This document shows, piece after piece, positions 1 through 64,000 of a stretch of DNA of 64,000 nucleotides. The DNA lies in the NCBI GenBank assembly GCA_031409275.1, contig JANNXA010000036.1:32001-96000 (forward strand), given 5' to 3'. A program made the translations under genes and the position numbers. This DNA comes from Planctomycetota bacterium. Its GTDB lineage: Bacteria > Planctomycetota > B15-G4 > SIAN01. Each line of letters begins with the position of its first letter. The first letter of the stretch is position 1. A model generated the notes under the pieces. It did no database searches, was not told where the DNA came from, and saw only the letters and a list, made by a program, of their open reading frames with translations.

Positions 1-160
1 CCGACTGGATCACGGTCCGGAACAATCCGGACGCGCGACGCGGGTTGAACGTCAACATCTCGAGCGCGCGGTTGGCGTTCAGCCCGCGCACAAGATCAGC
101 GATCGGACGCGCCTTGCGGGGCGTCACGTGCGCATACATATGACTTGCCTTGAATGGCAT
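1..160 (-). CDS. rplV: 50S ribosomal protein L22, 5' part (runs off window)
   Basis: Own translation from ATG at 160: MPFKASHMYAHVTPRKARPIADLVRGLNANRALEML; follows rpsS as in the S10 operon. Confidence 0.93.
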   Translation of the reverse strand, partial: MPFKASHMYAHVTPRKARPIADLVRGLNANRALEMLTFNPRRASGLFRTVIQS

Positions 161-204
161 GGTTCTGCCTCGTAAGTCCGGCGTTCAGCGAGACGCCGCG
201 CGAA

Positions 205-510
205 TCACTTCTTGCCACCAGCCGGAGCCGAAGCGGGCGCTTCGGCCTTCCTGCCCGCCGTGTGCCCACGGAAGGTGCGGGTCGGCGCGAACTCTCCGAG
301 CTTGTGACCCACCATGTCCTCGGTCACGAACACGCGAACGTGCTGTCGGCCGTTGTGCACGAGGAAAGTGTGCGTCACGAAATCGGGGATGATCGTCGAT
401 CGGCGCGACCAGGTCTTGATCGCCTCTTTCTTGCTGGCCTTCGCCATCTTGGCGACCTTGACCAGCAACTTCAGATCGACGAACGGCCCCTTCTTGATGC
501 TTCGTCCCAT
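205..510 (-). CDS. rpsS: 30S ribosomal protein S19
   Basis: [12 protein letters not shown]...TWSRRSTI...HNGR...[13 protein letters not shown]. Confidence 0.98.
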
Positions 511-528
511 GTTCCGTCAGGCTCCGCC

Positions 529-1371
529 TCACACGGTCTCGATGCGCTTCTTGCGGCCGTGGATGATGAACCGGCTCGACGTCTTGCGCGGATGACGAGT
601 CTTGCCACCCTTGCTCGGCACGCCGGTCGGAGATCTCGGAATGTTGCCGCCCTTGCTGCGACCTTCGCCACCACCCATTGGATGCGCGACAGGGTTCATG
701 GCCACGCCGCGAACCTTTGACCGCAGCCCGAGCCAACGCTTGCGTCCAGCCTTTCCGAGCGACTGGTTCTGATGATCGATGTTGCCGACCTGGCCGATGG
801 TCGCCCGGCAGCGAGCATGGACCTTGCGGCGCTCACCCGAGGGGAGCACCAGCGTGGCGTATTCGCCTTCGCGGGCGAGGAGCTGCACCTGGCTGCCCGC
901 CGAACGACCGAGCTGCCCACCGCTTCCGGGGTGGAGCTCGACGTTGTGAACGAACAGACCAAGCGGAATGTTGCCGAGCGGCATGCTGTTGCCGACGACC
1001 GGCTCGACCTTCTCACCGGACTCGAGCGTCGCGCCGACCTGGAGGCCGAGCGGAGCGAGGATGTAGCGCTTCTCGCCGTCCTTGTAGTTCAGCAGCGCGA
1101 TGCGCGCGCTGCGACCCGGGTCGTATTCGACCTGGGCAACGATGGCCGGGACGCCATCCTTGTTGCGCTTGAAGTCGAGCTTGCGCAGGAAGCGCTTGTG
1201 GCCACCGCCGCGATGACGCGTGGTGACACGCCCGGTGTTGTTGCGACCACCCGTGCGGCGCATCGCCGTGAGCAGGCCCTTCACCACCGGCTTGCCGGTG
1301 ACTTCCGACATGTCGGGGAAGGTGCCGGCGCGACGACCCGGCGATGTTGGCTTGTAGTGTTTGACGGCCAT
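529..1371 (-). CDS. rplB: 50S ribosomal protein L2
   Basis: Start [52 protein letters not shown]. Confidence 0.98.
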
Positions 1372-1396
1372 CAGATCTCTCCGGCTCCCGTTCCGC

Positions 1397-1678
1397 TCAG
1401 ACGACTTCGATCTTGTCGCCGTCACGCAGCGTGACGATCGCACGCTTGAACGGGCGGGTCGTGATCGGGCGCCCGAAGGCGCGCCGCGGCTTGCCCTTGC
1501 GCACCATCGTGCGCACGGACGTCACCTTCACGCTGAACAGTTCCTCGACCGCGCTCTTCACCTGCAGACGGTTCGCGTCCGGATGGACCAGGAAGACGTA
1601 CTGCTTCAGCGCGTCCTGCTGGTACGCCGTCTTCTCGGTGACGAGCGGCTTCTTGATGATTTCACGAGCCTCGAGCAT
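1397..1678 (-). CDS. rplW: 50S ribosomal protein L23
   Basis: [16 protein letters not shown]...YVFLV...VEELFSVKV...KRAIVTL; lies between rplD and rplB. Confidence 0.96.
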
Positions 1679-1698
1679 GCGCAGTTTCCTTCTCGATC

Positions 1699-2358
1699 TC
1701 AGCCCGAGACCTTCGCCGCGAGACGCTGCGCCACCTCGGCGAACGATCCGCCGATGAAGACGAGGTGCTTGCGACGCAGGACGTGCAGCGCGTTGACCTC
1801 CGTCGCAGGGACGACCTCGCAACGCTTGAGGTTGCGGAAGCTGCGATAGAGCGCATCGACATCGCCGCTCACCACGATGGTGACGCCGCGATCCACGCCA
1901 AGGTCCTTGAGACACTTCGCCGCCGTCTTGGTCGACGGCTTCGCGAGATCCAGCTTCTCGATGAAAGCGACCTCACCGTCCACGAGCTTTCCGAAGAGCG
2001 CGGACCGGAGAGCTTCGCGCAGCGCCCGACGCGGGAGGTGCTGGCGATAGTCGCGGGGGATCGGGCCGAAGATCGTGCCGCCATGGCGCCACAGCGGCGA
2101 GTTCTTGTCGCCCGCGCGCGCGCGGCCGGTGTGCTTCTGCGGCCACGGCTTCGCTTCGGAGTAGGAGGTTTCCGCACGGCGCTTCGCCTTGTGCGTACCT
2201 TGGCGCGAGTTCGCCTGGTAGGCGATCACCGCCTGCTTCAGCAGCACCCGGCGACGTCCCTCGCCAAACAAAGCGAGGTCGATGGCGCGAGTGGCGACGG
2301 AGCTGCCCGTCAAGACCTTCGCCTGCGCCGTCTTCGGTGTCTCTTTGGTAGTTGCCAT
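1699..2358 (-). CDS. rplD: 50S ribosomal protein L4
   Basis: RQGTHKAK, KPWPQKHTGRARAG, SPLWRHGGTIFGP. Confidence 0.97.
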   Translation of the reverse strand: MATTKETPKTAQAKVLTGSSVATRAIDLALFGEGRRRVLLKQAVIAYQANSRQGTHKAKRRAETSYSEAKPWPQKHTGRARAGDKNSPLWRHGGTIFGPIPRDYRQHLPRRALREALRSALFGKLVDGEVAFIEKLDLAKPSTKTAAKCLKDLGVDRGVTIVVSGDVDALYRSFRNLKRCEVVPATEVNALHVLRRKHLVFIGGSFAEVAQRLAAKVSG

Positions 2359-2401
2359 TGCTATCGCCCTGTACTCGCAACCGTCACAGCACTCGCGACC
2401 G

Positions 2402-3067
2402 TCACGACGACTTCGAGAACTTGCGGACCGATCGCGCGATCTGCACGAAGACCACCCCGTCGTCAGTCCCCGGCACGGCGCCCTTGACCAGGAGCGTGTC
2501 CTGGTCCGGCTGCACCGCGACCACGCGCAGGTTCTTCACCGTGATCCGCTCGTTGCCCCATTGCGTCGCCATGCGCTTGCCGCGCAACACGCGCCCGGGC
2601 CACGTACGCATGCCGATCGAGCCGGGGCCGCGCACGTTCATGCTGCCGCGCGTGCTCGGCTTGTGGCCGAAGTTCCACGCGGTCATGACGCCGCAGAAGC
2701 CGCGGCCCTTCGCAGCGCCGATCACGTCGACGAGGTCGCCGGGCTGGAAGATGTCGCACTTGATCGAGTCGCCGACCTTCAGCTCAGACGCCGTGTCGAG
2801 ACGAATCTCGCGCAGCATCTTTTTCGCGCCGACCTTGCGCTTCTCGGCCTCGACACGCTGCGGCTTGTTCAGGCGCTGCGCCTTCTGATCGAGGAAACCG
2901 ACCTGAAGCGCGTCGTAGCCGTCACTCGCCTTCGTCTTCACCTGCGTGATGACGCACGGCCCGGCCTTCAGCACCGTCACCGGGACGACCTGCCCCTTCT
3001 CGTCGAAGAGCTGCGTCATCCCCTCTTTGCGGGCGAGGATCGCCTTGTATGCAACAGCTTCGGCCAC
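2402..3067 (-). CDS. rplC: 50S ribosomal protein L3
   Basis: [46 protein letters not shown] start. Confidence 0.97.
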
Positions 3068-3116
3068 CGTCAGTCTCCTGCCACCAAGCTCGGCGTGAAC
3101 ACGCGTACCGTCCGAC

Positions 3117-3428
<312 letters not shown>

Positions 3429-3609
3429 GGTCTTCTCAGCGCTTCCTGGGATCACACGTCGTCTGCGGCGCGGTGCCGCCCCGCCACTTCGGCGCGGAAC
3501 AGGTTCAAGCACCCCCTCCGCCTCACGCCTTGTCCGACCTCAAGGGTCGGGTGGCCGGGGGTCGCGGGGTGCATGTTCTGTACTGCTACCGTCAAAAGCG
3601 GGCCGGGAG

Positions 3610-3641
3610 ATCCTAGGAGGGGTCGTTGACAAGTCAACGAC
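3610..3641 (-). promoter_or_regulatory. Putative sigma70-type promoter of the S10 operon, with a perfect inverted repeat over the -35
   Basis: Minus strand TTGACT (3637-3632), 16 nt, TAGGAT (3615-3610); GTCGTTGAC-AA-GTCAACGAC at 3622-3641. Confidence 0.55.
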
Positions 3642-3756
3642 ATTCTCCGCACCCGCCCGGGAGCGCGCCCGCTCCGCCGGTTCCGGCGGCCGGCGAGCCG
3701 AGGAGCGCGCGACACGCGCCCCGCTGGCGCCTCCCGCCCCGGCTGGCGCACCGCGG

Positions 3757-5808
3757 TCAGAACGTCAGGCGCCCGGCGACATCAGGGGGGACCGGCTGAT
3801 AGTCCGCCGGCTGCATCGAGAAGCTCGCCCGACCTTGCGACATGGAACGCAGCACCGTCGAGTAACCGAACGTTTCGGCCAAGGGGACGACGCCGCAGAT
3901 CTTTGCGAAGTCGTGCTGCGGATCGACCTGCTCGATGGTGCCGCGTCGGGCGTGCAGGTCGCCCGTCACCGCTTTCATGAACTCGGTCGGGGTCTGCACC
4001 TCGAAGGCCATGATCGGCTCGAGCAACACCGTCCCCGCCTTGCGCATCGCATCATGGAAGGCGTCGTCGGTCGCTTTGGCGAGCGCCGCCTCGGTCGTCT
4101 CGCCGTCGCGCGTCTCGCCGTCGAACACTTCGACGTGGACGCGCACGATCGGGTAGCCGAGGTCGAGTCCCGACGTCACCGCCGCCTTCGCCGCCTGCTC
4201 GATCGCGAGCCAGTACTGGCGATGAACCCGCTCGTTGGGGATCGCCATCTTCACGGTCGGCTGGATCTCGACGCGCGGCTCGACGCGAAGGCGGATGCGG
4301 CCGAACTGCGGCTTGCCGGCAAAGACATGGCGGAACGTCGCGTCCCCCTCCATGGCCTGAGCGGCGGTCTGGCGGTACGCGACACGCGGCTTGCCGATCC
4401 GGATCGGCACCTTGTAGTCGCGCCCGATGCGGTTCGACACGATCTCGAGATGGAGCTCCCCCATCCCCGAGACGATCGCCTGCCCGGTCTCTTCATCGAT
4501 CCGGAACCGGAACGTCGGATCGTCGCGCGCCACGAACTCCAGCGCTTCGTTCAGCGCATCGCGGTCGGCCGCCGTCTTCGGCTCGATCGACTGAGAGATG
4601 ACGGTGTCGGGGAACAACATGCCCTCGAGGTGCACCGCTCGCGCTTTCGGGCAGAAGGTGTCGCCGGTCTTGGTGAAGCGCAGGCCGATCGCCCCCACGA
4701 TCTCGCCCGGCCCCGCCTCTTCGAGCGCCTCGCGCTCGTCCGCGTGCATCCGGTAGAGCCGTCCGACGCGTTCCGCCTTCTGCTCGCGGGCGTTGTAGAT
4801 CGACTGGTTGCTCTTCAAGACCCCGCTGTAGATGCGCAGGAACGTCAGATCGCCGTGGTTGTCATGGATCGTCTTGAATGCGAGGGCAAGCAGATCCTCG
4901 TCCGCCTTCGGGGCGAAGCTCTCCGTGCCCTTGCCATCGACGCGCGCCACATCGAGCGGCCCGGCGTCGAGCGGCGACGGCAGGTAGTCGAGCACCGCAT
5001 CGAGCACCGGTTGGACGCCGCGGTTGCGCAGCGCCGCGCCGAAGAAGACCGGAACGAGTCGGCGCGCGAGCACGGCGCGACGCAGCGCCGCCTTCAGCTC
5101 TTCAACGCCGATCGGCTTGCCTTCGAGGAAGTGCAGCGAGAGCTGATCGTCGACGTTGGCGAGCTGCTCGATCAGGTCCGCGCGCGCGAGCTCGGCGTCG
5201 TCCTTCATCGCCGGCGGGATCGGTTGTTCCACGAACGAGTCGCCGAGTTCATCCGTCCAGATCAGCGCCACTTCCCGCACCAGGTCGACCACGCCGTGGA
5301 AGTCGCGCTCGCGGCCGATCGGCAGCTGGGCCGCGACCGCGTTGACGCCGAGGCGGCTGCGAATCGACCGGACGACGCGATCGGGATCGGCGCCGGTCCG
5401 GTCGAGCTTGTTGACGAAAACGATGCGCGGGACGTGATGGCGATCCGCCTGGCGCCAGACCGTCTCCGACTGCGCCTGCACGCCGGCCACGCCGCAGAAC
5501 ACGCCGATCGCACCGTCGAGCACGGACAGCGACCGTTCCACTTCGGCGGTGAAGTCGACATGGCCAGGGGTGTCGATGAGGTTGATCTGGTGCGCCTTCC
5601 AGGTGCAGCTGGTGGCAGCCGAAGTGATCGTGATGCCGCGTTCCTGCTCCTCTTCGAGGTAGTCCATCTTCGTGGTCCCCTCGTCGACCGTGCCCATGCG
5701 GTGCTCCTTTTTCGTGTAGTAAAGGATGCGTTCGCTGAGCGTGGTCTTGCCCGCGTCGATGTGCGCGACGATGCCGATGTTGCGGACGGTATGGAGGTCG
5801 ACGGGCAT
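3757..5808 (-). CDS. fusA: Elongation factor G, divergent domain IV (EF-G2-like paralogue)
   Basis: [39 protein letters not shown]; directly downstream of rpsG. Confidence 0.93.
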
Positions 5809-5906
5809 GAGGTCTCAACTCGGGACCGATGAGGAAACGCGCAGGCGGGTCGGCAAAACGCGACGGATCATATCCCGCGGCGGAATCGCGCTTCGAAGGC
5901 GGGCCG

Positions 5907-5938
5907 AAACGAACACGGCCCGCGCGAGGCGGGCCGTG
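5907..5938 (-). terminator. Putative intrinsic terminator between rpsG and fusA
   Basis: 10-bp stem CACGGCCCGC/GCGGGCCGTG (5914-5938), 5-nt loop, followed on the minus strand by TTCGTTT. Confidence 0.55.
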
Positions 5939-6033
5939 CATCGATTGATCTTTCTGTCGTCGAACCTGCCCGCGAGCCCGTCAGAGCGCCGTCGCAGAGA
6001 AGCGGCGGCGGTGACGACTCAGCGAGCCGTCGA

Positions 6034-6507
6034 TCACCAGGCGAAGTGCGCGAACGCCTCGTTGGCCTCCGCCATCTTGTGGGTGTTCTCGCGCTTGGTG
6101 TAGGCCGAGCCCTGCTTGTTGAAGGCGTCGAACAACTCCTCCGCGAGGCGCTTCGCCATCGGCTTGCCCTTCTTGCCGCGTGCGCCTTCGAGGATCCAGC
6201 GAATCGCCAGGCTCTGCTGGCGGCTCCGCTTCACCTCGTGCGGGACCTGGAGCGTCGCGCCGCCGACACGCCGAGAACGGACCTCGACCATCGGCTTCAC
6301 GTTGCTGATGGCGTCGGAGAAGACGTCGATCGGCTCCTTCTCCGGGATCTTCTTCTTCAGGAGATCCATTGCGTCGTAGACGACGGCCTGGGCCGTCGCC
6401 TTCTTGCCGTCGTACATGACGCAGTTGATGAAACGCGAAATCAGCTTGCTGCTGTAGCGCGGATCAGGACGCAGGAACTTCTCGGTGGACTCGTACTTCC
6501 TTGGCAT
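6034..6507 (-). CDS. rpsG: 30S ribosomal protein S7
   Basis: PDPRY, MYDGKK, EVRSRRVGGA, HKMAEANEAFAHF. Confidence 0.98.
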   Translation of the reverse strand: MPRKYESTEKFLRPDPRYSSKLISRFINCVMYDGKKATAQAVVYDAMDLLKKKIPEKEPIDVFSDAISNVKPMVEVRSRRVGGATLQVPHEVKRSRQQSLAIRWILEGARGKKGKPMAKRLAEELFDAFNKQGSAYTKRENTHKMAEANEAFAHFAW

Positions 6508-6518
6508 GGGTTGTCAGC

Positions 6519-6893
6519 TCAAGTCTTGGGGCGCTTGGCGCCGTAAAGCGAACGACCCTGCTTGCGATCCGATACGCCGGCCGAGTCGAGGGTTCCGCGA
6601 ACGATGTGGTAACGAACGCCGGGGAGGTCAGGGACGCGGCCACCACGCACGAGCACGATCGAGTGCTCCTGGAGGTTGTGGCCGACGCCGCCGATGTAGG
6701 CGGTGACTTCCTTGCCGGTCGACAACTTCACGCGGGCGATCTTGCGCAAAGCCGAGTTCGGCTTCTTCGGAGTCATCGTGCGCACGACGGTGCACACGCC
6801 GCGCTTCTGCGCGCACGCCTCGAGAGCGGGAGACCGCACGCGCTTGGGGCGGCGTACACGGCCATGGCGAACCAGTTGGTTGATCGTCGGCAT
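6519..6893 (-). CDS. rpsL: 30S ribosomal protein S12
   Basis: [36 protein letters not shown]. Confidence 0.98.
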
Positions 6894-6989
6894 TGCTACC
6901 TCGGGGCCCATACCGGGCCCGCCTTGGATTGACCCTTGAAGGGCCGTTGATTCAAGCGACTCGTCGGACCGTTTCAATCCATCGCACGC

Positions 6990-11102
<4,113 letters not shown>

Positions 11103-11209
11103 CGAATCGCACCTTTCGGCATCGGGCCGGTCGCCGCCGACCAGCCCATCGGGTTCCCAGGATCCGCCGCGCGCGCGCAGGGCGGCTGCGCTCGCGAAGC
11201 GAATCCGGG

Positions 11210-14887
<3,678 letters not shown>

Positions 14888-14940
14888 GCGGCTCCTCTTA
14901 GCTCATCACGAGAAAACGAAAACTCGCACCAAGCAGGCTC

Positions 14941-14970
14941 GCCCGGCCCACGCGCACGCGGGGGCCGGGC
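14941..14970 (-). terminator. GC-rich hairpin between rplL and rpoB (possible attenuator)
   Basis: GCCCGGCCC...GGGCCGGGC stem; the U-tract is not adjacent, so function is uncertain. Confidence 0.3.
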
Positions 14971-14995
14971 GTTCGAAGGATGCGAGTGACTTGCG

Positions 14996-15412
14996 TCACT
15001 TGATCTCGACGGTGGCGCCGTTCTCGGTGAGCTTCTTCTTGATGTCGTCGGCCTCTTCCTTGGTGCAGCCGGTCTTGACCGCCTTCGGAGCGGCCTCGAC
15101 GACGTCCTTGGCTTCCTTCAGCCCAAGGCCGGTGATCTCGCGGACCACCTTGATCACCTGGATCTTCTTCTCGCCGGCGCTGACGAGCATGACGTCGAAG
15201 GCCGTCTTGGCCTCCGGCTTCGCCTCGCCCGCAGCCGCGGCGCCCGGAGCTGCCATCGCGACAGCAGCGGCCGCCTGAACGTCGAAGACGTTCTCGAAGT
15301 CCTTCTTGAACTGCGCGAGTTCGAGGACCGTCATCTTGGAAATCGCCACAAGCACTTGCTTGGACGAACCGTCCGCCAGCCCATTCAGTCGGTCCATGAT
15401 CGCCTGGGACAT
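14996..15412 (-). CDS. rplL: 50S ribosomal protein L7/L12
   Basis: MTVLEL, Ala-rich hinge, [32 protein letters not shown] upstream of the ATG at 15412. Confidence 0.97.
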
Positions 15413-15553
15413 CGCATCCTCCGTGAATCGTTCTGAGCGCTCGAAAGCGCGCATCGGTTGTCGTTCATCACGAGCCGCTCCATCGCGACTCGCGCTCGCG
15501 CCTGGCGCAGTTGCCGACGAGCGGCCCCCGCGTCATGCGCACCGCCGCGTCCG

Positions 15554-16084
15554 TTACGCGGCCGGCTTCTCCTGCTTCTTCGCCAGGGCGTCGGCCAACG
15601 CGGCCGGCGACGAGAGGAGACTCTGCGTGAGACCGAGCACCCCGGTGAGCGGTGCAATGACGGTCGCAAGGATCTGGGCGAGCAAGGTGCGACGGTCCGG
15701 AATGTCCCGGAACTTGTCGACCTGGGCCGGGGTGAGGATCTGCTTTTCGAACAGACCTCCACGCACGGCGAGCTTGCCCGACTTCTTCGCGAACTCGGCG
15801 ACCAGACGAGCCACCGAGGGCAGCCCTTCGCCGCCATAGATCAGCGCCGTCGGACCCGCGAGGACGCCGCGAAGCGCATCGGCCTGAACCGCATCCTTGA
15901 GCGCGATGCAGGCCAACGAAGTCTTGACCACCAGGACGTTCAGGCCCTTCGCGCGCCCGAGCTTTCGCAAGTCGGTGAACTGCGCGACGGTGAGCCCTGA
16001 TGCATCGACCGCGACGAAGTCCGGGTTATCGCCGAGGCGTCGCTTGTACTCGTTGACGACGGCGGTGTTGATTCGGTTGGCCAT
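15554..16084 (-). CDS. rplJ: 50S ribosomal protein L10
   Basis: GLTVAQFTDLRK, VVKTSL, LAGPTA; lies between rplA and rplL. Confidence 0.93.
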   Translation of the reverse strand: MANRINTAVVNEYKRRLGDNPDFVAVDASGLTVAQFTDLRKLGRAKGLNVLVVKTSLACIALKDAVQADALRGVLAGPTALIYGGEGLPSVARLVAEFAKKSGKLAVRGGLFEKQILTPAQVDKFRDIPDRRTLLAQILATVIAPLTGVLGLTQSLLSSPAALADALAKKQEKPAA

Positions 16085-16087
16085 GGC

Positions 16088-16771
16088 TCAGACACCCTCC
16101 ACGAAGAGGCCCGGCCCCATGCTCGTGGACAAGGCGACGCTCTGGATGTAGACGCCCTTCGAAGCCGTCGGCTTCTGAGCGCGGATGAAGGTGAGGATCG
16201 CCTCGACGTTCTCCACGATCTTCTGCGTGGTGAACGAGCGCTTCGCCACCGGAGCGTGCACGATGCCGTGCGCGTCGGCGCGAAGCTGGACCTTGCCGGC
16301 CTTGAACTCGCGCACCGCGTTCGCGACGTCAGCGGTGACCGTCCCGTTCTTCGGCGACGGCATCTTGCCTTGCGGACCGAGCACTTTGCCGAGTCGACCG
16401 ACGATGCCCATCATGTCGGGCGCGGCGACGACGACGTCGAACTCGAACCACCCATCGGTGATGCGCTTGGCGAGTTCTTCGCCGCCCACCTCGAGGGCGC
16501 CCGCAGCTTTCGCCATCTCGATCCGATCGCCCTTGGCGAAGCAGACGACCCGCAGCGTCTTGCCGACGCCGTGCGGGAGCGAGATCGCGCCGCGAACGAT
16601 CTGATCCGACTTCTTCGTGTCGATCCCAAGACGCACGGCGATGTCGACGGTCTCGTCGAACTTCGGTGGCTTGGTTCGCTTCAGGAGATCGACGGCTTCG
16701 GGGAGCGGCGCACTGCGCCGACCGCCGAGGGCCTTGTCGTTCTCCTGGTAGCGCTTGGAACGCTTTCGCAT
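16088..16771 (-). CDS. rplA: 50S ribosomal protein L1
   Basis: KFDETVD, RGAISLPHGVGK, LGPQGKMPSPKNGTV, STSMGPG. Confidence 0.98.
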   Translation of the reverse strand: MRKRSKRYQENDKALGGRRSAPLPEAVDLLKRTKPPKFDETVDIAVRLGIDTKKSDQIVRGAISLPHGVGKTLRVVCFAKGDRIEMAKAAGALEVGGEELAKRITDGWFEFDVVVAAPDMMGIVGRLGKVLGPQGKMPSPKNGTVTADVANAVREFKAGKVQLRADAHGIVHAPVAKRSFTTQKIVENVEAILTFIRAQKPTASKGVYIQSVALSTSMGPGLFVEGV

Positions 16772-16828
16772 GTTTGCTCGCTACCTGACTTCTGCCAGAT
16801 TCCGTCGAAACGGAAGCCGGCGATCGGC

Positions 16829-17260
16829 TCAACCTTCGACCTTGATCCCCATCGATCGAGCCGTCCCCTCGACGACCCGCATCGCCGCTTCGATCGAGTT
16901 CGCACGAAGGTCGGGCAATTTGACCTTCGCGATCTCTTCGACCTGCTTGCGGTTGACGGTCCCGACCGTCTCCTTGCCCGTGATTCCAGAGCCCTTCGCG
17001 ATGTTCGCCGCCTTCCTCAGAAGAACCGAGGCGGGCGGCGTCTTCAGCACGAGGCTGAAGCTCTTGTCTTTGTAGATCGTGAGCTCAACCGGGATGACGG
17101 TTCCCTGCTGCGGCCGGGTCGCGTCGTTGTACTGCTTGACGAACGCGCCGATGTTGATGCCGTGAGGACCGAGCGCCGTACCAACCGGCGGCGCCGGCGT
17201 CGCTTGCCCTGCGGGCAACGCGAGCTTCACGACGATGAGGACTTCCTTGGCTGCAGCCAC
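16829..17260 (-). CDS. rplK: 50S ribosomal protein L11
   Basis: [28 protein letters not shown] start after AAGGAG. Confidence 0.97.
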
Positions 17261-17447
17261 AGCGATCTCCTTCTGCGAGGCAGCCGTTTCGCCACCGCTC
17301 GCCGCGCTTCGCGCCTTCAAGGCCGCGAAGCGACGCATCAGTTCCGTCTAGTTTGCGACCGTCTTCCCTGCGAACGTCCGAAGAGACTTCCGTCGACCGA
17401 TCCGCCGCGAGCGCGACCTGGGATCGAGGGAGGCTCGGACCTGAAGC

Positions 17448-18017
17448 TCAGACCGGCTCCACCTGCCAGTACTCGAGTTCGACCGGCGTCTCGCGGCCGA
17501 AGATCATCACGTTCACGCGCACGAGCCCCTTCTGAGGATGAACCTCAGCGACGACGCCGCTGAAGTTCTCGAACGGGCCTTCCTTGATCTTGACCTTGTC
17601 ACCGATGCCGAACTGCATGTCGAGCTTCGGCTTCTCTTCCGCGGTCTTGAGCCCACCAACGAGCTTCTCGACCTCATGCGGCTCCATCGGCATCGGGAGG
17701 TTTTCCGACCCGACGAAGTCGCCGATGCCGCTGGTTCCGCGCACGAGATACCACGTCTCTTCGTCGAGGAACATCTCGACCAAGATGTATCCCGGAAAGA
17801 TCTTTCGCTGACTCTCGCGACGCTTGCCCGCCTTGATCTCGGTGATCTTCTCGGTGGGAACAAGCGCGTTGCGCACGCGCTCGGCCTTCCCGGCCGCCTT
17901 CACGCGCGCCAGCAGGTTGTCGCGTACGCGCTCTTCGCGATTGGACGCGACGCGCACGACGTACCAGCGGAACTCCTTCGGAGCTCCCGCGGTTGGGCTG
18001 GCGGCTTCACCGGCCAT
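17448..18017 (-). CDS. nusG: Transcription termination/antitermination factor NusG
   Basis: WYVVRV, FPGYILVEM, KOW EGPFENFSG, IFGRETPVEL. Confidence 0.98.
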   Translation of the reverse strand: MAGEAASPTAGAPKEFRWYVVRVASNREERVRDNLLARVKAAGKAERVRNALVPTEKITEIKAGKRRESQRKIFPGYILVEMFLDEETWYLVRGTSGIGDFVGSENLPMPMEPHEVEKLVGGLKTAEEKPKLDMQFGIGDKVKIKEGPFENFSGVVAEVHPQKGLVRVNVMIFGRETPVELEYWQVEPV

Positions 18018-18450
18018 CGCTGCCGCCTCCGTAGATCCAGCCGAAGAAGACCTTCTCCAGTCCGAGGTCGGCCAGGGTAAGGAAGACGACCATGATCACG
18101 ACGCATGCGATCACGACGAGCGACGCCTTGCGCGCTTCGTCGAACGAAGGCCAAGTGACCTTCTTCATCTCGAGCTCGGTGTCGATCAGCAGGTTGGCGA
18201 ACTTCGGCGAGTTGAGCAGCCGAAGGATCGCCCACGCGGCGACACCGAACATCGCGAGCGAGATGAGGAAACCAGGAGTGAGCGGGAAGCCAAGGACCGG
18301 AAGATCGGTGCCGAGGAGATCCTTCTCAGAGAAGTCCCAACGCTGCGACCAGAGGAAGTAGCGGCGAGCAGCGAGGAACGCGAAACCAGCGAGAGTCCAA
18401 AACGCGACTCCGCGGGCGACGACACCCTCTCCTGGTTTGTATTTGAACAT
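18007..18450 (-). CDS. secE: Preprotein translocase SecE (three-TM form)
   Basis: EMKKVTWPS motif plus hydrophobic segments; overlaps the nusG start. Confidence 0.93.
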   Translation of the reverse strand: MFKYKPGEGVVARGVAFWTLAGFAFLAARRYFLWSQRWDFSEKDLLGTDLPVLGFPLTPGFLISLAMFGVAAWAILRLLNSPKFANLLIDTELEMKKVTWPSFDEARKASLVVIACVVIMVVFLTLADLGLEKVFFGWIYGGGSDGR

Positions 18451-18530
18451 CGCTCCCCTCTCGGTCCTGGCGAGCCACCCAAAACGTCGGGCGGCTCTCC
18501 CGAAAGCGTTGGCGGATCAGATCGAAGCGC

Positions 18531-18671
18531 CTACTTGCGCTTCTCTTTGTGCGCGCGGTGACCGCGGCAGTATTTGCAGTACTTCTTCAGATCGAGCTTG
18601 TTCGGATCCTTCGGGGTGCGGTAATTCCGATTCCCGCACTCCGTGCACTCGAGGAACATCCACTCACGCAT
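18531..18671 (-). CDS. rpmG: 50S ribosomal protein L33, Zn-binding (two CxxC) type; not in the ORF track
   Basis: Own translation: [46 protein letters not shown]. Confidence 0.95.
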
Positions 18672-18791
18672 CGGTCAATCCGCCACTGTTGTTCGAAACC
18701 GCTGCAGGTTTCGACGTTGCCTGGTTCCAGACGCCGCCGCGAACAACGGCGCTCGGCCGCGCGCGAGCGCAGCCGGGCGCCGCAAAGCGGC

Positions 18792-19991
<1,200 letters not shown>

Positions 19992-20110
19992 TGGACCTTT
20001 ACTCTCCTGGATCTGCGGCCGGTGAGGCCGTGGTCGCGTTCCGGTCTTTCTCGCCGCATGCTCAGCCGGGACAGGTTAGACGCTTTCCCGTGCCGTTGTC
20101 TCAAACTCTT

Positions 20111-20185
20111 TGGAGCGGGTGAAGGGGATCGAACCCTCAACAGCCAGGTTGGAAACCTGGCGCTCTACCATTGAGCTACACCCGC
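20111..20185 (-). tRNA. tRNA-Gly(TCC)
   Basis: Cloverleaf GCGGGTG...; anticodon arm CCAGG-TTTCCAA-CCTGG; TTCGA T-loop; encoded CCA. Confidence 0.96.
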
Positions 20186-20279
20186 GCGCATGGCCCTCGA
20201 TTTGGTGCTACACGGTCCTTGGGACGCGACTTCAGCTTCGCTGTCCTGCTTTTTGCCGCCCACGACCACGCATCGCGCG

Positions 20280-20364
20280 TGGTGGGGAGAGCAGGATTCG
20301 AACCTGCGAAGCCAGTGGCAACGGATTTACAGTCCGTCCCCTTTGACCGCTTGGGTATCTCCCC
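20280..20364 (-). tRNA. tRNA-Tyr(GTA)
   Basis: Anticodon arm ACGGA-CTGTAAA-TCCGT, long variable arm, GGTTCGAATCC, CCA. Confidence 0.96.
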
Positions 20365-20452
20365 GTCTGTTCCTTCGAGAGCGCGCAAGCTCGGGGCGCA
20401 CGCGCGCCCCTCACCCCCCGCCGCCCGGCACTAGCCAGATCCGACCGCGCCG

Positions 20453-20528
20453 TGGAGCTAGCGGCGGGAGTCGAACCCGCAACCGCCCGCTTACAAAGCG
20501 GGTGCTCTGCCAGTTGAGCTACGCCAGC
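20453..20528 (-). tRNA. tRNA-Thr(TGT)
   Basis: Anticodon arm CCCGC-TTTGTAA-GCGGG, GGTTCGACTCC, CCA. Confidence 0.96.
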
Positions 20529-20624
20529 GAAGCTCGTCGGCTGCGGATCGTCCACCGTTTCCAGGCGCCGTCGGGCCGAGCCTCTGGATTGCTCCTGAGT
20601 TCGACGCCAAGGGCGAAGCGCGGA

Positions 20625-20652
20625 AGCGTAGCGGAGCGGCGCCTACTGTCAA
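20625..20652 (-). promoter_or_regulatory. Putative sigma70-type promoter of the tRNA-tuf operon
   Basis: Minus strand TTGACA (20652-20647), 16 nt, TACGCT (20630-20625). Confidence 0.55.
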
Positions 20653-20706
20653 CACTCGGCCGGCGGCTTCTCACCGCGCGAAGCGATCGCCCCGTTCGGA
20701 CCAGGC

Positions 20707-21123
20707 CTACGAGGCTTCGAATTCGCCAGGCCGCGCCATCGGTGCCGCTTCAAGGAGAGCATCGACACGCGACTTCAGATCGAAGATGTCGAGCGGCTTG
20801 CGAACAATGAGGGCGATCGACGGTTCACGCGCGACCGTCTCCTCGAGATCGGTCTCGAGGAACGCCGAGGCGAGCACGATGCGCAGCCCCGGTCGAAACA
20901 GCCGCAGCTCGCGCGCGAATTCGAGCCCGGTCCGATCGGGCAGGAGGAAATCGGAAATGCACAGCGCGACGTCGGGATGAGCGAGCGCAGCGGCGAGCCC
21001 TTCGCCCACCGTCGCGCAAGTCGTGACGCGGTATCCGCTGCCGCCGAAGACGTCGGCGAGCAGACATGCGATCACCGGCTCATCTTCGATCACGAGGATG
21101 TGCCGCTGGTTTCCGTCCCCCAT
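20707..21123 (-). CDS. Single-domain response regulator (receiver)
   Basis: ILVIEDE, phosphoacceptor SDFLLPDRTG, LASA, RKP; no output domain. Confidence 0.9.
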   Translation of the reverse strand: MGDGNQRHILVIEDEPVIACLLADVFGGSGYRVTTCATVGEGLAAALAHPDVALCISDFLLPDRTGLEFARELRLFRPGLRIVLASAFLETDLEETVAREPSIALIVRKPLDIFDLKSRVDALLEAAPMARPGEFEAS

Positions 21124-21193
21124 GGGTTCGCCTTCTACCAGTGCGGCGGGGCGAGCGCCAACGAGTGGCCGCCCGGCAACCGCGCGCGCATCG

Positions 21194-23284
21194 CTACGAA
21201 CGGGTGGTCGGATCCTCCGGAAGCTGCACTTCGTCGAACGAAAGCGCGACCTGCATCTGTCGGTAGAGCACGGTCACCTGTCGTTTGCCGTGATCGACCT
21301 TGCGGACCACGCAGTGCTCTTTGTAGCGCGGGAGGAAGACCGCGGCCCCTTTCTTGAGTCCCGCAAGGTAGGCCGCTCGACGTTCGCTCAGTGCCCCGCG
21401 GGAGGGCAGTCCCTCGATGAAGTTGCGCAGCTTCTCGAACGACGGCACGAGCGCCGCCGGCACCGTTCCGAACGTCGCCAGCACTTCGCGCCCGCGCTGC
21501 TGCGCGTCGCGAAGCGCCCGCTCGACTTCGCGATCCTTCTCCTTCTCGAGGAACTCCGCCTTTGCGCCGAGCTCCGCTTCGCGCGCAACGAGTTCCGCGC
21601 GCAGTTGCTCGGATCGCCGCCGTTCCCCCTCCGCGGCGTCGAGGTGGATCAACGCAGCCTGCCGGGTTCGCTCCGTCTGCGCGCGCACGCGGCCGACGTC
21701 ACTCCCGCGCCCGCCGCTGAGCCATGCCTCGGCGCGCTCGACGATGGCGGCGGGCATTCCGTGACGGCGCGCGATCTTGAGAGCGTTGCTTTCGCCCGGA
21801 AGGCCGATCGTGAGCCGAAACAGCGGTTGCAGGGTGTCGCCATCGAACTCGAGTGAGCCGTTCTCGATGCGTTCGACCTCGAACCCGAGGTCCTTCAGGC
21901 CCGACAGATGCGTGGTTGCCACCACCTTGCAGCCGCGTTCGAGCAGCGCCACCAGCAGTGCGCGACCGAGCGCCTCGCCCTCTTTGGGCTCCGTGCCAGT
22001 TCCAAGCTCGTCGAGCAACACCAGGCTCTGCGCGGTCGCGCGGCCAAGCAACTCGACGATGCGCCGAAGATGGCCCGAGAACGTCGACAGGCTCTGCGCC
22101 AAGTCCTGCTCGTCGCCGATGTCGGCGTGGACGTCATCGAACCACGGCACGACGCTCCCCTCGCCCACGGTCACCGGCACCGCCGCCAGCGCCAGCGCGA
22201 CCAGCAGCCCGACCGCTTTCAGCGTCGCGGTCTTGCCTCCGGTGTTCGGCCCGCTGATCACCAACGCGTCGAAGCGTCCGCCGAGCTCGAGGTCGAATGG
22301 CACGACCCGCGCCTGCCCCGCCTCGCCGGCCGCGAGCGCTGCGCTCAAGAGCAGCGGATGACACGCCCGCCGCAGTACCAGCGGGCCGCTTGCCTGCACC
22401 TCGAGGATGCGTGCGCCCAGCCGCCGACCGAGCCGCGCGCGCGCAAAGAGGGCATCCTGGCTCGCCAGCAGGCGTTGGGTCTCGTGCAATGCCGCCTCGG
22501 CACGCAGCACTTCACGGGTCCGCTCGACCAGGATGCGCGCGACCAGCCGACGCTCCTTCGCGCGCAGGTCGGCCAGCCGATTCTGCGGCTCGATCAGCTC
22601 CTCCGGTTCGACGAACACCGACTCACCCGATTGCGAGCGATCGTGCAGGATGCCTGCGATTCGACCGCGTGCGTCGGCCCTGACCGCCAGCATGAAACGA
22701 CCGTCGCGCATCACCGGCGGACCGTCCCGCAACAGCGACCGCCACTCGCCGCGCGCCGCGATGTCCTGCGCCAGATCGCGAACTCGCCGCTCCGCCGGCA
22801 GCAGGCCGCGGCGCGCCTCGGCGAGCTCCGGTGTCGCGTCATCGAGGACCGCGCCGGCGGCATCGATGGTCCGCTCCAGCAGAGCGACGAGCGCGCGCAG
22901 ATCGGGCATCGCCAGCGCACGCGCCTGCAGCCGCGGCGCGGCGGCGCGCGCGGCGAGACGCTGGCGAACGAACTCCCCCGCCTTCACGCTCTTCAGCACC
23001 TGCGCGAGCTCTTTGCCGTCGAGTCCGCTCGCGCGCTGGCGTGCCGCTTCGAGCAGCGGGGCGAGGTCGTCCACGTCACGGAACGAGGGCGCCATCTCCT
23101 GCTCGAGCAGCAACTGTGCTTCGGCGACGGCCGCGCTCGCTTCGAGCAACGAATCGCGCGTACGGAACGGGACGAGTCCCCGCGCGAGTCGCTGGCCGAG
23201 CGGGCTCTCGGCACAGGTGGCGAGCAGCGCGCAGGCGCGCCCCCAATCGAGCGCTTCGAGCGAGCTCTTCACGCCACGACCCAA
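21194..23284 (-). CDS. mutS2: MutS2-family ATPase lacking the C-terminal Smr domain (start could be GTG at 23271)
   Basis: LEALDW N-terminus, HDRSQSGESVFVEP, GPNTGGKT, DIGDEQ, LSTFSGH, LLDELGTGT, TTH, GLPGESNA; ends in a KOW-like segment. Confidence 0.9.
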   Translation of the reverse strand: MGRGVKSSLEALDWGRACALLATCAESPLGQRLARGLVPFRTRDSLLEASAAVAEAQLLLEQEMAPSFRDVDDLAPLLEAARQRASGLDGKELAQVLKSVKAGEFVRQRLAARAAAPRLQARALAMPDLRALVALLERTIDAAGAVLDDATPELAEARRGLLPAERRVRDLAQDIAARGEWRSLLRDGPPVMRDGRFMLAVRADARGRIAGILHDRSQSGESVFVEPEELIEPQNRLADLRAKERRLVARILVERTREVLRAEAALHETQRLLASQDALFARARLGRRLGARILEVQASGPLVLRRACHPLLLSAALAAGEAGQARVVPFDLELGGRFDALVISGPNTGGKTATLKAVGLLVALALAAVPVTVGEGSVVPWFDDVHADIGDEQDLAQSLSTFSGHLRRIVELLGRATAQSLVLLDELGTGTEPKEGEALGRALLVALLERGCKVVATTHLSGLKDLGFEVERIENGSLEFDGDTLQPLFRLTIGLPGESNALKIARRHGMPAAIVERAEAWLSGGRGSDVGRVRAQTERTRQAALIHLDAAEGERRRSEQLRAELVAREAELGAKAEFLEKEKDREVERALRDAQQRGREVLATFGTVPAALVPSFEKLRNFIEGLPSRGALSERRAAYLAGLKKGAAVFLPRYKEHCVVRKVDHGKRQVTVLYRQMQVALSFDEVQLPEDPTTRS

Positions 23285-23311
23285 CCACGCCGCCCGCTAC
23301 ACTCCTGCACC

Positions 23312-24487
23312 ATGAGCAACACGAACGACTCCCACGCTGGCGACGGCTTCGGCACGCGCGCCGTCCACGCGGGCCAGCCGCCCGACCCGTTGACCGGCGC
23401 CCTGATGGTGCCCATCTACCAGAACTCGACCTACCGTCAACGCGGCCCGGCCGACCCGATCGACGGCTACGAATACGCGCGGACCAAGAATCCGACGCGC
23501 AGCGCGCTCGAACGCAACCTCGCGTCGCTCGAGGGCGGACGCCACGGACTCTGCTTCGCGAGCGGGCTCGCCGCGATCAACACGATCCTCAACCTGCTGA
23601 AGAGCGGCGACCACGTCGTCGCGGGCGACGATCTCTACGGCGGGACATGGCGGCTCTTCGAGAAGCTCTACGTCAACTTCGGCGTGACCTTCAGCTACGT
23701 CGACCTCGCCGACCTCGAAGCGCTGCGGCGCGCGTTGCGGCCCAACACGCGCTTCGTCTTCGCCGAGACGCCGACGAATCCGCTGCTCAAGATCTGCGAT
23801 CTTGCCGCCGTCGCGCGCCTCACTCATGAAGCGGGCGCGAAGGTCGTGTGCGACAACACGTTCGCGACGCCCTACCTGCAGCGTCCGCTCGCGCTCGGCT
23901 GCGACATCGTCGTGCACAGCCTCACCAAGTACCTCGGCGGCCACTCCGACGTGATCGGCGGCGCCCTGATCGTGGAGGACGACGAACTCGCTGCTCGGCT
24001 CGCCTTCTTCCAGAACGCGGTCGGCGGAGTGCCCGGCCCGCAGGAGTGCTTCCTCGTCCTGCGCGGCACCAAGACGCTGCACCTGCGCATGGATCGCCAC
24101 TGCGCGACGGCGGCGCGCATCGCCCATTTCCTCGTCGCCCATCCCGAGGTCACCAAGGTCTACTACCCGGGACTCAAAGATCACCCCGGCCACGCCATCG
24201 CTGCCAAACAGATGAACGGTTTCGGCGGAATGATCTCGTTCGTGGTGAAAGGCGATGTCGCGCGCGGCATGCGGGTCGCCGCACGCACGCGCCTCTTCGC
24301 CTGCGCGGAGAGCCTCGGCGGCGTCGAGTCGCTGATCGAGCATCCGCCATCGATGACGCACGCCTCGATCCCGGCGGAACTGCGGCGCGCGCGCGGCCTC
24401 GACGACGGGCTCCTGCGGATCTCGTGCGGAGTCGAGGATGCCGACGATCTCGAACGCGACTTGCAGCAAGCGATCGAGTCGCGTTGA
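23312..24487 (+). CDS. Cystathionine gamma-lyase/synthase family PLP enzyme
   Basis: YARTKNPTR, FASGLAA, YGGT, ETPTNP, DNTFATP, HSLTKYLGGHSD, AESLGGVESL. Confidence 0.95.
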   Translation: MSNTNDSHAGDGFGTRAVHAGQPPDPLTGALMVPIYQNSTYRQRGPADPIDGYEYARTKNPTRSALERNLASLEGGRHGLCFASGLAAINTILNLLKSGDHVVAGDDLYGGTWRLFEKLYVNFGVTFSYVDLADLEALRRALRPNTRFVFAETPTNPLLKICDLAAVARLTHEAGAKVVCDNTFATPYLQRPLALGCDIVVHSLTKYLGGHSDVIGGALIVEDDELAARLAFFQNAVGGVPGPQECFLVLRGTKTLHLRMDRHCATAARIAHFLVAHPEVTKVYYPGLKDHPGHAIAAKQMNGFGGMISFVVKGDVARGMRVAARTRLFACAESLGGVESLIEHPPSMTHASIPAELRRARGLDDGLLRISCGVEDADDLERDLQQAIESR

Positions 24488-24513
24488 CGCTCGCCGTCCT
24501 CGCCGCCCGCGAT

Positions 24514-24876
24514 TCAGCCCGTCGGCGCCGATCCCGCCTTGCCGACTTCCGGGCCGCCGGCGCCGGCCGCCCGCGCCTCATGACGCGTGAGTCCATCGCT
24601 CACGACGTCGCGCATGACGCGCCCCACCTTGAACTTCACCACCCGCTTGGGTGGAACCTCGACCTTCTGCAGAGTGCGCGGATTCTGAGCGCGGCGAGCG
24701 CGGCGCGGCTTCACCTCGAAGACGCCGAAGTCCCGGAACTCGAGCCGGTTCCCGAGCGACAACTCGCGCACGATCTCGTCGAGGAAGGTCTGCAGGACCT
24801 CTTTGGCGACGATCTTGGTCTGCCCGGTCTTCTCGGCGATCCGATTGACCAGCTCTTTCTTGGTGATCGTCGCCAT
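24514..24876 (-). CDS. HU/IHF-family DNA-binding protein
   Basis: TITKKEL, LEFRDFGVFEV, ARRAQNPRT, VKFKVG. Confidence 0.95.
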   Translation of the reverse strand: MATITKKELVNRIAEKTGQTKIVAKEVLQTFLDEIVRELSLGNRLEFRDFGVFEVKPRRARRAQNPRTLQKVEVPPKRVVKFKVGRVMRDVVSDGLTRHEARAAGAGGPEVGKAGSAPTG

Positions 24877-24990
24877 CGTCCATCCCCGCAGCAGCGTCGT
24901 CGCCGCCACCCTTTCTTCGCTTCGCTGGCGGAGCGCGGGCACGCTCCTCCCCGATCGCTTCGGGCGGCTTGTCCACGGGCAACCTAGCTC

Positions 24991-25782
24991 TTGTCAACTC
25001 CCTGTCAACCAAGCACTTGCGACGAGAATCGCTCGACCCTGCCGCCGCCCGAGCGCAGTCGCTGCCGAGGCTCGATCGCAACCTCGCCCGGAGCTCCATT
25101 GCCTCCGAACGGAGGGCTTTCCGCGACGACCTTTGCAGCGTTCGCGCAAGCGCCCGCCCACCCCTTCAAGACGCATCGAACCGGCGACGTCGCGCAGATC
25201 GCCGCGAGCGCGACACCATGGGGCGTTGCCGCCATCCGCAAGCGCTTCTGGTACCCGCGTGCCAGCGACCGTTGGAACGGCGTCTTTCGCACGACCTTCG
25301 CCGCCCGCTCGCGAGTCGCCGGCGAAGCGGCCGCACTCGAACGGCTGGCGCGACTCGGGCTCCAACCACCGCTTCTGTTGGCCTGGGGCGAGGCGCGCCG
25401 GCACGGCTTCCTCCACGACTCGTTCCTCTACTTGCGCGAGATCGAGTCGGAGTCGCTCGACCACTGGTTCGCGGCGCCGCATGAGCCGGCCGCGCGACTC
25501 GTCACGCTCGCGGCACTCGCCCGCTTCGTCGCTGCGCTCGGTCGCGCGCGAATCGTCGATCGCGATCTCCACCTGCGCAACTTCCTGCGGCGACCCGACG
25601 GAACGCTCTCGAAGATCGATTCGCCCTTCGCAAGGGTCGTCGGCGGCGCGTGGGGACGGCGCGGTCGGGCGCGCGACCTCGCCGACCTCGAGCGTGACCT
25701 CGCCGCCGCGCTCAGCGAAACCGAGTTCGCGGAGTGGCGCCGCGCGCTGTCCCGATCGTGCGAGACCCCGCCGTCCCGCTGA
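24991..25782 (+). CDS. Lipopolysaccharide kinase (Kdo/WaaP/InaA)-like protein; start uncertain
   Basis: IRKRF, EAAALERL, DRDLHLRNFL catalytic-loop-like motif, KID, RARDLADL. Confidence 0.65.
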   Translation: MSTPCQPSTCDENRSTLPPPERSRCRGSIATSPGAPLPPNGGLSATTFAAFAQAPAHPFKTHRTGDVAQIAASATPWGVAAIRKRFWYPRASDRWNGVFRTTFAARSRVAGEAAALERLARLGLQPPLLLAWGEARRHGFLHDSFLYLREIESESLDHWFAAPHEPAARLVTLAALARFVAALGRARIVDRDLHLRNFLRRPDGTLSKIDSPFARVVGGAWGRRGRARDLADLERDLAAALSETEFAEWRRALSRSCETPPSR

Positions 25783-25800
25783 TTCGCGACGACGGCGCGC

Positions 25801-26280
25801 TCAACCGCGGTCGGGGGCCGGCACGGCGGCTGGCAGCAGGACGCTCGTGTCGAGCACGAACGTCGCCGGGCCTTCGTTCACCAGTTCGACCCGCATCGAC
25901 GCGCCGAAGCGGCCGGTTTCGACGGGGACGGCGCGGGCGCGGAGGCGCGCCACGAATTCGTCGAACCAACGGCGGCCCGCCTCGGGCGGCGCCGCGGCGA
26001 TGAAGTCGGGACGGCGACCGCGCGCGAGACCGGCCAGCAGCGTGAACTGCGAGATGGCGAGCACGCCGCCAGCGATCTCGGGCAGCGCAAGGTTCATCTT
26101 CCCGGCGCCATCCTCGAAGACGCGCAACTCGTGGATCCGGCGCGCCAGGTAGTCGGCCTCGCGCTCGCCGTCGCCATGCGCGACTCCGAGCAGGACCACG
26201 AAGCCCCGACCGACGCTCCCGACCAGCTCCGCATCGACATGCACCGTGCCGCGAGCGACCCGCTGCACCACGGCGATCAT
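25801..26280 (-). CDS. dtd: D-aminoacyl-tRNA deacylase
   Basis: MIAVVQRV, RVFED-GKMN, SQFTL, GRRPDF, FGASM, NEGP. Confidence 0.96.
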   Translation of the reverse strand: MIAVVQRVARGTVHVDAELVGSVGRGFVVLLGVAHGDGEREADYLARRIHELRVFEDGAGKMNLALPEIAGGVLAISQFTLLAGLARGRRPDFIAAAPPEAGRRWFDEFVARLRARAVPVETGRFGASMRVELVNEGPATFVLDTSVLLPAAVPAPDRG

Positions 26281-27437
26281 TGCCCGATCTCCGGCGGCGC
26301 GTCTTCGAGCGGATCGACCGTTCGCGGCGCCGGCTCGTCGCGTTGCAGCTGCGCCCGCAGTTCGCGCACCTGATTGGGCACGTAGAAGAGCCGGTAGAAG
26401 ACCTGGTCGGCCGGCAGCGGTCGCGTCATGGTCTGCGCGCGCAGCAGATACTCCTCGAAGGCCGCGAGCGCTTGTTCGGGATGGTTGCGCTGCTTCATCT
26501 CGACCACGCCGATGTTGTAGAGCGCGGTGAGGCACTCGCGATCGAGCGCCAGCGAGTGTTCCCACGCCGCGATCGCCTCGCCATCGCGATTGCGGCGGGC
26601 GAAAGCGGTCCCGAGGTCGAGCCACGCGTCGCGTGCCAGCTCGAGTGCTTCGGGAGTCGGCGCTTCGCCGACCGTTGCGAGGATCGCGCGCAGCTGCTTC
26701 TCGGCGGCCGTCGCGTCGCTGCGATCATCGGCCTCGAGCAGCAGCTGCGCGAGCCGATGGCGCTCGAACGGATCGCCGGCCGTGATCTCGACCAGCAGTT
26801 CGCGCGCCTCGATCGCCCGCTCGCGCGTGCCGCCGTCCTGTTCGAGGTCGGCAAGCATCCGCAACGCCTCGATCAGCGACGGGTCACGCGCCAGCGCCTC
26901 GTCGCAGAGCACCCGGGCCCGATCGGCGCGTCCGTCGCGCTGCTCCAGGAAGGCCAGTCCGTACCTGGCAAAGGCGAAGTCATCGTCCTGATCGATCGCG
27001 GCGGTTAGCAGATTGCGCGCCTCGGCCGACCGCTCCGGCAGGAGAGCGCGCGCGGCGAGCAGCTTCTCCGCGGCGGTCGCGACCGGGCCACTCGCGTAGC
27101 GCTCGCGCGCGGCGCGTTCATCGAGCGCGATCTCGAGGTCCTGCACCAGCAAGGCGGCCCGAATCTCCTCGGGCGCCGCCACTTGCGCGAGCCGCGCCGA
27201 GATCAACGCCGATTCGAGCAGCGAACGGCGCTCGACCTCGCCAACCGTCGCCGCGTGTCGCTGGGCCTCGACCGCTCGCGCCATGGCGGCCGCCACTGCC
27301 GGCGCGAACTCGACCGGCTGCGCCCGCAGCCTCGACGCGCAGCCCCCCGACGCGAGCGCCAGCACCACGAGCAGCGGCAGAATCCGCCACGAACCGTGCG
27401 CCGGCGCCGCGAACCTGTCGGCCCCGCCGCGTGTCAC
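26277..27437 (-). CDS. TPR-repeat lipoprotein
   Basis: Hydrophobic N-terminus ending SGGC; TPR-like helices (FARYGLA, AWLDLG, ALYNIG); coupled to trpS and dtd by 4-nt overlaps. Confidence 0.7.
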   Translation of the reverse strand: MTRGGADRFAAPAHGSWRILPLLVVLALASGGCASRLRAQPVEFAPAVAAAMARAVEAQRHAATVGEVERRSLLESALISARLAQVAAPEEIRAALLVQDLEIALDERAARERYASGPVATAAEKLLAARALLPERSAEARNLLTAAIDQDDDFAFARYGLAFLEQRDGRADRARVLCDEALARDPSLIEALRMLADLEQDGGTRERAIEARELLVEITAGDPFERHRLAQLLLEADDRSDATAAEKQLRAILATVGEAPTPEALELARDAWLDLGTAFARRNRDGEAIAAWEHSLALDRECLTALYNIGVVEMKQRNHPEQALAAFEEYLLRAQTMTRPLPADQVFYRLFYVPNQVRELRAQLQRDEPAPRTVDPLEDAPPEIGQ

Positions 27438-28450
27438 TTCCGCGGTGCGAGGCCGCGCACGCCGATGCGCGTGCGGACCTCCTCCATCGTCGCCTGCGCG
27501 ATGGCCGCCGCCTTCTTGCGGCCAACTTCGAGCAGATCGTGCAGGTCATCGGGCCGTGCCCGCCACGCCGCTTGTGCTTCGCGAATCGGCGTCAGCTGCT
27601 CGATGACACGATCGGCGAGCTCCTTCTTGCAGTCGACGCATCCGAGCGCGGCGCTGCGGCAGTCGCGCTCGATCGCCTCGACGCGCGCCGGATCGCGCGG
27701 GCCGGTGAAGCAGCCGTGCAACGTAAAGATGTTGCAGATCTCCGGATGGCCCGGATCGTTGCGGCGCAGTCGCGCGGGATCGGTGACGGCGACCTTCAGC
27801 TTGGCGCGGATCGCGTCGGGCGCTTCGCCGATGGCGATGGTGTTGCCCTTCGACTTCGACATCTTCGAGTTGCCGTCGAGCCCCTTCAGTCGCGCCAGCT
27901 TCGAGAGCAGCGGCTGCGGTTCGGGAAAGGTCTCGCCGAAGCGACGGTTGAAGCGGCGCGCGATCTCGCGGGACAGCTCGAGGTGCTGCACCTGGTCCTC
28001 ACCGACGGGGACGCGGTCGGCCTTGTAGAGCAGGATGTCGGCGGCCTGCAGCACCGGGTAGGTGAGGATGCCGGCGTTGAGGTTTTCGCTGTGCTGCGCC
28101 GCCTTGTCCTTGTACTGCGTCATCCGCTCGAGTTCGCCGACCATCGTGCAGCAGATGAAGATCCACCCGAGTTCGGTGTGCTCGGGCACAGCCGACTGGC
28201 GGAAGAGCGTCACCTTCGCCGGGTCGAGGCCGCACGCGAGCAGGCTCGCCGCCATGTCGAGCGAGTTCGAGCGCATCTGGTCGGGCGACAGGTCGATCGA
28301 CAGCGCGTGGTAGTCGACGATGGCGTAGAGCGCGTCGGCGCGATCGGGCGCGGCCTGCTGCTCCACCCATTGGCGGATCGCGCCGAGGTAGTTGCCGAGA
28401 TGGGGTTCGCCGGTCGGTTGGATGCCGCTGAAGATGCGGTGACGTGCCAT
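27434..28450 (-). CDS. trpS: Tryptophanyl-tRNA synthetase
   Basis: SGIQPTGEPHLGNYLG, YPVLQAADIL, VPVGEDQVQH, KMSKS. Confidence 0.98.
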   Translation of the reverse strand: MARHRIFSGIQPTGEPHLGNYLGAIRQWVEQQAAPDRADALYAIVDYHALSIDLSPDQMRSNSLDMAASLLACGLDPAKVTLFRQSAVPEHTELGWIFICCTMVGELERMTQYKDKAAQHSENLNAGILTYPVLQAADILLYKADRVPVGEDQVQHLELSREIARRFNRRFGETFPEPQPLLSKLARLKGLDGNSKMSKSKGNTIAIGEAPDAIRAKLKVAVTDPARLRRNDPGHPEICNIFTLHGCFTGPRDPARVEAIERDCRSAALGCVDCKKELADRVIEQLTPIREAQAAWRARPDDLHDLLEVGRKKAAAIAQATMEEVRTRIGVRGLAPRK

Positions 28451-28519
28451 GCGATCCCTTTGGTTGCGCCTTGCGGCGCGCGAGCATAACTTCGCCCGCG
28501 TCCGCACGCGGAGGGGAGC

Positions 28520-30046
28520 TTGAGCGGTCGATCGCGCGCGCGCGCCACGAAATCCTCGTCCACCACCATCGCAGCGGCGCTCGTCGCCATGCTGGCGGTA
28601 TCGGGCTGCGCCGGCTCGGACATCGACGCCAACCCGTTCCACGTCGGCCGCACCTACGACACTGGCCACGGCGAAGCGGCGCGCGTGCAGGTGCTTGGCC
28701 CCCTCTGGGACGATTCGATCGAGCCCGATCGGCGCGAGACGGCGCTCCACCCCTTGTGGCGCCGGGTCGAGACGCCGACCGAAGTCCGAACGCAGGTGCT
28801 CGCCCCCCTCTTCGCCAACCGGACGACGGCCGACGAGAGCAGTTCGCGCTTCCTGGCGCTCGCCTTTTCCCGGACCCACCGTTCGAGCAGCACGACCGGC
28901 GACTACGACTTCATGTTCTTTCCGCTGCTGTGGTGGGGAAACGGCGATCGCGCCGCCGAGCGCTACTTCGCCCTGTTCCCGGTCGGTGGCGTCATCGAGA
29001 GCTTCGGCGGCTTCGCGCGGGTCGGCTTCGTCCTCTTCCCGCTCTACTACTGGGCCACCAAGGAGATCACCGAGTCGGAGACGTTCCACAACATCACGCC
29101 GTTCTTCGGCTGGGTCGACGGCGGACCGCGCGACGGCTCTTGGCGCGTGCTGCCACTCGTCGGCCACTGGAAATACGAGGGCAAGTACGACAAGTGGTCG
29201 GTCCTGTGGCCCTTCCTCCACTGGCAGAGGAACCGCCTCGACACGAACGACCCGTCGACCAACTTCGCCTTCTGGCCGCTGTTTGGTCTCGAGCGCAGCA
29301 AGCGAATCCACTTCCTCTCCTTCCTCTGGCCCTTCTTCCGCTTCCGGACCGAGCGCGTCGAGAGTTTCGATGAGGCAAACGTCCGTACCGAGAGCGAGTA
29401 CTGGCGGCGCGACGTCCTGTGGCCGCTGTGGCGCAGCGAACACGAGCGCGACTGGGACTACTTGCGCCTCTTCCCCTTCTTCTCGCGCTACCGCAGCGCG
29501 GAGCTCGACAGCGACGCCTACGCGATCCCGCTGCTGTGGCGCCGCACGACGCGCGAGCGCGATTGGACCAAGCAGACGTTCGACTTCGTCCCGCTCGTCC
29601 ACTGGGAGCGCAAGACCTGGAACACGCCGGCCGCGGGCGGCCCTCCTCGCGCCGACGACACCGCATTCAAGCTGTGGCCGCTCTTCTCCGTCAGCGACGA
29701 GGCGAGCGCGAACGAGGTCAAGGTACCGGCGCTGCTGCCGCTCGACCTCGAGCGCTACACCGGCGACTTCGAGGCGAGCTTCGGTCCGCTCTTCGAGCTC
29801 TGGCACACGCGACGAGCGGCGGACGGCAGCGTCCGCGGCAACGCACTGCTGCGCCTGGTCGACTGGGAATCGCGCGACGGGCGCGACCGATTCTCGATTC
29901 CTCTGCTCTACTCCCTCGACCGCACGCCGACCCGGACCACCCATCGCCTGTTGCTGGGCATGCTTCGCTTCGGCAGCGGCGAGGGCGGCGCGGAGTTCAA
30001 GCTCCTCGGCATGCCGATCCTGACCCCCGAGGTTGCATCCCGGTGA
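28520..30046 (+). CDS. Uncharacterised putative lipoprotein with many aromatic-Pro repeats
   Basis: Lipobox-like VSGC; recurring (L/F)(W/F)P(L/F)(F/W) units; stop overlaps the mlaE GTG. Confidence 0.75.
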   Translation: MSGRSRARATKSSSTTIAAALVAMLAVSGCAGSDIDANPFHVGRTYDTGHGEAARVQVLGPLWDDSIEPDRRETALHPLWRRVETPTEVRTQVLAPLFANRTTADESSSRFLALAFSRTHRSSSTTGDYDFMFFPLLWWGNGDRAAERYFALFPVGGVIESFGGFARVGFVLFPLYYWATKEITESETFHNITPFFGWVDGGPRDGSWRVLPLVGHWKYEGKYDKWSVLWPFLHWQRNRLDTNDPSTNFAFWPLFGLERSKRIHFLSFLWPFFRFRTERVESFDEANVRTESEYWRRDVLWPLWRSEHERDWDYLRLFPFFSRYRSAELDSDAYAIPLLWRRTTRERDWTKQTFDFVPLVHWERKTWNTPAAGGPPRADDTAFKLWPLFSVSDEASANEVKVPALLPLDLERYTGDFEASFGPLFELWHTRRAADGSVRGNALLRLVDWESRDGRDRFSIPLLYSLDRTPTRTTHRLLLGMLRFGSGEGGAEFKLLGMPILTPEVASR

Positions 30047-30840
30047 TCCGCTTCTTCTCGTTCCTCGGCCGCACGATCGAAGAGGCGGTGCAAGGCACCG
30101 GCAAAACGGTCGAACTGCTGATCGTGGCGTCGCTCTACGTGAGGCACGCCTGGAAGCGCCGCCGCTTCCTGCTCGAGCAGCTCTACACCTGCGGCATTCG
30201 TCCTCTGCCGGTCGTCCTTGTCGTCGCCCTCTTCACCGGGATGATCCTCGCGCTGCAGACGGGCATCGAGCTCGACCGCTTCGGTGCCAAGGACCGGATC
30301 GCCTCGATCATCGGGCTCGGGCTGTGTCGCGAGATGGGCCCGTTCATGACGGCGCTGATCCTGACCGCGAGCGTCGGGTCGGGCATCGCCGCCGAGATCG
30401 CCACGATGAAGGTCTCGGAGGAGATCGACGCCCTCGAGATCATGTCGATCCGACCCGAGTCGTTCCTGGTGATGCCGCGCCTCATCGCCATGGCGATCGC
30501 GACCCCGGTGCTGACGTTCGTCACTGACACGGTCGGCGTCCTCGGCGGCTGCCTCGTCGGCGCCACGCGGCTACGCATCGCGCCCGAGCTCTTTCTGAAG
30601 CACGTGGTCGAATCGCTGTCGCAGGACTTGACGATCTTCGGCTTGCCCAAGGACCTCTACACGGGGCTCGCCAAGGCCTTCGTCTTCGGGATCATCATCG
30701 CGGTGGTCGGCAGCGCGACGGGCCTGCGCGCCACCGGTGGCGCCATCGGGGTCGGCCGCGCCACTCGTAGCGCCGTCATCCAGAGCTTCGTCCTCATCAT
30801 CGTGGTCGGGTACTACCTGACTTCGCTCTTCTACTCGTGA
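30043..30840 (+). CDS. mlaE: MlaE-family ABC permease
   Basis: REMGPFMTAL, GSGIAAEIATMKVSEEIDAL, GGAIGVGRAT. Confidence 0.93.
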   Translation: MIRFFSFLGRTIEEAVQGTGKTVELLIVASLYVRHAWKRRRFLLEQLYTCGIRPLPVVLVVALFTGMILALQTGIELDRFGAKDRIASIIGLGLCREMGPFMTALILTASVGSGIAAEIATMKVSEEIDALEIMSIRPESFLVMPRLIAMAIATPVLTFVTDTVGVLGGCLVGATRLRIAPELFLKHVVESLSQDLTIFGLPKDLYTGLAKAFVFGIIIAVVGSATGLRATGGAIGVGRATRSAVIQSFVLIIVVGYYLTSLFYS

Positions 30841-31655
30841 GCGCGCGCGTGGAACCTCCGTCCGAAGCTGCTGCTCCCCCTGCCTCGGCTGGCACCGACG
30901 AGGTGCTGATCCGCATGGTGGACGTGCACAAGGCGTTCGGACGCAAGCAGGTGCTGCGCGGGATCAACCTCGATGTGCGGCGCGGCGAGACCTTCGTCAT
31001 CCTCGGCCCATCGGGCACCGGCAAGTCGTGCCTGCTCAAGCTGCTGGTCGGGCTGCTCGAGCCGGATGCTGGCGAAGTATGGGTCGGCAAGGAGCGCGTC
31101 GACCACGCCACGCACCGCGTCCTCTGGGAGGTGCGCGGCCGCATCGGCTACCTGTTCCAGTCGAGCGCGCTGATCAACTGGCTCTCGGTCGCCGAGAACG
31201 TCGCCCTTCCGCTCGCGGAGCACACGCGACTGCGCCGGCACGAGATCGATCGGCGCGTGGACGAGTACCTCTCGAAGGTCCACATGCTGCAGTCGAAGTA
31301 CCAGATGCCAGCCGAACTCTCGGGCGGGCAGAAGCGCCGCGTCGCGCTGGCGCGCGTGCTGGCGGGGGCGCCGACCATCATCCTTTACGACGAACCCACC
31401 GCCGGACTCGATCCGGTGATGACGGCGAACATCGCCGCCCTGATCCGCAGCGTGCAGCGCGAGTTCGGCGTCACCTCGATCCTCGTCACCCATGACCTGC
31501 CATGCGCGTGGGAGGCCGGCGATCGCGTCGCCTTCGTCGATGGCGGCACGGTCGTCCACTGCGACTCGACGCAACGGTTCCAGCACAGCAGCCATCCGGC
31601 GCTGCGCAACTTCCTGAGCGGCGGCCGTACCCCCGCATCCGGAGCTCCGCGATGA
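30837..31655 (+). CDS. mlaF: MlaF-family ABC ATPase
   Basis: GPSGTGKS, LFQSSAL, LSGGQKRR, LYDEPTAGLDP, VTHD. Confidence 0.92.
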   Translation: MSARVEPPSEAAAPPASAGTDEVLIRMVDVHKAFGRKQVLRGINLDVRRGETFVILGPSGTGKSCLLKLLVGLLEPDAGEVWVGKERVDHATHRVLWEVRGRIGYLFQSSALINWLSVAENVALPLAEHTRLRRHEIDRRVDEYLSKVHMLQSKYQMPAELSGGQKRRVALARVLAGAPTIILYDEPTAGLDPVMTANIAALIRSVQREFGVTSILVTHDLPCAWEAGDRVAFVDGGTVVHCDSTQRFQHSSHPALRNFLSGGRTPASGAPR

Positions 31656-32824
31656 ACGCGATCCGCCACACGATCCTCGGCCTCTTCTTCTTCGTGACGC
31701 TCGTCGCGCTCGGCTTCATGACGATCTACCTCGGCGACGTCACGACGACCGCGCAGCGCACCACGCTCATCGCCTACTTCGCCAACGTCGAAGGACTTGG
31801 CGCCGGCGATCCGGTGATGGTCTACGGCGTGCAGAGCGGCCGCGTGATCAAGGTCGAGTTCACTCCCGGCAACCCGCCACCGGAACGGCGGCTTCGCGTC
31901 ACCTTCGTGGTCGACGTCCCGGTCGAGCTCAAAGAGGACTACGCCATCGCGATCGGCAGCCCGTCGCTGCTCGGCGGCAAGCAACTCGACCTGATGGCGG
32001 GAATCGGCGCACCGCTGCCGGCCGCCGACGCGCTCGAGCTGAAGGGCGGCGCCGACTCGAACCTGATGCGCCAGTTCGCCGGGCTGCTCGAAGAGAATCG
32101 CGCCGACGTCCGGCGCATCGTGACCAGCGTCGCTCACCTCGTCGAAGACGTCGACGGCGGCAAGCGCTCGATCGTCGAGCTGCTGCTCAACAAGCAGGCG
32201 ACCGACGACCTCACCGCGGGGCTCGCGAGCGCCCGTACGCTGCTTTCGAAGGTCGAGCGCGGCGAAGGGAGCCTCGGGCAGCTGCTGCAATCGACCGAGC
32301 TGCACGATCAGGCGAAGGGGTTCTTCGCCAACGGCGGCCAGCTGCTGGCCGACGCCCGCGAGAAGAACGGACCGCTGCATGCCGCGATCTACGACGAAGC
32401 GCTCACCGCATCGTTGAAGCGCGGGATCGACGGCTTCGCCGCGACCGGCGAGCGCCTCGGCCGCGGAGAAGGCGCGCTCGGCAAGCTCACCACCGGCGCC
32501 TCGGATGCGACGTTCGACGCTGTCGCCGAGATCGTGCGCAAGGTCAACGCCGGTGAAGGCGCGATCGGCAAGCTCTTCTCCGACAAGGAGGTCGAGCAGC
32601 AGGTGACGCAGATCGTCGCGCGCTTCGCGGGCATCAGCAACGATGCGGCGGCGCTGCTCGACGCCGCGCGGCGCGGCCGCGGCGTGCTCGGACTGCTGGT
32701 TTCCGACGACGAGGCGCGCCGCAACGTGGAGCGCATCCTCGATCAGATCGCCCGCGCCGTCGAGGACGCACGCGAGGCGGCTCCCGTCTCCAGCGTGGCA
32801 TCGTTCCTCTTCGGCCAGCTGTAG
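31652..32824 (+). CDS. MCE/MlaD protein with long helical C-terminal region
   Basis: N-terminal TM, FANVEGL..GDPV..GV..GRV, SLLGGKQLDL; repeated GEGxLGxL. Confidence 0.88.
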   Translation: MNAIRHTILGLFFFVTLVALGFMTIYLGDVTTTAQRTTLIAYFANVEGLGAGDPVMVYGVQSGRVIKVEFTPGNPPPERRLRVTFVVDVPVELKEDYAIAIGSPSLLGGKQLDLMAGIGAPLPAADALELKGGADSNLMRQFAGLLEENRADVRRIVTSVAHLVEDVDGGKRSIVELLLNKQATDDLTAGLASARTLLSKVERGEGSLGQLLQSTELHDQAKGFFANGGQLLADAREKNGPLHAAIYDEALTASLKRGIDGFAATGERLGRGEGALGKLTTGASDATFDAVAEIVRKVNAGEGAIGKLFSDKEVEQQVTQIVARFAGISNDAAALLDAARRGRGVLGLLVSDDEARRNVERILDQIARAVEDAREAAPVSSVASFLFGQL

Positions 32825-32842
32825 GACGTCGAACGGCGCGCC

Positions 32843-33595
32843 TCAGCGGCGCGCAGCAGCGATCCCAGCCGCGGCGAAGAGCGACACGCCAAACGGCAGA
32901 TTCACCCAGTCCATGAGGCCGATCTCGGCGCGCATGACGCCGTAGAGCAGCGTTTCGAGCGGACGCGGCAGCTTCAGGAAGAAGTCGGACGTCGCTGGCT
33001 CCTTGCCCGCGGCGGCACCGCGCAGCTTTCGCAACGCCCAGACCGGCGGCAGCACGGCGCTCGAGTAGTACGACAGCTTCTGCAGCGCGAGCCCGCCAGC
33101 GACGAGCTTGCGCCCGAGTTCTCCGCGCGTGTAGCGGCGGAAATGGTGGAACGCCACGTCGTGCTGGCTCCACAGGAACTGATAGGCCGGCACCGTGACC
33201 AGCAGCAGCGCGTCGTCGCGCGCGACGCGCCGCATCTCGGCGATCCCGGCCGCGTCGTCCGGCAGATGCTCGAGCGCGTCGAGCGCCATGACGACGTCGA
33301 AGCTCCGCTCCTTGAAGGGCAGCTTCATGGCATCGCACTGCACGATGCGATCGATGCCGCGCCGCTTGCACAGTCGGATCGTCTCGGCGCTGATGTCGAC
33401 GCCACGAAGGTTCCCGAAGGCCGTGAAGTGGCGAAACGACATGCCTGCGGCGCACGCGATGTCGAGGATCTCGAGCGGCCGCCCCAGCTGCGCGCGACGG
33501 CGCTCCAGCCACTTCGCCACGAGGGCGCGGCGCGCTCGGTACCACCAGTTGGCGTCCTCGACCTCGAGGATCTTGTCGAACTCGGCCGCTTCCAC
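32843..33595 (-). CDS. Class I SAM-dependent methyltransferase
   Basis: GTG start; WWYRARR, ILDIACAAG, DALEHL, TVPAYQFLWSQHD, HFRRY. Confidence 0.88.
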   Translation of the reverse strand: MEAAEFDKILEVEDANWWYRARRALVAKWLERRRAQLGRPLEILDIACAAGMSFRHFTAFGNLRGVDISAETIRLCKRRGIDRIVQCDAMKLPFKERSFDVVMALDALEHLPDDAAGIAEMRRVARDDALLLVTVPAYQFLWSQHDVAFHHFRRYTRGELGRKLVAGGLALQKLSYYSSAVLPPVWALRKLRGAAAGKEPATSDFFLKLPRPLETLLYGVMRAEIGLMDWVNLPFGVSLFAAAGIAAARR

Positions 33596-33621
33596 GTCGC
33601 CCCTCTCCGCCCGCTTCGCGC

Positions 33622-34602
33622 CTACGTCTCGCGGCGCACGCGCGGGATCAAGAGCATGCCGAGCGCGAGCACGCCGATCACCCCCGCGACCAGCCAAGGA
33701 GCCCCCGGCCGCGCCGCGACGAACAAGCGCGGCACCGCCAACAGCGAGCAGAACAGCTGCACGACAGCCAACAGCAGCACCGCACTCCGCTCGCTCATCC
33801 CGAGCGCCTGCAGCCGATGCGTCGAGTGGCGGCGATCGCCGCGCCACGGGGCAATTCCGGCGCGCATCCGCAGCAGCGCGACGCTCGCAAGATCGGCGAG
33901 CGGAACGGCCGCCAGCAGCAGCCACTCGGGGCGTCCGCTGCTGATCAACACCGTCGCGAAACAGCCGCCGAGCAGCAGGCTCCCGCCGTCGCCCATGAAG
34001 ACGCGACCCGCGGGATAGTTGAGCAGGAGGAAACCGAGGCTGCTGCCCGCCACCACGCCGCCGAAGAGCGCCGCCGCGCCGTGGCCGGCCACGATCGCCG
34101 CCGCGCAGGCGCAGCCGCCGCCAATCGCCGCGACGAGGCCGCACAGCCCATTCGCGTGGTCGATCGTGTTGGTGGCGTGGAGCGCCGCGAACGCCGCAGC
34201 AACGGCCACGAGCATGCGCGGATCGAGTCCAGCCGGGTGGATCCGCATCGCCGGCAGGAAGGCGATCAGCGTCGCCGCTGCCTTGACGGCGGGCGTCAAG
34301 CCGCGCAACCGCGCGTCGTCGACCACGCCGACGATGAAGCAAAGCAGCGGCACCATCAGCACGAGCGCGTCGCCGGAAGCGAGCCGCGTTCCGCCGATGC
34401 GCGTCCCGGCGACGCCGCCGGCCAGGACGCCCGCCAGCAAGGCGCCGCCGACCAGCGGCACCGCTTGCCGCTGCAACTTGCGGCCGCCGGGCGGGTCGAC
34501 GAGTCCAAGATGACGTGCGCCGCGAATCAGCATCAGCGACATGCCGAACGAGACGACTGCCGCCGCCAGTGCCGCACCGATCACCTCGGGCAGCAGATTC
34601 AC
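33622..34602 (-). CDS. MraY/WecA/TagO-family polyprenyl-phosphate sugar-1-phosphate transferase
   Basis: VDPPGGRKLQ, VPLVGG, VGVVDD, NYPAGRVFMGDGGS, multiple TMs. Confidence 0.88.
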   Translation of the reverse strand: MNLLPEVIGAALAAAVVSFGMSLMLIRGARHLGLVDPPGGRKLQRQAVPLVGGALLAGVLAGGVAGTRIGGTRLASGDALVLMVPLLCFIVGVVDDARLRGLTPAVKAAATLIAFLPAMRIHPAGLDPRMLVAVAAAFAALHATNTIDHANGLCGLVAAIGGGCACAAAIVAGHGAAALFGGVVAGSSLGFLLLNYPAGRVFMGDGGSLLLGGCFATVLISSGRPEWLLLAAVPLADLASVALLRMRAGIAPWRGDRRHSTHRLQALGMSERSAVLLLAVVQLFCSLLAVPRLFVAARPGAPWLVAGVIGVLALGMLLIPRVRRET

Positions 34603-35747
34603 GCGGCTCGCACCGGACCGGCCAGCGTCCGCTCGTAGAGCGCAAGCAGGCGTGCCGCGTGCTGATCGGGGGCGAGCCCGCGCAACGGCGGCGGCGTCGA
34701 GGCGGGCGCCAGGGGTCGATCGAGCAGTTCGAGGATCGCCTCGCTCGCGGCGGCGAGCGCGCGCGGCGGCACCAGCCGTCCGTCGATGCCGTCGCGCACG
34801 AGGTCGGCCACACCGCCGACGTCGGTCGCCACGACCGGCACGCCGAGCGCGGTCGCCTCGAGCAGCGACAACGGCAGCCCCTCCTGATCGGAAAGGAGCA
34901 GTTCGAGGTCGAGGGCGAGATGCCAGCCACGCACGTCGGCCTGCCAGCCGACGAAACGAACGCCCTCGGAAAGGCCGCGGCGCGCGACCTCGGCGAGGAA
35001 GCGCTCGCGGCCATCCCCGTCCCCGATCCAGACGAAGCGCGCGTCGGGTCGCTGCGACCGCACGCGCGCCGCGACGTCGAGGAAGAACCCCGGCGCCTTC
35101 ACCTTGGTCAAGCGCGCCAGCGTTCCGATCCACGGCCCGACCGCCGGCAGCAACCGCGCGCGCGCCTCGGCCCGCTCCGCCGGCGTCGGCGGCTGCGCCA
35201 GCTCGGGAAGCAGCACTCCCGGCAACACCTCGACGCGCGAGCGCTCCGCCACGTGCCACACATCGCAGAGGTCATCGCGCACGCGCTCGCTCACCGCCAG
35301 GACGAGGTCCGTTCGACGCGCGAGGCGGCGCTCGACGTGAGCGAGCCAATGGCCAAGCGGCGGCATGAACGCGCCACGGAAGAGGTGGCCATGGAACGTG
35401 TGCACGCGTCGAATCGTGGTGGCGAGCTTCGCGGTTCGCGCCAACCACCCGGCCTTGAAGGTGTGGCTGTGGAGCAGGTCGGGACGGAAGCCCGCGACGT
35501 GACGCTCGAGCGCCTGGCGCGCGACGCGGTCGGCGAACGGGTGAAGGGAACGGCGGAGGCCGGGCAGCCGCTCGACGCGCACGCCGGCGGCGCGGAACGA
35601 CTCGGTGAGGTCCTCTTCACCCGGCTCGGGCGCGCCGGTCAGCAACAAGCTCTCGACCCCGCGGGCGCGCAGCTCCGGCAACACTGCCAACAACGTGCGC
35701 GCCGGCCCCCCGCGGTTCAGACGGGTGATGACGCGGGCGACGCGCAA
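34599..35747 (-). CDS. GT4 (GT-B) glycosyltransferase
   Basis: ITRLNRGGP, HSHTFKAG, HTFHGH, EGLPLSLLEA, ATDVGG. Confidence 0.92.
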   Translation of the reverse strand: MRVARVITRLNRGGPARTLLAVLPELRARGVESLLLTGAPEPGEEDLTESFRAAGVRVERLPGLRRSLHPFADRVARQALERHVAGFRPDLLHSHTFKAGWLARTAKLATTIRRVHTFHGHLFRGAFMPPLGHWLAHVERRLARRTDLVLAVSERVRDDLCDVWHVAERSRVEVLPGVLLPELAQPPTPAERAEARARLLPAVGPWIGTLARLTKVKAPGFFLDVAARVRSQRPDARFVWIGDGDGRERFLAEVARRGLSEGVRFVGWQADVRGWHLALDLELLLSDQEGLPLSLLEATALGVPVVATDVGGVADLVRDGIDGRLVPPRALAAASEAILELLDRPLAPASTPPPLRGLAPDQHAARLLALYERTLAGPVRAA

Positions 35748-35898
35748 GGCGACGAGCTCCTCGCAGGGGTGGGTTCAGAGCGACCGGCGTGCCGCCCTCG
35801 AACCGAGCGGGGCGCTATGCTACGCCGCCTTCGCGGTCCGGCGACGCGCCCACCAGAGACGAGCGCCGACCGCCTCAGCTTCCCGAGCGCCTCCATCC

Positions 35899-36030
35899 AT
35901 GCTGCTGCTGCTTCTGCCGTCGGGTTCGGACCACCACGCCGCCGGCAATCCCTTCACCGAGCTGATCCTGGTGTCGCTGTTGCTGACGGTGTTCTGGGGC
36001 CTCTACCGGATCACCGCGAAGAAGAGCTGA
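35899..36030 (+). CDS. Possible small single-TM protein (43 aa)
   Basis: MLLLLLPSGSDHHAAGNPFTELILVSLLLTVFWGLYRITAKKS; GC-ending codons; TATGCT upstream at 35816. Confidence 0.35.
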   Translation: MLLLLLPSGSDHHAAGNPFTELILVSLLLTVFWGLYRITAKKS

Positions 36031-37078
36031 CGCGCGCGGCGTCACGGCGGTGCCACAGTTCCTCCAGCAACGGTGCCCCGCCGTCGACGCGATCGACCTC
36101 CTGCTCCAGCACGGCGTAGCGCGGCGCGCCATCGACGGCGAGCTCGTCGAGTTTCACCGCGTCTTTCGCCGTCACCACCACCTGCGCTTCGTGGCGTGCC
36201 GCCAACTGCGTCGCAGCCGCGAGATCAGCGGCGACGAAGCGGTGGTGGTCGGGGTGAAGCTGGTCGGCGACGACGTTCGCGCCGAGCGCCTTCAGGGTGC
36301 GGCGCACGCTGCCCGGGTCGCCGACGCCGGTGCACAGCACGACCGCGCGTCCCGCCAGCAAGGTCGGCGCGTGGCGGACCCCGCCGACGCGGACTGCCGC
36401 GATCGTGAAGTAGAGCGCGGCAAAGCGGGCGCGTGGCGCTTGACGCAGGATCGCGGAGCGCGCCTCCGCAAGCGTCGACGCCTCGACCTGCTCGCAGCGC
36501 GTCGCCACCAGCCAATCGGCGCGCGCGAGCGCCGCCGGCGACTCGCGCAACGGCCCCGCGGGCAGCAAGCGGCCGTTTCCAAATGGCGAGCCCGCATCGA
36601 CGAGCACGACGTCGACGTCGCGCTCCAACCGTTCGTGCTGGAAGCCGTCGTCCAGCAGGACGAAGTCGCACGGCGCGAGGGCGAGCGCCGCTCGCGCCGC
36701 GCGGGCTCGATCGGGGTCCTGCACCACGCGCACCTGCGGCTGCCGCTGCGCAAGCCAGCGTCCCTCGTCATTCAACGCCGCGCCGCGCGCGCGTCGATAG
36801 CCGCGACCCAGCACCATCACGGTCGCGCCGCGCGCGGTCAATTCACTCGCGAGCCACGCCGTGAAAGGCGTCTTGCCGACGCCGCCGACCGCGAGATTGC
36901 CGATGCTCACGACGACCGCGGAAAGGCGGACTCGCCGTCGCAGCCCGGTCCGGTAGAGCGCGCGATGGAGCGCACGGCCACACGCGTAGAGGCCGCTCGC
37001 GGCGCCGAGCAGCGGGCGCACGGGCCATCCCGGCTCTGCACCGTTCCAAAGCGATTCGAAGTAGCGATCCGCCGCCAT
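36011..37078 (-). CDS. lpxK: Tetraacyldisaccharide 4'-kinase
   Basis: SIGNLAVGGVGKTP, RGY, NDE, LDDGFQH, LLPAGPLRE, PDHH, TAKDAVKL. Confidence 0.95.
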   Translation of the reverse strand: MAADRYFESLWNGAEPGWPVRPLLGAASGLYACGRALHRALYRTGLRRRVRLSAVVVSIGNLAVGGVGKTPFTAWLASELTARGATVMVLGRGYRRARGAALNDEGRWLAQRQPQVRVVQDPDRARAARAALALAPCDFVLLDDGFQHERLERDVDVVLVDAGSPFGNGRLLPAGPLRESPAALARADWLVATRCEQVEASTLAEARSAILRQAPRARFAALYFTIAAVRVGGVRHAPTLLAGRAVVLCTGVGDPGSVRRTLKALGANVVADQLHPDHHRFVAADLAAATQLAARHEAQVVVTAKDAVKLDELAVDGAPRYAVLEQEVDRVDGGAPLLEELWHRRDAARVSSSSR

Positions 37079-37119
37079 TGCGGCGTGACGTTAGCGACGC
37101 CCGTTGCGGCCGCGCGCGC

Positions 37120-38004
37120 TCAGCGATCGGTGGCGCCGTCCTTCGCGCGCTCGCCCTTCGGCTTCGGGTCGACGCCTGCAGGTGGCACGCGCTCTTTCGC
37201 TGGAACGGGTTCCGCGGACTTCGGATCGGGCGCGCGAACCCGTGGCGCGGCGCTCTTGCCGTCCGCCGCAGCCTGCGCGACGCGGCGCTGCTCTTCGACC
37301 GTCCAATCGAGGAAGAGCGGCTCCCACTGGTCGTAGACCGCGAGGAACCGCGCTTCGCGTTCGTCGGGGAATGCGCCGACCACCGTGCGTCGCCACTCGA
37401 TCTGGCGCTTCCGTTCAGGAGTCCATCCGAGCGCGGGAGCGAATTCGTCGAGGAGCGAAAGCTTGGAGGTGACGAGATCCTTGGCCGGGGCAGCGGGCTC
37501 GCCCTCCGCTTCGATCGGGGGCACCGGCGGCGCCACGTCGCCGAGCGTTGGACCCTCGAGCGCCTCGACACCGCGGCCGCGCACGAGGCGCGCGCTGGCG
37601 TACTCGTTCTCCATGACGCGCACCCCGGCGGAGTCGAGGATGTCGCGCACTTCGAGCTTCTGGACATCGCGCCAACGCAGCGAAATCTCGCCATCGAGCC
37701 CGTCGACGAAGCGCAGTTTGAAGCGCTGGTCGAGCGCGTAGGGCGTCTGCGTGTGGTGCTGGCCCGCATGGACGATCGCGTGGAATGCGTTGTCGCGGCA
37801 GACGACGCCCGCGAAACGGCGACCGCTCTTCATGCGCGCGCTGACTCGGTAGCTCGGGATGTCCGGTGGCCGCGGTCGCGGCGTCGGGATCACCAGCGGC
37901 GCACGCGCCGCAACTGCCGCGGGTCCGTTCGGCGGCGCAAGATCGACCGGGCCCGCCCCACCGGCTTGCGCAAAGAGCAGTACGACAGCAGCGAGTGGGG
38001 TCAT
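37120..38004 (-). CDS. Hypothetical exported protein
   Basis: Signal-like MTPLAAVVLLFAQA; fills the gap between parA and lpxK on the same strand. Confidence 0.6.
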   Translation of the reverse strand: MTPLAAVVLLFAQAGGAGPVDLAPPNGPAAVAARAPLVIPTPRPRPPDIPSYRVSARMKSGRRFAGVVCRDNAFHAIVHAGQHHTQTPYALDQRFKLRFVDGLDGEISLRWRDVQKLEVRDILDSAGVRVMENEYASARLVRGRGVEALEGPTLGDVAPPVPPIEAEGEPAAPAKDLVTSKLSLLDEFAPALGWTPERKRQIEWRRTVVGAFPDEREARFLAVYDQWEPLFLDWTVEEQRRVAQAAADGKSAAPRVRAPDPKSAEPVPAKERVPPAGVDPKPKGERAKDGATDR

Positions 38005-38107
38005 CGACGCGTTCCTCGAGGGGGGAGCCTCTCTCCCATCGAGTCGCGCCGGGCCCCAGATGAGGGCCGTTTTGCCGCAGGCGATCGGGAACGTTTTTCC
38101 GATGCGC

Positions 38108-38959
38108 TCAGTTGGCGGAGGCGGACGGCGGCCGCGGCGGTGCGCCGGGCGCCGTCGCACCGGCCGGCGCAGCCGTCGGCACCGCCGCGCTCGATTCCCA
38201 GTGGGCGGCGATCTCGGCGGCCAACGACGAGTAGTCCTTCGCCCCGTGCGAAGCGGGGTCGTAGGCGAAGACCGTCTGGCCGTGGCTCGACGCCTCGGCG
38301 AGTCGGACGTTCTGTCGGATGGTCGCCTTGAAGACGTGGGTGCCGAAGTGGCCGCGCGCCTCCTCCTCCACTTCGCGAGCCAGTCGCGTGGTCGCCTGCA
38401 TGCGGCACAACACGATGCCCAGAAGCTGCGGGCCGCGCTTCAGTCGCCGACGGAGCTTCTCCATCACGTCGGTGAGCCGGCTGATGCCGTGCAACGCGAA
38501 GAACTCCGCCTGCAAAGGAATCAGGACCTCATCGGCGGCCGTCAGTCCATTCAGCGAGAGCAGTCCCAACGAAGGCGGGCAATCGATCAGCACGAGGTCG
38601 AAACGGTCAAGCTGCGCAAGCTCGGCCAACGCGTTGCGCAAGATCGTCTCGCGACCGATCTCGCCCGCGAGCTCCAGCTCGGCGCTGGCGAGATCGATGT
38701 GCGCTGGCAGGAGAGCGAGCCGTTCGGTCGCGGTCGGCGCAATCGCCTGTTCGAGCGGCAGCCCTTCGACGAGCACTTCGTAGATCGATGGCTTGCCGGA
38801 GTTGATGTCGTGATCGAGGTGAAGCGAGAGGTGCGCCTGCGGGTCGAGGTCGATCACCAGCACGCGTTGGCCGCGCAGCGCGAAAGCTGCGCCCAGGTTG
38901 CAGGTGGTCGTCGTCTTGCCGACGCCACCCTTCTGGTTCATGACCGCCACGACTCGCAT
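38108..38959 (-). CDS. ParA/Soj-family ATPase (no adjacent parB)
   Basis: NQKGGVGKTT, IDLDPQ, IDCPPSLGLL, PLQAEF, IRQNVRLAEA. Confidence 0.95.
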   Translation of the reverse strand: MRVVAVMNQKGGVGKTTTTCNLGAAFALRGQRVLVIDLDPQAHLSLHLDHDINSGKPSIYEVLVEGLPLEQAIAPTATERLALLPAHIDLASAELELAGEIGRETILRNALAELAQLDRFDLVLIDCPPSLGLLSLNGLTAADEVLIPLQAEFFALHGISRLTDVMEKLRRRLKRGPQLLGIVLCRMQATTRLAREVEEEARGHFGTHVFKATIRQNVRLAEASSHGQTVFAYDPASHGAKDYSSLAAEIAAHWESSAAVPTAAPAGATAPGAPPRPPSASAN

Positions 38960-39009
38960 GCATCGCCCTCCGCCACGAAGCGCGGGAGTGTAGCCCGAGT
39001 GAGCCAGCA

Positions 39010-39051
39010 AACAGGAGCGGCGAACAGGAGCCGCGAACAGGAGCGGCGAAC
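39010..39051. repeat. Three tandem 13-bp repeats AACAGGAGC(G/C)GCG
   Basis: 39010-39022, 39023-39035, 39036-39048, then AAC. Confidence 0.9.
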
Positions 39052-39155
39052 GCGATCAGGGTCAGCGATCGGGATCGGGGAGTGGGATCGGCGACCGCGG
39101 GAGGACGCAGCGCAAGGAGCCTCGGAGAGGCGGCGCGGAAGCGCTCTTGGCCCTG

Positions 39156-39186
39156 CTGTAAGTCATTGAATAGAATCGACTTACAG
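39156..39186. repeat. Perfect 9-bp inverted repeat just 3' of tRNA-Cys
   Basis: CTGTAAGTC-attgaatagaatc-GACTTACAG. Confidence 0.85.
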
Positions 39187-39195
39187 TCGTCGAAC

Positions 39196-39270
39196 TGGAG
39201 GGGGCACCCGGATTTGAACCGGGGAATAACGGATTTGCAATCCGTTGCCTTACCGCTTGGCTATGCCCCC
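39196..39270 (-). tRNA. tRNA-Cys(GCA)
   Basis: GGGGGCATAGCCAAGCGGTAAGGC; anticodon arm ACGGA-TTGCAAA-TCCGT; GGTTCAAATCC; U73-CCA. Confidence 0.96.
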
Positions 39271-39514
39271 ATCCCGAAGCCGTTTCGCGCCTTCGGAAGG
39301 GGGGGCAACTTACGCGCGATCCTCGGCGCACGCAACCGGCTGTCGGGCGCCAATTGGCGCGCTGAACAGAATGGCGGCTGCATTCGACCCGTTGCCGACG
39401 CCCATGAATTCGTCGACCTCCATCGACGATTCCTCCGCGTCGCCTGCAGGGGTCGCGTCGTCCTGCGCCGCCTCGCGCGGTCTCGGGGAGACCCACTCCT
39501 TCTGTCAGACGCGC

Positions 39515-40468
39515 TCAGCCGTGGGCGTGAGCTTCGAGCCAGCGTTCGGCGTCGATCGCCGCCATGCAGCCGGTGCCCGCGGCGGTGACGGCCTGTCGGT
39601 AGACCGAATCCTGCACGTCCCCGCACGCGAAGACGCCCGGCACGTTGGTGTAGGTCGTCTTCGCCGCCGTCACCAGGTAGCCCTTCGAGTCGAGGTCGAG
39701 CTTGCCGACGAAGAGGTCGGTGTTGGGCTTGTGTCCGATCGCGATGAAGAGGCCACCGCACGCGAACTCGGTGCGCGCCTTCGTCTTGTAGTTCTCGAGC
39801 ACGACCGCGCGGATGCGCTTGTTGCCGTTGGTGTCGAGGACGTCGACCACCTCGCTGTCCCATACGAAGGCGATCTTCGGGTTCGCCTGCGCGCGGTCCG
39901 CCATGATCTTCGACGCGCGCAACTTGTCGCGACGATGCACGACCGTCACCTTGGAGGCGTAGCGCGTGAGGAAGTTGGCCTCCTCCATCGCCGTGTCGCC
40001 ACCACCGACGACGACGAGTTCCTTGTTCTTGAAGAAGGCGCCATCACACGTCGCGCAGGCCGAGACGCCGCCACCGGCATCGCGGATGCGCACTTCGTTG
40101 GGGAGGTTCAGCCAACGCGCTTCGGCGCCGGTGGCCACGATGAGCGTGTCGCAGGTGAGGTCCCCATCGGTCAACGTCTTCACCGTAAAGGGACGCTTGC
40201 TGAGATCGACTTCGCTCGCCCAGCTCTGCACGACCTTGGTCCCGAAGCGCACTGCCTGCGCCTCGAACACTTCCATCATCTTGGGTCCCATGACCCCGTG
40301 CTCGAATCCGGGGTAGTTCTCGACCTCGGTGGTCAGCATGAGCTGGCCGCCGCGCGCCGGACCGTGCAGCACGGTGGGCTCGAGATTGGCGCGCGCAGCG
40401 TAGATGGCCGCGGTCCAGCCCGCCGGCCCGGAACCGAGGATCAGCACTTTCGCGTGGTTCGCAGCCAT
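39515..40468 (-). CDS. trxB: Thioredoxin reductase
   Basis: GSGPAG, GGQL, VENYPGF, CATCDG, GGGDTAMEEA, HRRD, GDVQD. Confidence 0.97.
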   Translation of the reverse strand: MAANHAKVLILGSGPAGWTAAIYAARANLEPTVLHGPARGGQLMLTTEVENYPGFEHGVMGPKMMEVFEAQAVRFGTKVVQSWASEVDLSKRPFTVKTLTDGDLTCDTLIVATGAEARWLNLPNEVRIRDAGGGVSACATCDGAFFKNKELVVVGGGDTAMEEANFLTRYASKVTVVHRRDKLRASKIMADRAQANPKIAFVWDSEVVDVLDTNGNKRIRAVVLENYKTKARTEFACGGLFIAIGHKPNTDLFVGKLDLDSKGYLVTAAKTTYTNVPGVFACGDVQDSVYRQAVTAAGTGCMAAIDAERWLEAHAHG

Positions 40469-40485
40469 GTTCTCGTGGTTCTCCG

Positions 40486-41949
40486 TCACTCGAGGCTCTC
40501 GATGAGGCGGACCAGCAGGCGCACGCCGACGCCGCTTGCCCCGCCTTCGTAGGTTTCGTTGCGCGGCGTGTCCCAAGCCGTCCCGGCGATGTCGAGGTGC
40601 GCCCAGTTCAGGTCGCCGGCGAACTTGCGCAGGAACGCCGCCGCCGTCACGGCACCGCCGAAGCGCGTGCCGGAGTTCTTCAGATCGGCGACCGTCGAGC
40701 GCATCTCGTCGAGGTACTCCTCCCACAGCGGCAGCGGCCACACTCGCTCACCGCTCGCCTCGCCGGCGTTCTTCAGCTTCTGCGCCAGGTCGTCATGGTT
40801 GCAGAAGAGTCCGCTCGCGCGATGGCCGAGCGCGACGACGCACGCGCCGGTGAGCGTCGCGAGGTCGACCGTGTGATCGGGCGCCAGCTCCTGCGCGCGA
40901 CCGAGCGCGTCGGCCAGCACCAGGCGTCCCTCGGCATCCGTGTTGGTCACTTCGACGGTGAGGCCACCGTAGGTGGTCAGCACGTCGCCGGGCTTGATGG
41001 CGCGGCCGCCCGGCATGTTCTCGGTGCATGGAACGAGGCCGTAGACGCGCACCTTGGGCGCCACCTTCGGCAGCACCGAGAACGTGGCGAGCACGGCCGC
41101 GCCGCCGCACATGTCGAACTTCATCTCCTCCATTCCGGGCGCCGGCTTGAGCGAGATGCCGCCCGTGTCGAACGTGAGCCCCTTGCCGATGAGGCAGAGC
41201 GTGCGGCGGAAGCGACGCGGACGGTATTCGAGTTCGAGGAAGAAGGGCGGCTGCGCGGAGCCCTTCGCCACCGCGAGCAGGCCGCCGAAGCCGCGCCGTT
41301 CGAGTTCGGCGCGAGCGATCACCTTCAGCCGCAGCTTGCCGGTGCGCGCGAGCTTGCGAGCCTGATCGGCGAGATAACGCGGCGTCGCGATGTTGGACGG
41401 CTGGTTGCCGAGGTCGCGCGCAAAGCACTGCGCCTGACCGATCGCGCTGCCGATCGCGAGCGCGTCGCCGAAACGGCGCCGTTCGCTGGCGCTGCCGGCG
41501 TAGTGGACGGCCATCGAAGGGAGCCGATGCGGCGCGGCGTCGGTACGGACGCCGTGGAAGGAGTAGTTGCCGAGTTCGAGCCCTTCGCCGATGGCGCGGC
41601 CCGACTCCTCGACGGCGAGCGGGACCGGAGCGAGCGTGAGCGCCGCGCCGCTGAGCTTGTGCTGGCGCGCCCGCTTGACGACGGCCGCCGCCGCGCGACG
41701 CAGCGTGTCAGCACTGACTTTCTTCGGGTCGCCAAGTCCGACCAGCAGGATGCGCTGCTTGCCGGAATAGACCATCGCCGTCTCGAGCTCGCGGCCGGTG
41801 AAGTCCTTGGCGTCGATCGGCGCTCGCGCGACGTCGACGACCGCGAGCGGCAGCCCGCGCGCACGCAGCTGATCGGTCGCCAGCAACACGCCGACGAGTG
41901 GCGCGCGCTCGACCTCGATCTCCCCATCCCGACCGAACGCAACCTTCAT
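40486..41949 (-). CDS. pepA: Leucyl aminopeptidase (M17)
   Basis: GKGLTFDTGGISLK, MKFDMCG, NTDAEGRLVLAD, ATLTGA, WAHLDIAG. Confidence 0.95.
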   Translation of the reverse strand: MKVAFGRDGEIEVERAPLVGVLLATDQLRARGLPLAVVDVARAPIDAKDFTGRELETAMVYSGKQRILLVGLGDPKKVSADTLRRAAAAVVKRARQHKLSGAALTLAPVPLAVEESGRAIGEGLELGNYSFHGVRTDAAPHRLPSMAVHYAGSASERRRFGDALAIGSAIGQAQCFARDLGNQPSNIATPRYLADQARKLARTGKLRLKVIARAELERRGFGGLLAVAKGSAQPPFFLELEYRPRRFRRTLCLIGKGLTFDTGGISLKPAPGMEEMKFDMCGGAAVLATFSVLPKVAPKVRVYGLVPCTENMPGGRAIKPGDVLTTYGGLTVEVTNTDAEGRLVLADALGRAQELAPDHTVDLATLTGACVVALGHRASGLFCNHDDLAQKLKNAGEASGERVWPLPLWEEYLDEMRSTVADLKNSGTRFGGAVTAAAFLRKFAGDLNWAHLDIAGTAWDTPRNETYEGGASGVGVRLLVRLIESLE

Positions 41950-41974
41950 CGTGGTCCCCGCTTCCCGCCTCGAT

Positions 41975-43159
41975 TCAACGATGGTCCGGCGCCGCCCGCG
42001 CGAGCTCGCGCAAGGCCCCCACCGCGCGCGCGACCTCGCCCGAGCCTGACGCATGGCCGAACGAAAAGCGCAGCGTACCGTCCGCCGCCGTTCCCAGAAC
42101 CTGGTGCGTGCCGGGGTTGCAATGCAAGCCGGCTCGTTGCGTGATGGCGAACTCGCTCTCGAGGAGCGCGGCGGCTTCGGCGACCGAGTAGCCGCGGATC
42201 CGCATCGGGAAGACCGGCTCGCGCGCCGACATTCGCGGCGGACCGAACGACACGATGCCGTCGATCGCTGCGATGCTCGCGGCGAACTCGGCCCCGATCT
42301 CGGCGCGCGCAGCCGCGATCGCCGCGACGCCGCCAGCGCTCTGCCGCTCTTCGATCGCCACCGCAAGCCCGACGATGCCGGGCACGTTCGGCGAACCCGC
42401 TTCGAGCGCGCCTGGAAACTCCTCCGGCTGCAGCGGCGCCTCGCTGCGGTGACCGGTTCCACCCTCGCGCAACGGCCGCAGCTCGACCCCTTCGCGCGTC
42501 CACAGGAAGCCCGTTCCAAGCGGGCCTCCCGGCCCTTTGTGCCCGGCACCCGCAAGCAGGTCGGCCACCTCTGCAACGTCCTCGAGCGGCCGGTAGCCGG
42601 CGCTTTGCGCCACGTCGACGAGCAGCCACGGACGCCGATCGGAAGCATGCACCCGCAGCGCCGCGCCCACCGCCGTGACGGGCTGCAACGCACCGGTGAC
42701 ATTCGATGCGTGCGCCAGCACGACGAGGCGTGTGCGACGGTTCACCGCCGCGAGCAGCCGATCCGCCGCGACGACGCCGAACGCGTCGCCCGCGATGCGA
42801 TGGACGACGACGCCATGGTCGCGCTCCAGTCGCGCAAGCGGACGCGCCACCGAGTTGTGCTCGATCGTCGTCGTGACCACCTCATCGCCCGGCGACAGCG
42901 CCCCTTTGATCGCGAGGTTCAACGCATCGGTGGCGTTGAGGGTGAAGGTCACTCGCTCCGGCGTGGGGACGCCGAGGAGCTGCGCCACGAGTGCGCGCGC
43001 TTGCGCGATCGCGCGCGCGGCGGCGCGGCCTTGGGCACCGCCACCGCGATCGGGCGCCACGCCGGGATCGAACAGAGCGTGCGCGACGGCGGCGATGACG
43101 CGCGGCGACTTCGGCCACGACGTCGCAGCGTGATCGAGGTAGAGGAGCGGCGTGGTCAC
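41975..43159 (-). CDS. Cysteine desulfurase-family class V PLP enzyme
   Basis: YLDHAATSWPK, NATDALN, EHNSV, HASNVTG, DVAQSAG, GHKG, RAGLHC. Confidence 0.92.
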   Translation of the reverse strand: MTTPLLYLDHAATSWPKSPRVIAAVAHALFDPGVAPDRGGGAQGRAAARAIAQARALVAQLLGVPTPERVTFTLNATDALNLAIKGALSPGDEVVTTTIEHNSVARPLARLERDHGVVVHRIAGDAFGVVAADRLLAAVNRRTRLVVLAHASNVTGALQPVTAVGAALRVHASDRRPWLLVDVAQSAGYRPLEDVAEVADLLAGAGHKGPGGPLGTGFLWTREGVELRPLREGGTGHRSEAPLQPEEFPGALEAGSPNVPGIVGLAVAIEERQSAGGVAAIAAARAEIGAEFAASIAAIDGIVSFGPPRMSAREPVFPMRIRGYSVAEAAALLESEFAITQRAGLHCNPGTHQVLGTAADGTLRFSFGHASGSGEVARAVGALRELARAAPDHR

Positions 43160-45810
43160 TTGCTGTGAAGCGACTGGAACTGGTCGCGGAAGCGGCCTTG
43201 CGGATAGAGGCGCAAGTACTCGTCGACCGCGCGATCGATCTTCTTCTGTTCCGTCGCTTGCGCCGCCAGCGCCTTGAAGAGCAGCGGCCACGCCTCCTCC
43301 AGCTCGATCTTCTTCGCTGCCGCGATCGCGAGCGCGGTGCGCAGCGCGCCTTCGGCCTCCTTCGGATGGCCGCGCTCGAGTTCGATCCGGCCGAGGTTCA
43401 TGTGCGCGAGCGGATTGAGCGGCAGCAACTCGATCGAGCGGCGCAGCCCCGCGACCGCGCCGTCGACGTCGCCGGCGGCGTGCAGCCGCAGCGCCTCCTC
43501 GAACGCCGTCCGCGCTTCCGCTACGACCGGATCTTCGGCAGCGCGTTCTTCCGAGCGGAACTGCGCTACGACGGCCTGCATCCCGGCGCGATCGAAGTCG
43601 GCCGGGGCGATCGCGATCGCGCGCTCGAAGTGGACGATCGCCGCCGGACGGTCGTGCTGGAGCAGGCGACCGTAGCCCGCATCGCGACGCGCTTCGGCGA
43701 GTTCGCGGAACAAGGCCTCGTCCGTCATCCCAGACTCGACGACCTCTTCGAGCAGCACCACCGCCGCCTCGAACGCCCGCTGCTGCCGCGCGACGCCGGC
43801 CAAGGCACGCACCATCGGCGGCCGCCGACCGACGGCGGCGATGGCGCGATTCAATGCATCGCGCGCCGCGTCGACCCGGCCCTGGGCCACGAGGTGCGAC
43901 GCCGCCGCGACCGTCCCCCCCTCGATCTCCTCGCGAACACCCGGCAAGCCTGGATTCTTTTCGCGCGCCTCCAACATGCGGTCGATGCCGCGCTCGGCAA
44001 GATCGGCGTTGCTGCAGAAGAGGCGGCCTTCGAGCAGGATCGCTGCGGGATCTTCACGATCGAGCTGGCGCGCGCGGGCGACTTCCCGCAACCCGGCGTC
44101 CCATTCGTCGCGACCAAGGTAGATCCGCGCCAGCACCAGATGCGGACGCGCCTGATCGGGCGCGCGCTGCACCGCTTTCTCGGCCAGCGTGACTGCCTCG
44201 ACCAGCCGTTCCTGACCGACGCGCAGCAACGCCAGGCACTGCAGCTCGGCTGAGCTCGCGTCATCGGGGCGAGCGGCGGCGGCGCCGAGCAGTTGCTCGA
44301 CGAGCGGCACGACCGCCTTCACGAACGCGGGGTCGCGCGCGCTGCGATGGAGCGCCTCGACCATCACGGCGGCGACGGCGGAAACGTAGGCGCGATCGCT
44401 CCCGCGCGTCGCGGCCGCTTCAGCGAGCGCCTCCGCCACCGCCTCGGGACCGCGGCAGGGCAGCAGCAACTCGATGCGTCGCGCCTCGAGTTCTGGCAGC
44501 GGTGGCGCCGTCACCGGGCGACGCGCCAGCCATCGCTCGACCCAATCGAGCGCGCGCGCCTCATCACCGGCGCGCTCGCGATCCTGGAGCAATCGCCAGC
44601 CGAGTTCACGTTCGACGGCCGCAGCGAGCGGGCGTCGCTGCGCTGCAGCCGCCGCAAAGACGGATTCCTCGAGCGGTGCAGGATCACCATCGAGTTCGGC
44701 GAGTCGCGCCGCAGCGGACGGATGCGTCACGCCCACCAGTTTCGAGCGCAGGTCTCGCGCAGAGGCGGCGCCTGCCACCTGCAAACCCACCAGGAGAATG
44801 GCGGCCGCGCCGCCGACCTTCGGTTGGAGCGCTGCGAGCGCCGCGCTGACCAGCGCGATTCCCGGCAGCGCGACGGCGAGCGGAATCAGGCGCAGCGGGC
44901 GACCGATCGCGGTCAACACGATCGGGACGGCGATCACCAGCCCACCGACCAGCATCGCACGCGCGGCGCGTCGATGGACGGCGCTCACCAGCACCGAGAG
45001 ACCGGCGAGGACGAACAGAGGTGACCAGATGGCGCTACCGAGCGCCGGGCGCCAGTTCGAGACGAACGGTTGCGAGGACACCACGCCGATGCCGCCTTCG
45101 ATCAGGCCGCGCATCGCGTCGCGCATCGCCGCGATCGCGTCCGGGAGGATCGTCGTGTCGTTGAGTCCCGTCCACGCGCCCGTCGCCACACCGATCGGCC
45201 ACCGCAGCAGCAGTTCGAGGGCGACCGGAACGATCAGCACGCCAAGTCCAACGACGATGCGGGACCGCGAACCGCTCTCGGGCGCCAGCAGCACCCACGC
45301 AGCGATCAATGGAAACAGCAACGCGCCCGCCGAAGCCCACGTGGCCAGCAGCAGCAGGAGCAGGGAAGCGACGGGTGGTCGGGAAGCGACAAGACCTCGC
45401 TCGACGAACGCGATCGCGGCGAGCATGGCCACGAGCAGGAGCAGGCCGCCTGGATCCCACAAGGCGCTCGAGGCGGCCGATGCAGCGACGAAGAGGCTCC
45501 CCGAAGCCAACGCGCCACGCCCCTTCGCGCCGAGCGCGACCGCGCAACGGCCCGTCAGCCATCCGCCCAGCGCCAGCGCGATCACCAGCGCCGCGCGCCA
45601 AAGGACCAGTTTGACTCCGCTGTCCGGCGCGGCGACGAGGAAGCGCAATCCTGGCCACGCGCTCGCCATCGTCACCGAGCCGTCGAACAGCAGGCGCGGC
45701 TGAAGCAGCGCCGGCATGGCCGCGAGCATCGCCACCGCGAGCAGCAGCAATCCCTCGACGATTCCGCGACGACGCCCTGTCGGCTCGACGATCTCGACCC
45801 GCTGTTCCAA
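43156..45810 (-). CDS. Polytopic membrane protein with C-terminal TPR repeats
   Basis: Hydrophobic N-terminal ~350 aa, then TPR-like helices (PHLVLARIYL, LAHMNLGRI); overlaps the desulfurase start. Confidence 0.7.
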   Translation of the reverse strand: MEQRVEIVEPTGRRRGIVEGLLLLAVAMLAAMPALLQPRLLFDGSVTMASAWPGLRFLVAAPDSGVKLVLWRAALVIALALGGWLTGRCAVALGAKGRGALASGSLFVAASAASSALWDPGGLLLLVAMLAAIAFVERGLVASRPPVASLLLLLLATWASAGALLFPLIAAWVLLAPESGSRSRIVVGLGVLIVPVALELLLRWPIGVATGAWTGLNDTTILPDAIAAMRDAMRGLIEGGIGVVSSQPFVSNWRPALGSAIWSPLFVLAGLSVLVSAVHRRAARAMLVGGLVIAVPIVLTAIGRPLRLIPLAVALPGIALVSAALAALQPKVGGAAAILLVGLQVAGAASARDLRSKLVGVTHPSAAARLAELDGDPAPLEESVFAAAAAQRRPLAAAVERELGWRLLQDRERAGDEARALDWVERWLARRPVTAPPLPELEARRIELLLPCRGPEAVAEALAEAAATRGSDRAYVSAVAAVMVEALHRSARDPAFVKAVVPLVEQLLGAAAARPDDASSAELQCLALLRVGQERLVEAVTLAEKAVQRAPDQARPHLVLARIYLGRDEWDAGLREVARARQLDREDPAAILLEGRLFCSNADLAERGIDRMLEAREKNPGLPGVREEIEGGTVAAASHLVAQGRVDAARDALNRAIAAVGRRPPMVRALAGVARQQRAFEAAVVLLEEVVESGMTDEALFRELAEARRDAGYGRLLQHDRPAAIVHFERAIAIAPADFDRAGMQAVVAQFRSEERAAEDPVVAEARTAFEEALRLHAAGDVDGAVAGLRRSIELLPLNPLAHMNLGRIELERGHPKEAEGALRTALAIAAAKKIELEEAWPLLFKALAAQATEQKKIDRAVDEYLRLYPQGRFRDQFQSLHSK

Positions 45811-46003
45811 ACCGGCCTCCGACCGCAGTCGCTCGCGGCACCCGGTGCCCTCGTTGGGTGCTCGCTCCCATGCGACGCGCGGGCGAGCAGTATGACGCGC
45901 CGCCGCGCTGCGGGATGCATCGCTACGATCCGACGCACCGCTGCGTCAGGCATGAGCGCACCGCGCGGAACTCTCGCAAGGCGTCGGACGAGACGGCATC
46001 GCA

Positions 46004-46831
46004 ATGGACCAGCGTCACGAGCGACTGACTTTCGAGTTGCGCGTCCACGGTCGCGCCGGAATGCAGCGTTGGCTGCGGCCGCCCGCATCGCAAGTCGGGG
46101 GCATCACGGCTCAGGCGCGCGTCCCAGCGACCGCCACCCCAAAGGCTTCCGCGCCCGTCCTCCCCGTGACGGCGTTGACCTCTTTCAATCGATCGCCGCC
46201 GCCATCCGGACCGACCGCCCCGGTGGGGATTGGATCGGTTTCAGATCTAACCACTGCGGAGCGTCATGAGCGCCTCGCCCAGTTGTCCGACGAAGTTCGT
46301 GCTTGCACGAAATGCAAATTGTGCGAATACCGAACTAACGCCGTCCCAGGCGAGGGGGCAATCGACCCGCCGATCCTCTTCATCGGCGAGGGCCCGGGAG
46401 AGGACGAGGACGCGAGCGGTCGTCCCTTCGTCGGACGCGCTGGCCAGCTCCTCGACAAGATGATCGGCGCCATCCGCTTCCGGCGCGACGAACTCTTCAT
46501 CGCAAACTTGGTGAAGTGCCGACCGCCGCAGAATCGCAATCCAGAGCCAGACGAAGCCAGCGCTTGCCTGCCGTATCTCGTGCGTCAGATCGAGCTGCTT
46601 CGTCCACGACTGATCTGCACGCTCGGGTTGCCGGCCACGCGGGCGCTCCTGCCGGACGTGCGCTCGATCAGCGCGGTTCGCGGTCGCCTTCAACAATGGA
46701 ATGGGCTGCCGCTGATTCCGACGTTCCATCCGGCCTACCTGCTGCGTACTCCGGAAGCGAAGCACGACGCTTGGAACGACCTCAAGTTGGTGGCACGCAC
46801 CGTGGGTCGCCCGGTCGACGGCGCGTCGTAA
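46004..46831 (+). CDS. Uracil-DNA glycosylase family 4 (Fe-S); start uncertain
   Basis: CTKCKL, GEGPG..ED, PFVGRAG, KCRPPQNRNP, TFHPAYLLR. Confidence 0.93.
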   Translation: MDQRHERLTFELRVHGRAGMQRWLRPPASQVGGITAQARVPATATPKASAPVLPVTALTSFNRSPPPSGPTAPVGIGSVSDLTTAERHERLAQLSDEVRACTKCKLCEYRTNAVPGEGAIDPPILFIGEGPGEDEDASGRPFVGRAGQLLDKMIGAIRFRRDELFIANLVKCRPPQNRNPEPDEASACLPYLVRQIELLRPRLICTLGLPATRALLPDVRSISAVRGRLQQWNGLPLIPTFHPAYLLRTPEAKHDAWNDLKLVARTVGRPVDGAS

Positions 46832-46915
46832 CCGCATGCGTCGGCGGGCCACGGCTTCGCTAGAAACGAGGCAGCGGCGCAGAGCGCGGGGGCGCAACGA
46901 GGCGGAGGATCTGCC

Positions 46916-48433
46916 GTGCTGATGCGACCGTCCGCATGGGGAGTCGAGCTCACGGGTGGCGCCGTGCGTGCCGTCAGGGTGCAGCGACGCGGCCAGAAAT
47001 TCGCGATCGTCGACGTCGTCGATCAACCCGTGAGCCCGCCCGGCGAGGGCGCCGAGGAGCTCTCCGCCCATCTGCCAGACGCCGTCGGGCGCGCCCTCAC
47101 CGACTTGCTTCAAGCGCGCCGCGGCACGCTCGGGGATGCGATCTTCGTCGCGCTGCCGGTCTTCGGGGCGAAACACGGTCGGGTCGACGTGCCGGTCACC
47201 GATCCAGCGCGGGCGCCGGGCCTGCTCGAATTCGAACTGCATCAGGCGATCGCGGTCGACCTCGACGGCTGGATCGTTCGCACCACGCCGCCGCGGCGAC
47301 GCGAATCGCAGACGACCTCGTGCGACTACTTCGCCCAGCGCCGCACGCTCGTGTCGAGTTTCGTCGCGGACTTGCGTCGATTCGGGCTGCCGCTCGATGG
47401 ACTGATGCCGGGCCCACTCGCGCTTGCCCGCTACGTCGACGCCGAGTGGCCGCATCCGGGGCGACGGTTGGCGATCGAGTGTCAGCGCACGCGAACGGAT
47501 CTGCTCGTCCTCGACGGGGAACGGGACCGCCACTGGCGCTCGCTTCCGTTCGGCTGCGGGACGCTGGCCGATCTACCGGTGGGAGCCGCGAGTCGCGAGC
47601 GCGACGCGACGCGCACTGCGACGCAACTCGTCCGTGAACTGCGCGAGGCCCATGCAACGTGGTTCGGGCCGCACGACGGCAGAACCCTCGATCGCGTCAT
47701 CTTGCTGGGCGAAGGCACGCGACACGAAGAGCTGCGCCGCGCGCTCGAGCGCGAGCTCGGGCAACCGATCGTCACTCCTCACTTGCCGCGCCGCTTCAGC
47801 GTGAGTTCCCGCGCCGCGCCGCATCACCCGCTGCAATTCGGAACCGCGCTCGGTCTCGCGATGGCGGCGCTGTCGACCGCGCCCGAACCGTGGTCGCTGC
47901 TCCCAGCGTCGCGAACGCGAAGTGTCGCACGCACGCTGCCGGCCTGGAGCGCGGCGCTATTCGTGATCGCGATCGGATTGCTGGCCACCGGAACGCTGGC
48001 GCAGCGCGAGCGGACGACGCTGCGCACGCAACTCGCCGAAATCCAGAAGAAGACCGACTTCGGTGCGCACACGGACTGGGCCGCCGCACTCGCGACGGCG
48101 GAGCGCGCCACCGAGGAGACACGCGCGTTGATCGCTGAGGCGGCGCTCGTCCGCCGCCGCTTGCCGTTCCCTGGCGCGCTGTTGAAGGCGATGTCCGACC
48201 CGGCGATCTTCTTCCGGCTCATCGACTGCGAGCTGGTGCCAGGCGACTCCGCCGACAGCGCGCGGCTGGTTTTCGAAGTCGACGAGGGTCTCGTCGGAGC
48301 GATCGCCTCGATCCGAGCGTTCCTGGCGGAAAAGGCCGCCCTCTCCGTGACCTCGGTCGAGGAGCAGCGCAGCGATGACCGCGTCCTGCGCTTGACGATC
48401 GTTGCCGCGATGACGCACGGGAGCTCGTCATGA
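46916..48433 (+). CDS. PilM-like actin-fold protein fused to a PilN-like TM/periplasmic part (GspL-like layout)
   Basis: WGVELTGGAVRAV, RSLPFG, RVILLGEG, FGTALGLA, then a TM helix and coiled coil. Confidence 0.6.
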   Translation: MLMRPSAWGVELTGGAVRAVRVQRRGQKFAIVDVVDQPVSPPGEGAEELSAHLPDAVGRALTDLLQARRGTLGDAIFVALPVFGAKHGRVDVPVTDPARAPGLLEFELHQAIAVDLDGWIVRTTPPRRRESQTTSCDYFAQRRTLVSSFVADLRRFGLPLDGLMPGPLALARYVDAEWPHPGRRLAIECQRTRTDLLVLDGERDRHWRSLPFGCGTLADLPVGAASRERDATRTATQLVRELREAHATWFGPHDGRTLDRVILLGEGTRHEELRRALERELGQPIVTPHLPRRFSVSSRAAPHHPLQFGTALGLAMAALSTAPEPWSLLPASRTRSVARTLPAWSAALFVIAIGLLATGTLAQRERTTLRTQLAEIQKKTDFGAHTDWAAALATAERATEETRALIAEAALVRRRLPFPGALLKAMSDPAIFFRLIDCELVPGDSADSARLVFEVDEGLVGAIASIRAFLAEKAALSVTSVEEQRSDDRVLRLTIVAAMTHGSSS

Positions 48434-49233
48434 GAGCGCTCCTGTTCGTCATCGCGCTCGCGACGCTCGGCTGGGCGGGCGCCGATTTCTGGCACAAGAC
48501 GCGACCGATGCTGGCGGAACTGCCCGACCTGCGCGACCGAGTCAGCGCGCAGCTCACGGACGGCATCGGGCGCGCGCGCGCACTCGGGACGTCGCCGCCA
48601 CGCGCAAGCGAGGTCGAGGCGGCGCGACGTGCGGCTGCGGACTGCCTCGCCGAGACCGCCGCGCTGGCGAATCGCTGGTACTCGGGCGCACGGAGCGGCT
48701 CCGACTACCTCCAGCCGCGAGCGATGCGGCCGAATGGCGAAACCGGCGCCGCACTGCGTCGGCGGCTCGAAGAGCTGCTGCTCTCGCTGCCGGTCGACTT
48801 GAAGAAGCTCCCCGCCTCGACGCCGATTCGACTCGGCCTGCTGACGCCGTCGTTGACTCGATCGCTCGACCTTGCCGCACCGGAGTTCGAGGATCAGGTC
48901 GAGCGCGCCGTCGTCGCCAGCTTCCTTGCGGACACCTTGCGCAGCGCGACCGCGATCGCAATCGACGACGTCAGCGCGATTCGCAACGGCGACGGTCAAC
49001 TCGAACTGCGGTTGCGCGCGACGGGATCGCTCGACGACGTGGTCGCGCTTGGAGACGCGCTCGTGGCCGCGACCGACGCCGTCCCGCCTCGTCGCCTCAT
49101 GCAGTACCACCTGCGCTGCCTGGAGCAGGCGGAATGGAGTTCGAAGAGCGCCGACCTCGCTTCGCCCCCGCTGCAACTCGAGATGGCCATCGCCTTCTGC
49201 TTTCCTTCGACAGTCGGGGAGGGCGCGCGATGA
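48430..49233 (+). CDS. N-anchored periplasmic protein, in the PilO position
   Basis: N-terminal TM, helical stretch, beta-rich C-terminus (LELRLRATGSLDDV); ATGA overlaps on both sides; PilO call is positional only. Confidence 0.45.
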   Translation: MRALLFVIALATLGWAGADFWHKTRPMLAELPDLRDRVSAQLTDGIGRARALGTSPPRASEVEAARRAAADCLAETAALANRWYSGARSGSDYLQPRAMRPNGETGAALRRRLEELLLSLPVDLKKLPASTPIRLGLLTPSLTRSLDLAAPEFEDQVERAVVASFLADTLRSATAIAIDDVSAIRNGDGQLELRLRATGSLDDVVALGDALVAATDAVPPRRLMQYHLRCLEQAEWSSKSADLASPPLQLEMAIAFCFPSTVGEGAR

Positions 49234-50327
49234 AGCTCGGTGACACGAACGGAACCGGAACGAGTCGGTCGCAGGCGGCGCAGGCACGCTTCGTCGGGCC
49301 GCTGTTGTTGACAGCGTTTCTGGGCGCAGGTACGGTTCCCGCCCTGCTTTTCTGGTTCCAGCAGGCGAGGGAGCGGGAGTTTCGCGGCCTCCAAGGGGAG
49401 CTCGACCTGCAGCTTCGGAGCGGAACGACGGAACGCCGCGAAACGCTGCCGACCCGAGTGTTGGACGAGCGCGAAGCGCCGACTCAGTTCCAGCTTCCGG
49501 AGCGCAGTTCACTCCACTTCCGCAGCGAGCTCGCCTTTTCTGCCGCGCAGATCGAGTCGTTCCGCGCCAAGCGTTCACGCGAAGGAGAATTCGAGCGCGC
49601 GCTGAATCCTCCGACTTCGCTGGCGGCGACCGTTCGTTCGGGGGCGATCGAGCTTTCGTGGGAGCCGCCAGTCGATCTCGACCAGGTTCGGGATCGGCTG
49701 CAGGGCCAGCCGTTACTGCGTTTGGGGTTCCGGGTATACCGCTGGCGCGAGGGTGATGAGCCGAAGCTGCTCACCACGTTCGAAGGCGGCAAGACAGCAT
49801 TTCAGGACCGCGACCTGCCTCTTTGGCGGGAGCGGTTCTTCTACTGTGTGGCGACGGTGCTCGAAGGCACGATCGGCGAACTGCCGACCCTCATCGAAAG
49901 CAAGCGCTCCTCGGTGATCACGGCTGACACTCTCGAGCAGTTCACCCTGCGGGTCCTCGATGGCGAGGCGGACCATGTCCGCTGCGCGCTCGAGGCCTCG
50001 CTTGACGGACGGCGCCACGAACTGACCTTTGACGTAGCGGTCGGCCATCCGATCGTTCCGCCGCCCGCGGCCGACCTCGACGCCGAGGAGGCCGTCCGCC
50101 TCGACACCGGACTCACCGTGGAGTCGGCGCGGTGGATCGACGGTACGCTGTCCGTCTTGCGACAACGCCCTGAGTTCTTGCCGGACGGACGGCGCAAGCT
50201 CGATCCGGCCAGCGGTGCTCCAACGTTTCGGTCCGAGTCGGGCAGTGTGCCGACGCGAACTCTCGAAGTGACCTGCCGCGATCGTTCCGGTGCAACCCGG
50301 ACCTTCACATCGGCTGCCCCGAACTGA
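49230..50327 (+). CDS. Bitopic protein with a fibronectin-III-like domain
   Basis: TM near the N-terminus; LNPPTSLAA..IELSWEPP..GFRVYRW..FQD..FFYCVAT. Confidence 0.6.
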   Translation: MKLGDTNGTGTSRSQAAQARFVGPLLLTAFLGAGTVPALLFWFQQAREREFRGLQGELDLQLRSGTTERRETLPTRVLDEREAPTQFQLPERSSLHFRSELAFSAAQIESFRAKRSREGEFERALNPPTSLAATVRSGAIELSWEPPVDLDQVRDRLQGQPLLRLGFRVYRWREGDEPKLLTTFEGGKTAFQDRDLPLWRERFFYCVATVLEGTIGELPTLIESKRSSVITADTLEQFTLRVLDGEADHVRCALEASLDGRRHELTFDVAVGHPIVPPPAADLDAEEAVRLDTGLTVESARWIDGTLSVLRQRPEFLPDGRRKLDPASGAPTFRSESGSVPTRTLEVTCRDRSGATRTFTSAAPN

Positions 50328-50382
50328 TAGACCTATAGGGATTCGGCCGTTCCTCGGTGCGAGGAACCTGGAGATCCAGAAG

Positions 50383-52968
50383 ATGCGAACGAGCCCACCT
50401 CTCCTCGGCGCGCTGACGGCGGCTTCGCTGTCCGTGATCGGCGGTTGCTCCACGCACCCCGACGGAGCGACGTCGTCACCTGCCGGTGGCAACGACGCCA
50501 CCGCTCCGGTTGCCACGAACGTCGCGCCGAATGTGGCCGCGGCCACACAAGACGCCGGCAGCCTGCGCGCGCAGAAAGTCGCGACGCTCGTCCAGGGCTA
50601 TCTCGACAGCGCGAAGACGGCGCTTGCTCGCGGCGACGCCGAGGCGGCGCACGCGGCGCTGCTCGACGCGTATGAGATCGACCCCGGAAACCTCGAGGTC
50701 AAGAACCTCCTCGACTCGGTCGGCGTGCAGCTTGGCAAGCGGCCGAGCACCGTGGGCGATGTGGCTCGCGCGGCGGCCGACCAGGATCGCGTGCGACGCG
50801 CCCAGGCTCGACTCGAAGTCGAGAACAAGCTCGTCGAATCGGATCAGCGCCGAGTGCAGGGCGACTTCGATGCCGCCATCCGCTCGCTGCAAGACGCCGA
50901 ACTGATCCTCCGCTGGAATCCCTACCTCGGTGGCACCACCGACATGGGAGTGACCGAAGAGTCGCTGCGCCAGCGCATCGCGGAACTGACGGCCGCGCGC
51001 GCCACGCAGGAGCGTGATGCGACGGCCGAGCGCGAGCAGCGTGCGCTCGCCGAAAAGGCGGCTCGCGAGGCCGAAGAGCGCGAACGCGCGCAGAACCTCG
51101 TCAACCGCTTCTTGCGCCAGGCCAACGACGCCTTCTATGCCGAGCGCTACAAGGAAGCCGCCGCCTTCTGCGACCAGGTTCTCGACCTCCAGCCGCAGCA
51201 CGTCGAGGCGACCGAGCTCAAGCTCACCGCGCAGCAAGCGTGGCACTCCGCCGAGCAGGATCAGTATCGAACCGCCTACAAGGACCACTGGCGCGAGATC
51301 TTCGACCAGATCGATCTCATGAACACGCCGGTCACCGAGGACATCTCGTTCCCGGCCAAGGCCGACTGGGAGAAGATCCGCAAGCAGGGCCCGATCCACT
51401 TCCGCCTTCAGGGTGAGCAGATCAAGCCCGAAGATCAGCGGATCTGGGACATCCTCAACAACACGCGCGTCGAGCTGAACTTCAACGAGACCAAGCTGCC
51501 GGACGCTGTCGAGTGGCTCCACGTCAACACCGGCATCAACTTCATCATCGATCAGCCGGTCCTTGACGCTGGCACCGACACCGGCGCCGCCTTGACCGTC
51601 GCCTCGATCACCGCCAAGGGCGCGCTCGAGCTGATCTCGACGGTCTATGGCGTGCTCTACGTCGTGCGCGACGGGGTGATCACGATCATCACCAAAGAGA
51701 CGGCGAAGGGTGGCGAGTACATCGAGATCTACGACGTGCGCGACCTCATCAACAAGGTCGCCTCGTTCCCCTCCACCGACTTCAACCTCTCTCCGTCGGG
51801 TGCGGTCGACGAGGAACCGCCGGAAGCGCCCGAGCCCACTCCGTTCGTCATCGAGGGCGATGCGCTGCGCGACCTGATCACGAACAACATCGACCCGTCG
51901 ACGTGGGAAGGCAACACCAACGTCACGATGAACCTGCAGCAGTCGGGCGCTCTCGTCGTGCGCCAGACGGCCGACGTCCACGCCAAGATCGATCAGCTGC
52001 TCTCCGACCTTCGCGCCAACGCCCGCACGATGGTCAACATCCAGACGCGCTTCCTCTCGCTCGAAGATCGCTTCCTCGAGGACATCGGCGTCGACTTCCG
52101 CGGGCTGAATGGGCAGAACGGCTCGTCCTCGACCGCCTCGGTGCCGAACATCGTCCTCGACGATCAGGGCACGCCGGGATCGGGCGGCGTCGGCTCGCCC
52201 GGCGCTCCGAGTGGCATCGGCACCGGCAACGATGCAGGTGCCTTCTTCACCGAGAACGGCGGCGACTTCAATGCACGCGGCCGGCTCGAGAATCTCTACG
52301 ACCTGTCGCTCGGCGATGAGAGCTTCCGCGCCTCGGGTGGCGCCTCTATCGAGTTCACCTACTTCGACGACACCATCGCCGAAGCGATCCTGCGAGCGGT
52401 CACCAAGACGACCCAGTCGGAAGTGGTCCATGCTCCGAACCTGACCGTGTTCAACGGCCAGCGCGCCCACATCAACGTCCTGAACCACATCAGCTACGTG
52501 CAGGATTTCGAGGCAGAGATCGCGCAGGGCGCCGTGATCGCCGACCCGATCGTGAAGGTCCTCCGCGATGGCCCGACGCTCGACGTGCGTCCGGTCGTCT
52601 CCTCTGACAAGCGCTTCGTGACCATGGAAGTTCGGCCGACGCTGCTCGACCTCGTCGAGCCGATCGCGACCTTCCGTACCTCGCTCGCAGTCGGCAACGA
52701 AGTCGAGCTGCAGCTGCCGATCCTCAAGATCCAGCGCCTGCGCACGACGGTGACGATCCCCGACGGTGCGACGCTCATGCTCGGCGGCATGAAGTCGCTG
52801 GTCGACAAGCGGCTCGACTCGGGGATCCCGTTCCTGAAGGACATTCCGCTGGTCTCGTTCTTCGCTAGCCGCAAGGGCACCGAGAAGAGCAAGACGAAGG
52901 TCATGATCTTGGTGCGTGCCAAGATCATCATCCCGGAGGAGTACGAGCCTTCGACCTCGCGCAACTGA
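50383..52968 (+). CDS. Secretin (GspD/PilQ superfamily), lipoprotein with a helical/TPR N-terminal extension
   Basis: Lipobox-like IGGC; YDVRDL and LVVRQT (N3-like); APNLTVFNGQRA, LDVRPVVS, TTVTIPDGATLMLGG, GIPFLKDIP. Confidence 0.88.
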   Translation: MRTSPPLLGALTAASLSVIGGCSTHPDGATSSPAGGNDATAPVATNVAPNVAAATQDAGSLRAQKVATLVQGYLDSAKTALARGDAEAAHAALLDAYEIDPGNLEVKNLLDSVGVQLGKRPSTVGDVARAAADQDRVRRAQARLEVENKLVESDQRRVQGDFDAAIRSLQDAELILRWNPYLGGTTDMGVTEESLRQRIAELTAARATQERDATAEREQRALAEKAAREAEERERAQNLVNRFLRQANDAFYAERYKEAAAFCDQVLDLQPQHVEATELKLTAQQAWHSAEQDQYRTAYKDHWREIFDQIDLMNTPVTEDISFPAKADWEKIRKQGPIHFRLQGEQIKPEDQRIWDILNNTRVELNFNETKLPDAVEWLHVNTGINFIIDQPVLDAGTDTGAALTVASITAKGALELISTVYGVLYVVRDGVITIITKETAKGGEYIEIYDVRDLINKVASFPSTDFNLSPSGAVDEEPPEAPEPTPFVIEGDALRDLITNNIDPSTWEGNTNVTMNLQQSGALVVRQTADVHAKIDQLLSDLRANARTMVNIQTRFLSLEDRFLEDIGVDFRGLNGQNGSSSTASVPNIVLDDQGTPGSGGVGSPGAPSGIGTGNDAGAFFTENGGDFNARGRLENLYDLSLGDESFRASGGASIEFTYFDDTIAEAILRAVTKTTQSEVVHAPNLTVFNGQRAHINVLNHISYVQDFEAEIAQGAVIADPIVKVLRDGPTLDVRPVVSSDKRFVTMEVRPTLLDLVEPIATFRTSLAVGNEVELQLPILKIQRLRTTVTIPDGATLMLGGMKSLVDKRLDSGIPFLKDIPLVSFFASRKGTEKSKTKVMILVRAKIIIPEEYEPSTSRN

Positions 52969-53134
52969 GACCCTGACGCCTCCTGCGCAAGGCGGGCCGA
53001 ACCTGCCTCCCCCACCCGCGTTCTGAAGGAGCGTGGGTCCTTCTCCGGTCCAAGGCTGGAATTGGCAGAAGCTGCCGGCCGCCCGGGAGAGACAGACCCT
53101 CTCCCGGGCGGTCTCGTTCATTGGAGCCTCTCAC

Positions 53135-56029
53135 ATGTCGAATCGACTCTGGAAGTCGTGGTGGGCGTTCGGCTTGCTGGCACTTGCGACGCCCGCTCGC
53201 GCGCAATCCTGGGAACTCCAGGATGAGATCGGGTTCGCCAAGAACATGGCGCGCTATCGCCTGTTCGACCTCGCAACCGAGCACATCCAGAACATCGAGA
53301 AGGGCAACCTCACGGCAGAGGACCGCAACGCGTGCCTCTACGCACGCGCCTTCATCGAGAAGCTCGGCGGCGACTTCGACACGACGCCTGAGGGACGTCT
53401 GTCACTGCTCAAGTCCGCGATCGGCCACTACAACGAGTTCCTCGGCAAGATCGGCGCCGACAACAAGAACGGCGATGACGCGCGCTCCGAAGCGGCCGCC
53501 TGCCAGCGCAAACTCGGTGCGCTCTATGCAGAGCTCGCCGCAGCCGGCACGGATGCCGAAGCGAACAAGAAGGAAGCGGAGACCGCGTTCCGGGCCGCCG
53601 TTCAACAGCTGAACGCGTTGCACAACGCTCGCCTGAAGAAGTACGAGGCGATGCCGGAGGAAGAGGAAGACCCCAACGCCGATCCGAACGAGCCGACCCC
53701 TCGCTCTGCGAAGGATGAGGCGAAGATCGACGCCTTCGAGCCGGTCTACGAGCTCGCCGCCACCTACTACGACTGGGCGCAGCTCTATCCCGAGAACGAC
53801 CTCAATCGGCAGGACTACCTGAAGAAGTCGCTCGAGCAGACCACAACCTACACGTGGGAACTCGGCGCCGAGACCATCCGCAGCTACGACGTGAACTTCT
53901 ACGCCGGGCTCGCGAACATCGGATTGAACCAGCTCGATGACGGACTCGCGATGCTCGAGTACGTCGTCAGCGCCGAGACCGGCGTGCCCGCGGTCATCGA
54001 GAACAACCCCGACCTGCCTCCCGACGTCGTCGGAGAGCTCACGCGGATGGTCGAGAAGACCTACCGCGAACTCGCGCAGATCTACAACAAGCAGACCAAG
54101 TACGCTGAAACCGACAAGCTGCAGGCGCGCGTCGAGGAGTACTACAAGAAGTTCTCCGCGCGCGGCGCCCAGCGGACCAACGTAGGCGAACTGTTCCTGC
54201 TCGAGGTCGGAGTCGCGCGCTTCAAGGCGGGCAACCCCAACGGCATGAAGCTGCTGGAGGAGATCGCCAAGCGCAACCCCGGCAACGAGGTCGGCCAGAA
54301 GGCCGGCGAGCTCATGGCCGACGCAATCCGGAGCAACGCGGGGGTCGGCGGAGCGGTCGGCAAAGTCCCGCCGAGTACCTGGATCACGACGGCCGATGCC
54401 GCCCGCAACCAGAACAAGATGTTGGACGCGATCGACAGCTACCACAACGCGATCGGCTCGCTCGAACTCGTCACCGATGCCAAGGAGCGCACCAACCTCG
54501 AGATCGCCTGCTGGTCCGACATCGGGACCTGCTACCGCAGCATGTCGCGCCACGTCGAGGCTTCCTTCGCGTTCCAGGAGGGCCTCACGCGCTGCGCCGG
54601 AGCGACCGGAATCGATGAGGAGACGGTCCAGCAGGTTGGCATCGCCTGGTACAACACGCTCGTCTCGCGCTTCAAGGAGACGAAGGACGATGCCGACAAG
54701 CGCGCGAAGGACAGCGCGCTCCGCAAGCTCGCCAGCGACTTCAAGGTCAAGAACACCGAGTACCTGGTCGCCAAGGATGAGTTCGAACAGGCCCGCGTGC
54801 TCCCCGCCGAGAAGAAGGACGAACGGCTGAAGGCGTTCGCCGAATGCGCGCAGAAGCTCGGCGCGATCAAGGACAGCGACTCGAACTACGATCGCGCGCG
54901 CATCCTGCTCGCGCGCTGCCACGGGGAACAGGGCGAAGTCGACCCCAAGAAGTGGGAGACGGCTCTCACGACGCTCGACTCGTTCGACAAGTACGCGAAG
55001 GAGAACGAGACTCCGGCCGACAAGGCGCGCATCGTCAATCGCGAAGTCAGCCGCACCGAGTCGACCTACTACCGCTCGGAGTACCTCCTCGACCTGAAGC
55101 GCCACGCCGAGGTGCTCGACGTCCTGAAGAGCTTCGAGAAGGACTTCCCTGCGCAGAAGGACTTCTACGCGGAGGTCAACTACCGCCGCCTGATGTCGCT
55201 GCTGGCGCTGAATCGTTTCCCCGAGGCCGAGTCGCTCTTCATCGACGTGACCAAGCAGATCGAGTCAGGCGCCCTCAAGCCCTGGCGCGACTCGGCCGGC
55301 TACTGGCTGGCGCGCGGCTACCTTGACGCTGGCGAGAAGGAAGCCGACGCGGCCAAGCAAGGCGCGCTGCTCGCCAAGGGTGCCGAGCTGATGACGGCCT
55401 ACTGCCGCGCCACGGCGTACCAGAGCTACAACAACCTGCTCTCCGCCGCTGAGACGTGGGCCCGCATCAAGAACTGGGCGAAGGCGGAGGAGACCTATCG
55501 CAAGCTGATCGACGTCTTCGGCAAGGAAGCGCAGTACAAGGAGAACATCGATCTCCGCGTCCGGCGCACGCTCGCCGACGTGCTGATGAATCAGCGCAAG
55601 TTCTCCGACGCCGCGCCGCTGTTCCGGGAGCTCGAGGTTCGCTTCGCCAAGGACCCGGCGCTGCTCGGACAGGCCGCGCGCTGCTATGGCGGCTGGGTCG
55701 AGATCGTCGACCGCAAGGCGGTCGAGGTGCCGGGCGCGGGCGACTACAAGCGCGCCGTCGACCTCTGGAAGATCCTGATGGAGAAGGGCTTCAAGAAAGA
55801 GGACGAGAAGGTCACCCCTGCCTGGTTCGACGCGAAGTACCTCTCGATCTATGCGCGCTACCGCGCGAAGGAACTCGACCCTGCGTACCTCCAGGAGGCG
55901 CAGGCGCTGATCGGCAACTTCAAGAACAACGTCTGGGACTTCCTGAAGGACGAGCCTGACTTCTTGACCCGCATCGGCGGCGAAGAGGGCAAGCGCCGCT
56001 GGGAGTACCTGTTCGAGCGCCTCCAGTAG
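53135..56029 (+). CDS. Large exported TPR/alpha-solenoid protein
   Basis: Signal peptide ending PARA; repeated TPR-like helices; GGAG upstream of the ATG. Confidence 0.8.
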   Translation: MSNRLWKSWWAFGLLALATPARAQSWELQDEIGFAKNMARYRLFDLATEHIQNIEKGNLTAEDRNACLYARAFIEKLGGDFDTTPEGRLSLLKSAIGHYNEFLGKIGADNKNGDDARSEAAACQRKLGALYAELAAAGTDAEANKKEAETAFRAAVQQLNALHNARLKKYEAMPEEEEDPNADPNEPTPRSAKDEAKIDAFEPVYELAATYYDWAQLYPENDLNRQDYLKKSLEQTTTYTWELGAETIRSYDVNFYAGLANIGLNQLDDGLAMLEYVVSAETGVPAVIENNPDLPPDVVGELTRMVEKTYRELAQIYNKQTKYAETDKLQARVEEYYKKFSARGAQRTNVGELFLLEVGVARFKAGNPNGMKLLEEIAKRNPGNEVGQKAGELMADAIRSNAGVGGAVGKVPPSTWITTADAARNQNKMLDAIDSYHNAIGSLELVTDAKERTNLEIACWSDIGTCYRSMSRHVEASFAFQEGLTRCAGATGIDEETVQQVGIAWYNTLVSRFKETKDDADKRAKDSALRKLASDFKVKNTEYLVAKDEFEQARVLPAEKKDERLKAFAECAQKLGAIKDSDSNYDRARILLARCHGEQGEVDPKKWETALTTLDSFDKYAKENETPADKARIVNREVSRTESTYYRSEYLLDLKRHAEVLDVLKSFEKDFPAQKDFYAEVNYRRLMSLLALNRFPEAESLFIDVTKQIESGALKPWRDSAGYWLARGYLDAGEKEADAAKQGALLAKGAELMTAYCRATAYQSYNNLLSAAETWARIKNWAKAEETYRKLIDVFGKEAQYKENIDLRVRRTLADVLMNQRKFSDAAPLFRELEVRFAKDPALLGQAARCYGGWVEIVDRKAVEVPGAGDYKRAVDLWKILMEKGFKKEDEKVTPAWFDAKYLSIYARYRAKELDPAYLQEAQALIGNFKNNVWDFLKDEPDFLTRIGGEEGKRRWEYLFERLQ

Positions 56030-56070
56030 AGACCTTTCGCCTTCCGGCTCGGCGGTGCGCCGAACCGGGA

Positions 56071-56098
56071 TTGACCGACCCCTCGACCGACCTAAGAT
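56071..56098 (+). promoter_or_regulatory. Putative sigma70-type promoter for the TPR-exbB-exbD-exbD unit
   Basis: TTGACC (56071-76), 16 nt, TAAGAT (56093-98). Confidence 0.5.
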
Positions 56099-56177
56099 CC
56101 CGCGCTTCGAATCCGCCAGTTGCGACCTAGCCCGCGCAGCCCCGGCGTGTCCATCGAAGCGCTCGCGAGGTGCATTC

Positions 56178-57284
56178 GTGAGGAACAGCTCTCTCTTCTT
56201 GGCGCTCGTGGCCGCGGTGGCGGCCCCGTCGGCACGTGCGGATGAAATCCTCCAGAAGAGCGCCAAGAACCCGTTCAAGGGAACGGTGCAGTCGGAAGAC
56301 ATCAACAAGGTCAAGTACAAGCTTGACGGCGTCGCGCAGGTGCAGGAGATCGACTCCGCGCTGGTCGCCGACATCACCTACGACGACGCGCCGGAGGCCT
56401 TCACGAAGGGCAAAGAGTTGCTGAAGAAAGGCGACGCGGAGAACGCGGCCAACAGCTTCCGCCTCGCGCTGAAGTCGAAGACGAAGAACAACTGGATCAA
56501 CGTCTACGGCAACTACCAGCTCGGCGTCGCGCTGCAGATGTGGGGCGCGAAAGACGCCACCAAGCTCAAGGAAGCAGCGACAGTCTTCGCTCAGCTGTTG
56601 AAGGACTCGCCCGAGTGCCGCTTCATGCCGGACGCACTGAAGCGCGGCGCCGATGCGCTCGCCGCGAGCAAGGATGCCGCCGGTGCCGCCGCTCTCTACG
56701 ATCGCCTCGCGGAGGTCGCGCAGCAGAAGAAGCTCGGCATCCTCTGGGAAGCTGAGGCGCGAATCCGCAAGGCGGACGCCTACGTGACCGCCGGGATGAC
56801 CAAGGAGGCGGAAGCCGCCTACGCCGCGGCCGGAAGCTTCGCCGACTCGAACGCCGCGACGCAAAAGGACGAGCCGACGAAGCGCTTGCTGCTGGCGATC
56901 GTCGGACGCGCCCAGCTCTCCCAGGGTGGCGCGCTGCTGCGAAACAAGAAGTTCGCCGAAGCGCGCCAGTTCTTCGAGAAGGTGGCGATGGGCGCCAACG
57001 CTCAGTCTGACGTCATCGCCGCGGCGCTCAACGGCGTCGGCGAAGTCCTGCTCGAAGAGGGCAAGCCCAAAGAGGCGCTGGAGCGGTTCGCTCGGGTTCG
57101 CGTCCAGTACTACCTCGCCCGGGAAGAGGCGGCCCGCGCGACGTACTTCCTCGGTAAGACCTGCCTCGCCCTCAAAGATGCCGAGCCGAACGGCAAGAAG
57201 AAGGCGGCCGATTACTTCGCGGAAGTGGTCGAACGCTACGGCGACACCCCGTGGGCCGATCGCGCCCGCGCGGAGATCAAGTGA
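56178..57284 (+). CDS. Exported TPR protein (CpoB/BamD-like C-terminus)
   Basis: GTG after GAGG; signal ending SARA-DEI; small beta-rich N-domain, TPRs, VVERYGDTPWA. Confidence 0.78.
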   Translation: MRNSSLFLALVAAVAAPSARADEILQKSAKNPFKGTVQSEDINKVKYKLDGVAQVQEIDSALVADITYDDAPEAFTKGKELLKKGDAENAANSFRLALKSKTKNNWINVYGNYQLGVALQMWGAKDATKLKEAATVFAQLLKDSPECRFMPDALKRGADALAASKDAAGAAALYDRLAEVAQQKKLGILWEAEARIRKADAYVTAGMTKEAEAAYAAAGSFADSNAATQKDEPTKRLLLAIVGRAQLSQGGALLRNKKFAEARQFFEKVAMGANAQSDVIAAALNGVGEVLLEEGKPKEALERFARVRVQYYLAREEAARATYFLGKTCLALKDAEPNGKKKAADYFAEVVERYGDTPWADRARAEIK

Positions 57285-57387
57285 CCGCCGCCACTCGCGG
57301 CGCTATTCCACCACACGGTTCCACGCCGTCCCGTTGACGGCGCCTTCCAGGTCGGTTCGCGAACAGCAAGCTCAGGAGCACTTGTCC

Positions 57388-58113
57388 ATGACCCTCAAGA
57401 AGCTCGGTTTCACGATGCTCACGCTCGCTGCGGCATTCGCAGTCTCGGGCGTCGCCTTCGCTCAGGATGCTGCCAAGCCGCCTGACGTCTCCTTCTCCAT
57501 CTCCGAGATCCTGCGTGACGGTGGCTCGATCGGCCACTTCATCCTCGTCGTCTCGGTGATCGCACTTGGCGTGTCGATCGACTTCGCAGTCAACATCCGG
57601 CGCGTGAAGATGTGCCCGCCCGAAATCGTTGAGGAGATCGAGGCGCTCTTCGAGGCCGGCGACTATCAGGAAGCGGTCGACCTCTGCGAGGCCGAGCCGA
57701 CCATGTTCACCAATGTCGTCGCCGCAGGGCTCTCGAAGGTCAATCACGACTTTGCGACCATCGAGTCGGCACTCGGCCAAGCGATCGAAGAGGAGTCGGT
57801 CAAGCTGCACACGAAGGTCGGCTGGCTCTCCTTCATCTGCTCGGCCTCGACCCTGCTTGGCCTGCTCGGCACCATCCAAGGCATGATCGTCGCGTTCAAG
57901 ACGATTGCCGCCACGAAGGGCCAGGCCGACCCGTCGATGCTCTCGGGCGGTATCTCCGCCGCGCTCATCACGACGCTGTACGGTCTCTGCATCGCGATCC
58001 CGGTCTCGTTCTCGTTCGTCATCTTCCGCAACCGCGTGATCGCGACGACGATGGAGATCGGCACGATCATCGAAGAGCTCTTCGAGCGCTTCCGAACCAA
58101 GGCCGCTGCTTGA
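57388..58113 (+). CDS. MotA/TolQ/ExbB proton-channel protein
   Basis: LLGLLGTIQGMIVAF, GGISAALITTLYGLCIAIP; AGGAG upstream. Confidence 0.93.
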   Translation: MTLKKLGFTMLTLAAAFAVSGVAFAQDAAKPPDVSFSISEILRDGGSIGHFILVVSVIALGVSIDFAVNIRRVKMCPPEIVEEIEALFEAGDYQEAVDLCEAEPTMFTNVVAAGLSKVNHDFATIESALGQAIEEESVKLHTKVGWLSFICSASTLLGLLGTIQGMIVAFKTIAATKGQADPSMLSGGISAALITTLYGLCIAIPVSFSFVIFRNRVIATTMEIGTIIEELFERFRTKAAA

Positions 58114-58182
58114 CGTTCCGCACGTCGGCCGGAAACAAGTTCGGGGTCCTCGATCGGTCCTTGCTGAATCGGAGCTAGCGCC

Positions 58183-58665
58183 ATGAAGAAAGGCAGCATG
58201 CCGTCGATGTCGTTCGAACTCGACATGACGCCGATGATCGACTGCACGTTCAACTTGCTGATCTTCTTCATCCTGGTGGTCGACCTCGGCCAGCAGGAGC
58301 TCGAAAAGGTCACCCTGCCGCGTGCTTCTCAGTTCCAGAAGGACGACAAGAACGAGAAGGGGCGCAAGGTCGTCAATCTTGACATTGAAGGGACCATCAA
58401 GGTCAAGCGCCGTCCCTTCGCGCTCGAGCAGCTGCGCACCGATTTGAAGATCTGGTCGGACATGTACCCGCGTGAAGAGAACGGCCTCTGCAGCAAGTCG
58501 ATCCTCATCCGGACCGACCGCGGTACCGAGATGAAGCACGTCCAGAAAATCATGCAACTGTGCGGCGAGAAGGGGTTGCAGATCTACAAGATCGAACTCG
58601 CTTGCTCAGAGGACGCCACCGGCTTCCACGCCGTGGAGACGCCAGGCAAGAAAGGGCTGGAGTAA
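58183..58665 (+). CDS. ExbD/TolR-family protein 1
   Basis: LDMTPMIDCTFNLLIFF, VTLPRA, ILIRTDR, VQKIMQ. Confidence 0.92.
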   Translation: MKKGSMPSMSFELDMTPMIDCTFNLLIFFILVVDLGQQELEKVTLPRASQFQKDDKNEKGRKVVNLDIEGTIKVKRRPFALEQLRTDLKIWSDMYPREENGLCSKSILIRTDRGTEMKHVQKIMQLCGEKGLQIYKIELACSEDATGFHAVETPGKKGLE

Positions 58666-58668
58666 GCC

Positions 58669-59145
58669 ATGGGCAGCAAGAACAAGGAAATGGCGGAGTC
58701 GATCTTCACGCTCGACATGACCCCGATGATCGATTGCACGTTCAACCTGCTGATCTTTTTCCTCTGCAACATCAACTTCAAGCTGCTCGAAGGGAAGATC
58801 CCGGCGTACCTGCCGAAGGACGTCGGCGTGAACAACTCGCCGATCACCAAGGAGCTCGAGAAGATCGAGATCCGGATCACGCGCAGCGCGTCGCCGAACG
58901 TCAAGGACAAGAACTGGTCCTGGCACGAGAACCAGATCTCGATCAACGTGCAGGGCAAGCGGATGGCGGGTCTCCAGGATTTCTACACCACGATCAAGCG
59001 GGTGCATGAAGCCAACAAGGAGGCGAAGGCCACGCTCTATCCGGGCAAGCAGACGCTCTACATCGACAGCGTGAAGGTGATCAACGAGTGCCTGCGGGCG
59101 AACTTCGTGGACATCACGTTCGCCGGCACGCCGATGGACAGCTGA
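58669..59145 (+). CDS. ExbD/TolR-family protein 2
   Basis: LDMTPMIDCTFNLLIFF, EGKIPAYLP, VKVINEC..ITF. Confidence 0.9.
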   Translation: MGSKNKEMAESIFTLDMTPMIDCTFNLLIFFLCNINFKLLEGKIPAYLPKDVGVNNSPITKELEKIEIRITRSASPNVKDKNWSWHENQISINVQGKRMAGLQDFYTTIKRVHEANKEAKATLYPGKQTLYIDSVKVINECLRANFVDITFAGTPMDS

Positions 59146-59446
59146 ACCGACGCCGATGAACCGGCGCTCATGAGTGGAGCTGCGCGACCGCGCGAAGGCT
59201 CTTCGAACCACGGGACGCAGCGAACGAACTGAACTGGATACCGACCGAGGGGCTGGTGCTCGATGCGCCAGCCCCTCGTGTTTTCGCCCGCAGGCGGCGC
59301 GACCCCCGGCGAAACGAACCTCTCGAACGCGGCCCGAGGCTAGGCTCAGCCTCGAGGGCAGACCCCATCGGACGTTGGAGCGAGCGATCAAACGGATCGA
59401 ACTCGTACTGGAGCGGCGCCCCGCCTCGAAGGCGCCGGCCAATGCC

Positions 59447-61462
59447 GTGCGGGAAGGCGTCGAGTCGACCCTTCGTTCATGCGCATCGCTCCTCCTGGTC
59501 GGCACCGTCCTCTTCGGTTGCGACGCGCGCAGCAACGCCGACCGCCCACGCCACCTGCTGCTCGTCTCGATCGACACGATGCGCGCCGATGCCATCGTCC
59601 CGGACTCGCCGTGCCGCGCGAGCACGCCGACGCTCGACGAACTCGCCACCCGCGGTCGGCGCTTCGAGAACGTCTGGTCGCATGTCCCGCTCACGCTGCC
59701 TTCGCACGCAACGCTCTTCACCGGCCGGCTGCCGCAAGAACTCGGGCTTCACGACAACGCCCCGTTCCCGCTCCGCGGCGACGTCGACACGTTGGCGACG
59801 CTGCTCCACGACGCTGGATTCGCGACGGACGCCGTGATCGGCGGACAACCGCTCGGGAACGGCTGCGGTCTGGAACGCGGATTCGAGCAGTACGACGTCC
59901 CAGCGCGTGGCAACGCTGGCGCGACGCTGTTTGTGGAGCGCAATGCGGTGAAAGTCACCGACCGCGCTCTCGCCGCGTGGCAGCGGCCGGCAACGTCCGC
60001 TCGCGGTCGCTTCCTCTTCGTCCACTACTTCGACGCGCACCACCCCTACCTGCCGCCGGCGAACTGCCTGCGCGGCGACCCAGACGACCCCGCCGCCCGC
60101 TACCGCGGCGAGATCACCTTTGTCGACCGTGAATTCTCCCGACTGCTCGCGCGCATCCGCGCCAGTGGCGAGCGCTGCCTCGTGGTCGTCACCTCCGACC
60201 ACGGAGAGGGGTTGGGCGACGGGGGCGAGTCGACCCACGGCTTCCAGCTACTGCCATCGACGCTGCGCGTGCCCCTGATCGTCGCCGAGATCGAGGGGGC
60301 GCGCACGAGCGCCCCGGCGCCGCTCGCCACCGCGCAAGCCACTCGATTGATCGGACTCGTCGATCTGCTCCCGACGATGTTGCGACTGCTTGAAGTCGCC
60401 GCTCCCGCAACCCTCGATGCGATCGCGGGTCGTGCGCTGCAGGAGCCCGAAGTCGAGCCGCGCGCTCAGTACGTCGAGTCGCTCTCCGCGGCGCTCCAGT
60501 TCGGCTGGGCGCAGCAGTCGGGGGTCAGGGGTAGCGGCGCGTTCCTGCTCCATCTCGGCGCCGATCCGCCCCCCACCGTCGGCGACTTGCGCGTGCTTTC
60601 ATTCGACGAGAGCGACGAGCGTTGCCTGGTGGATGCCAGCCGCGGCGATCCGAGCGTGGCCGAGCTCGCGGCGTGGCGCGAGCGCTTCGATGAGACGCGG
60701 ACGCGCAAACTGCCGCGCTCGAGCGAGCGCGCGAGTCAGCGCGCGCTCCAGTCGCTCGGCTACCTCCCCGGTTCGAGCGACCGCAGTCGACACGATCTAC
60801 TGCCGCTGACCGAGAATGCCCTTCGTCCGTCGCCGCTGGCACGCCGCGACGAGATCGAGCAGTTGCTGCATGCTGTCGCGCGACTGGAGGCGGGCGAAGC
60901 ACTCGGAGCCGCTTCGAGCCTCTCGAAGCTCCTCAAAGCCGATCCCGAGCAGCTCGCCGCACGTTTTTTTCGCGCACGTGCGCGCCTCGCGCTCGAAGAG
61001 CTCGATCAAGGTCGGTCCGGCGCCTTCGCACGCGAGGCGGTCGCCGACCTCGCGCGCGTCGTCGCTACCGCACCGGACTATCCAGGCGCGGCTCTCCTTC
61101 ACGCCAAAGCGCTCGCTCTCGCGGGCGACTTCGATGCCGCACGCGCCGCGCTCACCGACCGGTCGGCCGTCGCGGCGGAACTCGATTCGGAGGCCGCCGA
61201 TCGGGAGGAACTCCTTGGAAGCCTGCTGCTCGAGCGAGCACGCGGCGGGCGCGCGAATCCGTGGTTCGATGCCGAGCAGGGGTTCGAACACCTGCTCCGC
61301 GCCATCGAGCTCGATCCCGAGCGCCTGGCGCTCGCGCGAAAGCTCGATTCCCAGCTCGCGGCTTTGGCGCGAACGCCCGACGCTCCGCCATGGGTCGCTG
61401 TCGCGCGTGAACGGTTCCGCCGCCGCCGCGGTCGCCGTTACCGCGCCCGTCCCGCCCGCTAG
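59447..61462 (+). CDS. Sulfatase-like hydrolase with C-terminal TPRs, probable lipoprotein (start uncertain; ORF open from 59174)
   Basis: LFGC lipobox-like; SIDTMRAD, PLTLPSHATLFTG, HYFDAHHPY, TSDHGEG, LQSLGY. Confidence 0.85.
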   Translation: MREGVESTLRSCASLLLVGTVLFGCDARSNADRPRHLLLVSIDTMRADAIVPDSPCRASTPTLDELATRGRRFENVWSHVPLTLPSHATLFTGRLPQELGLHDNAPFPLRGDVDTLATLLHDAGFATDAVIGGQPLGNGCGLERGFEQYDVPARGNAGATLFVERNAVKVTDRALAAWQRPATSARGRFLFVHYFDAHHPYLPPANCLRGDPDDPAARYRGEITFVDREFSRLLARIRASGERCLVVVTSDHGEGLGDGGESTHGFQLLPSTLRVPLIVAEIEGARTSAPAPLATAQATRLIGLVDLLPTMLRLLEVAAPATLDAIAGRALQEPEVEPRAQYVESLSAALQFGWAQQSGVRGSGAFLLHLGADPPPTVGDLRVLSFDESDERCLVDASRGDPSVAELAAWRERFDETRTRKLPRSSERASQRALQSLGYLPGSSDRSRHDLLPLTENALRPSPLARRDEIEQLLHAVARLEAGEALGAASSLSKLLKADPEQLAARFFRARARLALEELDQGRSGAFAREAVADLARVVATAPDYPGAALLHAKALALAGDFDAARAALTDRSAVAAELDSEAADREELLGSLLLERARGGRANPWFDAEQGFEHLLRAIELDPERLALARKLDSQLAALARTPDAPPWVAVARERFRRRRGRRYRARPAR

Positions 61463-61585
61463 TGCATCCCCGTTCCGCTCTCCACGTCCACCGCCGGATG
61501 CACGGCTAGGCAGCATTGCCGCCAGCAGCTTTGGGCGCACTGCTAAACCCGTACACGAGAACGAGTTAGGTCCAGGTTTTTGGCG

Positions 61586-61614
61586 TTGACCACTCACAAG
61601 GGTCGGCCTAACCT
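61586..61614 (+). promoter_or_regulatory. Putative sigma70-type promoter for the second secretin
   Basis: TTGACC (61586-91), 17 nt, TAACCT (61609-14). Confidence 0.5.
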
Positions 61615-61870
61615 ACCGCGCTCTTTCCCGGGCGCCGGCAGGGCGTTTTGCTCGGGACCGCGAGGGACCACCGCGAGGGATTTCAGGGAATTGGCCGACG
61701 GCTGGGAGCGCGCACTGCTTCGCGCGCGCTCACGATTCACACCAGCGTGGCTTGCTCCTTGGGTCTTTCGCCTGCGACCTTCGCGGGCGCTCTTCACGAG
61801 CGCTTCTGCCGCCAGGGAAACCACGAACGCCTCGGACGGGATGGCCTCCGCCAGTCGGGAGACGAACAGA

Positions 61871-64000
61871 ATGTTGAGCTCCGCTCGCACGACGCAGCGC
61901 TTGCTGTACGCAACCCTAGCCGCCACGGCGCTTGGCGCTTGCTCTTCGTCGGATGAGTCCACCGTTTCACCGACGGCTGCGACGTCGAGCACCGCGATGC
62001 CCGACGCCAGCGTCGGCGCGGCGTCGACGGCCGCAGCGCCTCAAGCCGGTGCGCAGTCGCTCGCTCAGCAGAAGCAGCAGTTGATGCTGACTTCGGCGAT
62101 GGACAACGCTCGCGCCCTGCGCGAGAGCGGCGACCTCGCCGGCGCACGCCGTCAACTCGAACAGGCTCTCTCGATCGAGCCGGGCAACGCCGAAGCGACC
62201 GCTCAGTACTTCGAAGTCCTCGAGCTGCTCGGTGAGCGGCCGGGTGACATCGGCACGGCACGCCAGCAAGCCGAGGATCGCTCCGCAGTCTCCAAGCAGC
62301 AGTTGAAGCTCGAGGCGGAGGAGTACCACCGGGTCGGTCAGGATGCTCGCAGCCGGCGCGAGTTCGACAGCGCGATCCGCTGGTTCGAACGCGTCCAGCA
62401 GTCGATCCGCTGGTCGACGCTCGACGTCGAATGGGGCGACCTCGCCACTCGCAACGACGAGGCGCTCGCTGCGGCTCGTCGTGAACGTGACGAGGCGATC
62501 CAGAGCGACCGTGAAACGAAGCTGAAGGAAGCGGTCCAGCAGATCCGCGGCGATGAAGAGGCTGAGCGCGCGCGCCACATGAACCGCGTCGCGGGCCTCC
62601 TCGAGAGCGCGAACTACAAGTTCGAAGCCGCGGACTACGTCGGCGCGATGGAACTGTGCGATCAGGTCCTCACCATCGAGCCGAGCAACACGACGGCTCA
62701 TGAGCTCAAGCGTGAAGCGAACTCCGGCCGACGCTCCAAGCGCAGCGCCGAGTTCGCCAAGCACCGCAGCGAAGCATTCCGCAAGTTCAAGTCGGACATC
62801 GAAGAGCTGCGCATCCCGTTTTCCGACGGGCTGACCGCGGCCGATCCTGACTACTGGGCTCGTGTCACGGCGCGCACGGCCACTGGGGCCGGTGGCGCCG
62901 ACGCCGCCGCGGTCGAAGATCAGCGAATCAAGGAACAGCTCAAGTCGGTGCGAGTGCCGATCGTCGATTTCACCGACGCGGACCTCGACGCCGTCTGCAC
63001 GCAGCTCTCCAACTGGTCGGGTCTCACGATTCGGGCGACCGAGACGGTTCGCTCGGAGGTCGAGTCGAACTCGACCCTGATCCAGCTCACCAACCTCACC
63101 AACCTCTCGCTCGACTCGCTGCTGACCATCGTCACCAAGCGCCTCGGCGAGAAGTTCGCGTGGACGGTGACCAACGGCATCGTCCAGATCACGACGCTCG
63201 AGGACGCGTTCGGCGCGACCAAGATCCGGACCCACGCGATCCAGGACCTCACCTTCGGCCGGACCGACTTCAAGGGGCCGGAGATCAACAAGATCGCGTT
63301 GCCCGGCGAATACGGTGACGACGCCGAGACCTCGGTCTTCGCGGCCGACCTCGACAAGGTCATCCAGATCACGCCAGAAGACATCGTCACGTTGGTGAAG
63401 GAGAACGTGGCGCGCGAGACCTGGGAGCTCGGCGACAAGAAGTTCTCGATCGAACCCGCCGCCAGCAATCAGATCCTCGTGATCCACACCGCCGAGGTGC
63501 AGGACGAGATCGAAGCGTTCCTGAACGACCTGCGTCGCTTCACGACCACCGTCGTCCAGATCGAGAGCCGCTTCGTCGAGGTCACCGACGCCTTCATCCA
63601 GGAAATGGGTGCGGACTTCCGCGGCCTCGGTGGCGTCTTCGGCTCGAGCGTCACCCTCGATGACACGACGTCGGCGGGCGAGGACATCGCCAGCCGCGGC
63701 CTCGACAACCTCGGCACCGGGTCGACCGGCAGCTCGGCGCCCAGCGCCGGCATCTTCTTCAATGACAACTCGGACGGCGACATCCGCGGCCGCACCGAGA
63801 ACTACTTCGACTCGCCGCTCGGCTCGATCCTCTCCACCACCGGTGGCGGCTCGTTCCAGTTCGGCCTGCTCGATGACACGCAGTTCAACCTCGTCGTGAC
63901 CGCCGTCGACAAGTCGGTGAACGCCGTCGAGGTGATGGCCCCCGAACTCACCGTCTTCAACACCGAGCGCGCCTACGTCACGGTGCTGAACGAGGTCTCC
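61871..64000 (+). CDS. Second lipoprotein secretin, 5' part (runs off window; absent from the ORF track)
   Basis: Own translation MLSSARTTQRLLYATLAATALGACSSS; same frame later gives ILVIHTAEVQDEIEAFLNDLRR, VQIESRFVEV, APELTVFNTERAYVTVLNEVS. Confidence 0.85.
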   Translation, partial: MLSSARTTQRLLYATLAATALGACSSSDESTVSPTAATSSTAMPDASVGAASTAAAPQAGAQSLAQQKQQLMLTSAMDNARALRESGDLAGARRQLEQALSIEPGNAEATAQYFEVLELLGERPGDIGTARQQAEDRSAVSKQQLKLEAEEYHRVGQDARSRREFDSAIRWFERVQQSIRWSTLDVEWGDLATRNDEALAAARRERDEAIQSDRETKLKEAVQQIRGDEEAERARHMNRVAGLLESANYKFEAADYVGAMELCDQVLTIEPSNTTAHELKREANSGRRSKRSAEFAKHRSEAFRKFKSDIEELRIPFSDGLTAADPDYWARVTARTATGAGGADAAAVEDQRIKEQLKSVRVPIVDFTDADLDAVCTQLSNWSGLTIRATETVRSEVESNSTLIQLTNLTNLSLDSLLTIVTKRLGEKFAWTVTNGIVQITTLEDAFGATKIRTHAIQDLTFGRTDFKGPEINKIALPGEYGDDAETSVFAADLDKVIQITPEDIVTLVKENVARETWELGDKKFSIEPAASNQILVIHTAEVQDEIEAFLNDLRRFTTTVVQIESRFVEVTDAFIQEMGADFRGLGGVFGSSVTLDDTTSAGEDIASRGLDNLGTGSTGSSAPSAGIFFNDNSDGDIRGRTENYFDSPLGSILSTTGGGSFQFGLLDDTQFNLVVTAVDKSVNAVEVMAPELTVFNTERAYVTVLNEVS

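Follow-up and report, generated by a model that had tools for sequence, protein, structure and literature searches.

Linkage of a TPR-ExbB-ExbD-ExbD motor module to two lipoprotein secretins in a planctomycete pilus-type locus

The Akkermansia locus MUL1 holds TPR and ExbB/ExbD genes. Mucin transport in Akkermansia is mediated by MUL1 and MUL2; MUL1, said to resemble Sus, is a locus apart from MUL2, and aquatic Akkermansiaceae lack its synteny (PMC13174399). Bacteria of the PVC group carry TPR-tolQ-tolR-tolR modules, and the accessible text of PMC12204202 describes these as common and free-standing, with one or more TPR genes, one tolQ-like gene, a heterologous tolR pair, a conserved Asp and Thr ring, and vWA-headed TonB-like transducers; the word 'secretin' does not occur in its main text. 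In Pseudomonas aeruginosa, production or placement of the type IVa pilus requires PocAB-TonB3, an ExbBD-TonB homologue, and contact between TonB3 and PilQ's N0 domain has been hypothesised (accessible text of PMC5285504). The core complex of the Myxococcus Agl-Glt machinery consists of one TolQ and two TolR along with TPR proteins and a TonB-like protein, and is unlikely to drive motility alone (accessible text of PMC3169522).

The window, the whole 64,000-nucleotide stretch of planctomycete DNA analysed, contains eleven co-oriented genes that run from 46916 to past 64000. All eleven had been proposed in the initial annotation and all were confirmed as real.

46004..46831, + strand: uracil-DNA glycosylase, conserved upstream neighbour (PF03167, synteny), probably not part of the machine
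46916..48433, + strand: PilM-PilN fusion (PilM-N), 505 aa, Amuc_1101-related (family alignment and profile matches)
48430..49233, + strand: PilO/Amuc_1100-like bitopic protein, 267 aa (fold matches)
49230..50327, + strand: FN3 bitopic protein, 365 aa, with TM, long helix, FN3 domain and beta-rich tail (model)
50383..52968, + strand: secretin A, lipoprotein, 861 aa, TPR helices at the N-terminus (PF00263)
53135..56029, + strand: TPR1, exported TPR protein, 964 aa (TPR matches)
56178..57284, + strand: TPR2, exported TPR protein, 368 aa, weakly CpoB/YbgF-like (TIGR02795)
57388..58113, + strand: ExbB/TolQ-type motor subunit, 241 aa (PF01618)
58183..58665, + strand: ExbD1, 160 aa (PF02472)
58669..59145, + strand: ExbD2, 158 aa (PF02472)
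59447..61462, + strand: sulfatase-fold (alkaline-phosphatase superfamily) protein with C-terminal TPR (PF00884)
61871..64000, continuing 477 bases past the window, + strand: secretin B, 868-aa lipoprotein (Secretin Pfam)

The five motor genes are placed between the genes for secretins A and B. Reading beyond 64 kb completed secretin B, which ends at G000:C36:96477 (window equivalent 64477) and is followed by a HAD hydrolase gene. Several ATGA overlaps had been reported; two exist (48430-48433 and 49230-49233) and the remaining junctions are gapped. The internal promoters suggested earlier are unsupported, since promoter and terminator scans of the locus gave chance levels, with one sigma-70-like site found where 0.9 were expected. 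No CAZyme or substrate-binding gene pointing to a cargo is present in the locus.

A PilM-type fusion is followed by an Amuc_1100-fold protein, a third membrane protein and a TPR-secretin of ~900 aa, the order also seen in Amuc_1098-1102 of Akkermansia muciniphila, comprising MUL2 and the secretin PilQ/Amuc_1098 (accessible text of PMC4960237 and PMC13174399). However, the locus families score below the cut-offs of the Akkermansia models (268 against 650 and 85 against 750), and two secretins and a motor module are found inside the cluster. The Amuc_1102 pilin-like model NF042424 matched in none of five genomes, control genomes giving no match either. The type IVa pilMNOPQ module likewise groups PilM, PilN and PilO folds with a secretin in one run and has its ATPases elsewhere, whereas here PilM and PilN are fused, an FN3 protein takes the place of PilP and the secretins are lipoproteins with built-in TPRs. 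The motor genes resemble the PVC modules in composition, but no transducer gene is in the locus and the candidates on contig C34 end in a squalene-cyclase-like barrel rather than a vWA head. Pseudomonas PocA-PocB-TonB3 is also an ExbBD-type motor affecting a pilus but uses a canonical TonB, and neither a TPR pair nor a double ExbD is mentioned in the accessible text of PMC5285504. The Agl-Glt core shares the one TolQ, two TolR and TPR proteins but, unlike this locus, has no secretin. The open-access literature searched yielded no description of a secretin-motor pairing, and examples may be present in the supplements to PMC12204202 and PMC13174399.

The scaffold proteins were assigned at the level of their families. 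In a 40-sequence alignment of the PilM-N family the most-matched family was Amuc_1101 (NF045709, 34 of 40 members, best E 2.5e-79), the best score of 267.7 bits being below the cut-off of 650. The family profile matched PilM in the PDB with E 4.9e-49 and PilN weakly with E 0.004, and hhalign gave 99.8% between the family and the genome's own PilM. The window's copy, with one TM at residues 344-362, is too diverged for a strong single match (TIGR01175, E 0.0011), yet the PilM-PilN-like fusion proposed at the outset is supported. When searched by fold with two methods, the model of the PilO-like protein (pLDDT 91) came closest to Amuc_1100 (Foldseek E 8e-4; VIA Z 10.5, 174 aligned, rmsd 6.1) and next to PilO (Z 8.0). 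Half of its Atlas matches (15/30) were clusters carrying the Amuc_1100 family, which covered 30% of members in the best such cluster. Its family profiles found nothing specific in Pfam, NCBIfam or PDB sequences, and hhalign gave 2% to the genome's canonical PilO and 30% to the paralogue on contig C51. The third membrane protein (pLDDT 86) has an FN3 domain at residues 121-240 (Z about 12, rmsd 2-3, 87-98 aligned) and no family match among 39 members. It occupies the slot where PilP/Amuc_1099 would sit, the fold comparison bearing mainly on its FN3 domain. In the four closest genomes the scaffold is diverging faster (PilM-N 33-70% identical, PilO-like 28-60%) than secretin A (58-91%), ExbB (54-88%) and the ExbDs (56-93%). 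Scaffold proteins commonly evolve faster than secretins. The three bitopic proteins were considered as stand-ins for TonB and rejected, as the window copies have no S/A-x3-H motif; it is absent from all 39 FN3 members, and two of 41 PilO-like members match only outside the clean motif.

Both secretins have the expected domain above the cut-off (PF00263, 86.8 and 79.8 bits) and a lipobox (Cys22 in secretin A, Cys24 in secretin B), which bears out the earlier description of two lipoprotein secretins. TPR repeats are present in both N-termini. The two are 31% identical and secretin B forms a separate orthologous group in the tree. Scores against the Amuc_1098 family were 75-85 bits (secretin A 85) against a cut-off of 750; the PilQ model TIGR02515 was below its cut-off, and among PDB sequences secretin A gave only weak secretin-domain matches. 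The TPR-secretins formed one clade with support of 99 in a quick tree, separate from the genome's PilQ and GspD. Motor-less loci nest among motor-linked loci within this clade, so the secretin-motor link looks old. Another free secretin, on contig C27, was found in 37 of 61 genomes with just three outside the order, so the phylum-wide partner that remains is the TPR-secretin family.

The motor looks functional as judged from sequence, with the proton-path residues intact. MotA_ExbB (PF01618) was found in ExbB at 87.7 bits and ExbD (PF02472) in both ExbDs at 73.7 and 46.6 bits, all above cut-off. ExbB conserves T162 (36/37), T195, T196 and P205 (each 37/37), and the position of the TolQ Glu is a variable small residue in this family. 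The transmembrane Asp20 of ExbD1 is invariant (34/34), as is Asp22 of ExbD2 (39/39), which also has a conserved F-K-x-L-E-G-K-L-x3-L-P-K-D-x-G stretch C-terminal to the membrane helix and a second copy, 50% identical, at G000:C27:165308. TPR repeats were found in both exported TPR proteins. The signal peptide of TPR1 was read from the sequence; its Atlas look-alikes are Planctomycetota TPR clusters and its best NCBIfam match was YbgF in 9 of 36 members. TPR2 matched TIGR02795 under the cut-off (E 1.7e-11), and its profile matches in the PDB are TPR proteins. In the ExbB tree, a quick tree with the careful search unfinished, the linked copies of the order form one clade (99) and distant copies are left open; gene context is therefore the basis for assigning orthology beyond the order.

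The window has no ATPase, pilin or TonB. This much of the initial annotation stands, but the genome encodes such proteins elsewhere. A pilB-pilT-pilB-pilC module without a secretin is on contig C29, and 53 of 61 genomes have its type of PilC. Nineteen such loci gave no secretin or PilM-N match, and in three of them pilins follow. The C29 PilB was kept in all six motor-linked distant genomes tested (543-690 bits), where the PilM-N copies are nearer canonical PilM, several being above the TIGR01175 cut-off. The exception among motor-linked genomes searched is G013 (89% complete), with the full locus, yet with C29 PilB and PilC both not found. Pilins are encoded at C51 and elsewhere. At C51 there is a second cluster with pilin and PilM-N, also without ATPases, and this cluster, rather than the locus described here, could be the true client of the C29 module. 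A separate canonical type IVa pilus system is at C49. As for TonB, two proteins of TonB architecture are encoded at C34:98849-102251, each with an S-x3-H membrane helix, a Pro/Glu linker and a squalene-cyclase-like (helical) barrel; proteins of this kind head paralogous motor modules. The two TonB_C genes of the genome adjoin TonB-dependent receptors on C34 and C55, and the locus has none of the Ton/Tol-Pal partners (TonB_C/TolA with a TonB-dependent receptor or TolB/Pal). With genes for pilus ATPases and for a TonB-like arm present elsewhere in the genome, the locus is probably not an ATPase-free machine. The C34 arm had been expected to be lost together with the motor; it is present in 48 of 61 genomes, including the motor-less G005, G007, G008, G015 and G043, so there is no such tracking.

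Conservation of the gene order in relatives was the check proposed for linkage, and it held in part. Among the 37 informative genomes of the order, 31 have motor and secretin genes linked, as do seven of 17 lineages outside it; the unlinked state, which the initial annotation had named as refuting its proposal, is seen in the remaining six and ten. Both secretins persist in genomes without a cognate motor. In the closed genome G049 the motor, secretin A and secretin B are 3 to 6 Mb from one another and both TPR genes have moved along with the motor, while after motor loss TPR genes remain beside the secretins in G008, G009, G015 and G043 (TPR2 only in the last). Travelling with the motor or staying with the secretins is as expected of adaptors. 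Of eight genomes that have A/B-type secretins but no motor, seven hold a paralogous TPR-TPR-exbB-exbD-exbD module. In the class of G044, probably Planctomycetia, 47 of 51 genomes carry a longer relative of the locus secretin, and in only one does an ExbD2-like match (E <= 1e-12) lie no more than 20 kb away, on the opposite strand. This suggests that the model uptake organisms probably do not have the pairing. A head-to-head pair of a long-type secretin and exbB-exbD-exbD was found in G073. The link has broken repeatedly, which argues against tight coupling.

The sulfatase-like enzyme named earlier has the Pfam fold (Sulfatase PF00884, 96 bits, above cut-off), with an uncertain start in a frame open from 59174. 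The signature of formylglycine sulfatases is C/S-x-P-x-R. In all 19 homologues it is replaced by a Thr-type motif, T-L-P-[SA]-H, and in family f4 and most distant lineages the locus does not include this gene. The cytoplasmic HAD gene is kept beside secretin B in seven other lineages, the same number as the motor, so inertia of gene order can explain part of the linkage signal.

The reading that we tentatively favour, while rating it as somewhat short of probable, is that the locus is the outer half of an ATPase-driven pilus-type machine in which an accessory proton motor helps to open or assemble the secretins, probably for polymer uptake. The C29 module would supply ATPases and platform to the locus scaffold, ExbB with the ExbD1/ExbD2 pair would drive a C34-type arm, and TPR1 and TPR2 may transmit that force to the secretins' periplasmic part. 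The cargo would be a large glycan or glycoprotein moving inward, as analogy with Akkermansia suggests. The motor, predicted as likely to act on the secretins, would be an accessory that lineages can lose, move and perhaps replace with a paralogous module. Of the hybrid proton-motor/secretin machine first proposed, the linkage, the intact motor and TPR genes that behave as expected of adaptors are supported, and the form free of ATPases and TonB is not supported in view of the C29 module and the C34 arms. It is on the unlikely side, but a real competitor, that one operon holds two separate envelope modules, an ATPase-run pilus-type secretin and scaffold and a PVC-type motor with another target, co-expressed or slow to separate. 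The repeated breakage, the HAD control, the separation of the halves, at the threshold used, in 46 of the 47 G044-class genomes that have the secretin, and the abundance of such free-standing motors in PVC genomes (accessible text of PMC12204202) all fit this; the position of the motor between two secretin genes and not at an edge, the TPR genes left with secretins in four genomes, and the G073 pair with its long-type secretin do not.

In the strong form of the initial proposal, the proton motor alone, independently of pilus ATPases, would gate the secretins or pull cargo through them, much as in a giant TonB-dependent transporter, and the PilM/N/O scaffold would be reduced to a strut. We consider this improbable. 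Although the locus has no ATPase, PilC or pilin, its scaffold diverges quickly, no C29 module was detected alongside the locus in G013 and C51 offers that module another client, G013 is 11% incomplete, fast scaffold evolution is commonplace, both secretins persist without the cognate motor, and the distant linked genomes keep both the C29 PilB and PilM-N copies closer to canonical PilM. A specific form, a new kind of envelope machine in which the motor uses two TPR adaptors and a TonB-like arm with a barrel head to open a secretin or A/B hetero-ring directly, which then imports intact polymers with no need of pilus ATPases, seems just as improbable. If true, such a machine would be the first energised secretin importer and could underlie macromolecule uptake in PVC bacteria. 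An outward or mechanical role, with motor and secretins serving surface motility, adhesion or polymer export, is quite improbable. The layout is indeed like AglRQS, as noted at the start, and secretins can be required for slime export (accessible text of PMC12475490). However, no Glt-named NCBIfam match was found for TPR1 (36 members) or TPR2, no GltG-like or beta-barrel Glt gene is in the locus, and the probable insufficiency of the Agl-Glt core for motility also counts against this role.

In planctomycetes, intact dextran and GFP are taken up into the periplasm along a route still to be characterised, dextran uptake being CCCP-sensitive and fibre-associated (accessible text of PMC5394234), and PVC bacteria have many TPR-ExbB-ExbD-ExbD motors without a known target (accessible text of PMC12204202). 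The cluster names a candidate target for such a motor, an Amuc_1098-like secretin, together with a short gene list and natural deletion variants. If the modules are merely neighbours, the remaining result is a map of a split type IV pilus-like system that spans the phylum. Should the motor act on the secretin, this would suggest how the two mucin-import loci of Akkermansia work together and would make secretins a third class of outer-membrane target for the proton-motive force, besides TonB-dependent receptors and TolB-Pal.

All eleven co-oriented genes listed in the initial annotation are present in the source genome (G000; 5.6 Mb, 93% complete; window at C36:32001-96000), on the + strand from window position 46916.

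43156-45810, - strand: 884-aa protein combining a membrane part of several helices with C-terminal TPRs, transcribed divergently from the UDG gene and the cluster
46916 onwards, + strand: PilM-PilN fusion, PilO-like protein, FN3 membrane protein, secretin A, TPR1 (964 aa), TPR2 (368 aa), ExbB, ExbD1, ExbD2, sulfatase-fold protein, secretin B

The secretin B stop is 477 bases beyond the window end and a HAD hydrolase gene comes next. ATGA overlaps, claimed for several genes, were present at two junctions but all others are gaps, and the proposed internal promoters found no backing in a promoter scan of the cluster, which was at chance level. The same contig encodes a Gly-rich exported protein of 1159 aa with an N-terminal lipoprotein-like signal (G000:C36:116715-120194), similar proteins being found at C27:147584. 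The cluster is real and conserved; coupling of motor to secretin is an unproven proposal. Each half has a published counterpart. No paper on the pairing was found in searches of an open library, which did not extend to the primary MUL paper or to supplements.

The front half resembles the Akkermansia mucin-transport locus MUL2 (which with the secretin Amuc_1098 makes up the Amuc_1098-1102 pilus-like cluster) in layout and predicted folds. Of 40 PilM-N homologues, 34 matched the Amuc_1101 family and 19 matched PilM, the best Amuc_1101 family score being 268 bits against a curated cut-off of 650. The model of the PilO-like protein has a pLDDT of 91, and Amuc_1100 was top match and PilO second in both of two fold searches. 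By modelling and fold comparison, the third scaffold protein starts with a membrane helix and a second, long helix, which are followed by an FN3 domain and a tail rich in beta structure. Secretins A and B are both lipoproteins with TPR helices at the N-terminus, as is the 907-residue secretin Amuc_1098 (PMC4960237). However, they reach only 75-85 bits for the Amuc_1098 family, where the cut-off is 750, and no Amuc_1102-type pilin was matched in a family search that ran without a positive control. By curated family cut-offs the front half is not a MUL2 member. A quick tree built from 67 secretin domains placed 63 TPR-secretins in a single clade (support 99) that excluded the source genome's four other secretins, and resolved A and B as separate orthologous groups. 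Lineage-specific tandem duplications, separate from the A/B duplication in this tree, were seen at L068 (G053, three copies), L069 (G048) and L070 (G046).

The claimed absence of ATPase, pilin and TonB is true inside the window, but all three are encoded elsewhere: the genome has 12 matches to secretion ATPases, six secretins, four PilC/GspF genes and two TonB_C genes. Contig C49 carries a complete type IVa pilus set and C52 and C55 type II secretion-like sets, each with its own secretin. Contig C29 carries a pilB-pilT-pilB-pilC run (G000:C29:16887-26295, L117) without secretin or PilM; 19 of 19 loci of this type lacked any match to a secretin or to PilM-N, and in three of them pilins lie 3' of the run. 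One close match to its PilC was found in 53/61 genomes at 290 bits, a threshold picked by eye at a score gap. The only other free secretin (G000:C27:157550-158911, L124) is short (453 aa) and lipoprotein-like, with no ATPase or scaffold nearby, and its matches (37/61 genomes) are nearly confined to the order. Given the secretin-less C29 loci, the wide C29 PilC and the nearly order-confined C27 secretin, the C29 module with the window scaffold and secretins would be the simplest phylum-wide pairing. It is not unique within the source genome, because a cluster on C51 (G000:C51:220000-236600, L135) is also without ATPases, and has no secretin. That cluster encodes an FHA-domain protein, a PilM-N fusion, one PilO-like and one TPR protein, several pilins and a laminin-G protein of 1685 aa. 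Next to the C29 run, on its 3' side, are genes for a histidine kinase, a small protein, a putative DNA-binding protein and a lipoprotein with an OmpA domain, a tail kept in several relatives; in G016, G035 and G045 the run has no pilT. The C27-type secretin is a tandem pair in G006.

Secretin A gave matches in 61/61 genomes, and the surrounding regions were retrieved and profile-annotated to score linkage. Among 41 order relatives, 31 were linked, six had secretins without the motor (G005, G007, G008, G009, G015, G037) and four were left out of the count (G026 and G030, where a contig end truncates the locus; G002 and G032, only partly examined). Among 19 genomes of other lineages, seven were linked (G046, G050, G052, G055, G056, G058, G059), ten unlinked (G042-G045, G047-G049, G051, G053, G060) and two dropped for contig breaks (G054, G057). 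Motor and secretin were thus linked in 31/37 informative order members and 7/17 other lineages and unlinked in 6/37 and 10/17, figures that are counts of non-independent related genomes and not a test. The motor-less loci nest among linked ones in the secretin tree, which suggests that the link is old and was broken many times. The best ExbB match in the six motor-less order members is only 31-33% identical. A paralogous TPR-TPR-exbB-exbD-exbD module, which might act in trans on the secretins, is present in 7/8 motor-less genomes with A/B-type secretins (these six, G043 and G045); such modules also occur in linked G003, and none in the source genome. The TPR pair was relocated together with the motor in the closed genome G049 and was retained beside the secretins after motor loss in G008, G009 (fused) and G015 (TPR2 only in G043). 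Of all the observations, this behaviour in both directions hints most strongly that the TPR proteins bridge the two halves.

The motor, by its genes of a known PVC module type, looks active judging by its retained proton-path residues. The ExbD membrane aspartate is present in 34/34 ExbD1 and 39/39 ExbD2 rows and the ExbB threonines in 36/37 and 37/37, the TolQ glutamate position being variable. No gene for a TonB-like force-transmitting arm lies within the window. vWA-headed arms, the transducers of the PVC motor modules in PMC12204202, were present in three loci. In the order, the arm at the head of paralogous motor modules consists of an S/A-x3-H helix, a Pro/Glu linker and a squalene-cyclase-like barrel. 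A tandem TonB-architecture pair (G000:C34:98849-102251, L148) has an S-x3-H membrane helix with the same linker and barrel types, and no adjacent motor genes. Its relatives, often tandem too, occur in 48/61 genomes and do not follow the motor, so its assignment to the window motor is a guess. A second, lone ExbD2 (G000:C27:165308-165784, L124), 50% identical, lies directly 3' of nuoB-C-D-I-like genes and recurs in many order members in varying contexts; exbB-exbD-exbD likewise runs into complex I-like genes in G044 (L101). A TPR-ExbB-ExbD operon (G000:C47:22867-30974, L125) precedes a membrane protein of 1240 aa that combines a PD40 propeller with a barrel of prenyltransferase type, and modules at L065, L067, L104 and L105 have three to five exbD per exbB.

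The motor and secretin modules might be independent neighbours, which we consider rather unlikely. In favour, the number of other lineages in which the HAD gene adjoins secretin B is seven, equal to the number with a linked motor. Furthermore, 47 of 51 genomes sampled from G044's class (inferred to be probably Planctomycetia) have a longer TPR-secretin, and only G073 showed an ExbD2-like match (E <= 1e-12) within 20 kb. Because such matches are nearly absent beside the secretin in this class, organisms with demonstrated dextran uptake probably lack the linked form. In G073 (L138, contig C63) a 1742-aa TPR-secretin gene is head-to-head with exbB-exbD-exbD, 480 bases between, in a class otherwise unlinked. 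An ATPase-free channel gated by the motor seems improbable: it would suit G013 (89% complete), the sole linked genome where C29-type PilB and PilC were both undetected, but C29-type PilB was retained in 6/6 linked distant genomes tested. A role in motility or export, for which PMC3169522 and PMC12475490 offer the comparison, is given little credence.

Our tentative preference, at somewhat under even chances, is that the cluster forms the outer half of a pilus-type machine driven by ATPases, to which the proton motor is an accessory. This reading has three analogies, the last of them involving CCCP, which lowers ATP as well. Mucin transport is mediated by MUL1 and MUL2 (PMC13174399; also bioRxiv 2024.03.27.586211 and PMC12570417), PocAB-TonB3 affects Pseudomonas pili (PMC5285504) and planctomycete dextran uptake is CCCP-sensitive (PMC5394234). 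The parts, their linkage and the trans-encoded partners are observed; all contacts and the cargo are inferred. ATPases encoded in trans would drive the machine, the motor would open or assemble the secretins by way of a C34-type arm together with TPR1 and TPR2, and polymers would probably move inward through them.
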